Below, piece by piece: positions 1-64,000 of a stretch of DNA of 64,000 nucleotides. Position numbers and translations under genes: made by a program. This DNA is from Peptococcia bacterium (GTDB lineage Bacteria > Bacillota > Peptococcia > DRI-13 > DTU073): contig JBMNJJ010000009.1 in NCBI GenBank assembly GCA_050951605.1, positions 36 through 64,035 on the forward strand, in the 5' to 3' direction. Positions within the stretch are counted from its first letter, which is position 1. Each line of letters starts with the position of its first letter. The notes under the pieces are model-generated. The model saw nothing but the letters and a program-made list of their open reading frames with translations, was not told the origin of the DNA and searched no databases.

Positions 1-17
1 GCTATGTAATCCTTTTT

Positions 18-2168
18 GTGATAGTTATCAGGCTACTACTCAAAAAAGCTCCAAAATTTATCTCCTATGCCTTATGGGGTGTGGTGGCATTTCGCCTTAT
101 AATTCCATTTTCCTTTGAAAGCATGTTTAGCCTTATGCCACGGAATACGAATGTTGTTTCAATTCCCCATAATATTATCTATCAGCAAGGTCCTCAGATT
201 AATAGTGGGATAGAAGTAGTTGATTCATTTGTAAGCGAATCACTTCCTGCACCGACTGTTGGGGCAAGTGTAAATCCATTGCAGATCTATACAGAAATAG
301 GAGCATACATCTGGATTTTAGGAATAATGGTATTGCTTATCTATAGTGTAGTATCCGTTTTACAATTAAAAAGACAACTAAAAAGTGCACAGTTAATAGA
401 GCAGAATATCTTCGAAGCTAAGAATTTGAAAACACCATTTGTACTAGGTTTAATAAGACCAAAGATATATTTACCGACTGGACTTAACGTTGAAGAAAGA
501 AGCTATATCCTCCTTCATGAACAGACCCATATCCATCGAAAAGACCATATCATTAAAATATTAGCTTTCTTAATATTGTCCATACATTGGTTTAATCCCC
601 TTGTGTGGATTGCGTTTATGTTAATGAGTACAGATATGGAGCTTTCCTGTGATGAAAGAGTCTTGAAAGAAATGAATGAAGATATTAAAAAGCCTTATGC
701 TAATTCGTTATTGTCACTTGCTGCCGGAAGGCATATTTTAAATGGAAGCCCGCTTGCTTTTGGTGAGGGGAATGTAAAAAGAAGGATAAAGAATGTCTTG
801 CACTATAAAAGACCAAATTTTTGGGTGGTTATTGCTTCAGCCACTCTCTTAATCGTTGCTGGTATATCACTACTATCAAATCCTCAACCTCGATATTCGA
901 ATTTAACATTGGAGAACGTAGAGAGTATGACACTGGTTTCAGGGTTAGATGATACGAAACATTTAGTTATCGCTGATAAAGCGGAATGGGTTGATATCAT
1001 AGATTTGATCAATACGGCTAAAAGGAGCAAAATTGCAGAAGAGTATAGGCATACTTACGGAGAGCTATACTCGATCTATAATACTCTAACTGTCTCGGTA
1101 AAAGAGCAAGGAGAAGCAAAAACATATTCATTGATGATTTACCACCATAAGGATTGGGATGTTTTTCATGGAGAATATGAATACAAACTTGCACTCAATT
1201 ATATTTCAGAAAATGGTAAATCAGAATTATGGGGACTCCCTTATGCCGAATGTTACCAGCTGATGGAATGGATAAATGGAATATATGGTAAACAAAATGA
1301 AGCCTCTGATATGAACTCGAATACTGTTGGTATTGCAAAATTAGTAGAGGACAACTTAAGTATCATTATGTCCTCACCGAAGCATTCTTCAAATCCGCAG
1401 GATTATATCAATGCTCATAAAAATGAATATGAAAACTTCATGAAATATGGAGGAGAAGATGCCCTGCAATATATGCTGGCCCAGTTCGAGGCTGGTAATG
1501 CCGAAGGATTACGAGGGCAAATCATGATGCTGCTATGTAAAGAGCTTTTGGGGGCACGAAATAACGTTACCGATGAATCGTTGTCTCCGCGGGAATGGTA
1601 CGATGCTCTGACTATCCGTCAGGAAATTATACTTCCACATTTTGAATATGACGGTCAGGACCCAATTGAAAAACTTGTCTATGATACTAAAATCGAAAGG
1701 AATTCAGCTTCTAATAAAAGAGGCGGTTTTATAATTGTGGCTCCAAAGGTATTCGGAAGCTATGTGGAAGAAGATATGCTTAAAGTTTTTGTAACCACTT
1801 ACAGTGCAAGGTATAAACTTTATGGTAATACTTTATCGGAAGAAGGAGGCAGCATTATCCCGTCGGCAATCACCTATCGCAAAGATAATAGTGGTGGGTA
1901 TATCTTGGAGAAATATGAACAAGCAAGAGATGGCTCGGAATTTGGCCCATCAATCAGGAAGTATTGCACGATGCCCGTATCCGAAAAGGAAATCAAAGGG
2001 CTTGCAGATAAAATCCTTAAGCACTACGGAGACTATGAGGATATCCGAGTTCTGCTGCATGTTAACCTATATAAACATTTAAAGAAAAACGGTATTACAG
2101 ACGCTACGTTTACCAATTCTCATGGCAAAATTGAATTTTCCACGAGTGATCCGCAATACAAACCTTAA
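18..2168 (+). CDS. BlaR1/MecR1-type M56 metallopeptidase sensor with long extracellular C-terminus (5' end probably outside window)
   Basis: N-terminal TM segments, TPFVLGLIRPKIYLP, HEQTH (HExxH), HWFNPLVW, ELSCDE, LAFGE motifs of M56 peptidases. Confidence 0.9.
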   Translation: MIVIRLLLKKAPKFISYALWGVVAFRLIIPFSFESMFSLMPRNTNVVSIPHNIIYQQGPQINSGIEVVDSFVSESLPAPTVGASVNPLQIYTEIGAYIWILGIMVLLIYSVVSVLQLKRQLKSAQLIEQNIFEAKNLKTPFVLGLIRPKIYLPTGLNVEERSYILLHEQTHIHRKDHIIKILAFLILSIHWFNPLVWIAFMLMSTDMELSCDERVLKEMNEDIKKPYANSLLSLAAGRHILNGSPLAFGEGNVKRRIKNVLHYKRPNFWVVIASATLLIVAGISLLSNPQPRYSNLTLENVESMTLVSGLDDTKHLVIADKAEWVDIIDLINTAKRSKIAEEYRHTYGELYSIYNTLTVSVKEQGEAKTYSLMIYHHKDWDVFHGEYEYKLALNYISENGKSELWGLPYAECYQLMEWINGIYGKQNEASDMNSNTVGIAKLVEDNLSIIMSSPKHSSNPQDYINAHKNEYENFMKYGGEDALQYMLAQFEAGNAEGLRGQIMMLLCKELLGARNNVTDESLSPREWYDALTIRQEIILPHFEYDGQDPIEKLVYDTKIERNSASNKRGGFIIVAPKVFGSYVEEDMLKVFVTTYSARYKLYGNTLSEEGGSIIPSAITYRKDNSGGYILEKYEQARDGSEFGPSIRKYCTMPVSEKEIKGLADKILKHYGDYEDIRVLLHVNLYKHLKKNGITDATFTNSHGKIEFSTSDPQYKP

Positions 2169-2356
2169 AATTTCTTTATACTGAGAGAACAAAAAAGAAA
2201 TAGCTAATATCTCAAGCGCAAAAAACGTTTATGGGTACAGATAGAACGAACATTCAGAAGATAATAATTATATTTGGAATAGCATTGATTCTAATTGTCG
2301 GGTGTTGATTATTATATTTTGTCTAAAAGCATTATCATAGAAATAATGTTTTTTTG

Positions 2357-2410
2357 TTGACATAGTATTACGGTTAGTGATATATTTATATCACTAACCG
2401 TAATACTATG
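2357..2410 (+). promoter_or_regulatory. Promoter with 24-bp perfect inverted repeat, probable PadR operator
   Basis: TTGACA at 2357-2362 overlaps catagtattacggttagtgatata-tt-tatatcactaaccgtaatactatg (2361-2410). Confidence 0.75.
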
Positions 2411-2749
2411 TTTGGGGGGAACAGATTGAGAGACAATGTAAAAGGAGGAGCTTTAACAGAAGTAACTTTCTTTATACTACTATCTTTTTATACTCCGAAG
2501 CACGGATATGGAGTTATGCAATTTGTGGAAGAGAAAACACAAGGCCGATTAGTTTTGGGAGCCGGCTCACTCTATGGTGCAATTAAAACTTTACAGAAAC
2601 GGAATTGGATTACACCTGTTGATGACGGAAAGGGTAGGAAAAAGGAATATGTTATTACAAAGACGGGTAGGGAAATAGCAGATATAGAGATGAAAAGACT
2701 AAAAAATCTAATTAGCATAGCTGAAGAAATTATGGGAGGTCAGGTATAA
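2408..2749 (+). CDS. PadR family transcriptional regulator
   Basis: ALTE..F.ILLS, HGYGVMQ, GAGSLYGAIKTL, RKKEY.IT..G wHTH pattern. Confidence 0.9.
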   Translation: MFGGNRLRDNVKGGALTEVTFFILLSFYTPKHGYGVMQFVEEKTQGRLVLGAGSLYGAIKTLQKRNWITPVDDGKGRKKEYVITKTGREIADIEMKRLKNLISIAEEIMGGQV

Positions 2750-3357
2750 TGAAAAAATATTGTCGTTTCTTCGGGGGGTTTTTGGATGCTCAGGAAAATT
2801 GGTTGAATAAAATGGCTCAAAAAGGATATCGGCTAATAAGTACCGGAAAAATGACTTATGATTTTGAGGAGTGCCAGCCAGGTGAATATCAATATGCTGT
2901 TGAGTTTGTTGCACGGCCGAGCTTTAAGATTGCAAAAGAGTACCGTGCATTTTTAGAGGAACTTGGTTATAAGGTGTTCTATAAAAATATTAATCTCAAC
3001 TTTTCAATAGGTAAAATGAAATGGAGACCATACGGAAGAGGTATGGGGCAAATTTCCACAAATCTAGGAAGCTATAACAAAGAATTATTTATCGTTGAAA
3101 AAAAGAATGACGGTAAGCCATTCAATCTTCATACCACGAATTATGATAAAGCTAATTATTACAAGCCATTAAGAAACGCATGGCTGACAATCGCTGTTAT
3201 GCCTTTTGCCTTTGCTGTTTGGTATTATCTTGATAAGAGTTATGTTTCTAAAGAGGTGATTACATTTGGCATATTGGGATTGTTATGTTCTATACCAATC
3301 ATAAAATATCAGAAAAGGATTTCATTCTTTTCACGTCGTTCTAATATTGAAGAATAG
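2749..3357 (+). CDS. DUF2812-like membrane protein
   Basis: E.WLN.MA.KGY motif, two C-terminal TM helices, translationally coupled to PadR. Confidence 0.8.
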   Translation: MKKYCRFFGGFLDAQENWLNKMAQKGYRLISTGKMTYDFEECQPGEYQYAVEFVARPSFKIAKEYRAFLEELGYKVFYKNINLNFSIGKMKWRPYGRGMGQISTNLGSYNKELFIVEKKNDGKPFNLHTTNYDKANYYKPLRNAWLTIAVMPFAFAVWYYLDKSYVSKEVITFGILGLLCSIPIIKYQKRISFFSRRSNIEE

Positions 3358-3428
3358 CTTTCAAGCCAGGTGATATTGGAATATATTGAGGCCTTCCTGA
3401 TAAAATAGACTTAGAAATAATAAATTGG

Positions 3429-3470
3429 CAATTTGCCACCGAAAAAATAATTTGGTGGCAAATTGTTTTA
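3429..3470 (+). terminator. Intrinsic terminator hairpin
   Basis: caatttgccacc...ggtggcaaattg followed by tttta. Confidence 0.65.
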
Positions 3471-3514
3471 TTATAATGATATGTGGGAATCAGAATATTT
3501 ACAAAAAGCCATAC

Positions 3515-3540
3515 GTAACTTTTTGAGCATCTCATACGTT
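3515..3540 (+). promoter_or_regulatory. Putative ECF-sigma autoregulatory promoter
   Basis: GTAAC-N17-CGTT directly upstream of the ECF sigma gene, matching the AAC/CGT ECF consensus. Confidence 0.55.
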
Positions 3541-3589
3541 TATATAAATAAAGAGTATAATAATGGAGAAAAAGAGAGGGTGAACATAT

Positions 3590-4129
3590 GTGGAGGGTTT
3601 GACGAGTGAGCAGGAACTACAGCTGGTAAAACAAGCGCAAAATGAAATAGCGGCATTTAGCAAACTGTATCAGTTATATCTGCCCAAACTTTATAATTAT
3701 GCATTTTATCGAACCGGAAGTAAACAGGAAGCCGAGGATGTTGTCTCTTCGACATTTATAAAGGCATTGGAACATTTAAAAAAGGGAGAAATAAAATATA
3801 TTTCCTTCAAGAATTGGCTGTATAAGGTGTGTTCTAATATCATTATCGATAATTGGCGCAAGAGTTCCTATGCCGAATGTGCTTTACCCTGTTGTTTTGA
3901 CAACAATGATGTAGACTTTTCTGGGAAAATTGATGATAAGCTAACAATCCTACAAATACTTTACCAACTAACCGAAGAACAGCAACAGGTATTACTTTTG
4001 AGATATGTCCAGGATTTAAGTATTTGTCAGGTGGCGGAAATCATGGGGAAGTCCGAAGGCGCTGTTAAACAGCTGGCTTATAGAGGATTAAATAATATGA
4101 AGGAAAGGATGGCGAAAAGTAATGGATAA
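3590..4129 (+). CDS. ECF family RNA polymerase sigma factor
   Basis: AEDVVSSTFIKA region 2, FKNWLYKV, region 4 LSICQVAEIMGKSEGAVK. Confidence 0.92.
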   Translation: MEGLTSEQELQLVKQAQNEIAAFSKLYQLYLPKLYNYAFYRTGSKQEAEDVVSSTFIKALEHLKKGEIKYISFKNWLYKVCSNIIIDNWRKSSYAECALPCCFDNNDVDFSGKIDDKLTILQILYQLTEEQQQVLLLRYVQDLSICQVAEIMGKSEGAVKQLAYRGLNNMKERMAKSNG

Positions 4130-6113
4130 TCAGGAAAAGGATTTTTTAGAGTTGGAACTTGATATAGGCAAGAGATTGGGTAATTTAACAGATGTCCAAG
4201 TGGATGAAGAGTTTAAAAATAGGCTTTGGGAAGAGCTAAAATTCAAATATGAGGAAGCGGATTCTGTCAAGGCTAATAAAATTTATAATATTGATACTGT
4301 GAACCGAAAGAAGAAAGGCTTGTTTATTAAGTGGGGGGCTATTGCCGCGGCTGTTTTACTAGTGATTACTTTTTTACCTTTAAGAAAAACCAATGATGTC
4401 GAAATGAGCTCACTGCTTTCCCCAACGCAGGTATTTGCTATTGGGGGTAGTGATTTAGCTCTTGATGCGGGGTTTGATACCCTTAGGGATGTGCGGTTTG
4501 AAGTTAAAGGGGATTTGCCTACTGCACCGCCAAAAGGTCAGATATTCCGTTTGCAAAGTAAATTCACTACAGTTGATGATTATCTCCTTATGGCCAAGAC
4601 CATGGGCATGAAAAACCCTGAGATAATGGGTAAAGAGTCGCAGGAATCAGTAAGTCAATTTTTTTCTATAATAAGTGGGAAGCATTATCTTATGGTCTGG
4701 CCCAAAAGTGGGGTCTGGGAGTATGAATATAGGGACTATGAATTTGATGAGCTGGATAGTGATTTAGAAGAGGGTAATATCAAAGAAAATGTGGAAGATG
4801 CTCAAAAGATTGAACAGGAAATGGCCAAAGATATAGCTAAAGAATGGTTAAAAAGGTTGGAGCAACTCCCTCGTGAGAAGTATAAAATAACCGTTGAAGA
4901 TACAAGGAATAGCGATATTCCTGTGGCTTTGGGATTTAACGTTATGTTTATCCCTGAATCTAGTCCGGATGCAAACCAATCAGTTGAAACAGGCAGGCGG
5001 ATTCGGATATTCATGGGTACTGATGGTCAAGTAATAAATGCTTCTTATAATTGGCCGGGGCTAAAAGGGACTTCCGAAATCCCTCTGGCTGATTACGTCG
5101 AAGCCATAGAAGCCTTAAACCGCGGTGAAGGAAGATTAGATGTCAAAAGATATTGGGGCGAAAAAGGTGTTGCCTCTATTGAAGATGTAGAGATTGGCCA
5201 TCAACTGGCCTACGGCATAGATTATACTCCTTATCTTGTGCCTACCTGTATATTTTCAGGAAAGCTTACTTTACAAGGGTCAACCCAAGATTTTACTGCC
5301 TCAATTCCTTTGCTAAAAAAACCCGAAATGAAAAATGCCGCGAATTTTGCAATCAAAACAAAGCTTCCCAAGTATCGAAAAGAGGCTAATTTAATAGCTG
5401 AAAGACAACATAGCTTAACTCAAGCAGAACTTGAAAGCCTTGCTTCATTTTTTGGTATAGAGAAAAAAAGTCAAGAGGAAAATTTTATCGAGGGTACAAA
5501 AGGGGAAGAGCTTCACTACACCTCTTATGACTATGGCTGGCTTTATCGCGGGCAAAAGCATACCACAGCAAAACAACTGTCTGAAGAAAAAGCCATTCAA
5601 ATCGCTCAAAACATTGCCAATAACATACCGGTTGTTCCCGGGTCTCTGGGAAAGCCGTGGATACTTCCTACGGGTGGAGAAGAACTTCAGACGATAGGTT
5701 TCCCTTTCATCTATGAAGGCATACCGGTAGTTACTCCTAGTTACCCCGGTTATGTATCTTATATTGCGATCAGTCTATACAAGGACGGTACATTGTGGTC
5801 AGTAGATAGTAAGATGCCTATGGAAGCCACGGGGGAAAAAATTAAATTGATATCCCCGCAAGAGGCTAAACAAAGGCTATTAGAAAATGATTATATTATG
5901 ACCATTGATAATTTGTTTGGATATTTTTATGGCGACAGATTTGCGGCTGACAAATCGACAGTAACTGAAATTGAACTTGTATATATCCCTTGTCATCCTG
6001 AGCTTGCCAGAAGTAAGGACTATGCTTTGATGTACAGATTTTCCGGTAAAACAATCATCTCCGGAAATGAGATGGACTTTTCAGCCTTTGTAAAAGCGCA
6101 AAAAGAATATTAA
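4122..6113 (+). CDS. Putative anti-sigma factor with one TM helix and large, internally duplicated extracellular region
   Basis: Overlaps sigma stop; short cytoplasmic N-terminus, TM (WGAIAAAVLLVITFLPL), two similar ~300-aa halves. Confidence 0.6.
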   Translation: MDNQEKDFLELELDIGKRLGNLTDVQVDEEFKNRLWEELKFKYEEADSVKANKIYNIDTVNRKKKGLFIKWGAIAAAVLLVITFLPLRKTNDVEMSSLLSPTQVFAIGGSDLALDAGFDTLRDVRFEVKGDLPTAPPKGQIFRLQSKFTTVDDYLLMAKTMGMKNPEIMGKESQESVSQFFSIISGKHYLMVWPKSGVWEYEYRDYEFDELDSDLEEGNIKENVEDAQKIEQEMAKDIAKEWLKRLEQLPREKYKITVEDTRNSDIPVALGFNVMFIPESSPDANQSVETGRRIRIFMGTDGQVINASYNWPGLKGTSEIPLADYVEAIEALNRGEGRLDVKRYWGEKGVASIEDVEIGHQLAYGIDYTPYLVPTCIFSGKLTLQGSTQDFTASIPLLKKPEMKNAANFAIKTKLPKYRKEANLIAERQHSLTQAELESLASFFGIEKKSQEENFIEGTKGEELHYTSYDYGWLYRGQKHTTAKQLSEEKAIQIAQNIANNIPVVPGSLGKPWILPTGGEELQTIGFPFIYEGIPVVTPSYPGYVSYIAISLYKDGTLWSVDSKMPMEATGEKIKLISPQEAKQRLLENDYIMTIDNLFGYFYGDRFAADKSTVTEIELVYIPCHPELARSKDYALMYRFSGKTIISGNEMDFSAFVKAQKEY

Positions 6114-6171
6114 TGATAGTATTGCAGCATTTTATCTAAGTAGATTTTAATATGAGCAAGTGAATAAATCT

Positions 6172-6212
6172 ATGCTCCAGCCCGGATGTAACAGGGCTGG
6201 AGCATGTTTTTT
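6172..6212. terminator. Terminator between convergent genes
   Basis: atgctccagccc...gggctggagcat followed by T run. Confidence 0.8.
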
Positions 6213-6232
6213 ATAATGTGATAGTTGAATCT

Positions 6233-6724
6233 TTATTGAGGATTATACATCCCCTTGTTTTGCATATAGTTAAAAATTTGTTCTCCATGTTCTTGTTCTT
6301 CTTTTTGAATATGATTTAATATTTGCCGAACATTAGTATCGGTACATTCAAAAATTGTCGTGTCATAAGTTCCAGAAACATATTTTTCTGTTGTGAGCAT
6401 ATCAGTACACAAGGTAGTATCGTTTTGATTAGCCATAGTTCCCAGCATTTGTGTTTGTTGATTTTGTTGTATTTGTTGACCAAATTGGGGCATTTGTTGT
6501 CCGGCTTGCTGACTTTGTTGGATATTGGGAACTTGACCGGTTAGAATTTGATTAATCGTATTCAAGTGTTCTTGTTCTTTTTGGGCTAAAGAGCTGAAGA
6601 GTTGTTTTAATTGTGGGTCTTGTGCTTGCTTAGCATAATTTTGATATTTTTGGATACAAAGTTCTTCATGAGCTTTTTGGTCTTGCAGAAGCATTTTTTC
6701 CTTGGTCGTTAATTTTAGTGCCAA
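6233..6724 (-). CDS. Ferritin-like/CotF-type spore coat protein (TTG start after GGAGGTGG)
   Basis: LT.KE..LL.D....EELC..KY, Gln-rich linker, DML.TEKYVS..Y, HIQKEEQEHG. Confidence 0.8.
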   Translation of the reverse strand: MALKLTTKEKMLLQDQKAHEELCIQKYQNYAKQAQDPQLKQLFSSLAQKEQEHLNTINQILTGQVPNIQQSQQAGQQMPQFGQQIQQNQQTQMLGTMANQNDTTLCTDMLTTEKYVSGTYDTTIFECTDTNVRQILNHIQKEEQEHGEQIFNYMQNKGMYNPQ

Positions 6725-6853
6725 GATGACCACCTCCACTATAATTTTGCCATGATTGGGGGCTTTATATTCAAGAAACGCTATTATTGCAAAGAAGTTC
6801 ACAATAAAGGATAATAAATAGGGAAGAAGAATCTGAGCACAATAAAAAAAGGG

Positions 6854-7721
6854 GTGATTTATAAATTGAAAAGAATACTTGTACTGGTTGCTTGTTTATG
6901 TGTTTTTACAGGTTGTGCAAATATAGAAAGAACTCAGCAATTAAGTGAAAAAGCTAAAACGATGATTAATGAAAAGGGGATGACGATCAGCGAGAGAATA
7001 AACGTACCTGAGGGATATTCTAGAATAGAGGTAGAGAATAATTCATTCGCCGAGTACTTGCGCAATTTGCCTTTAAAAGAACATCAGGCGAAAGTTTTAT
7101 ATTACAATGGTAAGGTAAAAGAAAACTTTGGGGTATATGAAGCAGTTGTGGATATGGAGATCGGAACCAAAAATTTACAGCAATGTGCTGATGCGGTGAT
7201 GAGGCTAAGGGGAGAATATCTGTATCAACAAAAGAAGTGGGATCAAATTCATTTTAATTTAACAAACGGGTTTAGGGTTGATTATCGTAAATGGATGCAG
7301 GGCTATAGGGTAGTTGTAGATGGGAATAAAACTTATTGGGCAAAGAAAAGCCCAGAGCTTAACTCCTATGAAACTTTCAGGAATTATATGGAGTTTGTTT
7401 TTATCTATGCCGGGACGTTGTCTCTGTCCCAAGAGCTTCAATCTGTAAAATTAGAAGAGATGCAGATAGGAGATGTACTTATTCAAGGGGGAAGTCCCGG
7501 ACATGCAGTTATTGTAGTAGATATGGCTGAGAATCAAGAAACAGGGAGAAAAGCTTTATCTGCTAGCACAAAGTTATATGCCTGCTCAGGAAATACAGCT
7601 TCTGGCCAATCCGGACAATAGGAAGATCAGTCCGTGGTATATTTTAAGTACGGATGAAAAAATACATACACCGGAATGGGTCTTTACTAAAGATGATTTA
7701 ATGAGGTTTTTTAATCAGTAA
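6854..7721 (+). CDS. DUF4846-like lipoprotein, frameshift near 7545
   Basis: Lipobox FTGC; LQQCADAVMRLRGEY, YAGTLSL, GGSPGHAV; the family C-terminus LLAQSYMPAQEI..SPWY..TPEW continues in another frame. Confidence 0.8.
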
Positions 7722-7726
7722 CCCCT

Positions 7727-7757
7727 GGCCACCACAAAAATGTGGTGGTCTTTTTTG
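7727..7757 (+). terminator. Intrinsic terminator
   Basis: ggccaccaca-aaaa-tgtggtggtc followed by tttttt. Confidence 0.75.
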
Positions 7758-7954
7758 TTGGATGGTTAGGCAATCATACAGGCAAAAAAACAGCAGATAT
7801 TGTAACACTTACCTTGGTATTTCAAACCTATAAAGTTGTATTTAATTACTGTAGTTATATAATTAATATGTAAATAAATATTATATAAACAAAAAACAGT
7901 AAATTTTGAGTTTTTGCGTTAATAAATCTAGCTAGTTAGGAGGTAAAATAAGTT

Positions 7955-8437
7955 ATGGAGGACTTGACAAAACTATTTTCGGAAGAACAAATAAAAGAAT
8001 TAGATAAGCTTATTGAAACAAATGGGAAAGAGTCGAAAGGGTTAATTCCTTTACTGGAAAAAGCACAAGAGCTATTAGGTTATATCCCCGTTGAGGTGCA
8101 AAAAAGGATTGCTGAAAAAACAGGAATCCCTGCCAACAGCATCTATGGTGTGGTTTCTTTTTATTCATTTTTTACCATGGAAGCCAGAGCACGTCATCGT
8201 ATTCAGGTTTGCTTAGGGACTGCTTGTTATGTTAAAGGCGGTAAAGAAATAATGGAAAAAATAGAAAAAGATTATGGTCTCAAAGTTGGCGAAAGTAGTA
8301 AAGACGGCAGATTTACCTGTGAAAAGGCGAGATGCTTTGGAGCCTGTGGTCTTGCTCCGATTATGGTCGTTGATGGCAAGGTGTACGGAAAAATCAGTGT
8401 AGAAAATGTTGATGAAATTTTGAGTCAATATAAGTAA
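7955..8437 (+). CDS. NuoE/HydC-like [2Fe-2S] subunit
   Basis: GVVSFYSFF, VCLGTACYVKG, RCFGACGLAP. Confidence 0.92.
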   Translation: MEDLTKLFSEEQIKELDKLIETNGKESKGLIPLLEKAQELLGYIPVEVQKRIAEKTGIPANSIYGVVSFYSFFTMEARARHRIQVCLGTACYVKGGKEIMEKIEKDYGLKVGESSKDGRFTCEKARCFGACGLAPIMVVDGKVYGKISVENVDEILSQYK

Positions 8438-8463
8438 AAAATAAGGGGTAAGGAGGAAGCGTC

Positions 8464-10180
8464 ATGCGTGGTAAAACGATTGAGGAGATCAATCAGATTA
8501 AGGAAAAGGCATTAAAAGAAAATGAGCTACAAAGTAATTTTACCAAAGTATATGTCCACACGGGTACTTGTGGAATTGCCTCCGGTGCTTTAGAAGTTTT
8601 AAATACGTTAAAAAAAGAAATAAAAGAGAATGGTTTAAAAAACATTAAGGTCATAACTACCGGCTGTGCCGGGATATGTTCTAAGGAACCTCTTCTTACT
8701 GTTGAGGTTCCGGGGCAGGAGCCGATCATTTATGAAAAGATAAATGAAGAAAAAGCACGTGAGATTTTTAATAGTCATCTTGTGGGGAAAAAAGTTGTGC
8801 CGGAATATGCTTTTGCCAGAGGAATGGAAGTACAAATCAAAGAGAGAATCAAAAACAACGGTAAAATGCCGAGGCAGGCGGTTGTTGATGAGCGTATTCC
8901 CGGCATTGAGGAGATTCCTTTTTTTAAACTGCAAGAACAAAGGGTAATGAGAAATAGAGGGCTGATTGACCCTAAGAAAATAAATGATTATATTGCCAGA
9001 GACGGCTATCAAGGAGCGATTAAAGCTTTAACCGCAGATGACCTCTGCAGAAATAATCACTGAAGTTTTAGATGCGGGAATCAGAGGTAGAGGAGGAGCA
9101 GGTTTCCCTACAGGCTTAAAGTGGAAATTCGCGGCTCAGGAAGAAAACGAGATAAAATATGTTTTATGTAATGCTGATGAAGGGGACCCGGGTGCTTACA
9201 TGGACAGGAGCGTACTGGAAAGTGACCCTCATAGTGTAATTGAAGGCATGATTATTGCCGCCAAAGCTATCGGTTCTCATATGGGCTATATTTATTGCCG
9301 GGCAGAATATCCACTTGCCGTGGAAACACTGAATAGAGCCATAAAAAGTGCTAGGAATTATGGTTTATTAGGAAAAAACATTTTAGGTACCGGATTTGAT
9401 TTTGACCTTGAAGTTTATGAAGGCGCCGGTGCTTTTGTCTGTGGTGAGGAAACAGCATTGATGAGGTCTCTTGAAGGTTTAAGAGGAAACCCCAGACCGA
9501 AGCCACCCTTCCCTGCCCATGCGGGACTCTGGGAAAAGCCGACGATCCTCAATAATGTAGAAACTTTTGCTAATATTCCTCAGATTATGGCCAAGGGTAG
9601 TGAATGGTTTGCCGGTATCGGAACGGAAAAAAGTAAAGGGACCAAAATATTTTCCCTTACGGGAGATATTAATAATGTGGGCTGTGTGGAAGTGCCCATT
9701 GGTACTACTTTAAACACCATCGTCAATGAAATAGGTGGTGGGGTACTGACCGGTAAACATTTTAAAGCGGCGCAACTGGGAGGACCTTCCGGAGGTTGTA
9801 TCCCTGTCCAACATATAGATGTGGCTGTAGATTATGAAACATTACAGGAGTACGGGGCCATAATGGGCTCAGGTGGTTTAATTGTCATCAGTGATGATAA
9901 ATCCGCAGTAGATATTGCTAGATTTTTTATGGAATTTTGTCAAGATGAATCTTGTGGTAAATGTATTCCGTGTCGTGAAGGAACTAAACAAATGCTGCAT
10001 ATTCTAAATAAAATTTGTGCCGGAAAAGCACAAAAAGAAGACCTGGATAAAATGGAAGAATTAGGTTATGTGATTCAAAAAACGGCTTTATGTGCCCTTG
10101 GTAAAACATCAGTCAACCCCGTTTTGAGTACGTTGCGTTATTTTAGAAATGAATATGAAGAAGCTATTGCTAAAAATTAA
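8464..10180 (+). CDS. NuoF/HydB-like FMN/NADH-binding subunit with N-terminal thioredoxin-like [2Fe-2S] domain; frameshift at ~9035
   Basis: GTCG..TGCAGIC in 8464-9063; RGRGGAGFPTG, NADEGDPG, CGEETAL, GGPSGG, SCGKCIPCREG..CALG in 9038-10180. Confidence 0.9.
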
Positions 10181-10189
10181 TTTAAAGAG

Positions 10190-10684
10190 GTGTGCTTGAT
10201 GATCTTTACAAAGGCTTTAAAATATGAGGATATCAAAAAAGAATTAGATAAAGAGCACGATATTATTACTATTTTTGGGTGTGAAACTTGTGTCAGAGTG
10301 GCCGGAAGTGGTGGGGAAGAAAAAATGAAAGAGTTGGCCTTGAAATTAAGGAGTGAAGGCTTCCAGGTTGTGGATGGTTTTATGATTCCGGCTGTCTGTA
10401 CTCCTAAAATCTTCTTGGCGAAATTAAATAAAGATGTAAATACTTTAATAGCATTGGCCTGCAGTGCCGGATTTGCTAATCTGCAAAGGTCTTATCCTGA
10501 ATATAAAGTAGTGGAGACTACGGAAAATATAGGCTTAATGGTTACCGACACAGAAAAAAATATTATTAAGGTAACGATACCTTATAAAAACCATGAAGAT
10601 GAAGTAGGGCAAGAGTATGACTGTGAGACAGGAAAGAAAAGAAAGAGTAAGCAGGGCTTGCCCATAATGGAGGTGGAAAAATAA
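10190..10684 (+). CDS. Small Cys-rich protein resembling the MetV N-terminal Fe-S domain
   Basis: GCETC..GG..(C)..LAC..G spacing recalls the N-terminal half of MetV; no MetV C-terminal Cys cluster. Confidence 0.55.
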   Translation: MCLMIFTKALKYEDIKKELDKEHDIITIFGCETCVRVAGSGGEEKMKELALKLRSEGFQVVDGFMIPAVCTPKIFLAKLNKDVNTLIALACSAGFANLQRSYPEYKVVETTENIGLMVTDTEKNIIKVTIPYKNHEDEVGQEYDCETGKKRKSKQGLPIMEVEK

Positions 10685-11899
10685 ATGATTATCTCACTCC
10701 GTGCCTTAAGCTATGCTGACTTAAAGAAACAAATAGCAGCGGACGATAAAGTGGTAATTATTAGCTGTAATACTTGTGTCAAGGCTTGTGGAGTTGGCGG
10801 AAGGCAAAATATGAGTACACTGGAAAAGATGTTAAAGGCAGACGGGTATACGGTTTTAGGGAAAGATTTAATCAGCATTGGCTGTACTTTAAACCTTGTT
10901 GAAAGACACAGACAGGACCCTAAAAAGAAAGAGATGTATGAGGCGGCTACAGTAATCATTCCGTTGATTTGTGAAGATGGTCTAAAAGCTGTGCAAGCCG
11001 TTTTTAGAGATAAAAAGGTTATTCCCATCGCTAAAACTTTAGGGACAGGAAACTTTACAATGGAGAGGGGTGTGGTTTTGACTCATCCTTTTGAAAGTAC
11101 AGGATTAGCAAAAAATCTTGAAGGATATGACCTGTCCGAAGTTGCTGAAACCCTTAATTTATATGAATATTTCTTTGATGAAGATGAGGCGGCGGCACAG
11201 GAAGAAGAATATGTTACCGTGACTATTAATGGTGAACAGGTAACTGCTTTAAAAGGGCAAAATTTATTAGAACTTTGTTTGGAAAATGATATTAATGTTC
11301 CTCACCTTTGTTATGACCCGGAATTATCAGAGGCGGGAGCATGTAGGTTATGTTTGGTAAAAATAAAGGGCAGAAGAGACCTTACGCCTTCCTGTTGTAC
11401 ACATGTGGAAGAAGGAATGGAAATTATAACAGAGGATGAAGAACTTTATAACTGCAGACGTGTAATTTTGGAATTGGCCATGTCTTCCAAACATCATAAT
11501 TGTCTTACTTGTTCCAAAGGAGTTCCTACACAGATTGGTAGTTGTGACTTTCAATCTCTGATTAGAAGTTTTGGCATTGAAAAAAGCAGGTATGAAGAAA
11601 ATAAAGAAGAGGTACCGGTTGACAACTCCAGCCCTGTCATTGCTTATGACCCTAATAAATGTGTTTTATGTGGACGTTGTGTACGTGCTTGTGAAGAAAT
11701 TGCCGGACAAGGTAATTTAGGGTTTATCAATAGAGGGCCGGAAACAGTAGTGGCGGCAGGACTTAATGTTAAAATGAAACAAAGTGACTGTGCCGCTTGT
11801 ATGGCTTGTGTTAACGTATGTCCCACCGGTGCGTTAACAGAAAAAGTACTTCATTTTAGAGGCAAGGACTGGAAACCAACTAAAGTATATTGTGGCTAA
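10685..11899 (+). CDS. MetV-N-like domain fused to NuoG/HydA-type Fe-S relay with no catalytic domain
   Basis: N-term SCNTC..CG.GG..GC..IC; then VPHLC..GACRLC..SC [2Fe-2S], H..CLTC..CDFQ, KCVLCGRCVRAC, CAACMACVNVCPTGAL; stops 18 aa later. Confidence 0.8.
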   Translation: MIISLRALSYADLKKQIAADDKVVIISCNTCVKACGVGGRQNMSTLEKMLKADGYTVLGKDLISIGCTLNLVERHRQDPKKKEMYEAATVIIPLICEDGLKAVQAVFRDKKVIPIAKTLGTGNFTMERGVVLTHPFESTGLAKNLEGYDLSEVAETLNLYEYFFDEDEAAAQEEEYVTVTINGEQVTALKGQNLLELCLENDINVPHLCYDPELSEAGACRLCLVKIKGRRDLTPSCCTHVEEGMEIITEDEELYNCRRVILELAMSSKHHNCLTCSKGVPTQIGSCDFQSLIRSFGIEKSRYEENKEEVPVDNSSPVIAYDPNKCVLCGRCVRACEEIAGQGNLGFINRGPETVVAAGLNVKMKQSDCAACMACVNVCPTGALTEKVLHFRGKDWKPTKVYCG

Positions 11900-11910
11900 A
11901 GTTGACCCAA

Positions 11911-11950
11911 GAAAAAGGCTGTGTGAAAGTTTGCGTACACAGCCTTTTTT
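11911..11950. terminator. Bidirectional terminator
   Basis: aaaaaggctgtgt...acacagcctttttt between convergent operons. Confidence 0.8.
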
Positions 11951-11968
11951 GGTACTTGCAAACTAATG

Positions 11969-12985
11969 TTAAAACAAGGTTAAAATATCTTCATAGATCT
12001 GTTTTTCTTCCTCGGGTGGCTGGAGCGAACTGATAACTTGTTTAATGTTTTGGGTTTTGAATTTTACTCCCGGCAAAACAGCTGTAAGTTTGTCTACAAA
12101 AGAGGTATAAAGTGCATCTGAATATATTTTAACCTTATGGATATAACCATTTTTTAAATTTAAACCTATTTGTATTTCACCCCAGGAAAATCTTTGTTCA
12201 TAAGACACATCAAAAGCAGGACTCTCTCCGTAGGTCCAGGACCAGGAAGAGTATTTTTTATATATTGGAGCGAAAGTAGCACCCAGAAGATGGTCTGTAG
12301 CCATATTTTCAGTAAACTTATGGGAGTTTGCAGTTTTGCCATAAAGTTGCTCAAAACAGTTAAAAATGCTTAATTTTACTTTATCAACAGTAATCTCACG
12401 CTTAACAGAATGGAGATTAATAACTCTGGACTTTACAGAATCGATACCTTTGGAAATGATTTTTTCCTTGGAAGGTTGCAGATACTCTGAAAGTTTAGAT
12501 AGATCGGAGTTGATAAGTATGGTGCCGTGGTGGTATGCTGCTTCGTCTTCAAAGTAATAGGCATTGCCGGAAAACTTTTTTCCCTTCAATAAGAGGTCAT
12601 TTCTTCCGGAGAATTTAGCCTTAAGACCAAAAGAATTAACGGCTTGGAGAATAACAGTTAGCTGTTTTTTGAGGTCATAAAGCTCTTTTCTCATAATAAA
12701 TGTAAAATTTAAATTACCCAAGTCGTGATAAACAGCTCCACCGCCGGATAATCTTCTAGCCAGTTTAACTCCTTCATGACTCATTTTGTTAATTTTACAT
12801 TCTTGCCAGGGGTTTTGATTTCTACCGATCACCACGGTATTTTTGTTTTGCCAAAGATACAAGATTACTTCATTTGCAGTAACATTGTCTAAAAGAAATT
12901 CTTCCAGGGCTAAATTAAACCAGGGGTTAAAACTTGTGGAGGTAACAAAGGTATTATTCTGAGCTTTCAATCTTAGCCAGGACAT
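11969..12985 (-). CDS. lplA: Lipoate-protein ligase A
   Basis: NLALEE, VVIGRNQNPW, RRLSGGGAVYHDLGN, GRNDL..GKKFSGNA, HHGT. Confidence 0.93.
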   Translation of the reverse strand: MSWLRLKAQNNTFVTSTSFNPWFNLALEEFLLDNVTANEVILYLWQNKNTVVIGRNQNPWQECKINKMSHEGVKLARRLSGGGAVYHDLGNLNFTFIMRKELYDLKKQLTVILQAVNSFGLKAKFSGRNDLLLKGKKFSGNAYYFEDEAAYHHGTILINSDLSKLSEYLQPSKEKIISKGIDSVKSRVINLHSVKREITVDKVKLSIFNCFEQLYGKTANSHKFTENMATDHLLGATFAPIYKKYSSWSWTYGESPAFDVSYEQRFSWGEIQIGLNLKNGYIHKVKIYSDALYTSFVDKLTAVLPGVKFKTQNIKQVISSLQPPEEEKQIYEDILTLF

Positions 12986-13196
12986 CTCCTATTTTAACTT
13001 TATCACCTTCAGAAACAACGATTTCGCTTATCGTGCCGTTAACTTTGGCTTTTATAGGAGTATTTCCTTTACCGGCTTCAATTTGACAAATCTTATCACC
13101 TATTTTCACTGTGTCGCCGACTTTTTTGGCGATTTTACCAACTTTACCTTCTTTTACATTGCCGTTTAATTTGTCAACTGTAATATCAGTAGTCAT
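12954..13196 (-). CDS. Stand-alone lipoyl/biotinyl carrier domain protein
   Basis: GD.VK.GD....IEAGKG...IKA...G.I..I.V.EGD.V..GD.L pattern with the conserved Lys. Confidence 0.85.
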   Translation of the reverse strand: MTTDITVDKLNGNVKEGKVGKIAKKVGDTVKIGDKICQIEAGKGNTPIKAKVNGTISEIVVSEGDKVKIGDVLAKIESSE

Positions 13197-13232
13197 GATT
13201 GTTCACCTCATTACTTTTGCTTTTAATTTGTT

Positions 13233-13598
13233 TTATTGGAAGTCTTGTTCGAATTCATCAAGACTGTCTTTGAGCAAGGTAACAGTATAGGCCATTGCCG
13301 GTCCGCCACCGAAGGCTACGGAGACCATAGCAGCATCAAGAATTTCATCACGTGTGGCGCCGGCTTCAAGAGCTTTGTAAGTATGGTAAACTATGCAATA
13401 GACACATCTGTTATAAATAGCGATACCTACACTGATTAATTCTTTAGTTTTAGTATCTAAAGCATTGTCTTGATAAACGGTACCCAATAAGTTCATAAAA
13501 GCTCCAACGGCGTCTTGTGTTGATTCACCTAGATTTTGCAGTCCTCCTGTAAAGGCATTTAACATTTCTCTTGGATTATTAGCCATAACTTTACACAT
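13233..13598 (-). CDS. Carboxymuconolactone decarboxylase/AhpD-like protein with CxxC
   Basis: ALDTKTKELI, CVYCIVYH, AGATRDEI, GGGPA. Confidence 0.88.
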   Translation of the reverse strand: MCKVMANNPREMLNAFTGGLQNLGESTQDAVGAFMNLLGTVYQDNALDTKTKELISVGIAIYNRCVYCIVYHTYKALEAGATRDEILDAAMVSVAFGGGPAMAYTVTLLKDSLDEFEQDFQ

Positions 13599-13669
13599 CC
13601 TTTGCGTTAAATTATTTTAGATACATATAGAAATGCCCATTTTAAAAAATATTTATGTATTAAAAAATT

Positions 13670-13873
13670 AAAACTCCTACAAAGGTGCGTGTTGCTCTTT
13701 TGGTAAGAGTTTTAATTTTGGGGAGTAGTTGTTTTTTATTTTACGGAAGAGGTTGCGGATAAGGTTCACAATATTGTTTACGTATGCTATAGTAAAAAAT
13801 AAAAGGTAATGAAGTTTACCTTTTAAGCTAATGACTCTTACAAAGGTGTGTCGCTCTTTTTGTAGGAGTTTTA
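13670..13873. repeat. Two copies of a ~40-bp imperfect palindrome in a divergent intergenic region
   Basis: actcctacaaaggtgcgtgttgctcttttggtaagagtttta (13673-13714) and actcttacaaaggtgtgtcgctctttttgtaggagtttta (13834-13873). Confidence 0.75.
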
Positions 13874-13899
13874 GTTTTACTTGCTGGGAGGCGTTGATA

Positions 13900-14556
13900 G
13901 TGGCTTTATTGGAATTGCAAAATGTATCATACCAAAATGAAAATAAAAGCATTCTCAAAAATATATCATTACAAATAGATGCGGGTGATTATCTTTCTAT
14001 TATAGGACCTTCGGGTAGTGGCAAAAGTACATTTTTGAAGCTTTGTGCTCATTTGTTAAGTCCTACGGAAGGAAAGATTTTCTTTAAGGGGAAAGACTTT
14101 AGAGAATATAACCCGTTAGAGTTAAGGAGAAAGATTGGTTACTGTGCACAAACACCTTGTTTGTTTGGGGATACAGTGGAAGACAATCTTTCTTTCCCTT
14201 ATTTAATAAGGAAGCAAAAAGTTGACTTAGCTAGAGTAGAAGCATTGTTTTCTAGTTTTAATCTGGACTTTGAATTTATGAAAAAGGATGTACAAAGTCT
14301 TTCCGGTGGTGAAAAACAGAGAATCGCTTTAATTAGAACATTGTTATTTAAACCGGAAATTCTTCTTTTAGATGAAGTAAGTTCAGCATTAGATGTTGCG
14401 AATACTTTATTTGTGGAAAAAGTCATTAGTTCCTTAAACAAAACAGGTACCACCGTTTTATGGATAACTCATGACTTAGAACAGAGTAGAAAGTATGCTC
14501 ATAAATTATTAACACTTGAAAATGGTGAAATCAAAGCATGGGAGGTTTTAAGATGA
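13900..14556 (+). CDS. fetA: ABC transporter ATP-binding protein, FetA/YbbL-like
   Basis: GPSGSGKST, LSGGEKQR, LLLDE, WITHD; GTG start after GGGAGG. Confidence 0.85.
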   Translation: MALLELQNVSYQNENKSILKNISLQIDAGDYLSIIGPSGSGKSTFLKLCAHLLSPTEGKIFFKGKDFREYNPLELRRKIGYCAQTPCLFGDTVEDNLSFPYLIRKQKVDLARVEALFSSFNLDFEFMKKDVQSLSGGEKQRIALIRTLLFKPEILLLDEVSSALDVANTLFVEKVISSLNKTGTTVLWITHDLEQSRKYAHKLLTLENGEIKAWEVLR

Positions 14557-15317
14557 ATTCAGGGGCGGCGATTAGTATATCTTCTCTTTTTATGGCGTCT
14601 TCACTGGTGGTAGTTTCTCTTTTGTTTTCTTATTTTCAAAAATTAGGGTTGGAAAAAGAAACGTTAATCAGTGTGGGGAGAGCTATTATTCAGCTCATTA
14701 TTGTAGGTTATATTCTTGAATATGTTTTCGGACAGCATAGTCCTGTGTTCACAACTTTACTACTTGTTTTTATGACCTTTAATGCTGCCTATAATGCGGC
14801 TAAAAGAGGGAAGAGGATTAGGAATGGTTTATTGATTTCTTTTGTTTCTATAGCCCTAGGAGCAATTATTACTTTATCTGTGCTTTTGTTATCCGGAGCG
14901 ATACAATATGAGCCGTTTCAAATCATTCCCATTGGGGGCATGATTATCAGTAATGCCATGATAGCCTTAGGACTTTGTTACCGGCGCTTGACTTCTGATT
15001 TTAAAGATAAAAGAGAAGAAGTAGAAGCAAAATTAGCTTTAGGAGCAGATATTTTACCAGCATCTTTGGAGATAATTAGGGATGCTATTCGTACGGGAAT
15101 GTTACCTATGATTGATTCGGCTAAGACTTTGGGAATTGTTGCTTTGCCCGGTATGATGACCGGGCTTATTTTAGCGGGAGTGTCCCCCGTAATGGCTATT
15201 CGTTATCAGATTATGGTTACTTTTATGATGCTATCGACCACGGCGATTGCTTCTTTTATGGCTTGCTATTTAGCTTATCGAACTTTCTTTAACCAGAGGA
15301 AACAGCTGATTAATTGA
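14553..15317 (+). CDS. fetB: Iron export ABC permease FetB/YbbM
   Basis: RAIIQL..VGYIL, IIPIGGMIISNAM, KTLGIVALPGMMTGLILAG. Confidence 0.9.
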   Translation: MNSGAAISISSLFMASSLVVVSLLFSYFQKLGLEKETLISVGRAIIQLIIVGYILEYVFGQHSPVFTTLLLVFMTFNAAYNAAKRGKRIRNGLLISFVSIALGAIITLSVLLLSGAIQYEPFQIIPIGGMIISNAMIALGLCYRRLTSDFKDKREEVEAKLALGADILPASLEIIRDAIRTGMLPMIDSAKTLGIVALPGMMTGLILAGVSPVMAIRYQIMVTFMMLSTTAIASFMACYLAYRTFFNQRKQLIN

Positions 15318-15406
15318 CAAGAAAAAGAAATCTGTTAAAATATAGCATATATGGAAGAGCAGTGTTAGAAAAAGGCTATGGGAATTTTATTTCAATAGCC
15401 TTTTTC
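15314..15406 (+). promoter_or_regulatory. Promoter-leader-hairpin element, copy A
   Basis: TTGACA-N16-TAAAAT (extended -10 TG), leader atagcatatatggaagag, hairpin aaaaggctat..atagcctttt upstream of RBS. Confidence 0.75.
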
Positions 15407-15427
15407 TTTGTTGAGGAGGAAGAAATA

Positions 15428-16318
15428 ATGAAGAAAAAGAGAGTCATGATTTTGCTTTTGGGAGTAATGTTGGGGTTAGCTCTACCTGTTTGGGCTACTA
15501 CACCTGATGTACGTGTTTATGTGGATGAGGTAGAAGTAGTTTTTCCTGACCAAAAACCATTGATCAATGCCGATAATCGTACTTTAGTACCACTTAGATT
15601 TGTTTCTCAGGCTTTAGGTGGTAAGGTAGAGTGGTTTAAAGAGACGAAAACAGTAGAGATGAAGCATGCAGGAGAAACAATCTTGCTGACAGTCGGCGAG
15701 AGGTTTGCCCGCAAAGGCCAGGAAAAAATCACTCTCGATACAACAGCAACAATTATGGGGGATCGCACCATGGTACCTTTGCGTTATGTGAGTGAATGCT
15801 TGGGTGCTCATGTTTACTGGAATGGAACTAAACGAAAAGTATTTATTACGACCCAATTGCCTTCCGTTAATGAGTTTGTGGGGCTTCCTTTTAAACCCAG
15901 TGATTTGCCTTTTAAAGGGGGAAGCAGGCCTTTAGAACGTTCAGACCTACCTTCAGCAAGGATTCAATATGTAAAAGTTTCAGAGTTGCCAGTAAAATTA
16001 AGTAAAAATTATACGATATATGACGTTAATGTTGATACTAAATATATATACATAAAACAGTTTTGTGATGTTAAAATTCCGGCTCCTTTATATATGGTAG
16101 AAAATGGGCAATTAAACAGGAATAGATGTTATACAAGTGATTTTCAAGAAAGTGTTGTTTTTACTTATAAATATCCTGTGCAGTCGAGATTAGAACAAGC
16201 GACGGGAGATAAGCCTGTAGATCTAAGTAAAATTGAAGGTTTTACTTTACACACGCTTAGTGATGGTAATTTTAGAATGCTAGTCATTGAGAATCCTCTT
16301 TACCAAGGAGGAGAATAG
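15428..16318 (+). CDS. Secreted copper-amine-oxidase N-terminal (stalk) domain protein, copy 1
   Basis: Signal peptide; FPDQKP..NRTLVPLRFVSQALG, RTMVPLRYVSECLGA.V.W; unknown C-terminal domain. Confidence 0.88.
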   Translation: MKKKRVMILLLGVMLGLALPVWATTPDVRVYVDEVEVVFPDQKPLINADNRTLVPLRFVSQALGGKVEWFKETKTVEMKHAGETILLTVGERFARKGQEKITLDTTATIMGDRTMVPLRYVSECLGAHVYWNGTKRKVFITTQLPSVNEFVGLPFKPSDLPFKGGSRPLERSDLPSARIQYVKVSELPVKLSKNYTIYDVNVDTKYIYIKQFCDVKIPAPLYMVENGQLNRNRCYTSDFQESVVFTYKYPVQSRLEQATGDKPVDLSKIEGFTLHTLSDGNFRMLVIENPLYQGGE

Positions 16319-18003
16319 TGGTGAAACGGGTTTTCTGGTTGGGGGTATTAACCTTTTTATTTTTTTCTTTACCTGTCTGGGCGCAAGAGGTGCCGGAAGA
16401 AGTGTTTTTAGGTGAAAGAATTGATGTGGGTTGTTTTAATATTTGGTTACATGCCGATGGCCGGACGTGGCAGAATACAGATGGCCAGCCGGGTCCGGAA
16501 GAGCCTTATGCCGGGACGGATTTAGATAATGATCCGCAAAAAGAAAAGTATTTACGCTATGTTACTTTTCAAGCTGAGCCTAATCAAGAATGGGAAAAGA
16601 GTTACGAGAATATTCGGGCGGAAGCAAGTGTTGATTGGTTTAAGACATTTACCAAAGAAGATTATGAGGTGGCCGGTGGTGCCGGGAAAGCAAGTAAAGA
16701 TGGACAAGAGTACGTTTCCCTAGAGTATGACCTTTTTTTTCCGCAAGTATGGGAACGTAGACCACATAGTTATCAATTAGCTCCTGAAATTTCGCCCTTA
16801 ACTGTTAAATTTTATTTACATGATAAAAGGCAAGCTGAAGATGTCAAACAAGAGGACCAGCTAGAGTTGGTAGAAGGTTGGCGGTGGTATTTGCCGGTCC
16901 ATCTCAAATTTTATGGTGTGCCTAAGCCTTTAGTTATAGATTTAGAAGCGGTAGAGATAAGACAAACTAGCCCTGTGCAGACGAATACCGAGCAGATAGC
17001 TACGGCTGTCTTGCGCAATAATGGTGATTGTTCAGAACAATTTACAGCTCAATATTTTGCCGATGGTAAAAAAATAGGTAGTGAAGTCTTAACTTTAGAA
17101 GCGGGAGAAAGTTGTACACGAAACTTTAATTGGCAAGCTCCGGCACAGGCGGGAAAATGCACCTTAAAGATAGAGGTGGTGCCGGTAGAGGGAGAAGTTA
17201 ATATAAGCAATAATATTAAAACGGCTTCGATTATGGTGGAGGAGCCTAATTTCATTGCTCCGCAATGTGACTTTATGAATATTGATGAAAATGAATGGTC
17301 GGAAACATATCATTGGCAAGAGAAACGTAACTGTAGCTATACTGATGATAATGGAGTGTATCATCCTGCAACTTGTACTAGCTCCAAAGAAAAAACAGTC
17401 ACTTATCAAGAAAAGCTCACGGTAGATTTTAGTATTAATACGAAACAGGGGGACCCTAATGGAGGTAGGGAAAGTCGCGGTTATTGGGAAATCTATCCTG
17501 ATACGCAAAACCGAGAACCGAAATATAATTCACAGCGTAAAATTAGCATCCATAGGCAGGACCCCAATAAAGTAACGCGGTCGGGTTATGGTTATGACTT
17601 AACAGTCAAGACAACATATTGGACTGATTGGGAAACGAAGGTACCTAGTAAAGCTAAGGCTAAAGGAGGGAGGTTTTCCGGACCACAACTCGTTGTGGTG
17701 CAATTTCAGGATCGTAATGAGATTGAAAAATTGGTTCCTGTAAAAACAGAAACCAAAGGAAAGAGTGTGCTTACTACTTGGAAATTGCCGAAAACAAGTC
17801 ATACTTTTCCCGATGGGGAAACAATTTGGGAGACTAAACATTATACTGATGTTAGCCTCCCTGATGGAGAATATTTAGTAAGGGCTATTGTTTCGCCGTG
17901 TGGGCAAGGAATAGGGGAAATTTGTCAGGATGATTATGTGTTCATTTACGGTAGTGTGTATGATGATATTTATACTCGCCCGGCGAAAGAAAGTGAGTGG
18001 TGA
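16318..18003 (+). CDS. Secreted CARDB-domain protein with C-terminal SGYG...HYT...PDG.Y...GS.YDD domain, copy 1
   Basis: Signal peptide; DL...V.N.G...L..GES....W...G...E....NN CARDB pattern at aa ~208-308. Confidence 0.75.
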   Translation: MVKRVFWLGVLTFLFFSLPVWAQEVPEEVFLGERIDVGCFNIWLHADGRTWQNTDGQPGPEEPYAGTDLDNDPQKEKYLRYVTFQAEPNQEWEKSYENIRAEASVDWFKTFTKEDYEVAGGAGKASKDGQEYVSLEYDLFFPQVWERRPHSYQLAPEISPLTVKFYLHDKRQAEDVKQEDQLELVEGWRWYLPVHLKFYGVPKPLVIDLEAVEIRQTSPVQTNTEQIATAVLRNNGDCSEQFTAQYFADGKKIGSEVLTLEAGESCTRNFNWQAPAQAGKCTLKIEVVPVEGEVNISNNIKTASIMVEEPNFIAPQCDFMNIDENEWSETYHWQEKRNCSYTDDNGVYHPATCTSSKEKTVTYQEKLTVDFSINTKQGDPNGGRESRGYWEIYPDTQNREPKYNSQRKISIHRQDPNKVTRSGYGYDLTVKTTYWTDWETKVPSKAKAKGGRFSGPQLVVVQFQDRNEIEKLVPVKTETKGKSVLTTWKLPKTSHTFPDGETIWETKHYTDVSLPDGEYLVRAIVSPCGQGIGEICQDDYVFIYGSVYDDIYTRPAKESEW

Positions 18004-18017
18004 ATTTTTACTGCTTA

Positions 18018-18246
18018 GTGAACCTCTCCCACTTATAGAAGATGGGGCTTCAAAGATATCACCATCCTAAATCCGAACGGTCTTCCGGTTAGGAAATCCT
18101 TGTCTACTAAGGACACTGTTCTCACCTCCTCCCCATATTTCGCCACAAACACAGGTTTGGAGTTAAGAGACAGTATTCATCCACCACCTATCTCTTGCTA
18201 AAGCAAGGAAGGAAGGGTTGAGGTGGCGGCCTTCTACTGAGCATTG
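18018..18246 (-). mobile_element. Non-autonomous IS200/IS605 miniature derivative (229 bp)
   Basis: Minus strand: TTTAT|caatgctcagtagaag left end; right-end hairpin gaagccccatcttctataagtgggagaggttcac; ends shared with the tnpB remnant at 22125-22754. Confidence 0.8.
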
Positions 18247-18259
18247 ATAAAATAATAAT

Positions 18260-18427
18260 ATGAACAAATACCTGTTATCATAGAAGAAAAGCGGTTGTTC
18301 TGATGAATAATAAACAAGATATCCTGTGGCCATTTACAGACCAAAGCCCAAAGATTTTACCAGAATGAAAGAACTTATTAGGGAAGCGATAATAGTGGCT
18401 TTGCGTATGGAAGGGGTGCGCGAATAA
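18260..18427 (+). pseudogene. Possible HicB-like antitoxin remnant
   Basis: Broken frames read MNKY..IIEE and MKELIREAI, reminiscent of HicB; weak. Confidence 0.3.
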
Positions 18428-18515
18428 GCACGTAATTTAAACCTATAGTTTTTGGGTACTAATCATGGTATAATATAAATGGAGACGAAATAGGTAGTAC
18501 AAAGCAGGTGAAATC

Positions 18516-18911
18516 ATGGATAGAGAAGTTTTGATTAATTATTGGGTTGAAACTGCCAATAGGGATTATAAAACTATGTTGAATTTATACAAAAGTAATG
18601 ATTATCACTGGAGTCTTTTTATAGGACATTTGGTTATCGAAAAGTTGCTTAAAGCTATATATGTTAAGAATATTGATGATAATCCACCTAGAATACATAA
18701 TTTACTAAGGTTAGCAGAGAAGGCACAAATTGATACAACTGAAGAGCAAAAAGATATATTGGATCTTATTACAACTTTTAATATAAATATAAGATATCCA
18801 GATTATAAACAAATGTTTTATAAGAAATGCGATTACGAATTTACAGCAGCTAATTTGCAAAAGATAAAGGAGTTGAGAATATGGCTTCTCACAATGATAG
18901 AAATAGAGTAG
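18516..18911 (+). CDS. HEPN domain protein
   Basis: W.LFIGHLVIEKLLKA, PPRIHNLLRLA, RYPD. Confidence 0.88.
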   Translation: MDREVLINYWVETANRDYKTMLNLYKSNDYHWSLFIGHLVIEKLLKAIYVKNIDDNPPRIHNLLRLAEKAQIDTTEEQKDILDLITTFNINIRYPDYKQMFYKKCDYEFTAANLQKIKELRIWLLTMIEIE

Positions 18912-19201
18912 AAGAAATTGTAAAAGAATATGGAAAATTAGTACAGGAAAAGGTAGATATAAAATATATATATTTATATGGTTCATATGCAAAAGGTACT
19001 CATTCACTAGATAGTGATATTGACATAGCTGTAATTGGAGATGATTTTATTGGAGATCCTATAGAAGATACCTTAATGTTAATGAGAATAAGAAGAAAAG
19101 TAGATAATAGAATTGAGCCTCGTTCATTTAAAACCAGTGAATTTAATTTATCTAATCCACTTGCAAGAGAAATAATAAGCACAGGAATAAAAATAATTTA
19201 G
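18881..19201 (+). CDS. Minimal nucleotidyltransferase (MNT), HEPN-MNT pair
   Basis: LYGSYAKG...DSDIDIAV; overlaps HEPN gene. Confidence 0.88.
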   Translation: MASHNDRNRVEEIVKEYGKLVQEKVDIKYIYLYGSYAKGTHSLDSDIDIAVIGDDFIGDPIEDTLMLMRIRRKVDNRIEPRSFKTSEFNLSNPLAREIISTGIKII

Positions 19202-19233
19202 GGTTTTTAAAACATTGATAAAAATGGAGATAT

Positions 19234-19421
19234 AAGTAGAAGCAAAATTAGCTTTAGGAGCAGATATTTTACCGGCATCTTTGGAGATAATTAGGGTTGC
19301 TATTTGTTATCGGATTATGGTTACTTTTATGATGCTCTCGACCACGGCAATTGCTTCTTTTATGGCTTGCTATTTCGCTTATCGAACTTTCTTTAATCAG
19401 AGGAAACAACTGATGAATTGA
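19234..19421 (+). pseudogene. fetB: Duplicated 3' fragment of fetB with 111-bp internal deletion
   Basis: Matches 15019-15317; the segment between the two gctattcgt microhomologies (15084 and 15195) is missing. Confidence 0.9.
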
Positions 19422-19511
19422 CAAGAAAAAGGAATCTGTTAAAATATAGCATATATGGAAGAGAAATATAAGAAAAAGGCTATGGGAATAAAATTCCCAT
19501 AGCCTTTTTCT
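19418..19511 (+). promoter_or_regulatory. Promoter-leader-hairpin element, copy B
   Basis: TTGACA-N16-TAAAAT; perfect 19-bp stem agaaaaaggctatgggaat-aaa-attcccatagcctttttct. Confidence 0.75.
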
Positions 19512-19531
19512 CTGTTGAGGAGGAAGAAATA

Positions 19532-20422
19532 ATGAAGAAAAAGAGAGTCATGATTTTGCTTTTAGGAGTAATGTTGGGGTTAGCTCTACCTGTTTTGGCT
19601 ACTACACCTGATGTACGTGTTTATGTGGATGAAGTAGAAGTGGCTTTTCCTGACCAACAGCCTTTGATTAATGCCGATAATCGTACTTTAGTACCACTTA
19701 GATTTGTTTCTCAGGCTTTAGGTGGTAAGGTAGAGTGGTTTAAAGAGACGAAAACAGTAGAGATAAAGCATGCAGGGGAAACAATCTTGCTAACAGTCGG
19801 CGAGAGGTTTGCCCGCAAAGGTCAGGAAAAAATCACTCTCGACACAACAGCAACAATTATGGGGGATCGCACCATGGTACCTTTGCGTTATGTGAGTGAA
19901 TGCTTGGGTGCTCATGTTTACTGGAATGGAACTAAACGAAAAGTTTTTATCACGACCAAATTGCCTCCTGTTAATGAGTTTGTGGGGATTCCTTTTAAAC
20001 CCAGTGATTTGCCTTTTAAAGGGGGAAGCAGACCTTTAGAACGTTCAGACCTACCTTCAGCGAGGATTCAATATGTAAAGCCATCCGAGCTACCAGTAAA
20101 ACTTAAGGATAGTAGAATTATTTACAATTTAACTGTTGATGAAAAATATATCTACATAAAGCAGTATTCTAAATTAAGATTACCGTTGCCTTTGTATATG
20201 GTAGAAGATGGGCAGTTAAATAGAGGAAGGCGTTATACAAGTGATTTACAGGAAAGTGTGGTTTTTACTTTTAAATATCCTGTACAATCCAGATTGGAAC
20301 AAGCCACTGGTGAGAAACCGGTTAATTTAAGTGAAATCAGTGGGTTTACTTTACATACAATTACTGACGAAGGATTCAGAATGTTGGTTATTGAGAATCC
20401 TCTTTACCTGGGAGGAGAATAG
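19532..20422 (+). CDS. Secreted stalk-domain protein, copy 2
   Basis: Paralog of 15428-16318; near-identical first ~183 aa, divergent C-terminal domain. Confidence 0.88.
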   Translation: MKKKRVMILLLGVMLGLALPVLATTPDVRVYVDEVEVAFPDQQPLINADNRTLVPLRFVSQALGGKVEWFKETKTVEIKHAGETILLTVGERFARKGQEKITLDTTATIMGDRTMVPLRYVSECLGAHVYWNGTKRKVFITTKLPPVNEFVGIPFKPSDLPFKGGSRPLERSDLPSARIQYVKPSELPVKLKDSRIIYNLTVDEKYIYIKQYSKLRLPLPLYMVEDGQLNRGRRYTSDLQESVVFTFKYPVQSRLEQATGEKPVNLSEISGFTLHTITDEGFRMLVIENPLYLGGE

Positions 20423-22110
20423 TGGTGAAACGGGTTTTCTGGTTGGGAGTATTATTCTTTTTATTTTTTCCTTTATCTGTCTGGGCGCAAGAGGTGCCCG
20501 AAGAAGTTTTTTTAGGTGAAAGAATTGATGTGGGCTGTTTTAATATTTGGTTACATGCTGATGGTCGGACGTGGCAGAACACAGATGGTCAGCCGGGTCC
20601 GGAAGAACCTTATGTCGGGACAGATTTAGATAATGACCCGCAAAAAGAAAAGTATTTACGCTATGTTACTTTTCGAGCTGAGCCTAATCAAGAATGGGAA
20701 AAGAGTTATGAGAATATTCGGGTGGAAGTAAGTGTCGATTGGTTTAAGACATTTAAGAAAGAAGATTATGAGGCTATTGGTGGTGCCGGGAAAGCGAGTA
20801 AAGATGGAGCGGGGTATATATATCTTGAAGAATATCAAGAGTTTGTATCTTTAGTTTGGGAAAGTAGACCACATAGTTATCAATTAGCTCCTGAAATTTC
20901 GCCCTTAACTGTTAAATTTTATTTACATGATAAAAGGCAAGCTGAAGATGTCAAACAGGAGGACCAGCTAGAGTTGGTGGAAGGTTGGCGGTGGTATTTG
21001 CCGGTCCATCTCAAATTTTATGGTGTGCCTAAGCCTTTAGTTATAGATTTAGAAGCGGTAGAGATAAGACAAACTAGCCCTGTGCAGACGAACACCGAGC
21101 AGATAGCTACGGCTGTCTTGCGCAATAATGGTGATTGTTCAGAACAATTTACAGCTCAATATTTTGCCGATCGTAAAAAAATAGGTAGTGAAGTCTTAAC
21201 TTTAGAAGCGGGAGAAAGTTGTACACGAAACTTTAATTGGCAAGCTCCGGCACAGGCGGGAAAATGCACCTTAAAGATAGAGGTGGTGCCGGTAGAGGGA
21301 GAAGTTAATATAAGCAATAATGTTAAAACGGTTTCGATTATGGTGGAGGAGCCTAATTTCATTGCTCCGCAATGTGACTTTATGAATATTGATGAAAATG
21401 AATGGTCGGAAACATATCATTGGCAAGAGAAACGTAACTGTAGCTATACTGATGATAATGGAGTGTATCATCCTGCAACTTGTACTAGCTCCAAAGAAAA
21501 AACAGTCACTTATCAAGAAAAGCTCACGGTAGATTTTAGTATTAATACGAAACAGGGGGACCCTAATGGAGGTAGGGAAAGTCGCGGTTATTGGGAAATC
21601 TATCCTGATACGCAAAACCGAGAACCGAAATATAATGCACAGCGGGGCATTAATATTTATGGGCAGGACCCCAATAAAGTAACGCGGTCGGGTTATGGTT
21701 ATGACTTAACAGTCAAGACAACATATTGGACTGATTGGGAAACGAAGGTACCTAGTAAAGCTAAGGCTAAAGGAGGGGGGTTTTCCGGACCACAACTCGT
21801 TGTGGTGCAATTTCAGGATCGTAATGAGATTGAAAAATTGGTTCCTGTAAAAACAGAAACCAAAGGAAAGAGTGTGCTTACTACTTGGAAATTGCCGAAA
21901 ACAAGTCATACTTTTCCTGATGGGGAAACAATTTGGGAGACTAAACATTATACTGATGTTAGTCTCCCTGATGGAAGATATTTAGTAAGGGCTATTGTTT
22001 CGCCGTGTGGGCAAGGAATAGGGGAAATTTGTCAAGATGAGCATGTGTTTATTTACGGTAGTGTGTATGATGATATTTATACCCGCCCGGCGAAAGAAAG
22101 TGAGTGGTGA
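20422..22110 (+). CDS. Secreted CARDB-domain protein, copy 2
   Basis: Paralog of 16318-18003. Confidence 0.75.
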   Translation: MVKRVFWLGVLFFLFFPLSVWAQEVPEEVFLGERIDVGCFNIWLHADGRTWQNTDGQPGPEEPYVGTDLDNDPQKEKYLRYVTFRAEPNQEWEKSYENIRVEVSVDWFKTFKKEDYEAIGGAGKASKDGAGYIYLEEYQEFVSLVWESRPHSYQLAPEISPLTVKFYLHDKRQAEDVKQEDQLELVEGWRWYLPVHLKFYGVPKPLVIDLEAVEIRQTSPVQTNTEQIATAVLRNNGDCSEQFTAQYFADRKKIGSEVLTLEAGESCTRNFNWQAPAQAGKCTLKIEVVPVEGEVNISNNVKTVSIMVEEPNFIAPQCDFMNIDENEWSETYHWQEKRNCSYTDDNGVYHPATCTSSKEKTVTYQEKLTVDFSINTKQGDPNGGRESRGYWEIYPDTQNREPKYNAQRGINIYGQDPNKVTRSGYGYDLTVKTTYWTDWETKVPSKAKAKGGGFSGPQLVVVQFQDRNEIEKLVPVKTETKGKSVLTTWKLPKTSHTFPDGETIWETKHYTDVSLPDGRYLVRAIVSPCGQGIGEICQDEHVFIYGSVYDDIYTRPAKESEW

Positions 22111-22124
22111 ACTTTTACTGCTTA

Positions 22125-22754
22125 GTGAACCTCTCCCACTTATAGAAGATGGGGGCTTCAAAGATATCACCATCCTAAATCCGAACGGTCTTCCGGTTAG
22201 GAAATCCTTGTCTACTAAGGACATCGATTTTTCTTTCGTCAAAATATTCTTGGCACCATGTATATCCCGATGTTCACTATAGCCACAGTAACACCTATAG
22301 ACTCTGCCGGATACTTTCTTTTTCCGGCCGCAAACAGGGCATGTTTGCGATGTATAGGCTTCATTTACTTTTCTAATGGTAATATTTTCGGCACCAAGTT
22401 TGTATTTCAAGATATTTGTACAGTGTTTTAACTTTTACAATCAAAGGCTTTTGACGTTTGCCTTGCCAGATACCCATACTTAGTTCTATTCTGCCATGAG
22501 GATAGATTTTAAAACCATTCTTTTTCCATCTGGTGTTAAAATTCTTTTTTTGCCGCCTGGGGTAACGTATAGCGGTATATCCATTTACCATGTTCTTTGC
22601 GGTAGTTTTTAGCTAAAGCCAATGTATCATTCCATATTTGTCCGGAGAGACGGTTACACACGAAAAGAAGTTCTCTTGTTTCCTTTACCACCTACCTCTT
22701 GCTAAAGCAAGCAAGGAAGGAAGGGTTGAGGTGGTGGTCTTCTACTGAGCATTG
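22125..22754 (-). mobile_element. tnpB: Internally deleted IS200/IS605 element with tnpB fragments
   Basis: VNEAYTSQTCPVCG..CYCG..HRDIHGAKNI (RuvC-III/zinc finger) plus an upstream YPRRQK..TRW fragment; both ends intact. Confidence 0.88.
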
Positions 22755-22907
22755 ATAAAATAGTTTTTATGATATAATTAAATGGCAAAGATACCATTCT
22801 TGTGGAGTAGATATTCTATGCTAAGGGGACATGATTTTTTAGAATAAGTGCCGAGTCTAGCAGGTTTTTGCTAGACTTTAGCGAAAAATATACTTTGGTG
22901 ATGTTGT

Positions 22908-24011
22908 TTGAAGACGATGACTGCTTTAATTAATGAATATTTAAATTCCCAAACAAAAAAAACAGTTGTTACCGGAGCAATAGAAACCTATCTGCAAGAG
23001 GTGTTAGGGCAGAGAGGATATTGGCAAAAAGAGGGTGGATATCCTTCTTTTGCTGAAAAGATGGAAACTCTTATTCAGCTGGGGGTGATTAGCCCTGTAA
23101 AAGCTTCTGGTTTAAATGGAAGGCAACCGCCTCTTTATGAAAAGTATAGATTGGTGAAGAAAAAGGATACTCTTGATCAAGCTACAAGACAAAAGTTATT
23201 AACTCAGTATCATCCGCAGATAAATATGACTCATTATTTAACACATGGGCAGGACTATCAAGTAGATAAACCATATCTTCAGAAGTTGGATAGTTTTTTA
23301 AAGCAATATCAGGATTTTGCTTTTTGGCCGCTGATTACAGCTAATGAACGTTCTTTTCAGATTTTTCATAATGAAAAATGGTTGTTGTCTAAGCATGGAC
23401 ATCTTTTTTGTCAGCGCACTGGGTTGTCGTTAGCTGCTTTGCGTTGCTATCAGACCTCCGAGCCCTTTTTTTATTATCCCGTTAGCATACCTAGGGGAAC
23501 GGAGGAAATTAAGGTACTTATTGTTGAGAATAAAGACACCTTTTTTTCTTTAAAGGGATTGTTTCAACAGGGTATCTATACTTGGGCTGATTATGTTTTT
23601 TCCCTGTTGATTTATGGTGAGGGGCGGAAGATCCAAAAGAGTTTTCGCTTTTACGAAGAATTGAGGGGATATCAAAATTATCAAGCTGCTTTTTATTATT
23701 TTGGAGACTTAGACCCTGAGGGGATCCGTATTTGGTATGACCTACAAAAAGAGTATGGGCTTGCCATCAAGCCTTTTACTTTATTTTATCAGGTTTTGTT
23801 TGAGAAGTATGGTCAAAATGCTCCTTCTCTGTCTGCAGGTAAAAAAGCGGGACAACGTTATTCTAAAAAAGCGATCAGGGCCTTTTTAACCTATTTTGAA
23901 CAGAATCTGGCGACAGGGATTCGGCAAATGTTGGTAGAGAAAAAATACCTTCCTCAGGAAGGTCTGCATTATGTTTTGTTAAAGGAATTAGCTGAAAAAC
24001 AGGAAAGATAA
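22908..24011 (+). CDS. jetD: Wadjet JetD Toprim nuclease (DUF2220-like)
   Basis: NERSFQIF..EK, T.EPF, IVENKDTF, YGEG, YFGDLDPEG; first gene of a four-gene SMC operon. Confidence 0.88.
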   Translation: MKTMTALINEYLNSQTKKTVVTGAIETYLQEVLGQRGYWQKEGGYPSFAEKMETLIQLGVISPVKASGLNGRQPPLYEKYRLVKKKDTLDQATRQKLLTQYHPQINMTHYLTHGQDYQVDKPYLQKLDSFLKQYQDFAFWPLITANERSFQIFHNEKWLLSKHGHLFCQRTGLSLAALRCYQTSEPFFYYPVSIPRGTEEIKVLIVENKDTFFSLKGLFQQGIYTWADYVFSLLIYGEGRKIQKSFRFYEELRGYQNYQAAFYYFGDLDPEGIRIWYDLQKEYGLAIKPFTLFYQVLFEKYGQNAPSLSAGKKAGQRYSKKAIRAFLTYFEQNLATGIRQMLVEKKYLPQEGLHYVLLKELAEKQER

Positions 24012-24025
24012 GGTGAACGCGAAAA

Positions 24026-25585
24026 ATGCAGATACAATGGCTAGACGATATATTAAATGGGTTTTCTGAGCGGATGGACAATATTGCCGTTTTTATGCCT
24101 ATTTTTGAGTTGAACCAGAAAACAAAATATCCTTATCACTTGCCTGCTCTTGCGATTGCGGTGATGTTGTTTATTCTTGAAGATATGTTGCGAGCGGAAA
24201 AGAACTGTACTTATGAATCGATCGCCTATTTTCTGCAAAAGATTATTTCCAGACAGTATCATGAAGAATTAAGCTATGAACAAGCCTTGGAATTATCCGA
24301 ATTTATAGTGCGGAAGGGTTTAATGAAACAGGGCCGTTTTCATGTTTTTACGTATCCTGATTTGGAAACGGGAAGAGAGAAGACTCACAAATTTAATCTC
24401 GTGGAGTTAGAGGACTACGAGATTAAAGAGCGTTCCGTCAGGTTGAAATTATCAACTTTCGGTGTGGAAATGTTGTTTAAAACGAAGGAAATGTATAATG
24501 AACTACAGGTTTCCATTACGCAATTATATTTAAGACAACAGATTCAGAAGGGTGTTTTTGATGGTGCTTTGCGGTCAGTGGAAGAACTGGCCTTAGCTGT
24601 TAAAAATGAAAAGCAGAAAATCCGTCAACTGCAAGAAAATATTATTCGTGATGTTCTTCAGGTAGCCAGAGAACAAGAATTGGAAAGACAGATGGAGAGG
24701 ATCAATGAGCAATTAACCAGAGAAAAGACTGTTTTTAAAGAACTGCAAGAATTGATTGATTATACGTTGGAGGAATATTATTCCGGGAAACTTTCGGCAC
24801 AGGAAGAAGAGGCGATCGAAAAAATTGCTAAAGTCCGTCAGAGGCTGATGGAGGTAATTTGTTTGCACGAATCTTTATTTACAGATAAAATTCGTGTACA
24901 AAACTTGATGAATCATTCTATTGAAACAATGATTTTGACAGCTTTTAATACTAAAGTAAATTTCGAAACGGAATTTCTTTTTCCGGTAGTGCAAAACAAT
25001 GTTTCTCTTGATGTATTAAAGAAAATTTTAGACCCTCTGTTTTCGGTAAAATGCCGTCCTCTTTTTCATCCCGGCAGGGTTTTTGAACCACAGTATTTAT
25101 ATAATAGGGGAGAGGACTTGGCCGAAGAGCAATGGTTGGAACTCGAGGAGGAGCAAATTAGGCGGGAAGAAGAAAAGGAACGGGAAAGGCAAGCAGAACG
25201 AGAAAAAAGAATGGAAAAGTATCTTTTAATGCTGCTGGAACCTTTAGTTATACAGGAAGAAACGACGGTTGGTGCCGTACTGGAATGTTTAAAAGAAAAA
25301 GACCCTGAGGAATATAATGCTTTAGTAAATCAACTGGACTTTTATCCTTTGATTATTCAACTGCATCAGTTGGGACAGATACCTTTATTGGCTACGTGGG
25401 AAACAGAAACTTTAGTTTTAGATGATTTGCCGCGTACTTTGGTTAAAATTGCGGCTGAGCATGAGGAGATACATCAACTAAAGTGTTTTGAACTGGTGGC
25501 GTTGGAGGAAATTATTTCCTTACCTAATGGTTATGTTATGTCGGACTTTAAAATAAGAAGAGGTGACCCCGATGGAACTGTATGA
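24026..25585 (+). CDS. jetA: Wadjet type III JetA (kleisin-like)
   Basis: LF.TKE.......SI.QL.L.QQI.KG.FD.A motif; position in the D-A-B-C operon. Confidence 0.8.
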   Translation: MQIQWLDDILNGFSERMDNIAVFMPIFELNQKTKYPYHLPALAIAVMLFILEDMLRAEKNCTYESIAYFLQKIISRQYHEELSYEQALELSEFIVRKGLMKQGRFHVFTYPDLETGREKTHKFNLVELEDYEIKERSVRLKLSTFGVEMLFKTKEMYNELQVSITQLYLRQQIQKGVFDGALRSVEELALAVKNEKQKIRQLQENIIRDVLQVAREQELERQMERINEQLTREKTVFKELQELIDYTLEEYYSGKLSAQEEEAIEKIAKVRQRLMEVICLHESLFTDKIRVQNLMNHSIETMILTAFNTKVNFETEFLFPVVQNNVSLDVLKKILDPLFSVKCRPLFHPGRVFEPQYLYNRGEDLAEEQWLELEEEQIRREEEKERERQAEREKRMEKYLLMLLEPLVIQEETTVGAVLECLKEKDPEEYNALVNQLDFYPLIIQLHQLGQIPLLATWETETLVLDDLPRTLVKIAAEHEEIHQLKCFELVALEEIISLPNGYVMSDFKIRRGDPDGTV

Positions 25586-26315
25586 AGAAGATGTACGCTG
25601 GGCTTTTCGTATCTTTATGCGTCTTTTAGAAAAGGGTGTTATTGAGGAAAATGAGCGGGAGTATCAGCATGAGTATTTACGTAATGAAGTTAGATATATT
25701 TTGGAAGAAGTAATAGAACGAGAGGCTGATGTCAAGATTTTTGCAGCGGGAGGGGTTATTTTTCTTACTCCGGGGGTAGCTAACCGTTTTTTTGGCTATA
25801 CCAATGCTGAATTAAGGGAGAAAATGGGGCTGCGCAACAACAGTGAACTTTATTTAGCTTACTTTATCATCCTTAACCTACTCGCTAAGTTTTATAATAG
25901 TGATGACCAGTCTTTAGCTTCTCGTCAGTTTGTTCCTTTAGAAGAGTTGGAAGAAACCATAACTCAGCATGTGCAGACGATTATGGAAGCTGAAGAGGAG
26001 GAAGTACAGATTCAGGAAGAAAACTTTGACCTCAATTTACGTAGTGTAGCTGAGGTATGGTTGGACTTGCCCCCTTTTGATGACCAGGTGATTAATCTAA
26101 ATAGAGCGCGTAATAATAGAATCAGTCTTTTGTTAAGGGTGATGAGGTTTCTGGAGGAGGAAGGTTTGGCTCAAGTCTTAGATGCTAGAGAGGTCAGGCT
26201 CTTACCGAAAATGGAATATTTAGTGCTCAAATATTATTTTAATAGTCAGCGCAAAGATTATTTGCTACAGTTATTAGCTCGGGATTTACCTCTGACGCCA
26301 GAAGGAAAAGATTAA
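25572..26315 (+). CDS. jetB: Wadjet type III JetB (DUF6063-like kite subunit)
   Basis: N..FGYTN.EL...M.L..N.ELYL.YF....L...FY. Confidence 0.8.
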   Translation: MELYEEDVRWAFRIFMRLLEKGVIEENEREYQHEYLRNEVRYILEEVIEREADVKIFAAGGVIFLTPGVANRFFGYTNAELREKMGLRNNSELYLAYFIILNLLAKFYNSDDQSLASRQFVPLEELEETITQHVQTIMEAEEEEVQIQEENFDLNLRSVAEVWLDLPPFDDQVINLNRARNNRISLLLRVMRFLEEEGLAQVLDAREVRLLPKMEYLVLKYYFNSQRKDYLLQLLARDLPLTPEGKD

Positions 26316-26332
26316 AGTGAGGTGCCAAAATT

Positions 26333-29300
26333 ATGCCACGTCTTAATCGGATTCGAGTAACTAATATTCAGTATGACCACGGTAAAAAACAATTGCCGGA
26401 CCTTTTATTTGATGTCAAAAGTCTCGATACTTTATTTATTCTGGCCAATGGAGGCGGAAAGTCTTTGTTGGTTCAGTTGATTTTGCAAGTAATTCTTCCT
26501 AATAGCAGAATGGGTAAGCGAAAGGTCGAAGACTTATTGCAAGCAGGGTCTTATACCGGGCATATTGCTGTGGAATGGCTCTTGGATAGTTCCGGGGAAC
26601 GCAGGCAGTTTTTATGTACCGGTTTTTGTTTTAGTGGGGGTCAAAACACTGAACGCCCGCTTCGTTATTATAATTACCTTTTTGACTATGATGACCAGTC
26701 ACAATTGACGATTGAAGAGTTACCTTTGATTTATACCGAAGAAGGTTACAAACGTCCTATCCAGTATCAAAAGCTAAAGGATTGGCTTCGTGAAAACGGG
26801 ATTCAACCTCTTGATAGACCGGAAACATATCAGGAAAGATTGAAAATATATCAGATCTTACCGGAAGAATGGAAAAATATTCGCAAGACTAATGGTGATG
26901 AAGGTGGAGTGGATAAATTTTTTGAAAAAAGTAAGACCACTAGACAATTAATGGATAATCTATTAATTCCTTCTGTGGAAGAAATGATTTTTCAGGACGA
27001 GCAGAAAAAGCAAGAGCTGTTTCATGCTTTTACTCAGTATCGGGAAATGCTTTTGGAAATTCCGGTGATCAAACAGAATTTACAAGACTTTGCTTTGATT
27101 CGTGATGCTGCGGAAGGAGTAGTGGAAGAAGCCGAAGTTTTAAACCAACGGCAAAAGACCTTTACGGCACAGACTAAGGAAATTGTCCGCTTGGCCCGGT
27201 CTTTTTATGACTTTAGTACTGTGGCTCAAAAAGCTGTAGAACAATTGGGACAAGAAAAAGAAGCGGTTGTCATACAGTATAAAGACCTTGAGTGGCAGGA
27301 GCGGAGCTATCAATGGTTTTTGCGGAAATTGGAGTTAAGTAAAGCTAAACTTGCGGAGAATTGCGTTCAAGAAGAATATCAGCAGGCTGAGGGTTTATGG
27401 CAAAAAGCAGAAGATAATGAGAATCGTCTGCAGGCCCTTTATTATTTTAATGAAGTGCAAAAAGCGGTCCAGGAAGGATTGAAGTTTCGCCGTCAATTGG
27501 AATTAATGGAACGAGCGGAACCGGAATTACAGGTATTGCTGGTCCAAAAGAAGCAAGTGCTTAAGTCTGCTTGGCAAGAAAGAAAAACAGCAATAACAAA
27601 ACAGCTGAATAGTGAGGAAGAGGCTTTAGTGAAGCTGCAAGAAGAAAAAGAAGTTTTAACCGGGGAAAAGAAAGAAGCAAAGTTAAAACAGCGAGAATTA
27701 ACTAAGCAGATTGCTGTTGTCGAGAACTGGTTGGCTGAATATAAGAAAAAAAGACAGGACTTGCTGAACGCCGTAGAAACGGCAGAGGTTTTAGACCCTG
27801 TTGCTAGTTTACAAAAACGCCGTGCTACTTTTCAGCACTATGAACAAAGAGAAGCTGAAACCATTGAACGTCAAAGACAATTAGCTTCTCAACGGGAAGA
27901 ATTAGAACAGACAATTTTTAATTTAGGTAAAGAGAAATATCAACTCGAAATAGAGGTCAAAAGTTTAGAGGAAAAGTTAGCAAGGCAGCAAACAGAAGAA
28001 GACCATCTGCGAGGAACGCTTAGTGCACAAGGAATTTATCTAAAGTCTTTATCGGCAGAAAAAGAAGTGGCACTATTGAGGGTTAAAGATTTACTAAGGG
28101 AGGTACAGGAGAAAAAACTAGGTTTACAGGCAGAACTGGCTAATCTCCAGGAAAAATGGGCTTTGTTGGCAGGGCGAGACTATTATGTGCCTCACCACGA
28201 CTTGTTGAGGATAAAAAACAGATTAGAAAGGGCTGGAGTTTATACGGTTTTAGGTAGTGAATGGTTAGCGGAACAGTCTTTAGCAGAGCCGGAAAAAGAA
28301 GCGGTTTTGCAAAAACAACCTTTTTTGCCTTTTGCGATTTTGCTGGAGGCTAATCAGGTTAATACAGTTAAACATATTGTTAGACAGGGGAAAGAGTGGA
28401 CTTGTGATGTGCCCCTGCTGTTTTTGGTGAAAAGTGCCGCTACTTTACAGGGGGAAGAAAGAGGAGAGAATTTCTTTCCTTTGTGGCAGGAGGAGTTGTA
28501 TCTTTTCCGTCCTGATACCTTCTCGGTATATACATCGACGGAGTCCTTTTTAGATTTAAAGAATCGGATGCAAGAAAAAATCAAAGCTAAACAGCAAGAG
28601 GTAGCGGAAGAAGTTGGGCAGGAAAGGCTTTTGTTTAGCTTACAGGAAAAATTGGCTAATTTTTATCGTCAGTATCCGGCAGAGTTGGTGCAAGAGTGGG
28701 AAGAGGAGAAGGAACAATTGCAAGCTAATGTTCTCTCTCTTGTTCAGGAAATTGAAGCGGAGGGGATACGTAAAAAGCAACTCCAAGAGGAAGGGCTGCA
28801 ATTAGAAAAACTTCTTGCGGAAATAGTTTTGGTCAAGGGGAAATTAAAAGAAATTATAGGTAAGCTGGAGGCATTTAATTCTTTACATCTTTTATATCCA
28901 AAGCAAGAGACTGAGCAAAAGGAATTAGCTGAAAAATTACAGCAGGTAGAATTAGGATTAGGGGAAATAGAGGAAAGACTAATAGCAATATCTGGGGAAG
29001 AGGTAGAAAAAAGGAATAGAATTAAGGACTTAGGTAAACAAAGAGAAGAACACGAGGAGGACTTTAGCAAGTATCGGTTAATCGGAATCGAATCAGAAGG
29101 TGAGAGGTTAGTTGACTATGACTATGCCCGTATTGAAGTAGAAGGGATTCTTGCTCAATTAAATGAAAAACAGAGTGAACGAGCTAATATTCAGGACCTT
29201 TTAGAAAAAACAATTAAGCAGCGCGAGGATGCTTTGTTTGAGGTGGAGAGAACCGGCATTGAAAAAGAGTGGTTAAAACAAAATCAGCGTCCGGTCAATA

Positions 29301-30742
29301 GAAAAGAGATTACTGCTGCCGGGCAGAGGACTAAGGAACACAGGGCACAGTGTGAGGAGAAGAAAAAGGTTTGGGAGGAGGCTCAGATTACTACTCGTAC
29401 CGTGCAAAATTTAGCAGAGCATATAGCTGAGGAAATCAAGCAGGATTTCTCGAAAGAGCCGTATGATGCTTTTACTAAAGCTGACCATAGTTTGGAAATA
29501 GTTAGCCTCAGGCAGCGTAAGAGTGAAGTACAGGAACGGATAGAGAAAATTTCAGGAGAAATAAAGAAAGAAGTAGAGTGGCAGAAAGAAACTTGGGAAG
29601 CCTATGAAATGGTTTTAGATATTATGCCGGAGGAAATTGAGCACTTATGGATAACGGTTACTTCTTATACTGATGAGGAATGGGTATCTTTCAAAGTTAC
29701 CCCGCGTAAATTGTTAACAAGATCTGTTAAGGAAAGAAGTGAAGGGGAAGCGGCAATCGAAAGACAGAAGAATATTGTTAGTCAGCAGTTTGAACGCTAT
29801 TTGCACAAACTGGAGACTACTAATAATGTTAAAGTAGGACAATTTATGCGGGATGTTAAAATTATCATGGCGGACAAGCGTCTTTATGACTATGAGTTTG
29901 TTCAGGACCAGTTTTTACGTATTTTTGAAGGCCTTGACCAATATGAAAATCAATATAAGAATACTTTGGTTGAATGTGAAAAAAACAAGGAACATTTGGT
30001 TGATTTATGTTTGCGTAGAGCCGGCTCTGTTTATGACAGTGTTTGCGAAATTCCCAAGAATTCGAGAGTTAAGATTTATGACCGTGCTGTACAGGTGATT
30101 CGCCTGGACTGGCCAAGACGAGACGAGCAGGAATCAAGGGTGCGGATGAATTATTATCTGGAACAAGCTCTTGAGGACTTGCAAGTTTATAAACAGCAAG
30201 GGAAAAATGATGATGAAATTAACAGTATTATGGAAACTAAATTAAGGACACGGAATTTGATTGAACAGATTGCTCCCTTAGAAAACTGTAAAGTAACGGT
30301 TTATAAACCGCGTCAGGAAGCTATGATCAGGCATGGTAAGCTGGAATATCGGTCGTGGGATGAGGTGCCCAAGTGGTCCGGTGGAGAAGAATATAGTGTT
30401 TATATGACGATGTTTATGATTATGCTCACCCATATTCGTCAGCAGTTAGAGGGTTGGCGGCATGTTTGGAAGGTTCTTTTGGCCGATAATCCCTTTGGGA
30501 AAGCTTCTTCGTCTCATGTGTGGGAGCCAGTTTTTCAGATAGCTAAGGCGAATCGTATTCAATTAATTTGCTTTACTGCTCATAAGGAGGAAGATATCTT
30601 AAAACGTTTCCCAGTAGTTTACAGTTTGCAATTGCGTAGTGCTTATGGCAAAGAGATTATGCAGGCAGAGTTGATGGAAAGCGGATTTTATAGGCTAGAT
30701 ACTGCGTCCGGGGATGGGGCCCAGATGATGTTGCCACTTTAG
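26333..30742 (+). CDS. jetC: Wadjet JetC SMC-like ATPase
   Basis: Walker A NGGGKS, long coiled coils, signature SGGE, Walker B LLADNPFG. Confidence 0.9.
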   Translation: MPRLNRIRVTNIQYDHGKKQLPDLLFDVKSLDTLFILANGGGKSLLVQLILQVILPNSRMGKRKVEDLLQAGSYTGHIAVEWLLDSSGERRQFLCTGFCFSGGQNTERPLRYYNYLFDYDDQSQLTIEELPLIYTEEGYKRPIQYQKLKDWLRENGIQPLDRPETYQERLKIYQILPEEWKNIRKTNGDEGGVDKFFEKSKTTRQLMDNLLIPSVEEMIFQDEQKKQELFHAFTQYREMLLEIPVIKQNLQDFALIRDAAEGVVEEAEVLNQRQKTFTAQTKEIVRLARSFYDFSTVAQKAVEQLGQEKEAVVIQYKDLEWQERSYQWFLRKLELSKAKLAENCVQEEYQQAEGLWQKAEDNENRLQALYYFNEVQKAVQEGLKFRRQLELMERAEPELQVLLVQKKQVLKSAWQERKTAITKQLNSEEEALVKLQEEKEVLTGEKKEAKLKQRELTKQIAVVENWLAEYKKKRQDLLNAVETAEVLDPVASLQKRRATFQHYEQREAETIERQRQLASQREELEQTIFNLGKEKYQLEIEVKSLEEKLARQQTEEDHLRGTLSAQGIYLKSLSAEKEVALLRVKDLLREVQEKKLGLQAELANLQEKWALLAGRDYYVPHHDLLRIKNRLERAGVYTVLGSEWLAEQSLAEPEKEAVLQKQPFLPFAILLEANQVNTVKHIVRQGKEWTCDVPLLFLVKSAATLQGEERGENFFPLWQEELYLFRPDTFSVYTSTESFLDLKNRMQEKIKAKQQEVAEEVGQERLLFSLQEKLANFYRQYPAELVQEWEEEKEQLQANVLSLVQEIEAEGIRKKQLQEEGLQLEKLLAEIVLVKGKLKEIIGKLEAFNSLHLLYPKQETEQKELAEKLQQVELGLGEIEERLIAISGEEVEKRNRIKDLGKQREEHEEDFSKYRLIGIESEGERLVDYDYARIEVEGILAQLNEKQSERANIQDLLEKTIKQREDALFEVERTGIEKEWLKQNQRPVNRKEITAAGQRTKEHRAQCEEKKKVWEEAQITTRTVQNLAEHIAEEIKQDFSKEPYDAFTKADHSLEIVSLRQRKSEVQERIEKISGEIKKEVEWQKETWEAYEMVLDIMPEEIEHLWITVTSYTDEEWVSFKVTPRKLLTRSVKERSEGEAAIERQKNIVSQQFERYLHKLETTNNVKVGQFMRDVKIIMADKRLYDYEFVQDQFLRIFEGLDQYENQYKNTLVECEKNKEHLVDLCLRRAGSVYDSVCEIPKNSRVKIYDRAVQVIRLDWPRRDEQESRVRMNYYLEQALEDLQVYKQQGKNDDEINSIMETKLRTRNLIEQIAPLENCKVTVYKPRQEAMIRHGKLEYRSWDEVPKWSGGEEYSVYMTMFMIMLTHIRQQLEGWRHVWKVLLADNPFGKASSSHVWEPVFQIAKANRIQLICFTAHKEEDILKRFPVVYSLQLRSAYGKEIMQAELMESGFYRLDTASGDGAQMMLPL

Positions 30743-30785
30743 AAAAGGAAAGAAATAGCGGATAATATAAAGGAGGCACTAGGTT

Positions 30786-32415
30786 ATGATTTATGTTTTT
30801 GGTCACAAAAGTCCGGATACAGATTCAGTAACTTCAGCAATAGCTTTATCTGCTTTAAAAAATAAATTAGGTTATGATACTGAACCCGGAATATTAGGAC
30901 CGCTAAATAAAGAAACAAAATACGTTTTAGATTATTTTAAGGTTGCTTATCCTAAAAGCATAGATAATGTAAAAACACAGTTGAAGGATTTAAATTATGA
31001 CCAAGTGGAAGGTATTGGACCTAAGAAATCGATCCTTTTTGCTTATAAGCTCATGGAAAAAAATAATATTAAAGTTTTACCCATCGTTGATAAGGAACAT
31101 ACGCTTCTAGGGATTGTAGCGATGAAGGATATTGCCATGGGTTTGATTAAAGGGGACTTTTATCATCTGGAAACAGAAATAGGCAATATTGTTGATGCTC
31201 TTGAAGGTGTTCTTCTGACAGGTGATGACCTCGAAATTGAAGGTACAATTTCAGTCATTTCTTATTACTATGACACAATGGTTAAAGGGCATCTTCTCAA
31301 TGAAAATAGTATTGTTATTGTCGGAGATAGATATGATGTCATTGACCATGCTATCACCAGGGGAGTTAAGTTAGTCATAGTTACAGGGGGTAAAGAAATA
31401 CCTGATAAATATATTGATAAGGCTGAAAAGAAAGGGATAAATTTGGTGTTGGTTAAGCAGAGTACATATGCAGCGGCTAAACTTCTTAATCAATGTAATT
31501 ATGTTTCTTCTATTATGAAAACAGAAGATATTGTAAAATTTAATGAAAATGAATATCTTGATGAGGTCAAAGAAGAATTAGTTACTAATAGACATTCTCA
31601 ATATCCTGTAGTAACAGAAGATAATAAATATTTAGGGTTTGTTAGTCGTCGCCATATTTTAAGCCCTAACAGGAAAAAAGTAATTTTAGTAGACCATAAT
31701 GAGTATGCTCAGAGCGTAGAAGGTCTAGATGAAGCGGAAATTATTGAGGTTGTGGACCACCATAAGATAGGGGATATTCTCACAACTACTCCCATAGATT
31801 TTAGGAATATGCCGGTCGGAAGTACATGTACAATTGTGTTTAATCTGTTTAAAGAAAACAAGGTGTCTTTAGATAAGAAGCTTGCCGGACTTCTGCTTGG
31901 CGGGAATAATTTCCGATACGTTAACCTTAAAATCACCAACAACAACGTCTTTAGACATACAAGCTGTTAAGGAATTGACGAAATTATTGAAGTTAGATGT
32001 TAAAAGATTTGCCCTAGAGATGTTCAAGGCAGGTACCTCTCTAGAAGGGCAAAGTGTTTCGGAAATATTCTATAAGGACTTTAAAGAATTTAAGGTTAAA
32101 GAACATAAAATAGGGATAGGTCAAGTTTTTACTCTAGATATTGAAGACATCTTTAATCGAAAAGATAAATTTCTCGAATTTATTAATAATGTGCAGATAA
32201 AAAATAATTATTATCTCACCTTATTATTAATTACCGACATTTTGAAAAATGGTTCGTACCTTCTTTTTAAAAGTAAGGAGAACAGCATAATATCTAATGT
32301 TTTTAATAAGGACGCTGAGCAAGGCGTTTTTATTCAAGGGGTAGTCTCTAGGAAAAAACAAGTTATTCCTCAAGTGATGGAAGCAATCAATAATATTCAT
32401 TTGGATAAGCCTTAA
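30786..32415 (+). CDS. ppaC: Mn-dependent inorganic pyrophosphatase with CBS-DRTGG domains; frameshift ~31900
   Basis: GHKSPDTDS, LVDHNE, VDHH, PVGSTCTI, then IISDTL..SPTTT, GVVSRKKQ in the next frame. Confidence 0.92.
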
Positions 32416-32527
32416 ACTCAACTCTAATAGAAATACAATCATTTTTATTGTATAATAAAAATGGGTATATTCTAACAATTTGGGATACATTAATAAAATA
32501 CAAAAAGGATTAAGGCAGGTGACAGAG

Positions 32528-33697
32528 ATGGCTTTAGAAGAAATATCTTATAAGCTAGTAAGACCTCTGGAACAAAGGACTTATAAGGTAAGCAAAATTA
32601 TAGCGAAGAGTTGGGCTAAAGGTTGGCATTTATATGACACTTTTATGGGTAAGCAGCGTTTAAAAATGCTTGTTCTGGACCTTGATGGCACAGCGCTTAA
32701 TGATAATAAGAAAATTGTTCCGAAAAATGTAAAAGCAATTCAAGAATTAAAAAAGAAGAATCCTGATGTATTAATTTGTATTGCCACAGGAAGAGGATTT
32801 CATCAGGCACTACGTTTTGCTAGGGAAATTGATGCCGAAGTTTTAATAACAGATAACGGGGGCGCACTTTATAAACAAAAAGATGAAGGATATGAACTGG
32901 AAAAGTCCTTTAAAATGTCGGAACAAGAAAGTTTGGCGATTTTTAATAAAATAAAAGGATATGCTGCAGAAAATCCGGACATGATATGGCATTTCAGTAC
33001 GGACAGTGTTGAGCATAATTTTATTACAGGAAATGGGGAAAAAATATTTCAAAAAGCACATGATACTTTTTATCCCGGGGAAATATTTGGTGATGGTGTT
33101 TTACAGGTTAAGAACTTTGAGCAAATAAAAAGATTGGGTTTAAGTAATAAGATAATAAAAGCATGTGTTGACTTTGGAAAAGGGGATATTGGAAAAAAAC
33201 AATGTCAAGAATTTGATGAATATTTAAGAGAAAATAAGATTAATTTTTTCCAAACTTCGGATTCCAAGCTTGAAATTGCACCTTCAGGTGTGAATAAAGG
33301 CGAAGCTCTTTTAGAAATTATAAATAAGGAGCAAGAAAGAGGAAATTACATAAATAGAAAAGAGGTACTAGCTCTTGGTGATTCCGGCAATGATGAACCT
33401 ATGTTTGAAAAAGGTTTTCAAAGCTTGTGTCCCTCAAATGCACGAGAAGATATAAAAAAGCTAGAAAATGTGATCGAACTAAACGAAACTAACAATGAAC
33501 CGTTTATAAGGGCGGCAATTGATAATTTTCAAACGAAAACAACACCAAAATATCAAGAATGGCTAGATAAAGAACTTTCCACAGTAGATAAATGGCTAGC
33601 TGAAGCTAAAAAAAATTTCCCGAAAAATACTGATAAAACTAAAAAAATAGAACCAGTAAGGGAAAGCCTTTCATTAGGTGAAGAGAGAACACGATAA
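32528..33697 (+). CDS. Cof-type HAD hydrolase with N- and C-terminal extensions
   Basis: DLDGT, ATGR, NGG, NKG, GDSGND. Confidence 0.85.
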   Translation: MALEEISYKLVRPLEQRTYKVSKIIAKSWAKGWHLYDTFMGKQRLKMLVLDLDGTALNDNKKIVPKNVKAIQELKKKNPDVLICIATGRGFHQALRFAREIDAEVLITDNGGALYKQKDEGYELEKSFKMSEQESLAIFNKIKGYAAENPDMIWHFSTDSVEHNFITGNGEKIFQKAHDTFYPGEIFGDGVLQVKNFEQIKRLGLSNKIIKACVDFGKGDIGKKQCQEFDEYLRENKINFFQTSDSKLEIAPSGVNKGEALLEIINKEQERGNYINRKEVLALGDSGNDEPMFEKGFQSLCPSNAREDIKKLENVIELNETNNEPFIRAAIDNFQTKTTPKYQEWLDKELSTVDKWLAEAKKNFPKNTDKTKKIEPVRESLSLGEERTR

Positions 33698-33727
33698 TTT
33701 TTTGCGGGCCTCAAAGTATTTTCAATA

Positions 33728-33780
33728 TTGACGAGCTGAATAAAATAGGGTATAAATATGTTAGGGGTGCCTAACATATT
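33728..33780 (+). promoter_or_regulatory. Sigma-A promoter with DtxR/MntR-type operator
   Basis: TTGACG-N17-TATAAA then palindrome aatatgttagg-ggtg-cctaacatatt resembling the TTAGG..CCTAA DtxR box. Confidence 0.8.
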
Positions 33781-33827
33781 TTTTTGGTGTTAAAAAATGT
33801 TTTGTTTTAAGGGGAGGTGAACCTTAA

Positions 33828-34256
33828 ATGGCGAATACACTTACACCTTCAACACAAGATTATTTAGAAGTAATTCTGAAATTATCTAACAAAGATAAAA
33901 ATGTACGAATTACAGATATCGCTAAATCCCTTAATGTTGCTAAAGCAAGTGCGACCCAAGCAATTAATACTTTAATTGGTGAGGGATTAGTACTGAAAGA
34001 AAAATATGGTCCGGTAACTTTTACGGAAAAAGGGAAACGAGAAGCGATGAAAGTAAAAAAAACACACAAAATAATTCGCGAATTTTTAACGAAAGTTTTA
34101 CAAGTTGAGGCAGAAATAGCTGATCAAGATGCTTGTTTAATGGAACATGTCATCAGTCCTCAAACTATTGCGGGAATGGTTGCTTTTTTGGAAAGCGGTA
34201 ATTATGAAATTAGTACTGACCTTAATCTTGAAACAGCGGTAGCTTTATTACGTTAA
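33828..34256 (+). CDS. DtxR/MntR family metal-dependent regulator
   Basis: QDYLE.I, VRITDIA..LNV.KAS, DACLMEH. Confidence 0.9.
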   Translation: MANTLTPSTQDYLEVILKLSNKDKNVRITDIAKSLNVAKASATQAINTLIGEGLVLKEKYGPVTFTEKGKREAMKVKKTHKIIREFLTKVLQVEAEIADQDACLMEHVISPQTIAGMVAFLESGNYEISTDLNLETAVALLR

Positions 34257-34320
34257 AGCCTATTGTTTTACAGAGATTATTTAATTTAATGTTTTATAAT
34301 CAGCGAGGGGTGACTCTATC

Positions 34321-34560
34321 ATGGCAGAAAAAGAAATGAAGCTCGCTTCAACAAGAGCAGGAAGTATAGTTGTTGTAAAAAAGTTTTGTGGAGGTATAGG
34401 CTTAAAAACAAGATTAAATGAAATGGGGGTAAACTGTGGTACAGAATTAAAGGTGATTCGTAATGACAACTGGGGACCTGTATTGATTGCATTGTCTGGA
34501 AGTCGCTTGGCTCTTGGCCGCCAAATGACTGGTAAAATCATCGTCGAAAAAATTAATTAA
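34321..34560 (+). CDS. feoA: Ferrous iron transport protein A
   Basis: RL.EMG...G..L.V, GP......SRLALGR. Confidence 0.9.
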   Translation: MAEKEMKLASTRAGSIVVVKKFCGGIGLKTRLNEMGVNCGTELKVIRNDNWGPVLIALSGSRLALGRQMTGKIIVEKIN

Positions 34561-34603
34561 AGTGAAGCGAAAGCGAAAATAACGTCTGGGGGAGAAAAAA
34601 TAT

Positions 34604-36628
34604 ATGTCTACAGCAGTTAAAAATATAGCTTTAATCGGGAACCCCAATACAGGAAAAACTTGTTTGTTTAACTGTTTAACAGGTACTAAACAAAGGGTAG
34701 GAAATTGGCCGGGAGTGACGGTGGAAAAAAAGGAAGGGTCTCTTTTAAATCATCAGCAAATTAATATTGTTGATTTGCCGGGTATATATAGTTTAGGGGC
34801 TCATACGGAAGATGAATTGGTAGCTCGAAATTTTATTTTACTGGGAAAACCCGATTTAGCGATAAATGTAGTTGATGCCACTAATCTGCAACGTAATCTT
34901 TATTTAACGCTTCAATTACTGGAGATGAACGTTCCGGTAGTGATGGCTTTAAATATGATGGATGAAGCTAAAAAAAATAATATTAAAATAAATATACAGA
35001 AACTTTCTTCATTGCTGGGAATACCGATTATACCGACTATTGCTAGAACAAAAAAAGGGATTAAGGAACTTGTTCAAACGTCTTTGCGTAAAGAAATAGT
35101 TTCCAATAATTTTACTATTGACTATGGTGCGACTATTGAAACAGAAATAGAAAAAATCGAAAAAGCTTTACGGTCTGCTGGAGTATCAGAAACATTATAT
35201 CCTTTACGGCTGATTGCTCTTAAATTATTAGAGGGTGATAATAATATTCTTGATGCCCTGGATGTTTGTGAGGTAAATAGTAAAGGATGTGAGGCAGTTC
35301 TTGCTACTTGTTATCAAAGTAGGGGGAAATTGGAAAATTATTTTCAAGAAAATATAAATACTATTTTTATACAAAAAAGATATAAGTATATTGATTATAT
35401 TTTGCAACAAACAGTAAGCTTTCCTGCTACCTCCAACACTTATACAGTTTCAGATAAAATTGATAAAATTGTGCTGAATAAATATATAGGCTTACCTCTC
35501 TTTTTTCTCATTATGTTGTTGGTTTTTAAGCTTACTTTTATTGTCAGTAAACCTTTTGAGGTCGGTTTGGAAATGATCTTTTCTCGATTGGGAAGTTTTT
35601 TAGGAACCATAATTACTAACAAATTTTTTGCTTCTTTTCTTGTCGAGGGTTTAATTGGAGGGATAGGAGCCATAATTATCTTTTTACCGATTATTCTTTG
35701 TATTTTCCTGGCGATTTCTCTTTTAGAGAATAGTGGCTATATGTCTAGGGGTGCTTACCTTATGGATCGTTTTATGCGTAAGCTGGGACTGGAAGGAAAA
35801 GCTATTATTCCGTTGGTTGTAGGTTTTGGCTGTAACGTGCCGGCAATTTTGTCCACGCGAACTTTGCAAACTACGCGAGATAAAATGATCACGATTCTGA
35901 TCATTCCTTTAATATCTTGTGGAGCGCGTTTACCTGTCTATGCTTTGTTCGTTGGAGCTTTTTTTCAGCAACATCAGGGGTTGGTTTTATTTTCTCTTTA
36001 TCTTTTAGGTATCATTCTGGCCATTATTATGGCTAAAATTTTTAAACGTTTTCTTTTTCCCGGGGAAGCTACTCCTCTTTTGCTGGAGCTGCCACCGTAT
36101 AGATTGCCGTCTTTAAAAGATACTTTGATTCAAATGGGGGAAAAAAGCAGTTCGTTTTTTAAAAAAGTGGGCACCATAATTTTATGTGCCGTGATTGTAG
36201 CTTGGGGACTTTCTAATTTTCCATGGGGAGTTGAATATGCCGGACCTGATAGTTTAATGGGGAAAATAGGTGCTCTGATTGCTCCTATCTTTGAACCTCT
36301 GGGTTTTGGCACAAGAGAAGCGGCCTCTGCTCTTCTTTTAGGTATAGTGGCCAAAGAAGTAGTCGTTAGTACATTAGGGGTATTATATGGGACAGGGCAA
36401 GAAGGGCTAATTACGCTCATTAGTCAACAATGGACAGCCTTAAGTGCATACTCTTTTATGGTCATGACCTTAATTTATATTCCTTGTGCCGGAGTTATTG
36501 GGGCAATCAAAGCTGAAACCGGTTCTTGGAAATGGACGATTTTTACTATTCTTTATACCTTTACTTTAGGTTGGTTGGTAGCTTTCCTCGTTTATCAAGG
36601 TGGACTAATGTTGGGTTTGGGTATGTGA
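34604..36628 (+). CDS. feoB: Ferrous iron transport protein B
   Basis: GNPNTGKT, GNWPGVTVE, DLPG, NMMD, GFGCNVPA, AKEVVV. Confidence 0.96.
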   Translation: MSTAVKNIALIGNPNTGKTCLFNCLTGTKQRVGNWPGVTVEKKEGSLLNHQQINIVDLPGIYSLGAHTEDELVARNFILLGKPDLAINVVDATNLQRNLYLTLQLLEMNVPVVMALNMMDEAKKNNIKINIQKLSSLLGIPIIPTIARTKKGIKELVQTSLRKEIVSNNFTIDYGATIETEIEKIEKALRSAGVSETLYPLRLIALKLLEGDNNILDALDVCEVNSKGCEAVLATCYQSRGKLENYFQENINTIFIQKRYKYIDYILQQTVSFPATSNTYTVSDKIDKIVLNKYIGLPLFFLIMLLVFKLTFIVSKPFEVGLEMIFSRLGSFLGTIITNKFFASFLVEGLIGGIGAIIIFLPIILCIFLAISLLENSGYMSRGAYLMDRFMRKLGLEGKAIIPLVVGFGCNVPAILSTRTLQTTRDKMITILIIPLISCGARLPVYALFVGAFFQQHQGLVLFSLYLLGIILAIIMAKIFKRFLFPGEATPLLLELPPYRLPSLKDTLIQMGEKSSSFFKKVGTIILCAVIVAWGLSNFPWGVEYAGPDSLMGKIGALIAPIFEPLGFGTREAASALLLGIVAKEVVVSTLGVLYGTGQEGLITLISQQWTALSAYSFMVMTLIYIPCAGVIGAIKAETGSWKWTIFTILYTFTLGWLVAFLVYQGGLMLGLGM

Positions 36629-36673
36629 AATAGAGATAATGAATTCATACTAATGATACTGGAGTGAAAAGAG

Positions 36674-37813
36674 ATGAGTAATTTTTTAGATCTTAAAAAT
36701 ACTAAGGTACGTGAACAGTATGGGAAAAAGAGCAGCCTGATAGGTATTTTTGTTAATGTCTTTCTTTTTATAATTAAGTTTGCTGTCGGTACATTGTTTC
36801 ATAGTGTAGCTGTTGTTGCTGATGCAGTAAATAGTCTTGCCGATGCCGGTTCTTCAGTGATTTCGCTTATTAGCTTTAAATTATCAAGTAAGCCTGCGGA
36901 TGAGAAGCATCCGTTTGGGCATGAAAGAATTGAATATATTGCCTCTTCTGTTGTGGCCGTTTTTATTCTTTTGCTGGGAATAGAATTATTAAAAACATCT
37001 TTTAATAAGATTTTATACCCGGGAAAAATTGAATTTAGTTTTGTTGTGGTGGGTGTGTTGCTGTTTTCCATTGCCGCCAAGTTTTGGTTGTACGGTTTTA
37101 ATATCAAATTAGCTAAGCGTATTGATTCTTCGATGTTGAGGGCTACTGCTGCTGACAGTCTCTCTGATGTACTAGCGACTTCATCTGTTTTGCTTGCGAC
37201 GATTCTTAGTCCCTTGCTTGGTTTTCAGCTCGATGGCTATGTCGGTATAGTAGTCTCAGTTTTTATTATGATGTCGGGCATAAACATACTAAAAGAAACA
37301 TTGAATTCTTTATTGGGACAAGTGCCTTCAGGTGAGTTGGTCAAGCTTATTGATTCTTATGTGAAAAAATATGATGGTGTGCTGGGTACTCATGACCTTG
37401 TTATACACAATTATGGTCCGCGGCGTTATTTTGCTTCTGTTCATATCGAGGTTGATGCTAAGGAAGATATTTTAATCAGTCATGATTTAATTGATAATAT
37501 TGAGCGCGATATTGCTCAAGATTTAGGTATTCATTTAGTTATTCATTTGGACCCGATTATCAAGGATGATCCTTTTGTGAATGAATTACGAGAACTCACG
37601 GCAGAAATAGTTTCCAGTGTTGATAATTCTTTGTCTATGCATGATTTTAGAGTAGTGAAAGGTTTTACTCACAGCAATTTAATTTTTGATGTGGTTATTC
37701 CGCATCAATGTAAAAAGAGCGATAGTGAGGTCATTGAAGAAATTACACAAAAAATAAAAGAAAAAGATAAAAGGTTGTTTACGGTGATTACTATAGATCG
37801 CTCTTATATTTAA
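36674..37813 (+). CDS. Cation diffusion facilitator transporter
   Basis: KPAD..HPFGH.R.EY, DSLSD, HDL..H.YGP. Confidence 0.92.
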   Translation: MSNFLDLKNTKVREQYGKKSSLIGIFVNVFLFIIKFAVGTLFHSVAVVADAVNSLADAGSSVISLISFKLSSKPADEKHPFGHERIEYIASSVVAVFILLLGIELLKTSFNKILYPGKIEFSFVVVGVLLFSIAAKFWLYGFNIKLAKRIDSSMLRATAADSLSDVLATSSVLLATILSPLLGFQLDGYVGIVVSVFIMMSGINILKETLNSLLGQVPSGELVKLIDSYVKKYDGVLGTHDLVIHNYGPRRYFASVHIEVDAKEDILISHDLIDNIERDIAQDLGIHLVIHLDPIIKDDPFVNELRELTAEIVSSVDNSLSMHDFRVVKGFTHSNLIFDVVIPHQCKKSDSEVIEEITQKIKEKDKRLFTVITIDRSYI

Positions 37814-37964
37814 ATTCTCAATTGCTCACATATATCTGTGGGAGGAGAGACAACAGTTTCTGTTTAAATTGGAAAAATCAGGGGACAATATGCTTGATTT
37901 TTTTGGCAAAGATAAGATACAATGCTTTTAAGGTGAAATAATAATGAGAATAGAGGCGTTGAAT

Positions 37965-38852
37965 ATGTCTGATTATGTTTTAACTTGTTGCTCTACAGCA
38001 GATATGCCATATGAGTACTTTGCTAAAAGGAATATTCCTTTTGTTTGTTTTCATTATAATATGGATGGAGAAGAGTATTTAGATGACCTGGGGAAAACCA
38101 TGTCTTTTGAGGAGTTTTATAGTAGAATTGCGGCGGGAGCGTTGCCTACTACTTCGCAGGTGAACGTGGGGGAGTTTATTACCTTTTTTGAATCGTATCT
38201 AAAGGAGGGTAAGGATATCTTACACATTTCTCTTTCCACAGGGTTGTCAGGAGCCTACAATTCGGCTTGTATGGCGAGAGAGGAACTTTTAAAAAAATAT
38301 CCCGGTCGTGAAATTTTGCTTGTAGATTCCTTAGGTGCATCATCGGGTTATGGTCTGCTTGTTGATATGGCGGCAGATATGCGAGATAAAGGTGCTACTC
38401 TCGAAGATGTATCTACCTGGGTTGAAGAAAATAAGCTTAATGTACACCATTGGTTTTTTTCTACTGACCTGACACATTATAAACGTGGTGGTCGTATCTC
38501 GGCGACATCGGCGACTGTAGGAAATATATTGCATATATGTCCGTTAATGAATATGAGTTATGACGGAAAACTTATTCCTCGTACAAAGGTTCGTGGCAAA
38601 AAACATGTTATTGCAGAGATTGTGCGGATGATGGAAAAACATGCACAAAATGGCACTGCTTATTCGGGTAAATGCTTTATTTCTAATTCGGGTTGTTATG
38701 ATGAAGCACGCCAGGTGGCAGATTTAGTTGAGGAAAAATTTCCTCAACTAAATGGCTCGGTAATGATTAATAGTGTAGGTACTGTAATCGGTGCACATAC
38801 CGGTCCCGGAACTGTTGCCCTTTTCTTTTTAGGCGATAAGCGTAAAGATTAA
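37965..38852 (+). CDS. DegV family fatty-acid binding protein
   Basis: PTTSQ, S.GLSG.Y.S, DS...S.G.G, RGGRIS, IGAHTGPG. Confidence 0.92.
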   Translation: MSDYVLTCCSTADMPYEYFAKRNIPFVCFHYNMDGEEYLDDLGKTMSFEEFYSRIAAGALPTTSQVNVGEFITFFESYLKEGKDILHISLSTGLSGAYNSACMAREELLKKYPGREILLVDSLGASSGYGLLVDMAADMRDKGATLEDVSTWVEENKLNVHHWFFSTDLTHYKRGGRISATSATVGNILHICPLMNMSYDGKLIPRTKVRGKKHVIAEIVRMMEKHAQNGTAYSGKCFISNSGCYDEARQVADLVEEKFPQLNGSVMINSVGTVIGAHTGPGTVALFFLGDKRKD

Positions 38853-38892
38853 CCACTGATACAAATTTGCTGAAATAATTTGGGGGGAGGTT

Positions 38893-39228
38893 ATGACTTT
38901 GGCTACTTTTGAGGACTTTCTAAAATTAGAGATTAGAGTGGGGGAAATTGTGCGGGCCGAGAATTTTGCAGAGGCGAAAAAACCAGCTTATAAGTTGTGG
39001 GTTGATTTTGGTGAAAAAATTGGCATTAAACAAACTAGTGCTCAAATTACGGAATGCTACAAGGCAGAAGAACTTATCGGAAAACAGGTATTGGGGGTAG
39101 TCAATTTTCCCGCGAAACAAATTGCGAGTTTCAGATCAGAAGTGTTGATATTAGGAGTTTATGCAGAACAAGGCGTTGTTTTAATTCAACCGGAACAGCC
39201 GGTAAAAAAGGGAGATCGGTTAGGATAA
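38893..39228 (+). CDS. csaA: CsaA-like tRNA-binding/chaperone protein
   Basis: KPAYKL.VDFG, SAQIT, VVNFP.KQIA.F.SEVL. Confidence 0.9.
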   Translation: MTLATFEDFLKLEIRVGEIVRAENFAEAKKPAYKLWVDFGEKIGIKQTSAQITECYKAEELIGKQVLGVVNFPAKQIASFRSEVLILGVYAEQGVVLIQPEQPVKKGDRLG

Positions 39229-39242
39229 GGTGGGATGTTGTT

Positions 39243-39634
39243 ATGGAATATAGGGTTAGAACAACTAAAGTGCAGGAGTTTATTGAGATTACAAGTTTTA
39301 TTCAGGAAGAGGTGAAAAAAGAGCGGGGCTAAGGAGGGAATAGTCGTGGTCTTTGTTCCTCATACAACAGCAGGTGTTACAATTAATGAAAATGCCGACC
39401 CTGATGTGGCTTTTGATATTTTATCCGGATTGAATAAGGCTCTTCCCGGAAAGTAATAGTTATCGTCATCTGGAAGGCAATTCACCTGCCCATATTAAAG
39501 CTTCTCTATTTGGTTCATCGTGTACAATCATCATTGAACAGGGGCAATTAAAACTTGGCACATGGCAGGGAGTCTATTTTTGTGAGTTTGATGGACCGAG
39601 AGAGAGAAAGGTTTATGTGAAAGTCATTTGCTAA
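39243..39634 (+). pseudogene. yjbQ: YjbQ/UPF0047 family protein, two frameshifts
   Basis: [43 protein letters not shown] across frames. Confidence 0.85.
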
Positions 39635-39780
39635 TAAGCAGACAATTATTGCTATCAAGAGGTGATGGTATGATGAACATTGCTGTCCGGGAGGTATTAG
39701 AGGGGCAGCGAATATAAACGGTATGTTGTAATTCTTTTTTCATGCTCGTGTAGATACACGTCAGGATTATAGCTGGTAAT

Positions 39781-39846
39781 ATTGATAAGAAAGAAAGTAA
39801 TATGGAAAAAGGTTATTGAAAGGTTAAAGATTTTAATAACCTTTTC
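39781..39846 (+). repeat. Hairpin repeat family, copy D
   Basis: attgataagaaag...aaaaggttattgaaa-ggttaaaga-ttttaataacctttt. Confidence 0.65.
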
Positions 39847-40028
39847 TATTGCTTTTTAACTAAAAATATGTTTTGAGTTGTTTTAAATTTTGATTTATTG
39901 GGGTGTGTTTTAGGAAAAATCTCTAGTACGGCAGGAAAAGACAGAATAATGTTGTATTAAAACTATACCTTACATATTAGCTAATTAGGAAAAGAAAGTT
40001 TGCTTTTTTGCAGGTTCGGGGGGATTAT

Positions 40029-41952
40029 ATGGCTGAAGAAAGTATCTATAAATATATAAACAAAATGTTAGCTGAAAATCCGGAATTGCCCTATGTTTTT
40101 CAGGATCCATCTGCGGGATGGCGAGATGTTAGCTATGTGTTATGGGAGGACGACTCTGCCCTTTCTCCTTAAAGAAAAACTGGCGACGGAATTGATGGAA
40201 CAGATCGTAATTTGCACTAAAAGGCAAAGAAACACCGAAAAACTTCGTCGCATGCTTGTGAAAAAGCCAATTTTCTTGTACCTAACAAAGTTAAATAGCC
40301 GTATGAAGCTTTATTTAGCGGAAAAGTTAATTGCTGAAAAACAACTGTATTCTTTGGGCATAAAACTGGCAACACAAAGTAGGATAGGGGAAGAAGTAAA
40401 ACTAGGCATGCTCATGCTTGGTTTTTTCGAAAATGATATAGTGAGGCAAATCATGAAAACACTAGGTTCCCATAGTGAATTAACTCTTTATGCAGTGGAG
40501 GCCTCTAAAAATTTTAGAAATCAAAACGCGTTCCTTTTTGAATTATTACAAAATACACGCGGTTTTGGGAAATTGATTGCTCTGACCTTGTTTGAACCGG
40601 TTAAGCCGGAACAAAAAAAGTGGCTATTTGAGTATGGAGCAATTAATGACGTAGTTCCTAATCTGTCCGCGATTATGTGTCTTGAAAAAACAGACATGGC
40701 AGCATTTTATCAGAATTTAACGTTGACTAAAGAGACTTTTCCCCAGTTGTCTTATTTACTGGCATACGCTTTAGAGTATAATGTTATAAAAAGATTTGAG
40801 CAGAGCTTAGTTCTTGTGGAAAAATATTTGCAAGATTTTTCTACATATGCGAAGTCGTTTCTTGATTTGGCGGGAGTGGTAATGATTAGTAAGAGATTGG
40901 CTTCTTATGAGCAGGGAGATATTGAAGGGGGAAATGGTTGGTCGTATAATAAGCAAAAGCACTTTAGCAATCTTTGTCAGGAAATAATCAAACAGCCTAA
41001 ATGGGGGAACATTGCCTTACTGGAATTAAGTAGGCCACAAGAGCAAACAAGTCTTATTGTCTCAACATTAGTAGAATTAAAAATGGCACCCTCTTTTGGG
41101 GAGTTTATTCCTTTATTGCAAAGGGATTTGTTTGACTTGAACCTTTTAGAATATTTTCTCGTTGTACATCCACAGGCTTATTTAAGAGATGTTTTTATGT
41201 ATCTGTATCATGTCTTGCCGGAGGCAGTTTTAAGTGAAGAGCCACAGGAAATAGTGGAAGATGAGGTAGAAGGTAAATACAAACCTGATATTTGGCTTGT
41301 TTTTTTACTTAAAGCCTTACGCCGAGCCAAGAAGAATGAAGAGGATTTGTTTATTTGTTGTTTAACGGCTCGTTTCCCGGATGTGCGCAGAGAGGCCATC
41401 CAGGCTTTACGTGTGTTTAAAACGGAATGGAGTGCTGAGGTTATTCCGGCCTTGGAGCAGGCTTATGAAAAAGAACCGGTAAAAGGTATCAGGAAGCGAT
41501 TGCTGCGTTTAATGGGTAGAAAAAACAAGGGGAGGGAGAAGGAACAACGCTATTTAGATATTTCCGAAAATAAGGTTGTTCCATCTCCATTTGATATTTG
41601 TATCCTTAAGACAAAGATAGCGGGCACTTTTTTCCGTGACTTGTTGGTCGTAGAAGGTCAAGTCGAGGTAGGTGATATTCTCTATCTTGTGCGTGAACCG
41701 GAAAACAAGTATGACTCCAAGGCGATAATAGTAACAACTGAGGATGGTTATGTCATAGGGTATGTACCTAAAGTTGATAATAAAATGCCGGCCTCACTGC
41801 TGGATGATGGTGAAAAGTTATATGCAGTTTTACTTAGCGATAATTTAGAGCAGGGGAAACCGGAGATTAAAATTATGTTAAGTAAAAAGCCTCAACAGGT
41901 AGGGAAAATTATCCAATTTCCTTTCTTAGATGATAATGTGCGCTATAAATAA
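40029..41952 (+). CDS. Helical-repeat protein with C-terminal HIRAN domain; probable frameshift near the 5' end
   Basis: IAGT.F, L.LVREPENKYD.KAI, IGYVPK HIRAN motif; HEAT-like VRREAIQAL; RBS and ATG at 40029 out of frame with ORF 40093. Confidence 0.75.
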
Positions 41953-42152
41953 AAGTTTTTTACTGGGTATCGGGGAGGTTTATAGCTTAAAAAACACTTA
42001 TTAAAAAATAAAACGATTATAGAAAAGGAATATGCCGGAAAATATTGTGATCTAGATGTGTTCACTATAAAGCTCCATTACCTTACTTAGGGGAAACAAT
42101 CCTGGCAGTAAGGAGATTAATTTAAAGCTAAAAGAGAAAGGATGTTGTAATT

Positions 42153-43580
42153 ATGACCAATAAGTTAATTAAAAAAAGGGCATTCTGGCTTGTATTTATT
42201 TTGATTTTGCTTATTCTGGGAACAATGCTATATTTCAAAAAACAATCTCCTCCTAGCGAAAACGGTTTGCCTGCTCAAAAGAGTGTTGTAGATGGACAAG
42301 TTAAGCAAAATAAAAATGAGAGCAATCTGGGAGAGACGGAAGAAAATAATTCTGAGCAAGGAATAGTCCGCAAAAATCCATTTGATGCTTCCGAAATTAA
42401 TATTATGGATAAGGTTTGTGGTTTAACTTTAATTGATAAGAAAATAAGTAAGAGAAACGAAGTATATCAACTTGATTTCACTGGTGAAGTAAAAGTTAGC
42501 GGAACTTATGAACATTGGGGAGAAGCAGGACTTATGACGCCATGTATTTCCTTTTATCCCGATAATGATTCCGTAAACTTACTGCCTAAGGTTAATGATG
42601 ATGATAGAATAGTTTGGTTTAATCTAAATGATTATAATAAGATTAAAGGGGGTTTTAGTGAAGCAAAAAGTTCCGGTAAGGCAACAATCGTTATTGATAA
42701 CTATATTATTAATTTGAGAGAAGGGGCAACTAGTAATACTGCTGATTTAATTAAAATATTAGGGATCGAAGCTAATTCTGTTGAAGCTACTATAGCGGAA
42801 AGGTTAAAAAAACATGCTAAGGAAAATGTGGTAAAGGTATTTTACGATGACTTTGATGGTGATGGTGTTAAAGAGGCTTTTGTTTTAACCGGAGAATTGA
42901 CAAACAAGCAAGATGAGTGTAGCTGGAGTGAGGGTAAAGTATGGTTTGTCGGTCAATTTTATGAAATGGTACAAGATGGATTATTCACGCATTTTTCTTT
43001 TGAACCAAGTATAATAACGCTTGACGATATAAAATTACTACATGTGCCTAAAGAATATGCTACAGGTTGTCATTCATTTTTGTTTGGTGTTGTAAAAGAA
43101 GAGCCCTATACATATTTTGATTATGAAAAGGGTTATATATACGAGGAAAATGGCAGCTTGTTATTAAATAATGATGCTTATGATGCTTATTATGAAGCTG
43201 ATACGGGAATGTTTGTGGGACACACATATAAAGACTATTATTTGTATTGCGAAAAAGATGATGATAATTTTAAGGGATTTCGTGAATACGGAGCTGTGGA
43301 AATTTCGCTGGAACAGTTTCTCAAATTTAAAGGGGCTCAAGATATGCTTGAGCAAATAAAGGCTATTAATAACAATGCGGAAATTACTAATATTTTATAT
43401 CGTGAAAACGAGGTAATTAATCTAAATTACATTATCCGGGATGATTTAGGGTATGCACAAAAAAACGCAACTGTAAATTATAATGATAAAGAAGTTTATA
43501 ATTTTATAGCCGGTGATGGGAAATATGAAAAGGCAATTATTCCCGAGATTGCATCATATCCTATTTTTAAGGAGCCATGA
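42153..43580 (+). CDS. Membrane-anchored hypothetical extracellular protein
   Basis: N-terminal TM helix; DFDGDG Ca-binding-like motif. Confidence 0.65.
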   Translation: MTNKLIKKRAFWLVFILILLILGTMLYFKKQSPPSENGLPAQKSVVDGQVKQNKNESNLGETEENNSEQGIVRKNPFDASEINIMDKVCGLTLIDKKISKRNEVYQLDFTGEVKVSGTYEHWGEAGLMTPCISFYPDNDSVNLLPKVNDDDRIVWFNLNDYNKIKGGFSEAKSSGKATIVIDNYIINLREGATSNTADLIKILGIEANSVEATIAERLKKHAKENVVKVFYDDFDGDGVKEAFVLTGELTNKQDECSWSEGKVWFVGQFYEMVQDGLFTHFSFEPSIITLDDIKLLHVPKEYATGCHSFLFGVVKEEPYTYFDYEKGYIYEENGSLLLNNDAYDAYYEADTGMFVGHTYKDYYLYCEKDDDNFKGFREYGAVEISLEQFLKFKGAQDMLEQIKAINNNAEITNILYRENEVINLNYIIRDDLGYAQKNATVNYNDKEVYNFIAGDGKYEKAIIPEIASYPIFKEP

Positions 43581-43678
43581 CAAAGATGGTTGAATTTGAT
43601 AATGACTGGGATGAACTGTTGCCAGATGAATTCAAGAAAGAATATTATTTGAAATTAAGGTAGTTTTTGATTAAAGAA
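43577..43678 (+). repeat. Degenerate copy of the first ~100 bp of ung
   Basis: Matches 44856-44957, with a CAG->TAG stop. Confidence 0.9.
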
Positions 43679-43704
43679 AATACTAAAGTTGGAGGTAGCA
43701 GTAT

Positions 43705-44060
43705 ATGCGGCTTTTATTTTCAAGGGGAGCCGTTACCACAGCTAGAAGCGGCTCATCAGTTTAATAGGTACCTGTGAGGCGAACTGCAAGTTTTTTAGCA
43801 CCTATGGGGACACCTTTTAGGCAAGAGGTTTGGAAGACATTGCGTAAAATTCCTTATAGTAAAACGGCTACATATAAGCAGATCGCTGAAAAAATAGGGC
43901 GACCGAAGGCAGCGCGTGTAGTCGGTCTAGCCTGTAGGCAGAATCCCAATCCGTTTTTTATTCCTTGTCATCGTGTGGTGGGCCGTAATGGTGATCCTAC
44001 CGGGTATCGGGGAGGCTAGAGCTTAAAAAACACTTATTATTGTTGGAAGAGAGGCAAGGA
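43705..44060 (+). pseudogene. ogt: O6-methylguanine-DNA methyltransferase remnant
   Basis: GTPF...VW..L..IPY, AAR.VG, PCHRV, GYRGG then premature stop; N-terminus eroded. Confidence 0.8.
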
Positions 44061-44303
44061 ATTTGTTGATTCAATGCACGAAAGCCTTGCTGGATAAAAG
44101 AAATGAAAATTGAGTCCGGAAAAGATAAACAATCGACTTAGGCATTCTTTAAGTTGGTATAGTTATAATATATAATCAAATGGTAAAGATGGTTATAGTA
44201 CGGTTTATTGCCGAAAGGGTAATGGAATCACATAAAGAAATCCTACGTCTTTTGCAGATACTGTTTCCTGGCTAGAAAATGAAGAAAGGGGCAATTTACG
44301 TAA

Positions 44304-44849
44304 ATGAAATTTCTTTTTGTTTCAGATATACATGGTTCACTTTATTATACAAAGAAAGTCTTAGAAGTTTATCAAAAGGAGCAAGCTGATTATCTTGTAC
44401 TGTTAGGGGATGAATTATATCATGGTGCCAGAAATCCTTTGCCTCGAGAATATAACCCTCAAGAAGTGGCCCGGTTGCTTAATAAATATGCTGATAGAAT
44501 TATTGCCGTAAGGGGAAATTGTGATAGTGAAGTTGATCAAATGGTACTTACTTTTCCCATCATGGCTTCTTACTCTAATGTTTTGCATGAAAGGAAACGT
44601 TTGTTTTTAACACATGGTCATCATTATAATGATGATAATTTACCCCCATTGAGTAAGGGGGATGTTTTCATTTTCGGACATACCCATTTACCTAAAGCAG
44701 AGAAAAAAGAAGGCTTATTTATGATTAATCCAGGTTCAATTGCTTTACCTAAGGAAAACAATCCTAATACATATGGTATTTTAGAGAAAGGTGTTTTCAG
44801 AATTAAGGATTTAGCGGGGAATATCTGTAATGAGCTTAATTTGTCTTAA
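44304..44849 (+). CDS. yfcE: YfcE-type phosphodiesterase
   Basis: SDIHGS, LGD.LYHG.RN, RGNCDSEVD, THGH, GHTH, NPGS. Confidence 0.92.
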   Translation: MKFLFVSDIHGSLYYTKKVLEVYQKEQADYLVLLGDELYHGARNPLPREYNPQEVARLLNKYADRIIAVRGNCDSEVDQMVLTFPIMASYSNVLHERKRLFLTHGHHYNDDNLPPLSKGDVFIFGHTHLPKAEKKEGLFMINPGSIALPKENNPNTYGILEKGVFRIKDLAGNICNELNLS

Positions 44850-44855
44850 GGGAAG

Positions 44856-45539
44856 GTGACAGATATGGTTAAATTTGACAATGACTGGGATGAATTATTG
44901 CCAGATGAATTCAAGAAAGAATATTATTTAAAATTAAGGCAGTTTTTGATTAAAGAATACCAAACTAAAATTATTTATCCTGATATGTACAGTATTTTTG
45001 CAGCGTTAAAATTAACGGCATATCAAGATGTTAAAGTAGTACTTTTAGGGCAGGACCCTTATCACGGAAAAAACCAAGCACATGGCTTGGCTTTTTCTGT
45101 ACAAAAGGGAGTAGTGATTCCTCCTTCTTTGCTTAATATTTACAAGGAGTTGGCTACTGACTTAAATTGCTACATACCTAATAATGGTTATTTAGTTCCT
45201 TGGGCTAAACAAGGTGTGTTACTTTTAAACACTAGTTTAACTGTTAGGGCTAATTCAGCTAATTCACATCGCAATAAAGGATGGGAAATATTTACTGATG
45301 CTGTAATCAAATTATTAAATAAAAAAGATACTCCCATTGTTTTTTTCTTATGGGGGAATAATGCTAAATCTAAAATAAAATATATCACTAATCGGAGGCA
45401 CTTGGTTTTGACAGCAACACATCCGAGCCCCTTTTCGGCAGATAAAGGTTTTTTCGGTTGTCGTCATTTTTCTAAAGCCAATCAATTTTTAAAAGAAAAT
45501 GGACAGAAGGAAATTGATTGGCAAATTCCCAATATCTGA
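44856..45539 (+). CDS. ung: Uracil-DNA glycosylase family 1
   Basis: GQDPYH, PPSL.NI, GVLLLN, HPSP. Confidence 0.96.
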   Translation: MTDMVKFDNDWDELLPDEFKKEYYLKLRQFLIKEYQTKIIYPDMYSIFAALKLTAYQDVKVVLLGQDPYHGKNQAHGLAFSVQKGVVIPPSLLNIYKELATDLNCYIPNNGYLVPWAKQGVLLLNTSLTVRANSANSHRNKGWEIFTDAVIKLLNKKDTPIVFFLWGNNAKSKIKYITNRRHLVLTATHPSPFSADKGFFGCRHFSKANQFLKENGQKEIDWQIPNI

Positions 45540-45548
45540 TAAGGATTT

Positions 45549-45947
45549 TTAATATTTGTGAAAAGAGAAGATGGTAATATATTTAGAAAGTGTAAAAAGG
45601 TTTAATGTGTGATATATACCAATAACAAAAAGAATAGCCACAACAACCTGTGTGCTACGATAGGCAAAGTAAAAGTTTTTCTTGGCTACCCAATGTACAA
45701 TTATAATAAACAGAGCTAAAGTTCCTAACTTATAACTAATCACAGCGGTGGGGCTAATTAGAAATAACCGCTGTAGGAAAGGATTTAATTCTATTTCATA
45801 ACCAAAATATTGGGTTAACCATAATGTTACCCCAAGGTCCCAGATATTTAAAAAACATAAAGTAAAAAGCAAGCAATAGAGGCTTTTTTGTTTTTTTAAG
45901 GGTATTTCCGATTTTGTTTTGATAAAAAATAATAATCTAAGTAACAT
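45549..45947 (-). CDS. DUF5658-like membrane protein
   Basis: LN..D...T, E.NP, K motif within hydrophobic helices. Confidence 0.6.
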   Translation of the reverse strand: MLLRLLFFIKTKSEIPLKKQKSLYCLLFTLCFLNIWDLGVTLWLTQYFGYEIELNPFLQRLFLISPTAVISYKLGTLALFIIIVHWVAKKNFYFAYRSTQVVVAILFVIGIYHTLNLFTLSKYITIFSFHKY

Positions 45948-46007
45948 ATAGTAGTAGTATATGTTACTTAGCGTTCTGTTATTCTACGCAAAAGAAAGGT
46001 TGATTAG

Positions 46008-46544
46008 ATGCGTTTATTTATTGCCATTAATTTTAATAAGGAGATTAAAAATAGTCTTTATGAGAACATCAAAAGACTTAAATCATATGCGAATCAAGGC
46101 AATTTTACTCCTCCGGAGAATTTACACTTAACCTTGGTTTTCTTGGGTGAAGTTGTTCCGGATAAAGTGAGCAGAATAAAGCAGGTCATGGATAAAGTTA
46201 TTGCGGAGCCTTTTGCATTAACTATTAGTAACCTGGGGCGTTTCGAACGTCGTGAAGGGGATATCTACTGGTTGGGAATAGAGAAAAGTACAACACTGCT
46301 TAGTATCTATAATCAGCTGAGTAAGAACCTTATCCAAGCAGGGTTTCCTCTAGAGAAACGAGAATATAAGCCACATTTAACTCTTGGTAGAAGGGTTATC
46401 CTTAAGCAACAGTTTAATAAAGCAGAGTTTGACCAAAATATGCAATCTATGAATATAAAAGTAGATAAAATCAGCTTAATGAAGTCTGAACGGATTAAGG
46501 GGAAACTAACCTATACGGAAATTTATGCCAAAAAACTTGAATGA
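46008..46544 (+). CDS. thpR: RNA 2',3'-cyclic phosphodiesterase (2H family)
   Basis: MRLFIA, two HLTL motifs. Confidence 0.92.
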   Translation: MRLFIAINFNKEIKNSLYENIKRLKSYANQGNFTPPENLHLTLVFLGEVVPDKVSRIKQVMDKVIAEPFALTISNLGRFERREGDIYWLGIEKSTTLLSIYNQLSKNLIQAGFPLEKREYKPHLTLGRRVILKQQFNKAEFDQNMQSMNIKVDKISLMKSERIKGKLTYTEIYAKKLE

Positions 46545-46580
46545 TAATTTGTGGTCATTGTTGGAGAGCGGGGGAAAAAG

Positions 46581-47216
46581 ATGGAAGGTTTAATGAAAAT
46601 ATATAATTTGCTTTTTGCAGCTTATGGTCCGAGAAAGTGGTGGCCTGCGGAGACTGCTTTTGAAATGATGGTAGGAGCTATTCTTACTCAAAACACAACA
46701 TGGACTAATGTAGAGAAGGCCATAGCTAATTTTGGTGATAAGTTATCACCAAAATTTATAGAAACGGTATCTCTTACAGAACTTGCCCAAATTATTCACT
46801 CCAGTGGGTTTTATAATCAAAAGGCAAACAGCTTAAAAGCTCTTACTAAATGGTTTAAAAAGTATGCGTATAATTTGCAAGAAGCGAAAAAAGTAGATGG
46901 GGAAATTTTGCGAGAGGAGCTATTGGCTGTTAAAGGTGTGGGCCGGGAAACGGCTGATTCAATTTTAACGTATGCTTTAGAGAAATCGTTTTTTATTGTC
47001 GATGCTTATACTAGGCGGATTTTATCTCGTGTTGGTTATAAACTTCCTAAAACTTATGACCAAGTAAGATTAAAAATTGAGGCGAGCATCCCCCAGGACT
47101 TATATATGTATAACGAGTTTCATGCTTTACTTGTCGAACATGCCAAGCGTCATTGTCAAAAGAACCCTCGTTGTGAAGGTTGTCCACTTGGTTGTTTTTG
47201 CGTTGGATATGATTAA
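46581..47216 (+). CDS. HhH-GPD endonuclease III-related protein
   Basis: WWPAE, GAILTQNT.W.NV, GVG.ETAD, VDAY, C..NP.C..CPL...C. Confidence 0.9.
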   Translation: MEGLMKIYNLLFAAYGPRKWWPAETAFEMMVGAILTQNTTWTNVEKAIANFGDKLSPKFIETVSLTELAQIIHSSGFYNQKANSLKALTKWFKKYAYNLQEAKKVDGEILREELLAVKGVGRETADSILTYALEKSFFIVDAYTRRILSRVGYKLPKTYDQVRLKIEASIPQDLYMYNEFHALLVEHAKRHCQKNPRCEGCPLGCFCVGYD

Positions 47217-47376
47217 ATAGGAAAAGTGCTTTGCGATTTTTAGCAATTTACGGTAAACTTATAAGAAATAAGTGATATGGCCTATTAAATAATGAATTAG
47301 ATGACTTCGTTGAGTATATGCATCATATCCATAGATGGTTAAATAATAATTACAAATAAGTAAGGATGAGTTGTGT

Positions 47377-47805
47377 ATGCAAAAAAATATTACTGAGGTA
47401 GAAAAAGTGTTAAATAAATATATAGACAAGTTGGTTAATGATTATGGTATAAAACTTATCTATGTTTTTGGTTCTTATGCTAAAGGAGAAAACAGGGGAA
47501 ATAGTGATTTAGATATAGCTATGTATCTTAAGGGTGAAGTAGATGGACTTATTAAATTAGCTATTTTGGATGAGTTAGTGGGCATCTTTAATAGAGTAGA
47601 TATAGATTTGGTTATTTTAAATAATGTAGATGAAGTATTAAAATTTCAAGTTATAAAGTATGGAAAAGTTATATATATGGAAAATTTGTTAACAAAGGTC
47701 ATGTTTGAATCTAGAGTTATGAGTGAATATATGGATATGGAGCATTTTAGAAAAGTTAGAAATAAGTATACTCATAAGAGATTTTTAGAAGTTATGAAAA
47801 ATTGA
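47377..47805 (+). CDS. MntA-type nucleotidyltransferase antitoxin, no intact cognate HEPN toxin
   Basis: FGSYAKG....SDLDIA, IDLV.LN, YMD. Confidence 0.85.
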   Translation: MQKNITEVEKVLNKYIDKLVNDYGIKLIYVFGSYAKGENRGNSDLDIAMYLKGEVDGLIKLAILDELVGIFNRVDIDLVILNNVDEVLKFQVIKYGKVIYMENLLTKVMFESRVMSEYMDMEHFRKVRNKYTHKRFLEVMKN

Positions 47806-47884
47806 CAAGGAGAAGAAATATGTTAAAATATAGAATATATGGAAGAGTAATGTTAAAGGTTATTGATTTCAATAGCCTTTTTTC
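47802..47884 (+). promoter_or_regulatory. Promoter-leader-hairpin element, copy C (upstream of radC)
   Basis: TTGACA-N16-TAAAAT, atagaatatatggaagag, aaaggttattga-tt-tcaatagcctttttt. Confidence 0.75.
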
Positions 47885-47919
47885 AGTTTTAAACTGAAAA
47901 GGAGCGGGTAGGGAGTAAT

Positions 47920-48603
47920 ATGGGGAAAAATCTACATAAAGGGCATCGCCAAAGAATGCGGACAAGATATATAAAAGAAGGTTTAGATGCGTTTGATGAC
48001 CATCAGGTTTTGGAAATGCTTTTGTTTTACTGTATACCACGTAGGGATACAAATGAGCTTGCTCATAAAATGATTCGTGAATTTGGCTCTTTAGCCAACT
48101 TATTTGAAGCAGTCCCCAAGGATATTGCCAAACGTTGTGGAGTTAGTGAAAATACAGCTGTTTTAGTTTCGTTAATACCTTCTTTATCGCGCAGGTATAA
48201 TCAAAGAAAATGGGGGGATAAGCCTTTTTTGGGCAATTCCACAAATGCAGGTGAATATGCGGTGTCTCTTTTTACCGGTAGAACTTATGAGAATTTTTTT
48301 ATACTTTGTTTAGATGGGCAAAATAAGTTAAATCATGCTGCTTTAGTTAATGAAGGTACAATTAATGAAGCCGCTGTTTATCCGAGAAATATTGTGGAAA
48401 TAGCTTTAAGGCATCAAGCAGCTAAAGTTATACTTGCCCATAATCATCCGGGGGGAAGTTTAAAACCTTCACATGCGGATATAAGAATTACTCAAATAAT
48501 CAAGGATGCCCTCGGTGCTATTTCTATTGATGTAGTGGACCATATTATTGTGGCGGGCGATGAATATTTCAGTTTAGCCGAAAAAGGTTTGTTAGGAAGA
48601 TAG
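47920..48603 (+). CDS. radC: RadC/JAB domain protein
   Basis: GHR.R, LE.LL.Y..PR.DTN, V.PR, AHNHPGG...PS..D, DHIIV. Confidence 0.93.
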   Translation: MGKNLHKGHRQRMRTRYIKEGLDAFDDHQVLEMLLFYCIPRRDTNELAHKMIREFGSLANLFEAVPKDIAKRCGVSENTAVLVSLIPSLSRRYNQRKWGDKPFLGNSTNAGEYAVSLFTGRTYENFFILCLDGQNKLNHAALVNEGTINEAAVYPRNIVEIALRHQAAKVILAHNHPGGSLKPSHADIRITQIIKDALGAISIDVVDHIIVAGDEYFSLAEKGLLGR

Positions 48604-48654
48604 GGGTATGATTAAATCTGGTGTAGTATTTTACGAACAATAACGTTATAATGA

Positions 48655-48964
48655 ATAGCAAAGGAAGTAGAAGCAGAATTGGGAATTAAGAATGTATGAG
48701 TTAAAAATTTCGCCTGAAGCAAAAGATGATTTGGCGGCATTTCTCAGGAACTTTATAATTCGCAGGCAGCTGTGAAATTATGTTCTAAAATTATGAAAAA
48801 AATACGTAGGCTATCAGAGTATCCCGAAATTGGAACGCCATTATCTTCGATAATTGACATTCAAACAGATTATCGTTTTCTTGTCTGTGGAAATTTTTAT
48901 ATCAAGAATTTTATAGGGTAGGCAAGATTATATGCGCATTTTGTTTGGTTATTTATCGGAGTAA
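48655..48964 (+). pseudogene. RelE/ParE toxin remnant preceded by an antitoxin 3' stub
   Basis: MYELKISPEAKDDL, L.EYPEIG, DYRFLVCG across broken frames. Confidence 0.65.
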
Positions 48965-49040
48965 CCACTAAATTTGGTCAATTTTTATCTTAATATTATA
49001 AATATGTATGACTAATTATCAGGATTAGGGGAGAAAAAGT

Positions 49041-50211
49041 ATGCAATTTTCAAAAAGAATGGAACAGTTTGGGGAAAGTATTTTTTCTAATTTATTGGCC
49101 ATAAAAAGGGAGAGATTGAAAAAGGGAGCGCCGGTTATTGACTTAAGTATAGGTGCTCCCAATATTCCACCGGCAAAGCATATTTTAGAAGCTTTATGTA
49201 CAGCTGCTGCCGATGCCCGGAACTATGTTTATGCGGTTAATGACCAAGCTGCTTTATTAGAGGCAGTGTCTTTTTGGTACAAAAAAAGATATGGGGTGGA
49301 TTTAAACCCACAAACAGAGATTTGTTCTTTATTAGGCTCCCAGGAGGGCTTTTACCATATTTCTATGACTATTCTTGATGAGGGTGATTTGGCACTTGTA
49401 CCGGACCCTTGTTATCCTATCTTTGCCGATGGCCCGCGTTTAGCAGGTGCCCAGCTTTATTATCTGCCCCAAAAAAAAGAAAACGACTATGTGCTTCAAT
49501 TACAAGATATTCCGGAAGATATAGCTAGAAAGGCAAAGCTTATGGTTGTATCTTATCCTAATAATCCAACTACAGCTATGGCACCACCTAGTTTTTACAA
49601 AGACTTAATTGCTTTTGCTAAAAAATATGAAATTATCGTTTTACATGATAATGCCTATAGTGATTTAGTGTTTGATGGTCAAAAATGTGGTAGTTTTCTC
49701 TCTTTTCCCGGAGCAAAGGATGTTGGTGTTGAGTTTAATTCTTTGTCTAAAACTTATGGTTTAGCGGGTGCCAGAATTGGTTTCTGTGTTGGCAATGCAG
49801 AGGTGGTCTCTCACCTCAAGATATTAAAATCAAATATTGATTATGGCATGTTTTTACCTTTTCAAAGAGCTGCTATTGCCGCGATTACCGGTAAGCAAAA
49901 TTGTGTGGAGGAAACCAAAAAGGATTATGAAAGGCGAAGAAACGTTCTTTGCGATGGTTTTAATCAGTATTGGCTGGCCGATAGAAAAGCCGCAAGCCAC
50001 CATGTTTGTGTGGGCCATGATTCCGTCTCCTTATCAGAAATCAATGGATTTTGCTTTGGATCTGGTAGAAAAAGCCGGCGTTATAGTAACACCGGGGAGT
50101 GCCTTTGGCCCGTCCGGTGAAGGCCATGTACGTATGGCCTTAGTTCAGGATGAAGAAGTGCTACAAAGGGCGGTTCAAGCAGTTGACGAAAGCGGGATTT
50201 TGCAAGCATAA
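49041..50211 (+). CDS. Class I/II PLP aminotransferase (DapL-like); frameshift ~49965
   Basis: GSQEG, PDP.YP, SYPNNPT, HDNAY, SLSK.YG..G.RIG, TPG.AFG..GEG.VR. Confidence 0.9.
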
Positions 50212-50220
50212 TTTCCCGAA

Positions 50221-50290
50221 TATTGATAAGAGAAAAGCAATACTATAGCAAAAGGCTATTGAAATGTTAAAGATTTCAATAGCCTTTTGC
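50221..50290. terminator. Hairpin repeat family, copy E, in a bidirectional terminator position
   Basis: Perfect 18-bp stem gcaaaaggctattgaaat-gttaaag-atttcaatagccttttgc between convergent genes. Confidence 0.8.
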
Positions 50291-50321
50291 GATGCTGCTA
50301 TTGATTTACGTATAGTTTTGC

Positions 50322-50963
50322 CTAGTCGACAACGGTCATAATTTCTTCCAAAGGTTTGCGGGGAGGGCTTGTTAGTTCGGATTCCCAAGGTACTCCCAGT
50401 GGAGTAACAGCTGCTAAATAGTAGCCTTCTTTTTCAAAGCCGACCAAATCACTTAATTCTTGTGCGGCAAAGTTTGGGACTAGTCATCCAGCAGGTTCCA
50501 TAGCCCATATTAGCAGCGGCCAGCAAGAAGATTTTCTATCGCCGCACCGATGTTTTGGATGCCCGGAGCCGGTTTGAGTAGTTGATTTATTTCTTCTTCC
50601 GGAGCACCTGATTGTGGTTAATATTTTCTCTCCTGTAATCGGATATGGTCCGGCATAGATTAATATAGTCACGGGAGCATTTTTAAATAAGGTTGTATAG
50701 TCCAAAGACCTTAGGAATCTTTTCTTTAGTGCATCTTCTTTCAGAGATTCTGCTATTTTATAGGCTTTTTTTTCAATGAGGGCCGCCATTTGCTCAATTT
50801 TTTCTTTGTTTCTGACCACAACAAAGTGCCAGTTTTGTAGATTCTTGCCTGAAGGGGCATAGGTAGCAGCTTTAATTATTTCTTTAATGTCTTCTAAAGG
50901 AACAGCTTGCTCTTTAAATTTTCTCACACTATGTCTTTTGTAGATAAAATCAAGTTCACTCAT
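50322..50963 (-). CDS. Nitroreductase family protein, several frameshifts
   Basis: KRHSVRKF, APSGKN.Q.W; LAA..MGYGTCWMT and PPRKPLEE in other frames. Confidence 0.85.
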
Positions 50964-51024
50964 TTTTTTCCTCCTTATAATGTTCTTTATGTTCTAAGGA
51001 TAATATAGATAAGCGAATTTGTCA

Positions 51025-51407
51025 TTTATTTCTTGCCGTACTTTCTTAAAATATATTCCTGAAATTCTTGCAGACTGCGGCGGGCTTCTTCGGGTAATTC
51101 TTGCGTGGGGTCATCACTGCGATGAGCAGCCAAAACTTCTTTATATCTCTTCCGGACAGTCACGTTCTAAGTCTAAAAAATTATTAAGGTCATAAGTTTC
51201 CTCCGGGGCAATACGTCCCAAAAGCCAATCAACCGAACAATCTAAAAGGTCGGCTAATTTTTTCAGCATAGTTGGGTCGGGGTTTCTATCGCCTGTTTCG
51301 TAAAGAGCGATAGTGCTGGGGGAGATGTTTAACATTTTAGCTAATTGTCTTTGTGTCCATCCTCTGTGTTTACGAATTATTTTTAATCTTTTGGGTAAGA
51401 CATTCAT
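51025..51407 (-). CDS. XRE/CI-like repressor (ImmR-like), frameshift near 51145
   Basis: RL...R...G.TQ.QLA......STIA.YETG.R.PD, SVDWLLGR; C-terminus HRSDDP..ELPEEA..SL.EF in another frame. Confidence 0.85.
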
Positions 51408-51502
51408 TTTTAAGCGACACCACCTTATAGCTTTATGATACTACTATATGTAAGCAAAAATAAGTTATACTTACATATTGATAACTTTTTTAGGAAAAAG
51501 CC

Positions 51503-51561
51503 TTGACATGCTTGCATATCGCAAGTATAATTATATTGAAAAACTGCTGACAATTTGCAAG
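51503..51561 (+). promoter_or_regulatory. Consensus sigma-A promoter with operator palindrome in the spacer
   Basis: TTGACA-N17-TATAAT (51503-51531) containing CTTGC-N5-GCAAG (51511-51525); variant CTGAC-N5-GCAAG at 51547-51561. Confidence 0.85.
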
Positions 51562-51577
51562 CACGGGAGGTGAGCTT

Positions 51578-51853
51578 ATGAAGCAGACACTTGCCGAAAT
51601 TAGGAATAAAAAAGGTCTTACGCAAAGAGCTTTGGCAGCCAAGGCTAAGCAATATTGAGAAAGATATTAATTTTTCGCCGGCTGCGATAGCTTTATATGA
51701 ATTAGGTCTTCGTACACCTAGCTTGCAAAAGGCAAAGCTAATTGCCCGTTATTTTGGAGTACCTGTCGAGGATATTATTTTTGGTCCTTCCGCTTGCGAA
51801 ATGCAAGAAGGAGCAGCAAAGAAACAGCCCCATCTGAGGCTGTGAATCAATAA
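51578..51853 (+). CDS. Cro-like XRE HTH protein 1 (frameshifted)
   Basis: MKQTLAEIRNKKGLTQRALA + AIALYELGLRTPSL..A..IA.YFGV.VEDI; GGAGGTGA RBS. Confidence 0.8.
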
Positions 51854-51912
51854 GGTTATGAGGTTAAAAAGGTGACCTCGTTTTTGCTTTTTTTAAAAGG
51901 AGGTAGAAGCAC

Positions 51913-52179
51913 ATGCGTAGACACCGTTTGATAGAAGCTCGTAAAAGTCGTGACTGGACACAAGTAGATGTTGCCCAAAAATTAAAAATTACTGCCGGTT
52001 TTTACGGCATGCTGGAACAGGGCAGTAGGAATCCGAGGCTTCCTTTAGCTTTTAGCCTGGAAAGATTGTTCGGGATCCCGGTAGCAGAGTTGTTTCCCGA
52101 CTTATTTTACGCTCAAAAAGTAAGCGAAACGTTTGCTGATGAAGAGCAAACATCTATCTCTGAAGCTGTGAACCAATAA
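51913..52179 (+). CDS. Cro-like XRE HTH protein 2
   Basis: L...R....TQ..VA.......Y..LE.G.RNP. Confidence 0.88.
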   Translation: MRRHRLIEARKSRDWTQVDVAQKLKITAGFYGMLEQGSRNPRLPLAFSLERLFGIPVAELFPDLFYAQKVSETFADEEQTSISEAVNQ

Positions 52180-52188
52180 GGGAAGGGG

Positions 52189-52522
52189 ATGATGTAATAT
52201 CGAAAATATTTCTATTCGCTTAAAAAAACTACGTGATAAAAATTATCTGTCCCAAAAAGAGTTCGCTGAAATTATAGGTTTTTCGCAAGGTAATGTTGCT
52301 GATTGGGAGAGGGGGCGTTCTCTGCCCAGTACCAAAGCAATTATTGCGATTGTGAATCAATTTAATATTTCTGCTGATTGGCTACTCTTAGGAAAAGATA
52401 ATTCTTCTCCGTTCCCTTTATTAAAAAAAATGAACTCCAAAGAAATAGCTTTATTAAATATTTATAGTGAATTCTTACTTTTTCAACGTTCCTTTAGACA
52501 ACACGGAAAGGAGGGGGCATAG
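52189..52522 (+). CDS. XRE HTH protein 3 (start codon region disrupted; absent from ORF track)
   Basis: Open frame IRLKKLRDKNYLSQKEFAEIIGFSQGNVADWERGRSLP..SADWLLLG. Confidence 0.75.
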
Positions 52523-52602
52523 TGGAGAGAAAAAAGCTTACAGCCTTTGCGGTGTTGGTGAAAAAAGGAGTGCCAAAAAGAGCGTAAAAAGAAGAGGGGG
52601 TT

Positions 52603-55600
52603 ATGCAATTGAGTAAAGAGATGACGAGGTTCGGAAAATGGGCATCTTTATGTTTACTATTTATTTTTACTTGTGTGTTAATACCGTTAACGGCAGAGGC
52701 CGTGACGATTGCACAAGCACAGGAGGCAGGGAAAAGGCTGTCTGCCGGCTTGAATCATTCGCTAGCTATAAAAATTGATGATACCGTTATAGCCTGGGGT
52801 GACAATACTTATGGTCAATTAAATATTCCGGAAGGTTTAAGTAATGTTAAGGTGATTTCCGCTGGCTATTATCATAACCTTGCTTTAAAAGCCGACGGTT
52901 CTGTGGTGGCCTGGGGACGTGATAATTATGGGCAAAGTACAGTTCCTGTAGAAGCTCAAAGTGGGGTTATTGCCATTGCTGCAGGTGGCTATCACTCTTT
53001 AGCTTTAAAGGAAGATGGAACTGTTGTAGCGTGGGGAAATGATGAAAATGGACAATGTACTGTTTCGGCAGAAGCCCAAAGTGGGGTTATTGCCATTGCT
53101 GCAGGTGGTACTCACTCTTTAGCTTTAAAAGAAGATGGAACTGTTGTAGCGTGGGGAAATAATGACCGTAAACAGTGTAATGTTCCTACAGGTTTAACTG
53201 ATGTTATTGCTATCTCTGCCGGTAATGCTCATTCTTTAGCTTTAAAAGCAGATGGTACAGTGGAGGCTTGGGGAGCAAATACAATGTGGCAATGTGAAGT
53301 TCCGGTAGATATAGGTTATGTTGTAGCTATTTCTGCAGGTTATGACTTTTCAGCGACGTTAAACAGTAATGGACTGACAAAAACTTGGGGAAATATAGAT
53401 GAAATCCTACCTGTCACAAGTGTAGCTTTTGCTGCTGGAGGTTCTCATGTTTTAATGTCATATTATGGGTCTGGCACCATTTATGGATATGGAAATAATG
53501 ATTTTGGGCAATGTACTGCTCCTGATGGATTTAGTCTGCTTGGTTATTTAGCTGATCTTACTGTAAGTGAGGGGGAATTAATCCCTGCTTTTGCTCCTTA
53601 TGAGAAGCGTTATAATGTATATGTAGATAATAGCATTACTAGTATTGACATTACTGCTACTTTAGAACATGTTAATCAAATGTTTCGCGAAAGTTATGTT
53701 TCAAGTGGTATCCCTAGGACTTATTCTTTAAATGTTGGTGAAAATGAGTTTTCTTTCTGTCCATGTCTTCGCACGGTGGGTCAGGATTTCCGTAATGTAT
53801 ACTCTGTATATGTACATCGGGCTACTTCAGATGTTGATTTAAAGGAGCTGAATACAACAAATATAGCGCCACTTTCTCCGATCTTCAACGTTAATGTTAC
53901 CACATATACAGTTAATGTTGATAAAGATGTAAAGAGTATTGACATTACCGCTACAGCTGTTGACCCCGAAGCTACTATCTTTATTGGTGAAGATACTTTT
54001 GGAATAGGGACCCAAATGGCAAGCATCCCCCTTGAATATGGTGAAAATTCTGTAGATATCATTGTCGAGAAAGACGGGAAGACCAAAACCTATACCTTAC
54101 AAATTAAGAAAGCAGGTTTTTTGGAGAACCTTTTCGTAAGTGAGGGAGAGTTCACCTCGAATTTTGACCCGGAAAATTTTGGTTATACGGTTAGTGTAAA
54201 TAGTAATGTAAACTCCTTGGAGATTACTCCTACCTTAAAAGATTCTACGCATGAATTATGGATAGATGGCGTAAAATGTATAAAAAAAACAATAGATTTT
54301 TTGGAAGAGGATTTCCAAACTATTAAAATAGATTTAAAAATACCCGATACAGAGATTGTTCGTACTTATACTGTCAATGCAAATCGCGTTACAAAAGATG
54401 ACTTTGTAGGTTCCGGAACGTTTGAAGACCCTTATCTTATTTATAATCTCCATACTTTACAAGAAATAGCTTATGATTCTACTCTTCTAGATAAACATTT
54501 TCAATTAGCTTGTGACCTTGATGCTACTAATACAGTTAATTGGAATGCTGGGGCAGGATTTTTACCAATTGGTGATTCGATGAACAAATTTACGGGTTAC
54601 TTTGATGGGGCAGGACACACCATTACCGGTTTATATATTAATCGGGCGGAAAGGGATAACATTGGTCTTTTTGGTTGTACAGAAGGCGGGGAAATCAAAA
54701 ACCTTGGTCTGGTAGATTGTACCATTACCGGAAGCAACAATGTAGGAGCATTAGTGGGACATAATCAAAATACCTATTTAGAAAACTGCTTTAGTACAGG
54801 AAATGTTTATGGTACTTCTTCTGTAGGTGGCTTAGTTGGCTTTGGTTCCGGGTCTTATGCAGGCAATTATTATTTTAATAATTGCTATTCTTGGGTATCT
54901 GTGACCGGGGATAGTGAAGTCGGTGGTTTAATCGGAGAATTAGGCAATGGTTGGTTAAATAATTGTTATGCTTCCGGTTCGGTCTTCGGTATGGAAAACA
55001 AGGGTGGGCTGGTAGGTTCTTTAGTTACAGCTTATTGTCGGCACACAAATTGTTTTTGGGATACAGAAGAAAGTGGACAGGTAGGTTCAGCCCTAGGTAT
55101 TGGAAAAACTACTGCTGAAATGCAGGATAAGGAAACTTATGGCGAATGGGATTTTGATAGTATATGGGACCTTGATTCTGGAATAAATGAAGATTATCCT
55201 TACCTACGTATCTTTAAAGATACTTTTAGCCCCATTATTGATGATTCTTTACTTCTTTGGTTAGATGGGCGACATGGTTCCAATGATACCTCCGAGAGAA
55301 CTATCTGGAGAGACATTTCCGGAAATGCTAATCATGGTACATTAACAAGATTTGATTTTAATGAAAACAGTGGCTGGATTGGGGAAAGTTTGTTTTTCGA
55401 TGGAGTAAATGATTATGTTAACTGTGGCACCAAGATGAATAATAAATTAATGAATGCCGTGACGGTCGAAGCACTTGTAAAAATAAAAAGTTATGATATT
55501 CAAAATTGGGTAGAATCATTTTTGGCATGGGGGAACCAAGCATCACGCACTGTAATATGGTTGGGGTATCGGGTACTTAGTCATTATACTTTTGAAGTAG

Positions 55601-58138
55601 GTAATGAAGTAGTTCGCCGCATCTATATATTTCCATGACCAAGATTTATTGGAGCAAGTAATTCATATTGTAGGAACATATGAAGATGGTACGTTAAAGT
55701 TATTTAAAAATGGGGATTTAATTAATCAGGTGCAAACTACGAACCTAAGGCGTATTTCTGTAAGAGAAGATAGTTGTTTATTAGGCATATATCGTGGTAA
55801 TGGTCATACTTTTCATGGTGATTATTACACAGCTCGTGTTTATAACCGTGCCCTTACTGATGAAGAAGTAGCCCAAAATTATCAGGCTGAAGTGCCACGG
55901 ATAAAAGCGGCGACTGCAGGAAATTTAGCTGAATTAACTATTTCCTCCGGCGTGTTGCAACCTGCTTTTAAGGCCTCTAAGCTTAACTATGTCGTAATTT
56001 TGAGAGAGCGGGAACTAAACGAAGTTATAATTACTGCTACGCCTGTTTCTGCTGATGCGAGGGTTACTATAGATGGATTTGGTGGTCAGGTGGTAGGCAC
56101 CCAGTCTCTTCCGGTCGATGTTTTTACGGATCTAAAGAAGTACCTATTGTGGTTAAAGAGGCAGATGGTAGCACTAAGACTTACAAAATTAGAATAGTAA
56201 AAGCGAGCTACCTTAGTGACTTAACCTTAAATGGTAATCCATTACCAAATTTTGACCCGGAAACTTTGGAATATACGGTCGATGTGCTTTACGATACAGC
56301 TTTTGCGAATATTGTGGCGACCTTAGATTTGGAGGACTCTCCAATGCAAGAATTGCTGATTAATAATCAGCCACATACTAGTGGTACTGCGATGCAAATT
56401 CCTCTTGATGTTGGAAAAAATAATACTATTCCTATCAAGATAAAAGTACCTGGTTGTGAGACTGACTATACCTTAAATATCTATCGGGCTTCTAAGGTTG
56501 ATTTGAAAAAACTGGAGATGCCTGGAACTTTAGTACCTGAATTTACCCCTGCTAATATAGGTCCTTATACTATAAATTTAGATAGAGACCCAACCCCGGA
56601 TCAGATTAGGATTACGGCGACAGCTTTTGAAAGTGATGCTACTGTAAGCATCGAGGGTGCAAGTGATGCGGGGGGATTAACGGATCATATGGTAGACTTA
56701 GTGTCCGGTAAAAATGAGATTGAGATCAAAGTTACGAAGGATGGTTTGGAAAAAATATATACCCTTAATGTATTTAGACCGCTAACCTTAAGTGATATAA
56801 AGGTTAAGCAGGGTGAGGAAGAGTTAGAATTAAGCCCTAGTTTTAATAAAGATGAATTGGAATATCGTGTTGAAGTAGATGATAATGTACTATCTCTTGA
56901 AGTCTCTGCCGAGGCAATATTCGATGTGGATGTTTATATCAATGGCGTGAAGACTCGGAAAAAAACTATATCCGATCTTACCGTTGGTACCAACGTTATT
57001 CTTATTGACGCCAAAATGTCTGACATGAGTACGACTACCTATAAGCTTTTGGTAACCCGTGGAACGAGTACTGTTACTTTAGATGATTTAAAAATTAAAC
57101 ACAAGGATAGTGAGATTGGGACATGGAATGAGCCTTTTCTTGCCCCTGGGAATGAGGCTTATACGGTAACTTTGGCTAAGGCTATGGATAGTATAGACAT
57201 TATGGTAGTACCTACTGATCCAGAAGCAAAAGTCATTGTAGCACAGTCGGGTAGCCAAGACTTCTTAACATTGTGGCCTCTTGAGGAGCGAGTGCCTGTG
57301 CCTGTGCGGTCGGGTGAAAAACGTTATCCCGATTACGGTAAAGGGTGTAGATGGGGTGACGGCAAATACATATACTCTCAATGTGATTAGACCCGGTGGT
57401 TTGGAAACTCTTGAAATAGAGAATGACACCATGGAGTCTGAGTATGCAAAAGATGTCAATGATTATAGTGTAAAAAGCAATGTCTTTTTAGTAAAAGTTA
57501 CGCCAACGTTAGAAGACCTTGCTACACAAGAGCTTTACCTCAATATCAATAATAGTGAAACTGATACAAAATGTGTAAGTGGAGAAACACAGGTGCTGGA
57601 GTTAAATAAGGGAATAAATACGGTAGCGATAAAAGTAAAGACACCCTCGAATAATCTTGTTAATACATATACCCTCAATGTAAACGTAGTTCCTTTAGTA
57701 GAAGAAATAGGAATGGGTGATATTGATGGTACGGGTTTACGGGAAGTACAGAGTGTTTTTGGGGCACAAGTTCTAAGCAGGTTGAACTTTAATTTAAGTC
57801 AAAGGGTTAATACCGGGTTAAAAGTAAAATTCAATTTACCGGAAGCTTTGGGAATACAACAAGTCATAGGTCTTTACAATGCGACGACAGGAGAAGTTGT
57901 AACTACCAATATTGAGATAAGTAAAGATGTTCCTGAAGGGGTAGTAGCTGGTAATAACGTCATCACGATTAATAGTTCACTTGACCCTGGTGCTTATGAA
58001 GTGAAGTTTATTTTAACTAATGACCCTATAAAATTAAAGGTTGAATTAGATTCCTTTAGTGAAGTCGGTGGAAATACGTTTGAATGTACAAGTGATCCTT
58101 TAGAAATAGAATATGTTGATTTTCCTGAACTGTTGTAG
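52603..58138 (+). CDS. Giant secreted surface protein (RCC1 repeats, cadherin-like beta-sandwich repeats, GLUG repeats, LamG), split by three frameshifts
   Basis: AG..HSLALK.DG.V.AWG repeats; L..L.....L.P.F.....Y.V.V repeats; GSGT..DPY.I, VGGLVG; LamG H.VGTY..YNRALT..EV; four abutting or overlapping ORFs. Confidence 0.85.
52950..53160 (+). repeat. Near-identical RCC1 repeat units, 120-bp period
   Basis: agaagctcaaagtggggttattgcc...gcgtggggaaat at 52950-53040 and 53070-53160. Confidence 0.9.
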
Positions 58139-58151
58139 TAGAGAAAGTAAG

Positions 58152-58185
58152 AAAGGGGATTGCCGGAAGGCAGTCCCTTTTTTTA
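58152..58185 (+). terminator. Intrinsic terminator
   Basis: aaggggattgcc-ggaa-ggcagtcccttt followed by T run. Confidence 0.85.
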
Positions 58186-58219
58186 TACCATAAAGTTAAA
58201 AAAAGGTAAAATAAATACC

Positions 58220-59723
58220 AAAATATGATATAATTTGTAAACAATGATAAATAATGTTTGGAGTTGATGTTCGTTGCGTGAGCTGTTGAGGGCTACATCT
58301 AGTTTTTTAAGGAACGGGAGAAGAAACTGCTTACGGGAAATAAGTAAGTACTGCCAAATTACAGGGTGGGATGCGACACTGGAGTCTGCTAGTACGTGGG
58401 CCAGGGAAGGTGGTGGCGAAGACCCGGATTTATTTTTGATTAATAGTACTGTTTATCTTTCTCATGCTGGGTCAACAAAAAAGTGCTAAAACGAAAGAGT
58501 TCTTGCGGATGTTGTTGACGATCAAGGAAGAGCGGCACAAGAGTCAGATCGTTTTATTATTACCGGAAAAGATGATTGTTGAGCGTGATTTGCTAGCTCA
58601 ATCTTATCAAGATGCAGGTGTATAACTTTTGGTTTTTAGATAGTTTTGCGGCAGAAGATGTGCAAGAGTTTGTTTTAACGCGCAGAACTTTAGCGCGATG
58701 TGGAAAAGTATTTACTGGTAAAGAGAGAGAGAATTACATCATTTAAAAGGGAGCAATAATTTCATACCCCGTGAGGGAGAAAAGCTTTTTCAGCCTTACC
58801 ATGTTAAATCAAATATTCTCACCTTTTGGTCGGAAAATAATACGGCACTTAATTGTGGTCTGGCTTTGCTGACAGCCTTAAATTTAGCCGAGTGCGGTTT
58901 TCAAGTTGCGTTGGTGGAAACTGTTAGCTCTGTACCTTCTTTGGGCGGTTGTCTGGCGGTAAGTCATCCTTATTTTAATACGAGTCATGCTCTTTCTATG
59001 TATTTGCAGGGTAATAATGACTTTATCAAAAACTGCCTTAATCATGCCGAAAAACATCTGGCTAGCCCTTATGCTACGGAGGATTGTCAACATTTACGTT
59101 ATTTTCCAACAGGGTTTTATTTTTTACCTGATAGCAAAAGGGAGGATAATGCTACAGAGAGGGAGATGAAGGAAGTTTGGCGTGCATTTATGATGGCTCT
59201 TTCACGTTTTATTATTTTTGAACAAGGTTTTCATTTTCTTATTTTTCTGGCTTCAGGCAGGAATTTTTTTAATCAGGTAGTTTTAGAGGAATTTACTTAT
59301 CTAAAATTTATCACGGTGGACATGCTTCCCTCGAGTGTTTTGTATGGTCTTAGAGAGAGGAAAAAAGAACAGGGAAGAGTACAGATTATCGGAGCCAATA
59401 ATTTGAAAAGTATTAATCAAGAGCTTAAAGGGCTTAGGGAGGAGCCTTTTCTTTATCCTCCGCAGACTTTTATAGCAGACTTTTTGCAGTATGTATATAC
59501 TCAAGACTATCGGAAAATAACGCGTGAGACACAGGTGTTTATTAATCGTCTGATGGAGATAAGTGGAGTTAAAGTGCCTACTTTAGACATTGAGAAAAAA
59601 GGTTTAGGGGAAAGATTGCGGGATTATAAAAAAGCTTTATTCGGAGATTTTTTATAATAAAATGTAAAATAAGCTAGAATAAACCAAAAAATATGATATA
59701 ATTTATAAACTATGATAAATAAT
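58220..59723 (+). promoter_or_regulatory. Duplicated 36-bp promoter element (58220-58255 and 59688-59723)
   Basis: aaaatatgatataattt[g/a]taaac[a/t]atgataaataat, 34/36 identical, contains extended -10 TGaTATAAT. Confidence 0.8.
58268..59657 (+). CDS. Degenerate receiver + MinD/ParA-like (CpaE/TadZ-like) protein, multiple frameshifts
   Basis: Position at start of Tad operon; ALNLAECGFQVALVE resembles the post-Walker-A segment; weak. Confidence 0.45.
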
Positions 59724-59800
59724 TCCATTTTACCAATAAATATTAATTTACAGATAATGAGATAGAAAAAGGCGTGGTAGAAGTAAGGGGGAAAGGCAAA

Positions 59801-60539
59801 GTGCTGTTAAGGAGAAGAAAGAGAGTGTCTGCTCAGCTTTTAAATATCCCGCCCCAAGTAATTGCGCTCTGGGGACCGGGAGGTAATAATACGGCTCAAT
59901 TCAGTTTAGAATCTAGCTCAAGAATTAGCTAAACATACTTATGTACTGCTTGCGGAATTGCCTTGTCTCAGCATACCTCGTCTTAGCTTTAGCGCTAATA
60001 TATTAGATAGAAATAATCATATTGAGGCTGCTTTAACTGAATTTTGGTATAAGGGACAGCTTTCCTTAGATTACCTTTATAAGCTGGGAGAGAATTTAGC
60101 CTTATTACCAATATGTGCTTTTGCTAATCCGGATAATCCTCTTACGGCGAGAGTGGAATTGGATGTCTTAAAAAAATTTCCTATTCATCTGATTAATAGT
60201 GCTCGGCAGAAAGGCTATGGGGTGGTCATAGTCATTTGCCAAGGACAGCTTACTCATCCGATGACATTTTTCACCTTGAAATGTGCGGAGAGGATTGTAA
60301 TGCCGGTAAATGAGCCAAGTACGATTGCTTATAGTTTGCTTAATATTAAGAAATTAGTACATACGTTTAAGTTTCCTCCGGAGAAATTTATGGTTGTGGC
60401 ACCTCAATATATCGAAACAATTAGTGAAGTGATGTGGATTAAGGATGAAAGGCAAAAAGTTATGCCCATAAAAGTATCACTGGAGCGTGTTGAAGAAATT
60501 GTAAGTGGTTTTATTAGGGAGGCTAATGAAGCTATGTGA
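59801..60539 (+). CDS. Second MinD/ParA-like (CpaE-like) protein, frameshifted
   Basis: QVIALWGPGG, LAQELAK...VLLAELPC..IPRL. Confidence 0.5.
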
Positions 60540-60574
60540 ACAATTAGAGACAAGAAAGAAGGTGAGTTATTGAC

Positions 60575-61940
60575 GTGGTTAAAACTTTTAATCCTTTAGA
60601 GTATGTTGCTCTTCAACAAACAAAGATTGTGCAGGAGGTAAATGTTTCGGCGACAGATCAGCTTGATAATATTACGAAGAAGGTGAGAGCTTATCTCCGG
60701 GATAGGCACCGAGAGTCTTTTGCCCGTTCGGTTATTGACCCTAAAACGAGGGAAGAATTGAAGACGGGTAATTAGTGACTATATTCATCAATTACCTAAT
60801 TTACGTATTTCTACGCAGGAAAAAGAAAGTTTAATTAGGGCTATACAACAAGAAATTCTTTATTTTGGGTCCGATTCAAAAAGCTTTAGATGACCCGGCG
60901 GTTACAAATATTGATGTTAATACTCCTTATGATGTGTTTATTGAACGAGATGGGGAAGAAGAGTTTCGCCCTGATTTAGCTTTTCATGATGAAGTTCACT
61001 TGGAGAATATCATCAATAAAATGCTGATTCCCGATGGCAAATCTTTAACAGCGAAATGAACCACATATCGATAGTTTGTTTGATAATTACCGCGTTTGTG
61101 CTGTTTTAGGTGTGAAACAGGGGGGAATAGCTACCGAAAGTACTTGTGTTTCCATTAGAAAGTTTTCTGAAGAAACAATTTCACCCGAGGACTTAGTTAG
61201 ACTGGGAACGATGAGTCAGGAAATGGATGCTTTTTTTCGCGATGTTATTCCTGTGCCAATTGTATTATTGCTGGAGCAACTAATTCAGGAAAAACAACTA
61301 CCCTGATTTCTTTCCCCTTTATTTTGAAAAGAATACCAGAATTATTACGATTGAAGATAGCCCAGAGATGATGTTACGTCGGAAAAAAGCGTATCGTGAT
61401 TATCGCAATATTGTTTCTTTACAGACGAAACATCATGAAAATCCGGAAAAAAGATATGATATTGCTAAATTGACGAAAGTATCTTTAAGAATGCGCCCTT
61501 GGAAAATAATTGTGGGAGAAGTTAGAGATGGACAAGCTGCTCGGCAAACTCATGAAGCTATGAACACCGGGCATAATTGTTATGTTACACTTCATGCCAG
61601 TTCGGCGCGTAATGCGGCTACACGTATAGTGCAGTTAGCCGGTGATGGTTATAATGATGAGGCTATTGCGGCTCAACTTGCGGATACGGTCGATTTAATT
61701 ATTTTTCAGCAAAAAATAAAAAAGAGTCGGATTATTACGGAAGTAGTGGAGCTCATTGGTTATGAAGGAGCTAAACACCCTCTTTGTACGACCCTTTTTG
61801 AATTTGTCCAGACGGGAATAAGTGAGGACGATTATGTTTTAGGTTATCATCGCCGGGTTAATGGCATCTCTGAGGAACTAGCTAGTAAAATGCGTGTGAA
61901 TATGATTCCTAAGGAGAGAATCAGGAAATGGCAGTTGTAA
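60575..61940 (+). CDS. cpaF: Tad pilus assembly ATPase CpaF/TadA, multiple frameshifts
   Basis: GPI...LDDP.VT.I.VN, SIRKF, Walker A GATNSGKTT (~61270-61299), TIEDS.E, LRMRP..I.VGEVR, MNTGH, TLHA. Confidence 0.88.
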
Positions 61941-62827
61941 CTTTACCATTTTTAACGGGCTTGCTTTGTGCTTTGTGGTTTTTATTAGCCTATTTCTTGT
62001 TTAATTCACCTCGACAAAAGGGAAGTACCGGCTAAACTAAGGCTGAAACGGTTTTTTTATGAAACAATGCAAGTGGAAAAATTTCAAAATGAAGCTAAGG
62101 CGATTGGTTGGAAAATAACGAAGAGTGAATTTGTACTAATTGTTATCTTAAATGTTTTTCTGACTTTAGCTGTGGCAGTGGTAACACATAATCTCTTTAT
62201 TTTAATTACCGGTTTTGTGGTCGGAGTTTATTTACCTAGTTTTTTGATTGAAAAAAAGCGACAAAGTTTACGTTTTAATTTGATTAGTAAACTTGTTGAC
62301 CCTTTAAGATTATTGCTTTCCAGACTTCCTGAACAGCAGAATATTACGCGGGCCGTAGAAATGACTCGTGATGAAATTGTGGATAAGGAGATTAAGGAAA
62401 TATTCAATAGTTTTTTGCGTGATGTAGCTATTGGGGGAAGTGTAAGGGATGCTTTGTTTAATCTGAAAAAAAGAGTAAGTTTTCGTAAGTTTGACCTTTA
62501 TGTAGAGCATCTTTTATATGCTCATTATGAGGGATTTACTGTGGAAGCGATTAGTGCCTTAGATAAGGCGGTACAAGCCATTGAATTTGATTTACGGGCT
62601 ATACAAAAAGTTAAGGAACAGAGTCGCGAAAAAAGAAAAAGCTATATTTAGCCTTGGTCATAGCCTGGCTTTTCCCTATCATTCTTTCTTTTGTTAGTAC
62701 CGGGCATTCAAATATTTATTTACATACTTTTCCCGGTAAAATTGTAATTTTGGGTTATGTTTTAGGGTCAATTTTTGTTTATATCAAAGGGGAAGAATAT
62801 CTGAGTCTTAATCTTGATGAGCTTTAA
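61928..62827 (+). CDS. tadB: TadB-like membrane platform protein, frameshifted
   Basis: Follows cpaF; TM pair then T2SSF-like helical domain (G.S..DAL..L..R). Confidence 0.7.
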
Positions 62828-62839
62828 AGGAGAGGTTTT

Positions 62840-63745
62840 ATGTTAGTGCAAATTTGGGGTCTGGTAATGCCCTTAATCATAGCTTCGCTGGTGGCCTTTT
62901 TATTAGCAAAGCAATTGTTTATTGATCGGGCTACGCGGCGGGCGATCTTACGAGCGGGCGAAGTACTTTTGACGGAAAAAGAACTGGAAATGTTTCAGGA
63001 AGATAAGTTAACTCAATATGTGCTGGAAATAATTGAGAGAATTAAGGGAAAAGTTAATTTGGAAAATTTAATCTTAGCGGAAATGCGTAATATGCTGACC
63101 TTAATGGGCCGAAAAAGGAGTGCCGAAAGGGAATTAGCCGGTTATATAGTGTGCGGTTTTTGCTTTGCTCTGCCCATGTTATTAGTACCACTAGTTACCG
63201 AGTTTATGGGCTATGTGGTAATTTATCCTATTTTTATCGGAGTAATTATTATCCAGCGTTATCGTGAATTAAAAAAAGATTATCGGAAATGGCAGACGGA
63301 ATTAGTGCGGGACTTGCCTGATTTAATTGATAAATTGCGGATTAGTTTTGCTAGTGGGCGAGACTATATTGCGGCCTTTATGCAAGTACGGGATAATTCG
63401 GGAATGAAGATGAGGGGCATGATTGATAAATTGATTAGTGACTTACAATGTATGAGGGCTACTCAAGCTCTGGACCTTTTTGCCGAAGCGTTTCAAATGC
63501 CGATTGTGAACAGATTTGTTTCGGCTGTCAAAATTGCTATTAAATATGGTTATGAAGCGGCGGAAAACTATTTTCAAACAATTGAAAGTGATATTACCGA
63601 AATTAGATGTGTAGTTATTGAAGAACTAACAAAATCTAAACCGGAAAAAATTTATCAATTATATTTGCTTATTTTTGCTTTATCGGTAAGTGCCTTATCT
63701 ATTAAAGCTTGGGAGTTGTTTTCACAATTAAGTACAATTTTATAA
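62840..63745 (+). CDS. tadC: TadC-like membrane platform protein
   Basis: LPD.ID.L......G....A, AL..FA T2SSF pattern. Confidence 0.75.
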   Translation: MLVQIWGLVMPLIIASLVAFLLAKQLFIDRATRRAILRAGEVLLTEKELEMFQEDKLTQYVLEIIERIKGKVNLENLILAEMRNMLTLMGRKRSAERELAGYIVCGFCFALPMLLVPLVTEFMGYVVIYPIFIGVIIIQRYRELKKDYRKWQTELVRDLPDLIDKLRISFASGRDYIAAFMQVRDNSGMKMRGMIDKLISDLQCMRATQALDLFAEAFQMPIVNRFVSAVKIAIKYGYEAAENYFQTIESDITEIRCVVIEELTKSKPEKIYQLYLLIFALSVSALSIKAWELFSQLSTIL

Positions 63746-63766
63746 TAATGAAGGAGGTAGAGAGAC

Positions 63767-63997
63767 ATGATTTTAAAAATGCAGGTAAGAATAATTCAGC
63801 AGGGGCAAAGGTTAAAAGAAAGTGTAAAAAAACATGTGGGTAATGAAAGAGGAGATATGGTGGCGACAATCGGGTGGATGGCTTTGACAGCAGTGATTCT
63901 TGTTTTGATTTATGCCATCCTTAAAAATTGGCTCCCGGGTTTTATGGGTGGGATTACCGATAAAATGGATTCCATTAGTGAACCGATTAGTAAATAG
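63767..63997 (+). CDS. Flp-like prepilin
   Basis: Basic leader ending NERG, hydrophobic helix, short mature peptide; follows tadC. Confidence 0.7.
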   Translation: MILKMQVRIIQQGQRLKESVKKHVGNERGDMVATIGWMALTAVILVLIYAILKNWLPGFMGGITDKMDSISEPISK

Positions 63998-64000
63998 CAA

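Follow-up and report, generated by a model that had tools for sequence, protein, structure and literature searches.

In a 64,000-nucleotide stretch of DNA from a Peptococcia bacterium (hereafter the window), we found four adjacent genes encoding a NuoE-like subunit, a NuoF/HydB-like subunit and two proteins with MetV-like cysteine-rich domains. Judged by gene content in related genomes, this Fe-S module displaces lipoamide dehydrogenase (Lpd) at the operon level in lipoyl/AhpD operons. Because it sits where Lpd normally sits, it may be a new way of reducing a lipoyl protein. We tentatively propose, without giving the idea quite an even chance, that the module uses NADH and Fe-S clusters to reduce a lipoyl carrier, which would in turn feed a thiol relay of the AhpD type.

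Architecture of the four-gene module

The first gene (7955..8437, + strand) encodes a 160-aa NuoE/HoxE/BfuC-like thioredoxin-like [2Fe-2S] subunit (PF01257, 159 bits), which matches both the HoxE and the NuoE models below their equivalog cut-offs (159.9 bits for HoxE against a cut-off of 224). The second (8464..10180, + strand) encodes a NuoF/HydB/BfuB-like FMN/NADH subunit with an N3-type [4Fe-4S] cluster, in which a core of PF01512, SLBB and PF10589 is combined with an N-terminal thioredoxin-like domain that gives weak PF01257 and 2Fe-2S ferredoxin matches. The protein ends in ...EYEEAIAKN directly after PF10589, without a C-terminal 2x[4Fe-4S] ferredoxin domain. Its closest solved relatives are bifurcating HydB/BfuB subunits (7t2r_B, E 3e-181; 7q4v_B), and the last ~70 residues of solved HydB have no counterpart in it. 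The original prediction of a NuoE/HydC gene followed by a NuoF/HydB gene that stops after N3 is therefore borne out by the domain matches and by the end of the protein.

The third gene (10199..10684, + strand) encodes X, a free 161-aa subunit consisting of a MetV-N-type alpha/beta domain (structure model with pLDDT 89), in which four cysteines (C28, C31, C67 and C88) are invariant among 62 homologs. Since the homologs begin with MIFTK, the GTG at 10190 that had been proposed as the start is probably wrong, and we place the start at 10199. The fourth gene (10685..11899, + strand) encodes a 404-aa protein whose residues 1 to ~170 form X', a paralog of X (25% identity, E 8e-15) with invariant C28, C31, C67 and C96. 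Then follows an Fe-S wire (residues ~176 to 387, from the best Pfam/NCBIfam stretches) composed of Fer2_4, NADH-G_4Fe-4S_3 and two 4Fe-4S motifs, which is of the HoxU/NuoG-N-terminal type ([2Fe-2S], His/Cys [4Fe-4S] and 2x[4Fe-4S]) and has HydA N-termini as its best solved matches. Pfam/NCBIfam profiles detected no H-cluster, molybdopterin or other catalytic domain in this protein. ORFs and profiles thus agree with the predicted pair of tandem Cys-rich domains, the second fused to a HydA/NuoG wire that lacks a catalytic domain.

X and X' are, by hhalign comparison with four MetV sequences, homologs of the N-terminal half of MetV: X reached 95.8% (E 7.6e-9, 103 columns, all four cysteines aligned) and X' 97.1% (E 7.5e-11). 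In addition, a whole-library HMM search with X retrieved MetV proteins that bear PF12225, this domain lying behind an X-like domain in 21 of the 30 matches scanned (proteins of 185-265 aa), so that the MetV likeness proposed earlier held up. No solved MetV structure was among the matches of the sequence or fold searches. The shared domain spans ~105-120 residues with a CxxC...C...C pattern. MetV, the Fe-S/Zn subunit of MetVF methylene-THF reductases, continues into a C-terminal Cys-rich half, PF12225 (DUF5981), which all MetV sequences examined have in common, whereas X and X' gave no match to it even at E <= 10. Also unlike MetV, X and X' are not encoded beside MetF and form a free-plus-fused pair on a NuoEF core.

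A terminator-like hairpin (7727..7750, + strand; 10-bp stem, T-run) closes the upstream DUF4846 gene (6854-7621) and is followed by an AT-rich operon leader. Downstream, a hairpin flanked by A and T runs (11911..11950, not assigned to either strand; -23 kcal/mol, z -3.97, with 1 of 200 shuffles equally good) is likely a bidirectional terminator between convergent operons, in keeping with the prediction that a terminator closes the operon. Its 10-nt loop explains why a simple scan for terminators had overlooked it.

Conservation and intactness of the module

The same gene order occurs in 20 genome loci (Clostridia, Spirochaetota, Bacteroidales, Desulfobacterales and others) as well as in 22 metagenome loci. 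All four proteins are 45-88% identical across phyla, with invariant putative cluster ligands. The X'-wire protein measures 378-417 aa and ends alike in all 16 loci with a complete copy, drawn from several phyla. In no locus is a hydrogenase, FDH or other catalytic gene conserved beside the module, the downstream genes being variable, and the scanned loci yielded no NiFe hydrogenase genes. By this comparison the module is a conserved unit rather than a shortened hydrogenase or FDH operon; the truncation that a synteny search might have revealed was not borne out. The earlier suggestion that the module is undescribed stands as well, as we found no published description in the literature searched. 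The module is absent from both same-genus genomes searched (95% and 88% complete), and it is therefore considered accessory.

In the window, the NuoF-like gene consists of two overlapping ORFs in different frames (8464-9063 and 9038-10180). Thus, all the domains predicted for this subunit are present, but the window copy is split by an extra base, which alignment with relatives places near 9037; in these relatives (571-576 aa) the gene is uninterrupted and the protein has the same C-terminal end. We compared the stretch with Logan contigs of four public runs, one of which (X7) gave no coverage at 9033-9037. All five contigs that span the site, each at full depth (two from run X1, two from X2 and one from X8), lack one base at 9033/9035/9037. 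This restores the reading frame in the species of the window, and the frameshift therefore comes either from an error in the assembly or from a mutation private to this genome; it is not a feature of the gene itself, which is probably intact in nature. Of the 17 genome loci that include the gene, 13 have it as one uninterrupted ORF of 570-587 aa (570-576 aa in 12); a shortened version (494 aa) occurs in L012/L070.

It had also been suggested that the MetV-like domains replace the C-terminal ferredoxin domain of HydB. This is true of the window type insofar as that domain is missing from it, but the distant members L018, L020 and L078 have both X and the ferredoxin domain, and replacement is thus not general. 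The NuoF-like protein with the C-terminal ferredoxin domain is 621-649 aa long in L018, L020 and L021.

The lipoyl neighborhood and the displacement of Lpd

Convergent with the module lie three genes on the - strand: lplA (11969..12985), for a 338-aa lipoate-protein ligase (PF21948, PF10437; TIGR00545 370 bits, cut-off 280); a gene for a small stand-alone lipoyl-domain carrier of 80 aa (12957..13196; Biotin_lipoyl domain, invariant Lys in E-x-x-K-G-N-T); and a gene for an AhpD-family core-domain protein with the CMD fold (13233..13598; PF02627; TIGR00778 57.7 bits, cut-off 27.8). The translation of the last reads C-V-Y-C-I-V-Y-H, a CxxCxxxH motif that we take to be the AhpD active site. We infer that the carrier is lipoylated rather than biotinylated, because LplA is encoded next to it and because it resembles the lipoyl domains of fused Lpds.

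This trio adjoins the module in the window and in 9 of the 20 genome loci (L002, L004-L008, L010, L011 and L014), and also in 9 of the 22 metagenome loci (L061, L062, L064-L068, L075 and L081), at least two of which are the same contigs as genome loci. The adjacency extends over at least two phyla and takes four forms: the trio may precede the module on the same strand, diverge from it, converge on it, or be split, with the module in between. Across trio loci the AhpD-like protein is 68-77% identical and more conserved than X. The module occurs without the trio, despite long flanks, in L012, L013, L015, L016, L020, L021, L070, L078 and L079; no AhpD-like ortholog (E <= 1e-10) was found in four of five trio-less module genomes, which are MAGs of unestablished completeness.

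The displacement of Lpd emerges from loci that have an AhpD-like ortholog and no module. A dihydrolipoyl dehydrogenase with a fused lipoyl domain adjoins the ortholog in 8 of these 12 loci (L036, L037, L040, L041, L042, L044, L046 and L049), two of the eight scoring 560 and 565 bits against TIGR01350 (cut-off 408.8). LplA is present in four of the eight and MarR in 8 of the 12, which gives a sister operon, MarR-AhpD-(lipoyl-fused Lpd)-LplA, in other Bacillota-type genomes. Neither Lpd nor MarR has a homolog in any of the 20 loci with the module, or anywhere in the 64-kb window. Furthermore, the lipoyl domain at the N-terminus of the fused Lpd in the sister operons shares 36-55% identity with the free carrier. 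Lpd-like proteins are encoded elsewhere in all five trio-plus-module genomes tested and in the genome of the window, and one complete genome (L013/G480) has the module plus a separate MarR-AhpD-lipoylLpd-LplA operon ~0.95 Mb apart.

A few single loci have other neighbors. In the distant L078, the gene just upstream of the module, on the same strand, encodes a 457-aa Lpd-like flavoprotein disulfide reductase, and ~2 kb farther upstream lies a catalase-peroxidase gene; in L016 an ArsR-rhodanese gene is found upstream of the module; and in G041 rhodanese and TauE genes adjoin the Lpd-type sister operon.

Proposed electron route and alternatives

How might such a module act? We envisage that the four + strand genes encode a soluble NADH-oxidizing iron-sulfur flavoprotein complex built on a NuoE/NuoF (BfuC/BfuB, HoxE/HoxF) core. 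NADH would reduce the FMN of the NuoF-like subunit, from which single electrons would travel by way of the N3-type cluster and the HoxU-like [2Fe-2S]/[4Fe-4S] wire to X' (fused) and X (free), each of which probably holds one Fe-S cluster and which together would form the output end. The conserved neighbors (AhpD-like protein, lipoyl carrier and LplA) suggest that the partner is encoded next door, a possibility that the earlier reading had not considered. Here and in the closest relatives of this genome, the acceptor would be the 80-aa carrier, lipoylated by the adjacent LplA, and the dihydrolipoyl carrier would in turn reduce the adjacent AhpD-like CxxC protein. The outcome would be an NADH-driven thiol/peroxide-defense relay in which the Fe-S module takes over the job of Lpd. 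Two-cluster disulfide reductases deliver two single electrons to a disulfide, and by analogy the X/X' pair might do so to the lipoyl disulfide. However, a disulfide-reducing site is not evident in X or X', as neither an extra redox-active Cys pair nor a second flavin is visible beyond the four invariant cysteines of each. Also speaking against the proposal are the loci without the trio, the Lpd-like proteins encoded elsewhere, which could reduce the carrier, the genome that has both the module and an Lpd-type operon, the accessory status of the module and the lack of a match to an AhpC-type peroxiredoxin (see below).

In Mycobacterium tuberculosis, a peroxidase relay runs from NADH through Lpd, a lipoyl protein and AhpD to AhpC. 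Like this relay and the MarR-AhpD-(lipoyl-Lpd)-LplA operons, the window encodes an AhpD-family CxxC protein together with a lipoyl domain, and, as in Lpd/AhpD systems, there is a dedicated LplA and the electrons are likely to come ultimately from NADH. It differs from them in that a four-subunit Fe-S flavoprotein replaces Lpd at the operon level and that the lipoyl domain stands on its own as an 80-aa protein. Also, the 99.6%-complete genome, unlike the M. tuberculosis relay, yielded no match to the AhpC-type peroxiredoxin PF00578, which was matched in 14 of 14 control genomes. Another parallel is sHdr-LbpA sulfur oxidation, which, according to the accessible part of PMC6067878, pairs an Hdr-like Fe-S complex with lipoate-binding proteins and ligases of its own. 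Going by that part, both systems encode a dedicated small lipoate-binding protein and a ligase with an Fe-S complex that is neither a 2-oxoacid dehydrogenase nor a glycine cleavage system, but the subunits are unrelated (HdrABC-like with CCG domains versus NuoEF/HoxU/MetV-N), and the proposed chemistry and direction are different.

The module also resembles BfuABC/HydABC and HoxEFU in its NuoE-like [2Fe-2S] subunit, its NuoF-like FMN/NADH subunit with a thioredoxin-like N-terminus and its HoxU/NuoG-N-terminal-type wire; the FMN/NADH site and the B1 (N3-type) [4Fe-4S] of BfuABC are present in the window protein. Alternatively, it could be a general oxidoreductase of the NADH:ferredoxin/flavodoxin type or a portable 'diaphorase' input module. 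Its MetV-N-type domains would then feed a soluble carrier or a distant partner such as an orphan [FeFe]-hydrogenase-like protein, and its AhpD/lipoyl adjacency would reflect co-regulation or co-transfer and would not mean that electrons pass directly. We regard this as possible, if rather doubtful. The ferredoxin-linked bifurcating HydB/BfuB subunits are the closest solved relatives, the 2x[4Fe-4S] ferredoxin-reducing domain is kept in distant members, the module lacks the trio in several lineages and accompanies a complete Lpd-type operon in one genome, and only two of the five [FeFe]-hydrogenase-like genes in the genome lie beside NuoF-like genes of their own. Moreover, according to the available part of PMC8760232, MetVF enzymes take electrons from reduced ferredoxin in vitro, and for this reason a MetV-N domain could provide the cluster at which electrons enter from or leave to ferredoxin. 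However, ferredoxin is reduced at the BfuB C-terminal 2x[4Fe-4S] domain (B3/B4) in solved Bfu enzymes, as described in the accessible part of PMC11829005, and this domain is counted as part of every true bifurcating member in what is accessible of PMC9304861 and PMC11829005; the window type lacks this ferredoxin-reducing arm. Unlike BfuABC/HoxEFU, neither the operon nor its conserved surroundings include a catalytic module of the H-cluster, NiFe, pterin, FAD or any other kind, and the module falls outside the HoxEFU equivalogs (HoxE, HoxF and HoxU with HoxYH genes), the HoxU model giving 189.3 bits against a cut-off of 333; no described Bfu or Hox enzyme has two MetV-N-type domains. Co-transfer alone is also insufficient, because the trio is found in four arrangements and at least two phyla and Lpd is absent from precisely those loci that have the module.

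A further idea, which we consider improbable, is that the module's partner in sulfur/persulfide stress is a thiol enzyme, such as a flavoprotein disulfide reductase, and not the lipoyl carrier; it might, for instance, feed low-potential electrons into a system that is Lpd-like or linked to rhodanese. The Lpd-like reductase in L078, the ArsR-rhodanese gene in L016 and the rhodanese and TauE genes in G041 would fit this idea, but these are single loci whose neighbors are not conserved, and trio-type loci have no such reductase.

Still less probable is a counterpart of RnfC2-MetV-MetF in which NuoEF replaces RnfC2. X and X' do match the MetV N-terminal half, the genome has a MetF and yet no PF12225 and hence no PF12225-type MetV, and a genome of the same class (L023) encodes an RnfC-like NADH module fused to MetV. 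However, X and X' lack the PF12225 half, MetF stands alone on a different contig, flanked by a peptidase gene and a YlbF-like gene, and the 118 ORFs scanned in 10 related module loci included no MTHFR, findings that also speak against the docking of MetF proposed earlier; and absence from same-genus genomes fits poorly with a core one-carbon role. A decaying or truncated hydrogenase/FDH operon, for which the frameshift, the same-genus absences and the 494-aa gene of L012/L070 might be cited, is very unlikely and largely refuted by the five spanning contigs without the extra base, the cross-phylum identity with invariant ligands and the shared end point of the X'-wire protein in 16 of 16 complete loci.

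Returning to the lipoyl carrier, it would be tempting to extend the proposal to MetV-N-type Cys4 domains in general, with protein-bound lipoate as the electron-exchange partner of these Fe-S modules, though we consider this broader idea a long shot. If it were true, X/X' would be a two-cluster lipoyl-disulfide reductase that needs no flavin-disulfide site and, by extension, a dihydrolipoyl protein could be the long-sought physiological electron partner of acetogen MetVF-type methylene-THF reductases. As the accessible part of PMC8760232 relates, lpdA and gcvH are kept beside metVF in the Wood-Ljungdahl cluster, and on energetic grounds suspicion had already fallen on these genes.

Operon layout and MetV-N-type domains

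A compact operon of four genes occupies 7955-11899 on the + strand, as read from table-11 open reading frames (ORFs) and from the sequence itself. It is preceded by a terminator-like hairpin (7727-7750) with an AT-rich leader after it, and opens with a NuoE-like subunit (7955-8437, +; PF01257, 159 bits), whose top NCBIfam matches are the HoxE and NuoE models, under their equivalog cut-offs. There follow a NuoF/HydB-like subunit (8464-10180, +; split ORFs in the window), a 161-aa protein that we call X (10199-10684, +), and a 404-aa protein (10685-11899, +), the X'-wire protein, whose first ~170 residues form a second domain, X'. X and X' are paralogs (25% identity, E 8e-15), and neither on its own matches a family in Pfam or NCBIfam at a threshold as loose as E <= 10. 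The remainder of the X'-wire protein carries Fer2_4, NADH-G_4Fe-4S_3 and two 4Fe-4S motifs; this Fe-S wire is HoxU-like and also resembles the N-termini of HydA and NuoG, and no catalytic domain was found after the Fe-S motifs by Pfam, NCBIfam or comparison with solved structures. Between the module and a convergent - strand operon, the stretch 11911-11950 folds into a hairpin (-23 kcal/mol; z -3.97, 200 shuffles), in agreement with the terminator that had been expected to close the module; it was missed by a simple terminator scan because of its loop length, and was revealed by folding. The original prediction was essentially right about this arrangement, except that it took the NuoF-like gene as one ORF, where the window has two.

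The 62 relatives of X (45-83% identity) are unnamed or labeled 'hypothetical', except for one that bears the UniRef label DUF1847. Four Cys residues are invariant in X (C28, C31, C67 and C88; 21 relatives aligned), and four match them in X' (C28, C31, C67 and C96; 12 X'-wire proteins aligned), while an extra Cys35 in the window's X' is not conserved. The lack of a Pfam match for either domain arises because the MetV model, PF12225, spans only the C-terminal half of MetV. MetV genes were taken from same-class genomes via PF12225 (5 of 61 genomes), and an alignment was built from three MetV sequences that stand alone and the MetV portion of one MetV-RnfC fusion. Profile-profile comparison with this alignment gave a probability of 95.8% for X (E 7.6e-9, 103 columns), with residues 1-106 lying on MetV 1-108 and the four Cys in register, and of 97.1% for X' (E 7.5e-11, 119 columns). 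An exhaustive HMM search with the X alignment among 1.84 billion representatives returned 246 proteins at E <= 0.001, of which 59 reached E <= 1e-10. We scanned 30 listed matches of 185-265 aa, plus 10 others; in 21 of the 30, PF12225 lies directly behind the X-like stretch (20 above the Pfam cut-off), and these are MetV proteins. The remaining listed matches comprise seven without a family, one cut X'-wire protein and one X-HycI fusion. The proposal that the two Cys-rich domains are MetV-like is therefore confirmed, in that X and X' are homologous to the N-terminal half of MetV.

A word-index search had found no longer fused forms of X, and the exhaustive search then gave MetV, X'-wire proteins and the single X-HycI protein. 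The latter (P0202, 252 aa) unexpectedly joins a MetV-N-type domain to that of the hydrogenase maturation protease HycI. AlphaFold2 predicts X with confidence (pLDDT 89, pTM 0.82) as a Rossmann-like alpha/beta domain. Foldseek found no match for the model in the PDB at E <= 0.001, no solved MetV structure was among the fold-search matches, and a wide VIA-align search retrieved generic Rossmann-like lobes of periplasmic binding proteins (best Z 9.8), which are uninformative on function. The X profile against PDB sequences gave a chance match (E 0.8), and the ESM Atlas gave unnamed clusters and one PF12225-containing cluster at 0.79, which we treat as a lead only.

Conservation, subtypes and the split NuoF-like gene

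The gene order is recurrent. It was found at 20 loci in a species-representative genome collection, from Tissierellales, Peptostreptococcaceae, Lachnospiraceae, other Clostridia, Sphaerochaetaceae and other Spirochaetia to Bacteroidales, Desulfobacterales, Pseudomonadota and Herpetosiphon records, and at 22 metagenome loci, some of which are the same contigs as genome loci. Complete X'-wire proteins measure 378-417 aa in 16 of 16 cases, and the genes 3' of them vary between loci. This refutes the idea that the module is a truncated hydrogenase or formate dehydrogenase operon, since homologous operons likewise lack a catalytic continuation. One copy may be decaying: in an Epulonipiscium-type locus (L012:6497-7978, L070:6886-8367) the NuoF-like gene encodes only 494 aa and matches the FMN domain in two parts, beside an X'-wire protein of 378 aa. 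In the window's GTDB class, X occurs in 2 of 88 genomes, namely the window's own and one of another genus (G005), in which the module lies on a 5.8-kb contig, and was not found in the two same-genus genomes.

The NuoF-like subunit (F) is closest to solved bifurcating HydB/BfuB (7t2r_B, 3e-181, versus 1.5e-110 for Thermus Nqo1), in line with the bifurcating-type likeness noticed at the outset. It had also been suggested that the MetV-like domains stand in place of the C-terminal ferredoxin domain of HydB. This is not general, for there are two subtypes. In the window's subtype F ends after the N3-cluster domain and X has ~160 aa, but in Bacteroidales, Pseudomonadota and the metagenome locus L078, F (621-709 aa) keeps a C-terminal 2x[4Fe-4S] domain next to an X of ~137 aa. 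X is therefore not simply a replacement for that domain.

In the window, the NuoF-like gene is read as two ORFs, 8464-9063 and 9038-10180, one frame apart, whereas in relatives it is a single ORF of 571-576 aa. Alignment of the window's ...AIKALTAD| with ...KALTSMTS... of the relatives points to a single surplus base near 9037, and the conserved Met corresponds to the ATG at 9038. We aligned Logan contigs from four public runs of four studies (bioreactor, digester, landfill) on 8464-10684, and each contig spanning the split site lacks one base at 9033, 9035 or 9037. This applies to two contigs in run X1 (depth 10.7 + 12 of 22.7), two in X2 (17.1 + 23.2 of 40.3) and one in X8 (6.51 of 6.51); X7 had no cover at the site. 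In the sampled populations, then, the gene is intact; the frameshift in the window's assembly is an error or artefact or a private mutation, and a pseudogene reading of the module was dropped. The extra base falls within 8973-9091, a stretch over which X1 and X2 each contain a pair of allelic 118-nt contigs that differ at 9003, 9049 and 9061; this strain-level bubble coincides exactly with the site of the extra base.

Lipoyl/AhpD neighbors and Lpd-type operons

Convergent with the module on the - strand are three genes. One encodes LplA (TIGR00545, 370 bits; cut-off 280), another a Biotin_lipoyl-domain protein of 80 aa, and the third a protein with the core domain of the AhpD family (TIGR00778, 57.7 bits; cut-off 27.8) and the motif CVYCIVYH, the CxxCxxxH active-site pattern of AhpD. 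Scored by tblastn with the window's proteins, this trio adjoins the module at 9 of 20 genome loci (L002, L004-L008, L010, L011, L014) and 9 of 22 metagenome loci (L061, L062, L064-L068, L075, L081), counts in which L065 and L067 are contigs of L010 and L011, and L061/L062 match the type of L004-L008. Many of the trio-negative contigs are short (1-5 kb); those with long sequence are L012/L070, L013, L015, L016, L020/L079, L021 and L078. The trio lies upstream on the same strand, divergent, split with LplA downstream and the other two upstream (L011), or convergent downstream (the window and L064), in genomes that include Clostridia of several families and Sphaerochaetaceae, and its AhpD-like protein keeps 68-77% identity across these loci. 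In G005 the trio lies on one contig, separate from that of the module. The trio was seen with the subtype whose F has no C-terminal ferredoxin domain, and the subtype that keeps this domain was seen without it.

Four genomes of the window's class encode close orthologs of the AhpD-like protein (68-100% identity; 11 of 88 at E <= 1e-10), as do 9 of 401 sampled phylum genomes at E <= 1e-35. At 8 of 12 loci without the module (L036, L037, L040, L041, L042, L044, L046, L049), the ortholog is directly beside a lipoamide dehydrogenase (Lpd) fused to a lipoyl domain (Biotin_lipoyl, Pyr_redox_2, Pyr_redox_dim; TIGR01350 at 560 and 565 bits in the two checked), which is followed by LplA in four of the eight (L040, L041, L042, L049). 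A MarR-family gene precedes the AhpD-like gene at 8 of the 12, and at the other four without the fused Lpd (L039, L043, L045, L047) the AhpD-like gene stands alone or with MarR. No Lpd or MarR homolog was found in the 20 module loci or the window. The free carrier shares 36-55% identity with the lipoyl domains of the fused Lpd. The simplest reading would be displacement at the level of the operon, by which the Lpd part is gone where the module is present and the lipoyl domain survives as a free protein. We found no description of the MarR-AhpD-lipoylLpd-LplA operon in the literature searched, whose coverage is incomplete.

An ABC ATPase (PF00005) and UPF0014 permease pair at 13831-15317 (+), divergent from the AhpD-like gene, is similar to iron exporters of the FetAB/YbbLM type, which in E. 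coli are linked to peroxide stress; were it such an exporter, an oxidative-stress neighborhood would suit it. Rhodanese genes occur with TauE beside an Lpd-type AhpD operon (L036, 6339-7505) and fused to ArsR beside a trio-less module (L016, 4833-5468), which hints at reactive-sulfur rather than peroxide stress.

Proposed electron route and competing readings

We speculate that the most likely role of the module is to feed electrons, by a new Fe-S-based input, into a lipoyl/AhpD thiol relay. The FMN in F would be reduced by NADH and release electrons singly, first to the N3-type cluster and then along the HoxU-like wire as far as X' and X. This pair would in turn reduce the carrier's lipoyl disulfide, and the carrier, now in dihydrolipoyl form, would reduce the CxxC of the AhpD-like protein. 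The Lpd-lipoyl-AhpD relay of Mycobacterium tuberculosis offers a template for the last two steps. HdrB splits a disulfide between two clusters, and the invariable pairing of two paralogous Cys4 domains recalls such enzymes, by analogy only. At the distant locus L078, the gene just 5' of the module, on the same strand, encodes an Lpd-like disulfide reductase, and a catalase-peroxidase gene is close by; this single case keeps the disulfide theme.

There are several points against a lipoyl-carrier reductase. The module occurs without the trio, and no AhpD-like ortholog was found in four of five trio-less module genomes (metagenome-assembled); the complete genome of Oceanirhabdus, a cultured carrier, encodes the module and, at a distant site, a full Lpd-type operon; Lpd-like proteins are encoded elsewhere in all six module-plus-trio genomes tested, the window's included. 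X and X' have no extra Cys pair and no flavin site, and the window's genome has no PF00578 peroxiredoxin. A predicted complex of X'(1-172), X and the carrier (score 0.00, mark 0.32) speaks neither for nor against binding. On these grounds we hold a lipoyl-carrier reductase feeding the AhpD relay only tentatively, at a little under an even chance, and consider it rather unlikely that the module is a generic NADH:ferredoxin module or one with an unknown partner. According to two studies, the ferredoxin route of Bfu enzymes runs through the C-terminal B3/B4 clusters, and non-bifurcating homologs are without extra clusters (PMC9304861, PMC11829005); F of the window's subtype is without this domain, so the known ferredoxin arm is missing there. 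These functional readings are drawn from homology and gene neighborhood in related genomes, which are non-independent samples, and several counts include near-duplicate loci.

MetF, proposed at first as a partner encoded elsewhere, is very improbable in that role, because the genome's one MetF is solitary on another contig (between an M42 peptidase and a YlbF-like gene), PF12225 is found nowhere in the genome, and no MTHFR is among 118 ORFs of 10 related loci. PMC8760232 describes the physiological electron donor of MetVF as unresolved, places lpdA next to metVF with gcvH genes present, and speculates on a lipoic-acid-binding partner. MetV-N-type domains beside a dedicated lipoyl carrier are a weak hint, and an independent one, in support of that speculation.

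If the lipoyl-carrier reading is true, the MetV-N-type Cys4 pair is a new output module for the widespread NuoEF/Bfu/Hox family of NADH-linked Fe-S flavoproteins, and strict anaerobes have an iron-sulfur alternative to Lpd for keeping a lipoyl carrier and AhpD-type relay reduced. Moreover, the uncharacterised N-terminal half of MetV gains a second, independent genomic context, which bears on which donor feeds MetVF-type methylene-THF reductases in acetogens. Seven small co-expressible genes make the hypothesis directly testable. Even if the ordinary reading of a diaphorase-like module holds, the family is conserved and rare, with 246 representatives among 1.84 billion. We found no published description of the module in the full-text literature searched, coverage of which is incomplete, nor in the accessible sections of papers mentioning MetV with NuoE/F.

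Some further genes are worth recording. At 3590-6113 (+), the gene for an ECF-type sigma factor overlaps the next one, whose 663-aa product has no Pfam family and is possibly an anti-sigma factor, and 6233-6802 (-) encodes a Coat_F/rubrerythrin-like protein. In genome G057, a 656-aa MetV-RnfC fusion (L023, contig C28, 148-2118, -) adjoins FolD and, by its domains, would be a fused form of the RnfC2-MetV-MetF-type reductase; the same genome has a separate RnfC-like gene, and a stand-alone MetV and MetF (L027). On another contig of the window's genome (L059:2999-7310, contig C2), ~5-8 kb from MetF, the genes for CheW and a HATPase adjoin those of two [FeFe]-hydrogenase-like proteins that carry PF04060 Fe-S domains, one of them joined to an MCP signalling domain; the pair look like sensory hydrogenase-type chemoreceptors.

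Follow-up and report, generated by a model that had tools for sequence, protein, structure and literature searches.

A promoter-leader-hairpin module reused in front of unrelated genes within one bacterial genus

Introduction

Attenuation in the leaders of Firmicutes genes is known from RAT/LicT-type systems, ANTAR, PyrR, the reiterative transcription of pyrG and processive antitermination by the NusG paralogue LoaP. Promoters can also recur as units, and putative mobile promoters have been described as highly similar non-coding upstream sequences placed before non-paralogous genes of one genome (PMC3575422). Miniature repeats that bear promoters form a further group comprising the Correia elements, ERIC and REPIN (PMC3575422). 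The module described here, found in a contig of a Peptococcia bacterium, is approximately 95 nt long and composed of three parts, a near-consensus sigma-A promoter with an extended -10, the leader ATATGGAAGAG and an A-tract followed by a hairpin and a T-run. The window refers to the whole 64,000-nt stretch of DNA analysed.

Results

The promoter TTGACA-N16-TAAAAT with an upstream TG is present at 15314-15341, 19418-19445 and 47802-47829, each scoring 11/12 and ranking top among the promoter-like sites in both scanned regions. On the 3' side of all three lie ATATATGGAAGAG, the hairpin and the T run, in that order. Full-length copies are those at 15314 (A), 19418 (B) and 47802 (C) together with copy F on contig C3. 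Two short forms, D and E, begin at TTGATAAGA (39782 and 50223) and have GTTAAAG in the loop; judged by alignment to the long copies they are deletion derivatives of the module without the -10 box.

15314-15406, plus strand: copy A; -35 at 15314-15319, TG at 15333-15334, -10 at 15336-15341, leader ATATATGGAAGAG at 15347-15359
15368-15406, plus strand: A-tract, hairpin and T-run of copy A; arms 15374-15385 and 15389-15400, one G.A mismatch, -19.1 kcal/mol
19418-19510, plus strand: copy B; -35 at 19418-19423, -10 at 19440-19445
19478-19489 and 19493-19504, plus strand: hairpin arms of copy B, perfect pairing; T-run 19505-19509; -28.8 kcal/mol
39782-39845, plus strand: decayed copy D; -35 changed to TTGATA, -10 box and most of the leader deleted, hairpin 39806-39845 kept
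47802-47883, plus strand: copy C, 5' of radC; -35 at 47802-47807, -10 at 47824-47829, leader at 47835-47847
47855-47883, plus strand: hairpin and T-run of copy C; 11 nt (distal arm and loop) lost
50223-50289, plus strand: decayed copy E; TTGATA in place of the -35, -10 box and leader deleted, perfect hairpin 50249-50289
56394-56291 of contig C3, minus strand: copy F, the sixth copy, preceding a third stalk operon

The copy A hairpin contains one G.U pair besides its single G.A mismatch. The 11 nt missing from copy C are still present in the strain of run X2 (an insertion after 47864), and an 11-bp hairpin remains in copy C after the deletion. The copy E hairpin is located 38 nt 3' of an aminotransferase stop codon with convergent genes on either side. 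A palindrome, ATATA-N3-TATAT, is seen 3' of the -10 box and takes the form ATATG-N3-CATAT at radC of genome G002; it is given no weight because it is AT-rich and broken in copy F.

The genes adjoining copies A, B and C in the window are arranged as follows.

14538-15317, plus strand: fetB-like gene (UPF0014), its TGA stop inside the -35 hexamer of copy A
15428-18003, plus strand: stalk operon 1, with a Cu_amine_oxidN1 gene (15428-16318) and a CARDB gene (16318-18003)
19217-19417, plus strand: duplicate fragment of the fetB 3' end that came along with copy B
19532-22110, plus strand: stalk operon 2, a paralogue of operon 1 with 92.7% DNA identity
47371-47805, plus strand: nucleotidyltransferase (MNT/Polbeta) gene that ends with a TGA within the copy C -35
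47920-48603, plus strand: radC (RadC-like JAB domain), its start codon 37 nt past the T-run of copy C

With the fetB-like gene stopping inside the -35 of copy A, the module hairpin is the first terminator past that gene. The ribosome-binding site of stalk operon 1 begins 8 nt past the module's T-run, and because the hairpin abuts the ribosome-binding site a second promoter would not fit ahead of the start codons of the stalk genes or radC. The gene families served are the Cu_amine_oxidN1/CARDB "stalk" operons, radC and a gene termed X, the proteins downstream of the module being Cu_amine_oxidN1 (PF07833), RadC (PF04002) and X, which has 458 amino acids and belongs to no known family (no Pfam match). 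Homologues of the CARDB protein outside the genus are proteins of approximately 1000 amino acids sharing only the C-terminal part, with no comparable operon. Two copies have relics of insertion sequences next to them, one a piece of TnpB (21982-22410) and the other, 5' of copy F, a piece of a UPF0236 transposase. Carriage of the module by the MNT genes 5' of B and C was also considered and rejected, the regions at 18.5-19.2 kb and 47.0-47.8 kb showing no DNA similarity.

The hairpin folds in 11 of 11 copies, with energies between -11.6 and -28.8 kcal/mol and at least four T following each stem. Pair states were read from the individual copies, excluding the model-fitted alignment on account of reverse-strand matches of the palindromic hairpins, and three stem positions show double compensatory changes with the intermediate states also present. 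The covariation of the stems noticed in a sequence-only reading of the window is therefore upheld, pairing being kept through compensatory change, and on this pattern the hairpin is under selection as a structure. A stable stem-loop with a G+C-rich base and an immediate U-run, the features of an intrinsic terminator, is found in the copies; a simple terminator scanner picks out B and C as terminator-like and, on the plus strand, passes over A, D and E. Relative to the predicted promoter the hairpin is placed between the predicted start site and the downstream start codon, ahead of the ribosome-binding site as that reading had it. The Rfam search of the whole window gave no match at the gathering score, and at E <= 1 the hairpins drew only miRNA/snoRNA-type families and ylbH (22.5 bits, where the gathering score is 50), sub-threshold matches that are at chance level.

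The leader ATATGGAAGAG is invariant in seven of the eight full copies with the spacer and hairpin region having diverged, an invariance beyond plain promoter reuse that may mark a binding site. An open reading frame from the ATG of the leader runs for 3, 5 or 15 codons depending on the copy, and a conserved leader peptide is ruled out because these mini-ORFs end at different places.

A 44-position pattern of the module has three matches in the window and none in 100 shuffles, and the four long copies are recovered by nhmmer with E = 7e-26 to 5e-17. Copy D is weak by nhmmer (E = 1.3) and clear by a covariance model (1.9e-7) that has D among its building sequences. The promoter pattern TTGACA-N13-15-TGnTAnAAT occurs at only 14 sites in the 1.9-Mb genome, four of these being the module and the other 10 having neither its spacer nor its leader. 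Copies A and B lie inside a 2,933-bp duplication of 92.7% identity, including 118 bp of the fetB 3' end, and are not independent since both belong to this one segmental duplication, of which the fetB fragment beside copy B is the mark. The radC region is homologous to copy A at 47800-47882 only, and copy C is 79.8% identical to A over 94 nt, 88.5% to B over 52 nt and 82.9% to F over 70 nt. The limits of homology are sharp, with the match of F to A starting exactly at the -35 and DNA homology ending at the T-run. These relationships show a spread that, as far as alignments record it, took two routes: whole operons were copied in segmental duplications (A, B and F), and at radC and X the promoter was captured or duplicated. 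All five sites of the sequence-only reading are real and read as it described, including the B, E and D stem types and the hybrid copy A, and nhmmer, the covariance model and the alignments agree with it that one homologous promoter-leader-hairpin unit is common to unrelated genes. Its count of five needs amending, with copy F making a sixth on contig C3, A and B arising from one duplication and the independent events being fewer because A, B and F precede paralogous operons.

Among 41 genomes searched, matches below E = 1e-5 occur only in three genomes of genus g1. Copies with the promoter pattern number four in G000, four in G001 and two in G002, with none in the reversed control, and copies per genome come to six in total, as in G000, two to four of them having an intact promoter. 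The module is absent from the radC upstream regions of five other genera, and scans with the promoter-leader pattern gave three loci in 185,579 species genomes, each of them from a single MAG record. Two further module loci came from the scan of metagenomes and none from that of viral contigs. Across these searches the module is confined to one genus; scanning the genome and its relatives, as had been suggested, brought more copies and a single genus, and the Rfam search of the window no family.

All 12 promoter-intact copies (four in G000, four in G001, two in G002, and loci L062 and L063) stand directly 5' of a same-strand ORF. On the upstream side a same-strand gene ends at or within approximately 100 nt of the -35 in seven of the eight full copies, with its stop inside the -35 twice, and radC in G001 has a divergent Glu_synthase-domain gene as its upstream neighbour. 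The G001 site orthologous to copy E (the 50221 region) holds a full-length module driving the unrelated gene X. In G002, the most distant congener, the homologous promoter and leader precede radC and a stalk gene without the hairpin, and upstream terminators take the usual position 5' of the promoter; the hairpin is dispensable, since it is missing at both loci.

The stretch is present in 20 of 24 listed sequencing runs, all of them DNA-type metagenome contigs with no RNA run among those listed. The region 39500-50500 compared in four DNA runs shows strain variants only, and no full-length variant of copy E is among the rows listed for these runs. In run X5 one contig connects 47852 with 50292 of the opposite strand, which may be a misassembly across the look-alike hairpins of C and E and is not counted as evidence.

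Discussion

The module is best described, with somewhat better than even confidence, as a lineage-specific promoter-leader cassette with a terminator inside the leader that has been reused before at least three unrelated gene families in one genus. The sigma-A promoter with its extended -10 would start transcription approximately 7 nt past the -10 box, leaving the first ~20 nt of the RNA (AUAUGGAAGAG...) unpaired. An intrinsic-terminator hairpin, with its A-tract, 11-19-bp stem and U-run, is then predicted to form between approximately +25 and +65, just 5' of the ribosome-binding site. A terminator inside the leader would make the downstream genes dependent on read-through, and their expression would equal promoter strength multiplied by read-through, with a terminated leader RNA of ~60 nt as the likely by-product. 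The same hairpin would end the transcript of the upstream gene where there is one. No built-in switch is seen and attenuation is accordingly taken as constitutive or set by general factors, barring a trans-acting factor. The efficient-looking terminators, with 19-20 pairs in copy B, weigh against genes without another promoter being fed by read-through. Loss of the driven gene is expected to let the promoter decay by deletion and to leave the hairpin behind as no more than a terminator, as at copy E and probably at D; E lies between convergent genes without a -10 box or leader, and the same site in G001 carries the full module and X.

The sequence-only reading had proposed a shared attenuation or antitermination regulon. 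In such a regulon a trans-acting factor acting on the invariant leader would decide terminator formation and co-regulate the stalk operons, radC and X. Candidates for the factor would be RNA-binding proteins, CsrA for one, and other antiterminators. Constancy of the leader ATATGGAAGAG in all but one full copy beside a variable spacer and hairpin is consistent with such control, as are the lack of any other promoter for the served genes and the hairpin form itself, which is found at all G000 and G001 loci and at neither G002 locus and looks concerted. CsrA binds GGA motifs, the genome encodes CsrA, and GGA is present in the leader and in the ribosome-binding sites, although it carries little weight because almost any ribosome-binding site has it. 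An antiterminator fold is rejected, the pairing of the leader with the right terminator arm giving only -2.7 to -5.5 kcal/mol and being equalled or bettered by 34%-96% of shuffled leaders across the eight copies. The NusG paralogue suggested earlier is also lost as a candidate, the genome holding a single NusG, which excludes LoaP-type antitermination. BglG/LicT-type antitermination is excluded in the same way, since no CAT_RBD protein is found in the genome with a search that matched in control genomes; the ANTAR search gave none in the genome and likewise none in the control. With no Rfam family at the gathering score, a functional link among the downstream genes not demonstrated and G002 managing without the hairpin, the regulon is unlikely. 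It is equally doubtful that the module is a new cis-regulatory RNA whose leader AUAUGGAAGAG docks a candidate trans-acting factor (e.g. CsrA) controlling read-through of the terminator. Were this so, copying of the whole cassette would have brought surface-protein operons, radC and X, a gene of a pilus-type locus, under a single new regulon in the G000/G001 lineage within a genus's lifetime, and the terminated ~60-nt leader could also be a decoy RNA.

An alternative with a similarly low probability has the hairpin terminate or insulate the upstream gene, or serve to stabilise or process mRNA, leaving transcripts from the module's own promoter without appreciable termination. Terminating the upstream same-strand gene could be the hairpin's main role given how such genes end against the -35 in all full copies except one, and the promoter-dead copy E is positioned as a terminator between convergent genes. 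The claim that the hairpin only terminates the upstream gene, named in the sequence-only reading as one that would tell against it, is partly borne out by these positions and does not hold at radC of G001, where a divergent gene is all that lies upstream, and on that basis the hairpin appears to belong to the leader and not solely to the upstream gene. To our knowledge no mechanism would spare transcripts begun 25 nt upstream and stop those from further upstream. The stem-loops known to stabilise Firmicutes mRNAs are 5'-terminal, whereas the module hairpin begins ~20-25 nt from the predicted 5' end, farther than is usual for them.

The strong promoter, unpaired conserved 5' segment and intrinsic terminator also have the anatomy of a small RNA gene, and a multicopy family of trans-acting RNAs of ~60 nt (promoter, seed and terminator) with incidental downstream genes is a distinctly less probable explanation. 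Against it, every one of the 12 copies with an intact promoter abuts a same-strand gene that lacks another promoter, the promoter has decayed at E where the downstream gene was lost, and the terminator part is absent in G002. A miniature mobile element with an outward promoter (MITE/REP/PATE-like, autonomous or non-autonomous) is very improbable even with a ~95-nt unit before unrelated genes, IS relics adjoining two copies and sharp homology limits at the -35 and T-run, there being just six copies per genome (two to four promoter-intact), no match in viral contigs or outside the one genus, and neither terminal inverted repeats nor target-site duplications seen on reading the boundaries of C, F and the G001 copies. 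Of the mobile promoter-terminator cassette offered earlier as an alternative, the reused cassette fits the comparative data, with duplication and capture in place of a high-copy mobile element.

Read as a reused promoter-leader cassette, the module illustrates promoter reuse clearly, though in a rather ordinary form and with modest interest, the finding being descriptive with transcription start, termination and read-through all predicted. Its value is as a clean, datable example from an uncultured anaerobic-digester lineage in which one unit can be traced via the orthologous sites of congeners through duplication, capture, compensatory stem evolution and decay to a bare terminator. It cautions annotators that an A-tract, hairpin and T-run need not mark the end of a gene, and as a small part taken from nature it combines a strong promoter with a would-be attenuator. 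Were the invariant leader to be a binding site, the module would mark out a regulon of recent origin.

Comparison with known systems

The order of promoter, short leader, intrinsic terminator and ribosome-binding site, together with the need for read-through, is shared with the leader attenuators of the Firmicutes. The module differs from them in having no detected competing antiterminator, NusG paralogue, CAT_RBD protein or riboswitch-sized aptamer and in a leader of only ~20 nt before the terminator, and placing it in any of them finds no support. With the Correia, ERIC and REPIN repeats it has in common a short repeated hairpin unit able to give neighbouring genes promoter or terminator activity. 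Those repeats, partnered by a transposase or RAYT, carry terminal inverted repeats and number tens to hundreds of copies, whereas the module has at most six copies per genome and no terminal repeats.

The putative mobile promoters are comparable in that the module corresponds to no known IS and to no Rfam family (PMC3575422). Copy C qualifies as one under the operational definition used there, being 88.5% identical to B over 52 nt in front of a non-homologous gene (PMC3575422). The rule of non-paralogous coding sequences holds for radC, the stalk genes and X; A, B and F are mutually paralogous and under this rule would be excluded. Unlike those promoters, the module has a full consensus promoter with a terminator hairpin downstream of it, and it is a tiny family of one genus in which the orthologous sites of congeners show both the gain and the decay of the unit (PMC3575422).

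Anatomy and Recurrence of the Module

The module is a unit of approximately 95 nt composed of a sigma-A promoter with an extended -10, a 5' leader and an A-tract, hairpin and T-run. The sequence-only reading described five sites in the window, which is borne out on reading each of them, and a fourth long copy, F, is present on another contig of the source assembly (G000).

15314, copy A (full), ahead of a stalk operon (Cu_amine_oxidN1 gene and CARDB gene)
19418, copy B (full), ahead of the second stalk operon
39782, copy D (short)
47802, copy C (full), ahead of radC
50223, copy E (short), between an aminotransferase gene and a convergent nitroreductase gene
Contig C3, 56394-56291, minus strand, copy F (full), ahead of the third stalk operon

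In copies A, B and C, TTGACA and TAAAAT are separated by a 16-nt spacer that includes a TG; these sites score 11/12 with an extended -10 and are the top promoter-like sites of both scanned regions. Downstream of each full promoter is ATAG(C/A)ATATATGGAAGAG followed by a variable 8-10 nt, the A-tract, the hairpin and the T-run. The T-run lies 8 nt from the start of the ribosome-binding site in the stalk copies and 37 nt from the start codon in the radC copy, spaces too small for a second promoter. The short copies start with TTGATAAGA and contain GTTAAAG in their hairpin loops. A 44-position pattern has three matches in the window against none in 100 shuffles, nhmmer gives the long copies E-values of 7e-26 to 5e-17, and the consensus extended promoter fits 14 sites in the 1.9-Mb genome, four being the module and the other 10 having no further likeness to it. 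The recurrence is not due to chance.

The five sites are real, but A and B are not independent, as both lie inside a 2,933-bp duplication (92.7% identity) that also includes a 118-bp piece from the 3' end of fetB. Between F and A, identity is 83.6% over 2.7 kb, with homology beginning exactly at the -35. A, B and F therefore represent one gene family in which the promoter was duplicated along with the genes. The informative copy is C, a stalk-like module with RadC encoded downstream, where homology to the stalk copies is limited to 47800-47882.

A truncated UPF0236 transposase is located upstream of F (G000:C3 ~56620-57288, L024:4620-5288, minus strand). The CARDB gene behind F (G000:C3:53673-55374, minus strand) has two in-frame stops, one TGA and one TAG, and is therefore probably a pseudogene. 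Between the duplicated operons a HEPN gene (18516-18911) overlaps an MNT nucleotidyltransferase gene (18881-19201), which at 106 aa is below the usual length, and a second MNT gene (47371-47805, 144 aa) immediately precedes the radC module. Other strains lack part of this second MNT region, since 47261-47607 is skipped by contigs of metagenome runs X1 and X2. A TnpB-type fragment (Cas12f1-like TNB domain; 21982-22410, minus strand) follows the second stalk operon. Directly after this operon there may also be a Wadjet-type defence cluster, with a JetD_C (Wadjet) domain protein as the first ORF and the one scanned (22908-24011) and large ORFs (519, 250 and 1469 aa) continuing to 30742.

Structure and Role of the Hairpin

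The hairpin folds in all 11 copies examined (-11.6 to -28.8 kcal/mol), and the stem covariation noticed in the sequence-only reading holds, with pairing kept by double compensatory changes at three positions where intermediates are also present.

Compensatory changes in the hairpin stem
Position 3: usual C-G; compensated U-A in D; intermediate U-G in the radC copies
Position 7: usual U-A; compensated G-C in B and the G001 copy ahead of gene X; intermediate G.A in A and the G001 stalk copy
Position 9: usual A-U; compensated G-C in B; intermediate G.U in A

These changes, few events among related sequences, show selection for stem pairing as for any terminator and nothing beyond that. The radC hairpin in G000 still forms an 11-bp stem after an 11-nt deletion, and in a strain of run X2 it has 11 extra nt, giving back the long arms and the GTTAA loop. 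In run X5 a contig links the radC hairpin (47852) with the E hairpin (50292) on opposite strands, either through an inversion in some strain between these similar palindromes or as an artefact of assembly.

That the hairpin only terminates the upstream gene agrees with seven of the eight full copies, where a same-strand gene ends just upstream (its TGA stop inside the -35 in two), but not with radC of the congener G001, where the upstream gene is divergent and has a Glu_synthase domain. Dual use of the hairpin is therefore likely.

Absence of a Recognizable Switch

The proposal of an attenuation or antitermination regulon gained no support, as no switch was found: the leader pairs weakly with the terminator 3' arm (-2.7 to -5.5 kcal/mol) and in 8/8 copies does not outperform shuffled leaders, the module matches no Rfam family, and the genome encodes a single NusG with no paralogue and no CAT_RBD protein. 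An ANTAR search gave no match, its control being likewise empty. A regulated regulon sharing the module, for which no positive evidence emerged, is the less likely reading. The genome encodes CsrA and the leader contains GGA, which gives no more than a lead towards a candidate regulatory link. In alignment A1, copies A and C differ at 1/27 positions between the -10 box and the end of GGAAGAG, the conserved block of the leader (about +15), and their hairpin halves have diverged with indels; leader conservation beside a diverged hairpin half is not explained by simple promoter reuse. A conserved leader peptide was rejected since the ORF from the leader ATG stops after 3, 5 or 15 codons depending on the copy.

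Short Copies and Gene X

Both ends of D and E align with the long copies in alignment A1, with TTGATA as the -35 and approximately 30 nt spanning the -10 box and leader missing. The G001 site orthologous to E, directly after the same aminotransferase gene, has a full module and then X on the same strand, a 458-aa gene with no Pfam or NCBIfam match, and on metagenome contig L062 a full module follows a DegV gene and precedes an X orthologue. X is missing at the E site in G000. D and E are decayed copies, with the G001 site as the proof, the promoter at E being lost and the hairpin retained. A stand-alone small RNA gene fits poorly with this pattern, as 12/12 promoter-intact copies adjoin a gene and the promoter decays once the downstream gene is lost.

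Three X homologues elsewhere in G000 (C1:6157-7530, C7:6006-7373 and window ~58274-59657) are 77-86% identical to the G001 protein, and their nearly identical upstream regions each have an ordinary terminator-then-promoter arrangement. The window copy is frameshifted and followed by ORFs without assigned function and a T2SSE-type secretion ATPase fragment (61368-61940), so X may be the first gene of a pilus- or secretion-type locus. Upstream are large genes for RCC1/Cadherin-like surface proteins (52603-58138). The aminotransferase gene upstream of E (49041-50211) is split into two frames that overlap (49041-50120 and 49837-50211). One base at 49966 is missing from contigs in three of the four runs compared, pointing to a frameshift or an assembly error in the source genome.

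The 760 nt around D (39333-40092) are conserved in G001 and contain no ORF of at least 80 aa, and no Rfam family matches them at E <= 1. The D-type element and both flanks are doubled in G001 as direct repeats (C191:27-101, L034, and 1991-2065, L037), and the ~1.96-kb segment between them, which may be an insertion bracketed by duplicated target sequence, contains a 141-aa ORF together with two small ORFs of 84 and 106 aa, which overlap and resemble a toxin-antitoxin pair.

Distribution and a Hairpin-free Version

Of 41 genomes searched at the DNA level, only those of the genus's three species (G000-G002) match at E < 1e-5, all remaining matches being 15-27 nt and at chance level. Covariance model R1, made from nine copies that match by construction, further detects two D-type copies in G001, a degenerate copy at a stalk paralogue there, and both promoters in G002. 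The promoter pattern with <=2 mismatches gives 4, 5 and 3 matches in G000, G001 and G002 (reversed control 0), and the exact matches (4, 4 and 2) are all family members. Five other genera of the family have radC upstream regions with no relation to the module. Exact-pattern scans find three loci in 185,579 species genomes, all in one 'Clostridia bacterium' MAG record, two loci in metagenomes and no match in viral contigs. This DNA occurs in runs from metagenomes labelled as bioreactor, digester, biogas and landfill.

In G002, where RadC is 72% identical to that of G000, a homologous promoter and leader precede radC (78% over 55 nt) and also a stalk gene. The hairpin is missing from both copies and the terminator of the upstream gene is in its usual place 5' of the promoter; at every locus in G000 and G001 the hairpin is present. 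The hairpin is therefore unnecessary for a promoter serving these genes, and the hairpin version either spread from locus to locus within the G000/G001 lineage or disappeared from both G002 loci. In G003, a genome from a related genus, a ~977-aa protein matching the C-terminal part of the CARDB gene product (C12:78685-81283) is encoded ~800 nt upstream of radC, and this adjacency could be the origin of the shared promoter.

Proposed Mechanism and Relation to Mobile Promoters

The anatomy and evolutionary history of the module are shown, and we infer initiation, termination and read-through. The best-supported mechanism would be a strong promoter with its output limited by the leader terminator, which would also close the upstream transcription unit and yield a ~60-nt terminated leader RNA as a by-product.

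The suggested mobile promoter-terminator cassette stands in part. A miniature transposable element is unsupported given the low copy number and lack of terminal repeats, but the module is a putative mobile promoter as operationally defined (PMC3575422). Compared with the putative mobile promoters of that study, the reused unit additionally has an intrinsic terminator downstream of the promoter.

Follow-up and report, generated by a model that had tools for sequence, protein, structure and literature searches.

Why does a bacterium keep, in tandem, two copies of a gene pair whose products are nearly identical over long stretches and clearly different in others? This question is raised by a locus of a Peptococcia bacterium (GCA_050951605.1, JBMNJJ010000009.1:36-64035); we refer to the whole 64,000-nt stretch of DNA analysed as the window. 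By blastn of the window against itself, 15195-18115 and 19299-22223 share 92.85% identity over 2937 columns, with 182 mismatches and 23 gap openings. The duplication is prolonged by 15019-15089 versus 19234-19304 (97.2%), which is the fetB 3' end, and by 18183-18254 versus 22687-22762 (90.8%). The initial annotation had described a duplicated pair of secreted proteins with all four ORFs intact, and both statements agree with our analysis. The ORFs, called on the + strand, assigned with Pfam and all open, were named A1 (15428-16318, 296 aa), B1 (16318-18003, 561 aa), A2 (19532-20422, 296 aa) and B2 (20422-22110, 562 aa). The stop codon of A overlaps the start codon of B in TAGTG, and GGAGGAG lies just 5' of this overlap; therefore, translational coupling of A and B is plausible.

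Pair 1 follows fetA, encoding an ABC ATPase (13831-14556, PF00005), and fetB, encoding a UPF0014 permease (14538-15317, + strand, PF03649, E 8.7e-81), whose last ~300 nt fall within unit 1 according to the repeat borders. Unit 2 opens with only a decayed fetB 3' remnant (19234-19420, + strand), defined by the repeats, with an internal deletion and no listed ORF, so that fetB had indeed decayed as first noticed. A promoter-like site of pair 1 (15314-15341, + strand) consists of TTGACA, a 16-nt spacer and TAAAAT with a TG extension, and agrees with the consensus at 11/12 positions, as a consensus match only; the site of pair 2 (19418-19445, + strand) has the same hexamers. Downstream of pair 1, repeats D4-D6 mark a TnpB-type remnant (18044-18254, − strand), which is ~400 nt shorter than the one after pair 2, the spacing of these repeats being 4108 versus 4504-4508. 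The element after pair 2 (21982-22762, − strand) comprises a TnpB C-terminal fragment (PF07282 Cas12f1-like_TNB, E 3.6e-18) and the remaining repeat. The two units are separated by a unique spacer (18516-19201) with a HEPN gene (18516-18911, + strand) and an MNT-type nucleotidyltransferase gene (18881-19201, + strand), PF05168, PF18765 and PF01909 being matched across this HEPN/MNT pair.

Such a tandem could be an assembly chimera, in which the assembler placed two strain alleles side by side. The assembly is of metagenome type and has strain-variant contigs, with C1 and C7 showing 97-99.5% identity to C9:52-83 kb, and among the public contigs compared, none covers a whole unit. However, the deleted fetB remnant in place of a full fetB at the head of unit 2, the unique HEPN/MNT spacer and the ~400-nt deletion that distinguishes the TnpB remnants all argue against this explanation. 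Further, a 1149-nt contig covers 18086-19234 with 0-1 differences in runs X1 and X2, and pieces specific to copy 1 and to copy 2 are both found in X1, X2 and X3. A 31-nt repeat, located on contig C5 of this genome, accounts for loose ends at 19205 and 19235, which do not reflect an alternative arrangement. We therefore consider a chimera highly improbable.

We then analyzed the domain composition of the two proteins. A1 begins with a signal peptide, followed by a Cu_amine_oxidN1 'stalk' domain (aa 32-140), a linker (aa 143-182) that was modeled with low confidence and is described as flexible, and a small beta-sandwich (aa ~183-293). The stalk domain matched PF07833 with 112.8 bits in A1 and 113.8 bits in A2 (cut-off 24.2). 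The A1 structure model is weak as a whole (pLDDT 62.5); residues 53-128 matched 1d6u_A, the N-domain of E. coli amine oxidase, over 76 residues (VIA-align Z 9.8, rmsd 2.2 A), and the fold of the stalk domain was thereby recovered. In B1 (pLDDT 87.9), a signal peptide is followed by an alpha/beta N-domain (aa ~29-200), a CARDB domain (aa 205-310) and a conserved C-domain (aa ~320-561). PF07705 CARDB scored 30.8 and 29.6 bits in the two B proteins (cut-off 22.7), and the CARDB domain of the B1 model matched 3idu_A over 102 residues (VIA-align Z 15.1, rmsd 1.6 A). In an alignment of homologues, the C-terminus is the most conserved part of B. The motif SGYG..HYT..PDG..GS.YDD, which had been assigned to the stalk protein, is in fact located in this C-domain of B. 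In longer proteins (800-1090 aa), the unit of CARDB and C-domain also follows PQQ_2 beta-propellers or other N-terminal regions. Relatives are tagged PF27438, a family outside the Pfam set searched. For the A C-domain and the B N- and C-domains, neither Pfam nor NCBIfam gave a family match, no solved structure was matched by sequence, and fold searches returned no match that points to a function, the search with the whole B model being dominated by CARDB. CARDB and Cu_amine_oxidN1 say little about function; the parts that define these proteins are the A C-domain and the B N- and C-domains.

Comparison of the two copies revealed that their differences are unevenly distributed. Copy 1 and copy 2 differ at 216/2925 columns, and the longest stretch without any difference measures 304 nt (17226-17529), a length reached in 0/2000 shuffles, in which the largest such stretch was 159. 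In 60-nt windows, the variance of the differences is 37.4 against a mean of 4.5. The clustering is thus far beyond chance, as the initial annotation had proposed from its concentration in patches. At the protein level, A1 and A2 are identical in 259/297 aligned columns (87%), and B1 and B2 in 530/563 (94%). The variable segment of A1 spans aa 184-296 (15976-16318, + strand; counterpart in A2, 20080-20422), as delimited by dS/dN and the identity profile. B1 contains two variable patches, both delimited by the alignment, dS/dN and the model, and their sequences are those quoted at the outset. Patch 1 (aa 129-150, 16702-16767, + strand; B2, 20806-20874) reads QEYVSL-EYDLFFPQVWERR versus AGYIYLEEYQEFVSLVWESR and forms a strand and a helix of the N-domain in the model. 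Patch 2 (aa 405-416, 17530-17565, + strand; B2, 21637-21672) reads SQRKISIHR versus AQRGINIYG and falls within an insertion of ~13 aa, a loop of the C-domain that is absent from most homologs; block 401-410, which includes the first residues of this patch, has a pLDDT of 66, and the next 10-residue block 90.

To what age do these differences belong? A aa 184-296 gave dS 1.26 and dN 0.21, compared with dS 0.14 and dN 0.017 for A aa 1-183. In B, dS was saturated at aa 129-150 (dN 0.35) and 0.76 at aa 405-416, and fell to 0.02 at aa 151-404. The dN/dS of the divergent segments was ~0.16-0.36. Since dS is high or saturated at these dN/dS values, the segments are old alleles in homogenised DNA, not the product of fast change after duplication, and diversifying selection, as first suggested, is not supported for the time since the duplication. 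We read them, from these substitution rates, as old alleles set in a homogenised background via recombination or gene conversion. A third paralogue on contig C3 fits this reading: copy 2 is 92% identical to it at 15997-16056, a stretch in which copy 2 and copy 1 are only 62% identical, while outside it copies 1 and 2 resemble each other more than either resembles the third paralogue.

The same division into variable and conserved parts was found beyond this genome. Among 16 A proteins, 5/120 pairs have stalks that are 95-99% identical and only 48-62% identity at aa 184-235, a population mosaic. Paralogous A-B pairs of two other MAGs show the split as well. At MAG loci L026, L027 and L031, the N-half of A is 83-100% identical and the C-half 46-60%, and identity in B is 23-73% over the first ~180 aa and 80-100% over the remainder. 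At the DNA level, these differences form one contiguous ~900-nt block with 44-66% identity, flanked by arms of mostly 84-100%; one 90-nt window at the 3' edge of the block has 73% identity. The block covers the 3' half of A and the 5' third of B, across the A/B junction. A similar, less sharp split was seen at L037, L041, L051 and L052. The split outside this genome also bears on a neutral history, in which gene conversion by an older paralogue overwrote parts of a recent duplication, and the divergent islands that survive are without functional meaning. The patch shared by the third paralogue and copy 2, and the IS remnants that flank the copies, are what such a history would leave. On the other hand, the dN/dS of the divergent segments indicates constraint and not decay, the boundaries of divergence track domain borders, and the same domains vary in independent genomes and in the five public A pairs. 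A purely neutral origin of the islands thus appears quite improbable to us.

Surface proteins are known to vary by recombination through conserved arms, for example in pilin or surface-antigen cassettes. The A-B genes resemble such systems in having a divergent block between conserved arms, mosaic alleles in paralogues and strains, and an old synonymous divergence. They differ in that no silent promoterless cassettes accompany them, both copies having promoter-like sites and full ORFs, and in that the cassette spans two genes.

The joint variation of the A C-terminal domain and the B N-terminal region, proposed from the two copies in the window, therefore also holds in the paralogous pairs of the two other MAGs. 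One explanation, already raised in the initial annotation, would be that the variable C-domain of A binds the variable N-domain of B, so that each copy is a lock-and-key pair with co-evolving heads. The overlap of the A and B genes, which makes co-translation plausible, would suit such partners, as would their adjacency: in a neighbourhood survey of 61 related loci holding a relative of B, a B ORF was called in 56/61 and A lay immediately 5' of B on the same strand in 45/61. However, the variable parts are contiguous across the A/B junction in the other MAGs and would therefore be inherited as one cassette, so that this single block already accounts for the co-variation and no interface is needed. 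Three pairs from the genus are also too few for a linkage test. We regard matched binding between the partners as unlikely. Taken together, the duplication, the clustering, the intact ORFs, the joint variation and the link to Tad loci described below survive from the initial interpretation; diversifying selection after the duplication is not supported, and no interface is required to explain the co-variation.

We next considered to which class the two proteins may belong. By inspection, the N-termini of A and B are leaders of the Sec type, in which a basic n-region precedes a hydrophobic core and VWA|T or VWA|Q, and neither shows a prepilin-type class III leader with a hydrophobic N-terminal helix; therefore, A and B cannot be pilins. 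No homology of A or B to a tad, rcp or cpa family was found in Pfam or NCBIfam. A diversity-generating retroelement was rejected, as the only matches of the variable segments within the genome are the three paralogous copies, with no template repeat, and the sole RVT_1 match lies on another contig (C6), with no reverse transcriptase near the pairs. A polymorphic toxin or contact-dependent inhibition pair was also rejected, because searches of Pfam, NCBIfam and PADLOC assigned A and B to no toxin or immunity family, and because the C-terminus of B is its most conserved part, not a variable one.

The neighbourhood survey pointed to the Tad pilus. Counting a locus as Tad-associated when it holds at least two Tad marker clusters, we found 22/61 loci to be associated and 39/61 to have fewer than two; among loci with at least 6 kb of upstream flank, the numbers were 15/32 and 17/32. 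A link between the B C-terminal domain and Firmicute Tad loci, suggested in the initial annotation, is in this way substantiated. In relatives, the gene order is TadZ/TadA/TadB-C, a DUF4320 pseudopilin, RcpC/CpaB, A, B and an A24 prepilin peptidase, the neighbours being recognized in Pfam as AAA_31/CbiA (TadZ-like), T2SSE, T2SSF, DUF4320, RcpC and Peptidase_A24. The P. polymyxa plasmid pAP1 (RefSeq) carries an ATPase gene, DUF4320, RcpC/CpaB, three intervening genes, and then A, B and the A24 peptidase gene; its annotation gives A as a copper amine oxidase N-terminal domain protein and B as a CARDB protein. The place of A-B between rcpC/cpaB and the A24 peptidase gene thus recurs in two distant groups, Peptococcia-like MAGs and Paenibacillus. 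On the basis of this synteny, the A-B operon appears to belong regularly to the Tad (Flp, type IVc) clusters of related Firmicutes. A literature search found no link of PF07833 or CARDB proteins to Tad loci.

The Tad operon annotated at 58-64 kb is present in the window; it starts at 58866 (+ strand), runs past the window end at 64000 to ~65.7 kb, and is of the same type as the operons that carry A-B in relatives. Its ATPase ORF is interrupted on the contig, and it ends with an RcpC/CpaB-like gene, without an adjoining A-B pair or A24 peptidase gene. The A-B pairs, which follow fetAB, lie ~37 kb upstream, outside the operon. Pairs are likewise detached in all seven same-family genomes having both B and DUF4320 (7/7). 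Across 61 genomes, both B and DUF4320 occur in 23, B only in 5, DUF4320 only in 5 and neither in 28, an association confounded by phylogeny; within the order, the corresponding numbers are 23, 5, 4 and 2.

Since 39/61 loci, and 17/32 of those with a long flank, have fewer than two Tad markers, detached pairs are common and the proteins may work without a pilus. A and B could then be an envelope pair independent of Tad, such as an adhesin or a binding protein, that often rides beside Tad genes and whose variation is driven by phages, predators or neighbours. The detachment of the pairs and the Sec-type leaders on both proteins are consistent with this possibility. The constant location of A-B between rcpC/cpaB and the A24 peptidase gene in two distant groups argues against it, as does the fact that the Tad operon of this genome is the very one that lacks an A-B pair. 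Independence from Tad, too, seems to us improbable.

How would A-B compare with known pilus components? PilY1 and PilC are Sec-secreted modular non-pilin tip adhesins of type IVa pili, with a conserved docking part and a variable part. A and B would likewise be Sec-secreted, non-pilin and modular, with one docking and one variable part, and the long B relatives carry a PQQ_2 beta-propeller, at the N-terminus there. The B protein of the window has no propeller, no PilC/PilY1 match is listed for it in Pfam, the fold search of the whole B model is dominated by CARDB, and the pilus class is not the same. The related loci resemble the Tad (Flp, type IVc) loci of Gram-positive bacteria (Imam et al. 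2011, PMC3244431) in holding TadZ-like, TadA/CpaF (T2SSE) and TadB/C-like genes, a small Flp-like ORF, a DUF4320 TadE-like pseudopilin, RcpC/CpaB and an A24 prepilin peptidase. They differ in that A and B are not among the named tad genes, and in the window the pair is moreover duplicated and detached from the operon. In Myxococcus, the study of the interchangeable Kil/Tad 'Tip' complexes (Herrou et al. 2025, PMC12075869) presents one Tad machine served by several alternative modules that expose variable domains, comparable to two or three A-B pairs with differing heads and one Tad operon type. These Tips are reported to consist of minor pilins that the prepilin peptidase matures; A and B differ from them in having Sec-type leaders and no pilin features, and their location at a tip would be purely conjectural.

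We put at about even the chances that A and B are surface proteins associated with the Tad pilus and carry a recombining cassette for specificity; what we infer are their secretion, their pilus association, a function in adhesion or recognition, and a selective agent. A-B is a two-gene operon, duplicated in tandem, for two putatively Sec-secreted proteins. The conserved modules, that is, the Cu_amine_oxidN1 stalk of A and the CARDB and ~240-aa C-domain of B, may anchor A and B to the pilus machine, to the fibre or to the cell wall. The variable module, composed of the A C-terminal beta-sandwich and the B N-domain and encoded by one DNA block across the junction, may be an outward-facing head that bears specificity. 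Homologous recombination or gene conversion via the conserved arms would shuffle old head alleles among paralogues and strains, and would also have homogenised most of both copies, leaving islands of old divergence. Both copies are held under purifying selection, so that the cell would have a choice of two heads in Tad-associated adhesion or recognition.

We tentatively go one step further, to a possibility that we rate below an even chance: A-B may be an accessory module of monoderm Tad pili that has not been described so far, made of Sec-secreted non-pilins docked through their conserved parts, with one composite head (A C-domain and B N-domain) encoded by a single recombining cassette, and the several detached pairs kept by lineages such as this one may be alternative heads for one pilus machine. 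If this is true, the interchangeable Tad 'Tips' would have their Gram-positive equivalent in A-B, assembled from other components.

The genes for the predicted secreted stalk protein A (Cu_amine_oxidN1) and the predicted secreted CARDB protein B occur twice in tandem on contig C9 of the assembly (G000, 1.9 Mb in 9 contigs), of which the window covers C9:36-64035. The first pair lies downstream of the iron-export genes fetA/fetB (13831-15317) and consists of A1 (15428-16318, 296 aa) and B1 (16318-18003, 561 aa), which overlap in a TAGTG that forms the stop codon of A and the start codon of B, with GGAGGAG upstream. B1 is followed by a TnpB-type remnant, a HEPN/MNT pair (18516-19201) and a decayed fetB 3' remnant (from 19234). 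Unit 2 carries A2 (19532-20422) and B2 (20422-22110), which are followed by a TnpB fragment longer than the first. The repeat (15195-18115 and 19299-22223) is 92.85% identical over 2937 columns, and both units share a promoter-like site, TTGACA-16-TAAAAT with a TG extension (15314-15341 and 19418-19445).

The HEPN protein and MNT-type nucleotidyltransferase, a toxin-antitoxin-like pair, represent the sole unique DNA between the duplicated units; PADLOC additionally assigns the nucleotidyltransferase to its candidate families PDC-S09 and PDC-M05A. Unit 2 is directly followed by a complete type III Wadjet system (22908-30742), in the order JetD3 (E = 3.5e-96), JetA3 (1.6e-134), JetB3 (5.7e-74) and JetC3 (3.8e-161). 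With Wadjet, HEPN/MNT and the TnpB remnants, the stretch beside fetAB looks like a small defence/mobile-element island.

We compared the region with contigs, which are short unitigs, from four public bioreactor or digester runs of four studies. A 1149-nt contig spanning 18086-19234 with 0-1 differences was present in runs X1 and X2, and pieces specific to copy 1 (15898-16210 and longer) and to copy 2 (20002-20440 and 20095-20419) were each recovered from X1, X2 and X3. The loose ends at 19205 and 19235 mark a 31-nt stretch (19205-19235, where the MNT gene region reaches its 3' end) that is repeated exactly on contig C5 of the same assembly (G000:C5:8381-8471), which explains the branch in the public unitigs. 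No contig from the four runs spans a whole unit, and the public contigs are thus consistent with the tandem arrangement, short of proof. An assembly chimera is hardly credible, given that unit 2 opens with a deleted fetB remnant, that the spacer is unique, and that the two TnpB remnants differ in length by about 400 nt.

A1 and A2 are 87% identical and B1 and B2 94%. Of 2925 columns, 216 differ, and these differences are clustered: the variance-to-mean ratio of difference counts in 60-nt windows is 8.3, and the longest identical run, 304 nt (17226-17529), was reached in 0 of 2000 shuffles (maximum 159). Nei-Gojobori estimates between the copies were calculated per segment. In A, dS was 0.14 and dN 0.017 for aa 1-183 (dN/dS 0.12), rising to 1.26 and 0.21 for aa 184-296 (0.16). 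In B, aa 1-128 gave a dS of 0.25 and a dN of 0.042 (0.17); aa 129-150 (patch 1), a saturated dS and a dN of 0.35, so that no ratio is given; aa 151-404, 0.02 and 0.005 (0.25); aa 405-416 (patch 2), 0.76 and 0.27 (0.36); and aa 417 to the end, 0.055 and 0.015 (0.27). Such a sixty-fold range of dS within one duplicate cannot be accounted for by a single duplication date and point mutation. Judged from these rates, the divergent segments are old and constrained, and the remainder of the duplicate is young or homogenised; a merely neutral history is very improbable. Patch 2 sits in an insertion of about 13 aa that is absent from most homologs, and its start falls in a 10-residue block of pLDDT 66, which marks it as a loop. 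A diversity-generating retroelement was considered as the source of the variable segments and rejected.

A third A-B copy was found on contig C3 (about 53.3-56.3 kb, minus strand). It is flanked upstream by a UPF0236 transposase fragment and on both sides by polysaccharide-synthesis genes. At 15997-16056 the third copy is 92% identical to copy 2 and 60% to copy 1, and copy 1 and copy 2 share 62%; outside this segment, copy 1 and copy 2 resemble each other most, implying segment exchange among the paralogues. The reading frames of the third copy are broken only within the variable patches: A has three stops in five codons in the patch near aa 280, and in B the frame shifts several times over some 100 nt at patch 1, with aa 150-561 open. 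Intact versions exist in public data (proteins P0012 and P0002). Over their whole length, two other contigs, C1 (30 kb) and C7 (37.6 kb), match C9:52-83 kb, i.e. the window from about 52 to 64 kb and beyond, at 97-99.5% identity, housekeeping genes included, and are probably strain variants within the assembly. The breaks in the third copy may therefore reflect either genuine decay or errors of the consensus at polymorphic positions.

The same mosaic recurs in other sequences. Among 120 pairs drawn from 16 A proteins, five (A1/A2, A1/P0017, P0015/P0025, P0018/P0019 and P0021/P0023) combine stalk domains of 95-99% identity with only 48-62% identity over aa 184-235, and paralogous A-B pairs in two other MAGs of the order show the same conserved/variable split. 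When the related locus L026 was compared with L027 and L031, the N-terminal half of A was 83-100% identical and the C-terminal half 46-60%, while the first 180 or so aa of B were 23-73% identical and the rest 80-100%. At the nucleotide level, this corresponds to one contiguous block of about 900 nt, covering the 3' half of A and the 5' third of B, with 44-66% identity between arms of mostly 84-100% (one 90-nt window at the 3' edge of the block, 73%). By this comparison, the pair in the window looks like a partly homogenised form of a two-gene cassette. An A-alignment scan of metagenome contigs gave one close locus among 37, which ends before B; three A-B pairs are known from this genus. At three loci of Peptococcia MAGs (L036, L034 and L038), A-A-B modules place two stalk-domain genes before a B of about 960-1000 aa, sometimes twice per contig, and the second B of L036 is split over three ORFs. 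The window is thus not alone in showing local multiplication of the module.

Protein A has a leader judged by inspection to be of Sec type and a Cu_amine_oxidN1 domain at aa 32-140 (112.8 bits, Pfam), whose predicted model matches the N-domain of E. coli amine oxidase (VIA-align, Z 9.8). Residues 143-182 have a pLDDT below 50, and the C-domain after them is modelled as a small beta-sandwich with generic Ig-like matches only (Z ≤6.7); the A model as a whole is of low confidence (mean pLDDT 62.5). In the B model (pLDDT 87.9), the leader is followed by an alpha/beta N-domain (aa ~29-200), the CARDB domain (aa 205-310; Z 15.1 against 3idu, VIA-align) and a C-domain (aa ~320-561). Conservation within the family is highest in this C-domain, which has 40 invariant columns among 18 sequences and contains the motifs NTKQG, RESRG.WEI, VTRSGYG, DWETKVP, KHYTD and IYG..YDD.YTR.

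The A C-domain and the B N- and C-domains matched no family in NCBIfam, PADLOC or a Pfam set lacking PF27438, the tag that B relatives carry as a precomputed assignment, and no PDB chain by sequence. Single-sequence PDB searches listed for B only the CARDB-domain chain 2l0d_A (E = 1.5e-4) and for A a chance-level match; profile searches gave 0 hits with the A3 alignment and, with the A1 alignment, one weak hit inside the stalk domain. The ESM Atlas likewise yielded nothing usable. Fold searches with the whole B model (Foldseek against PDB, VIA-align wide, BFVD) were dominated by CARDB/Ig-like matches, barely probed the N- and C-domains and returned no informative family for them. The CARDB and C-domain unit also terminates proteins of 800-1090 aa, several with N-terminal PQQ_2 beta-propellers, implying that the family retains a C-terminal base and exchanges its N-terminal head.

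The initial annotation had raised the possibility that the variable segments form a matched interface between A and B. Complex prediction of the mature proteins from separate alignments stayed below its 0.32 mark (scores of 0.26 and 0.00) and so speaks neither for nor against such an interface. The variable segments of the two proteins are inherited as one block, which explains their co-variation without requiring an interface. A matched interface would still be compatible with this inheritance, but we regard it as unlikely.

The association of the B C-domain family with Tad loci was borne out by a neighbourhood survey, in which one genome per species was scanned for B relatives and ORFs were called crudely and then clustered. 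At least two Tad marker clusters were present at 22 of 61 loci, and at 15 of the 32 with at least 6 kb upstream. The 61 loci belong to MAGs of Peptococcia, Peptococcaceae and Thermincola type and to many Paenibacillus; a B ORF was called in 56, and 45 of the 61 have an A-family gene immediately upstream on the same strand. Recurrent neighbours by Pfam were TadZ-like (AAA_31/CbiA), T2SSE ATPase, T2SSF-like, DUF4320 (TadE-like), RcpC/CpaB and Peptidase_A24, and the genes of relatives are arranged as RcpC, A, B, A24 peptidase. The P. polymyxa plasmid pAP1 is annotated in RefSeq with the same Tad-gene/A/B/A24 series, with three genes intervening before A. In Paenibacillus (L045-L078), TubZ and Replic_Relax often follow the Tad, A, B and A24-peptidase cluster, which makes the locus plasmid-like, and the cluster does occur on plasmids. 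Six plasmid records match, and one 9.3-kb contig labelled plasmid (L058) carries, besides the A-B pair, just a few small ORFs. Our literature searches turned up no publication that connects PF07833 or CARDB proteins with Tad loci; the nearest concept was that of the minor-pilin 'Tips', which are interchangeable in the Myxococcus Kil pilus. A and B are not pilins.

In this genome, a Tad operon of the type that carries A-B in relatives starts at 58866; its last genes are an RcpC-like gene and a 169-aa ORF, followed by housekeeping genes. Its Tad ATPase ORF is interrupted on C9, but the variant contigs C1 and C7 have it intact (457 aa). The genes directly upstream of the operon (52603-58138) encode large secreted proteins containing RCC1 repeats, cadherin-like beta-sandwiches and Laminin_G_3; Paenibacillus Tad loci carry giant FN3/SLH proteins (cluster 8), so such loci may regularly be accompanied by a large surface protein. 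Neither an A-B pair nor an A24 peptidase lies beside this Tad operon, and A24 peptidases were found elsewhere in the genome. B and DUF4320 were never adjacent in seven same-family genomes with both, whereas in five genomes of other families they lie on one contig within a few kb, so that detachment of A-B looks like a family trait. Phylogeny confounds the co-occurrence of B and DUF4320 across genomes. A surface pair independent of Tad would fit this separation, but not readily the gene order of the relatives, and seems doubtful to us; if the pair is unrelated to the pilus, an ordinary polymorphic surface-protein duplication remains.

With moderate confidence, we propose that A and B are a Tad-pilus-associated secreted pair. 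The conserved modules, the A stalk domain and the B CARDB and C-domain, would dock the pair, and the recombining two-gene cassette would form a variable head, of which the window carries two putatively expressed versions. Gram-positive Tad pili are little studied, as are the parts that stand in for the diderm outer components and the source of the pili's binding specificity. The conserved pair, flanked by rcpC/cpaB and the gene for the prepilin peptidase and present in Peptococcia-like anaerobes as well as on Paenibacillus plasmids, is a concrete, genetically testable candidate, and its cassette-like two-gene block would be a compact example of the shuffling of surface specificity by recombination.
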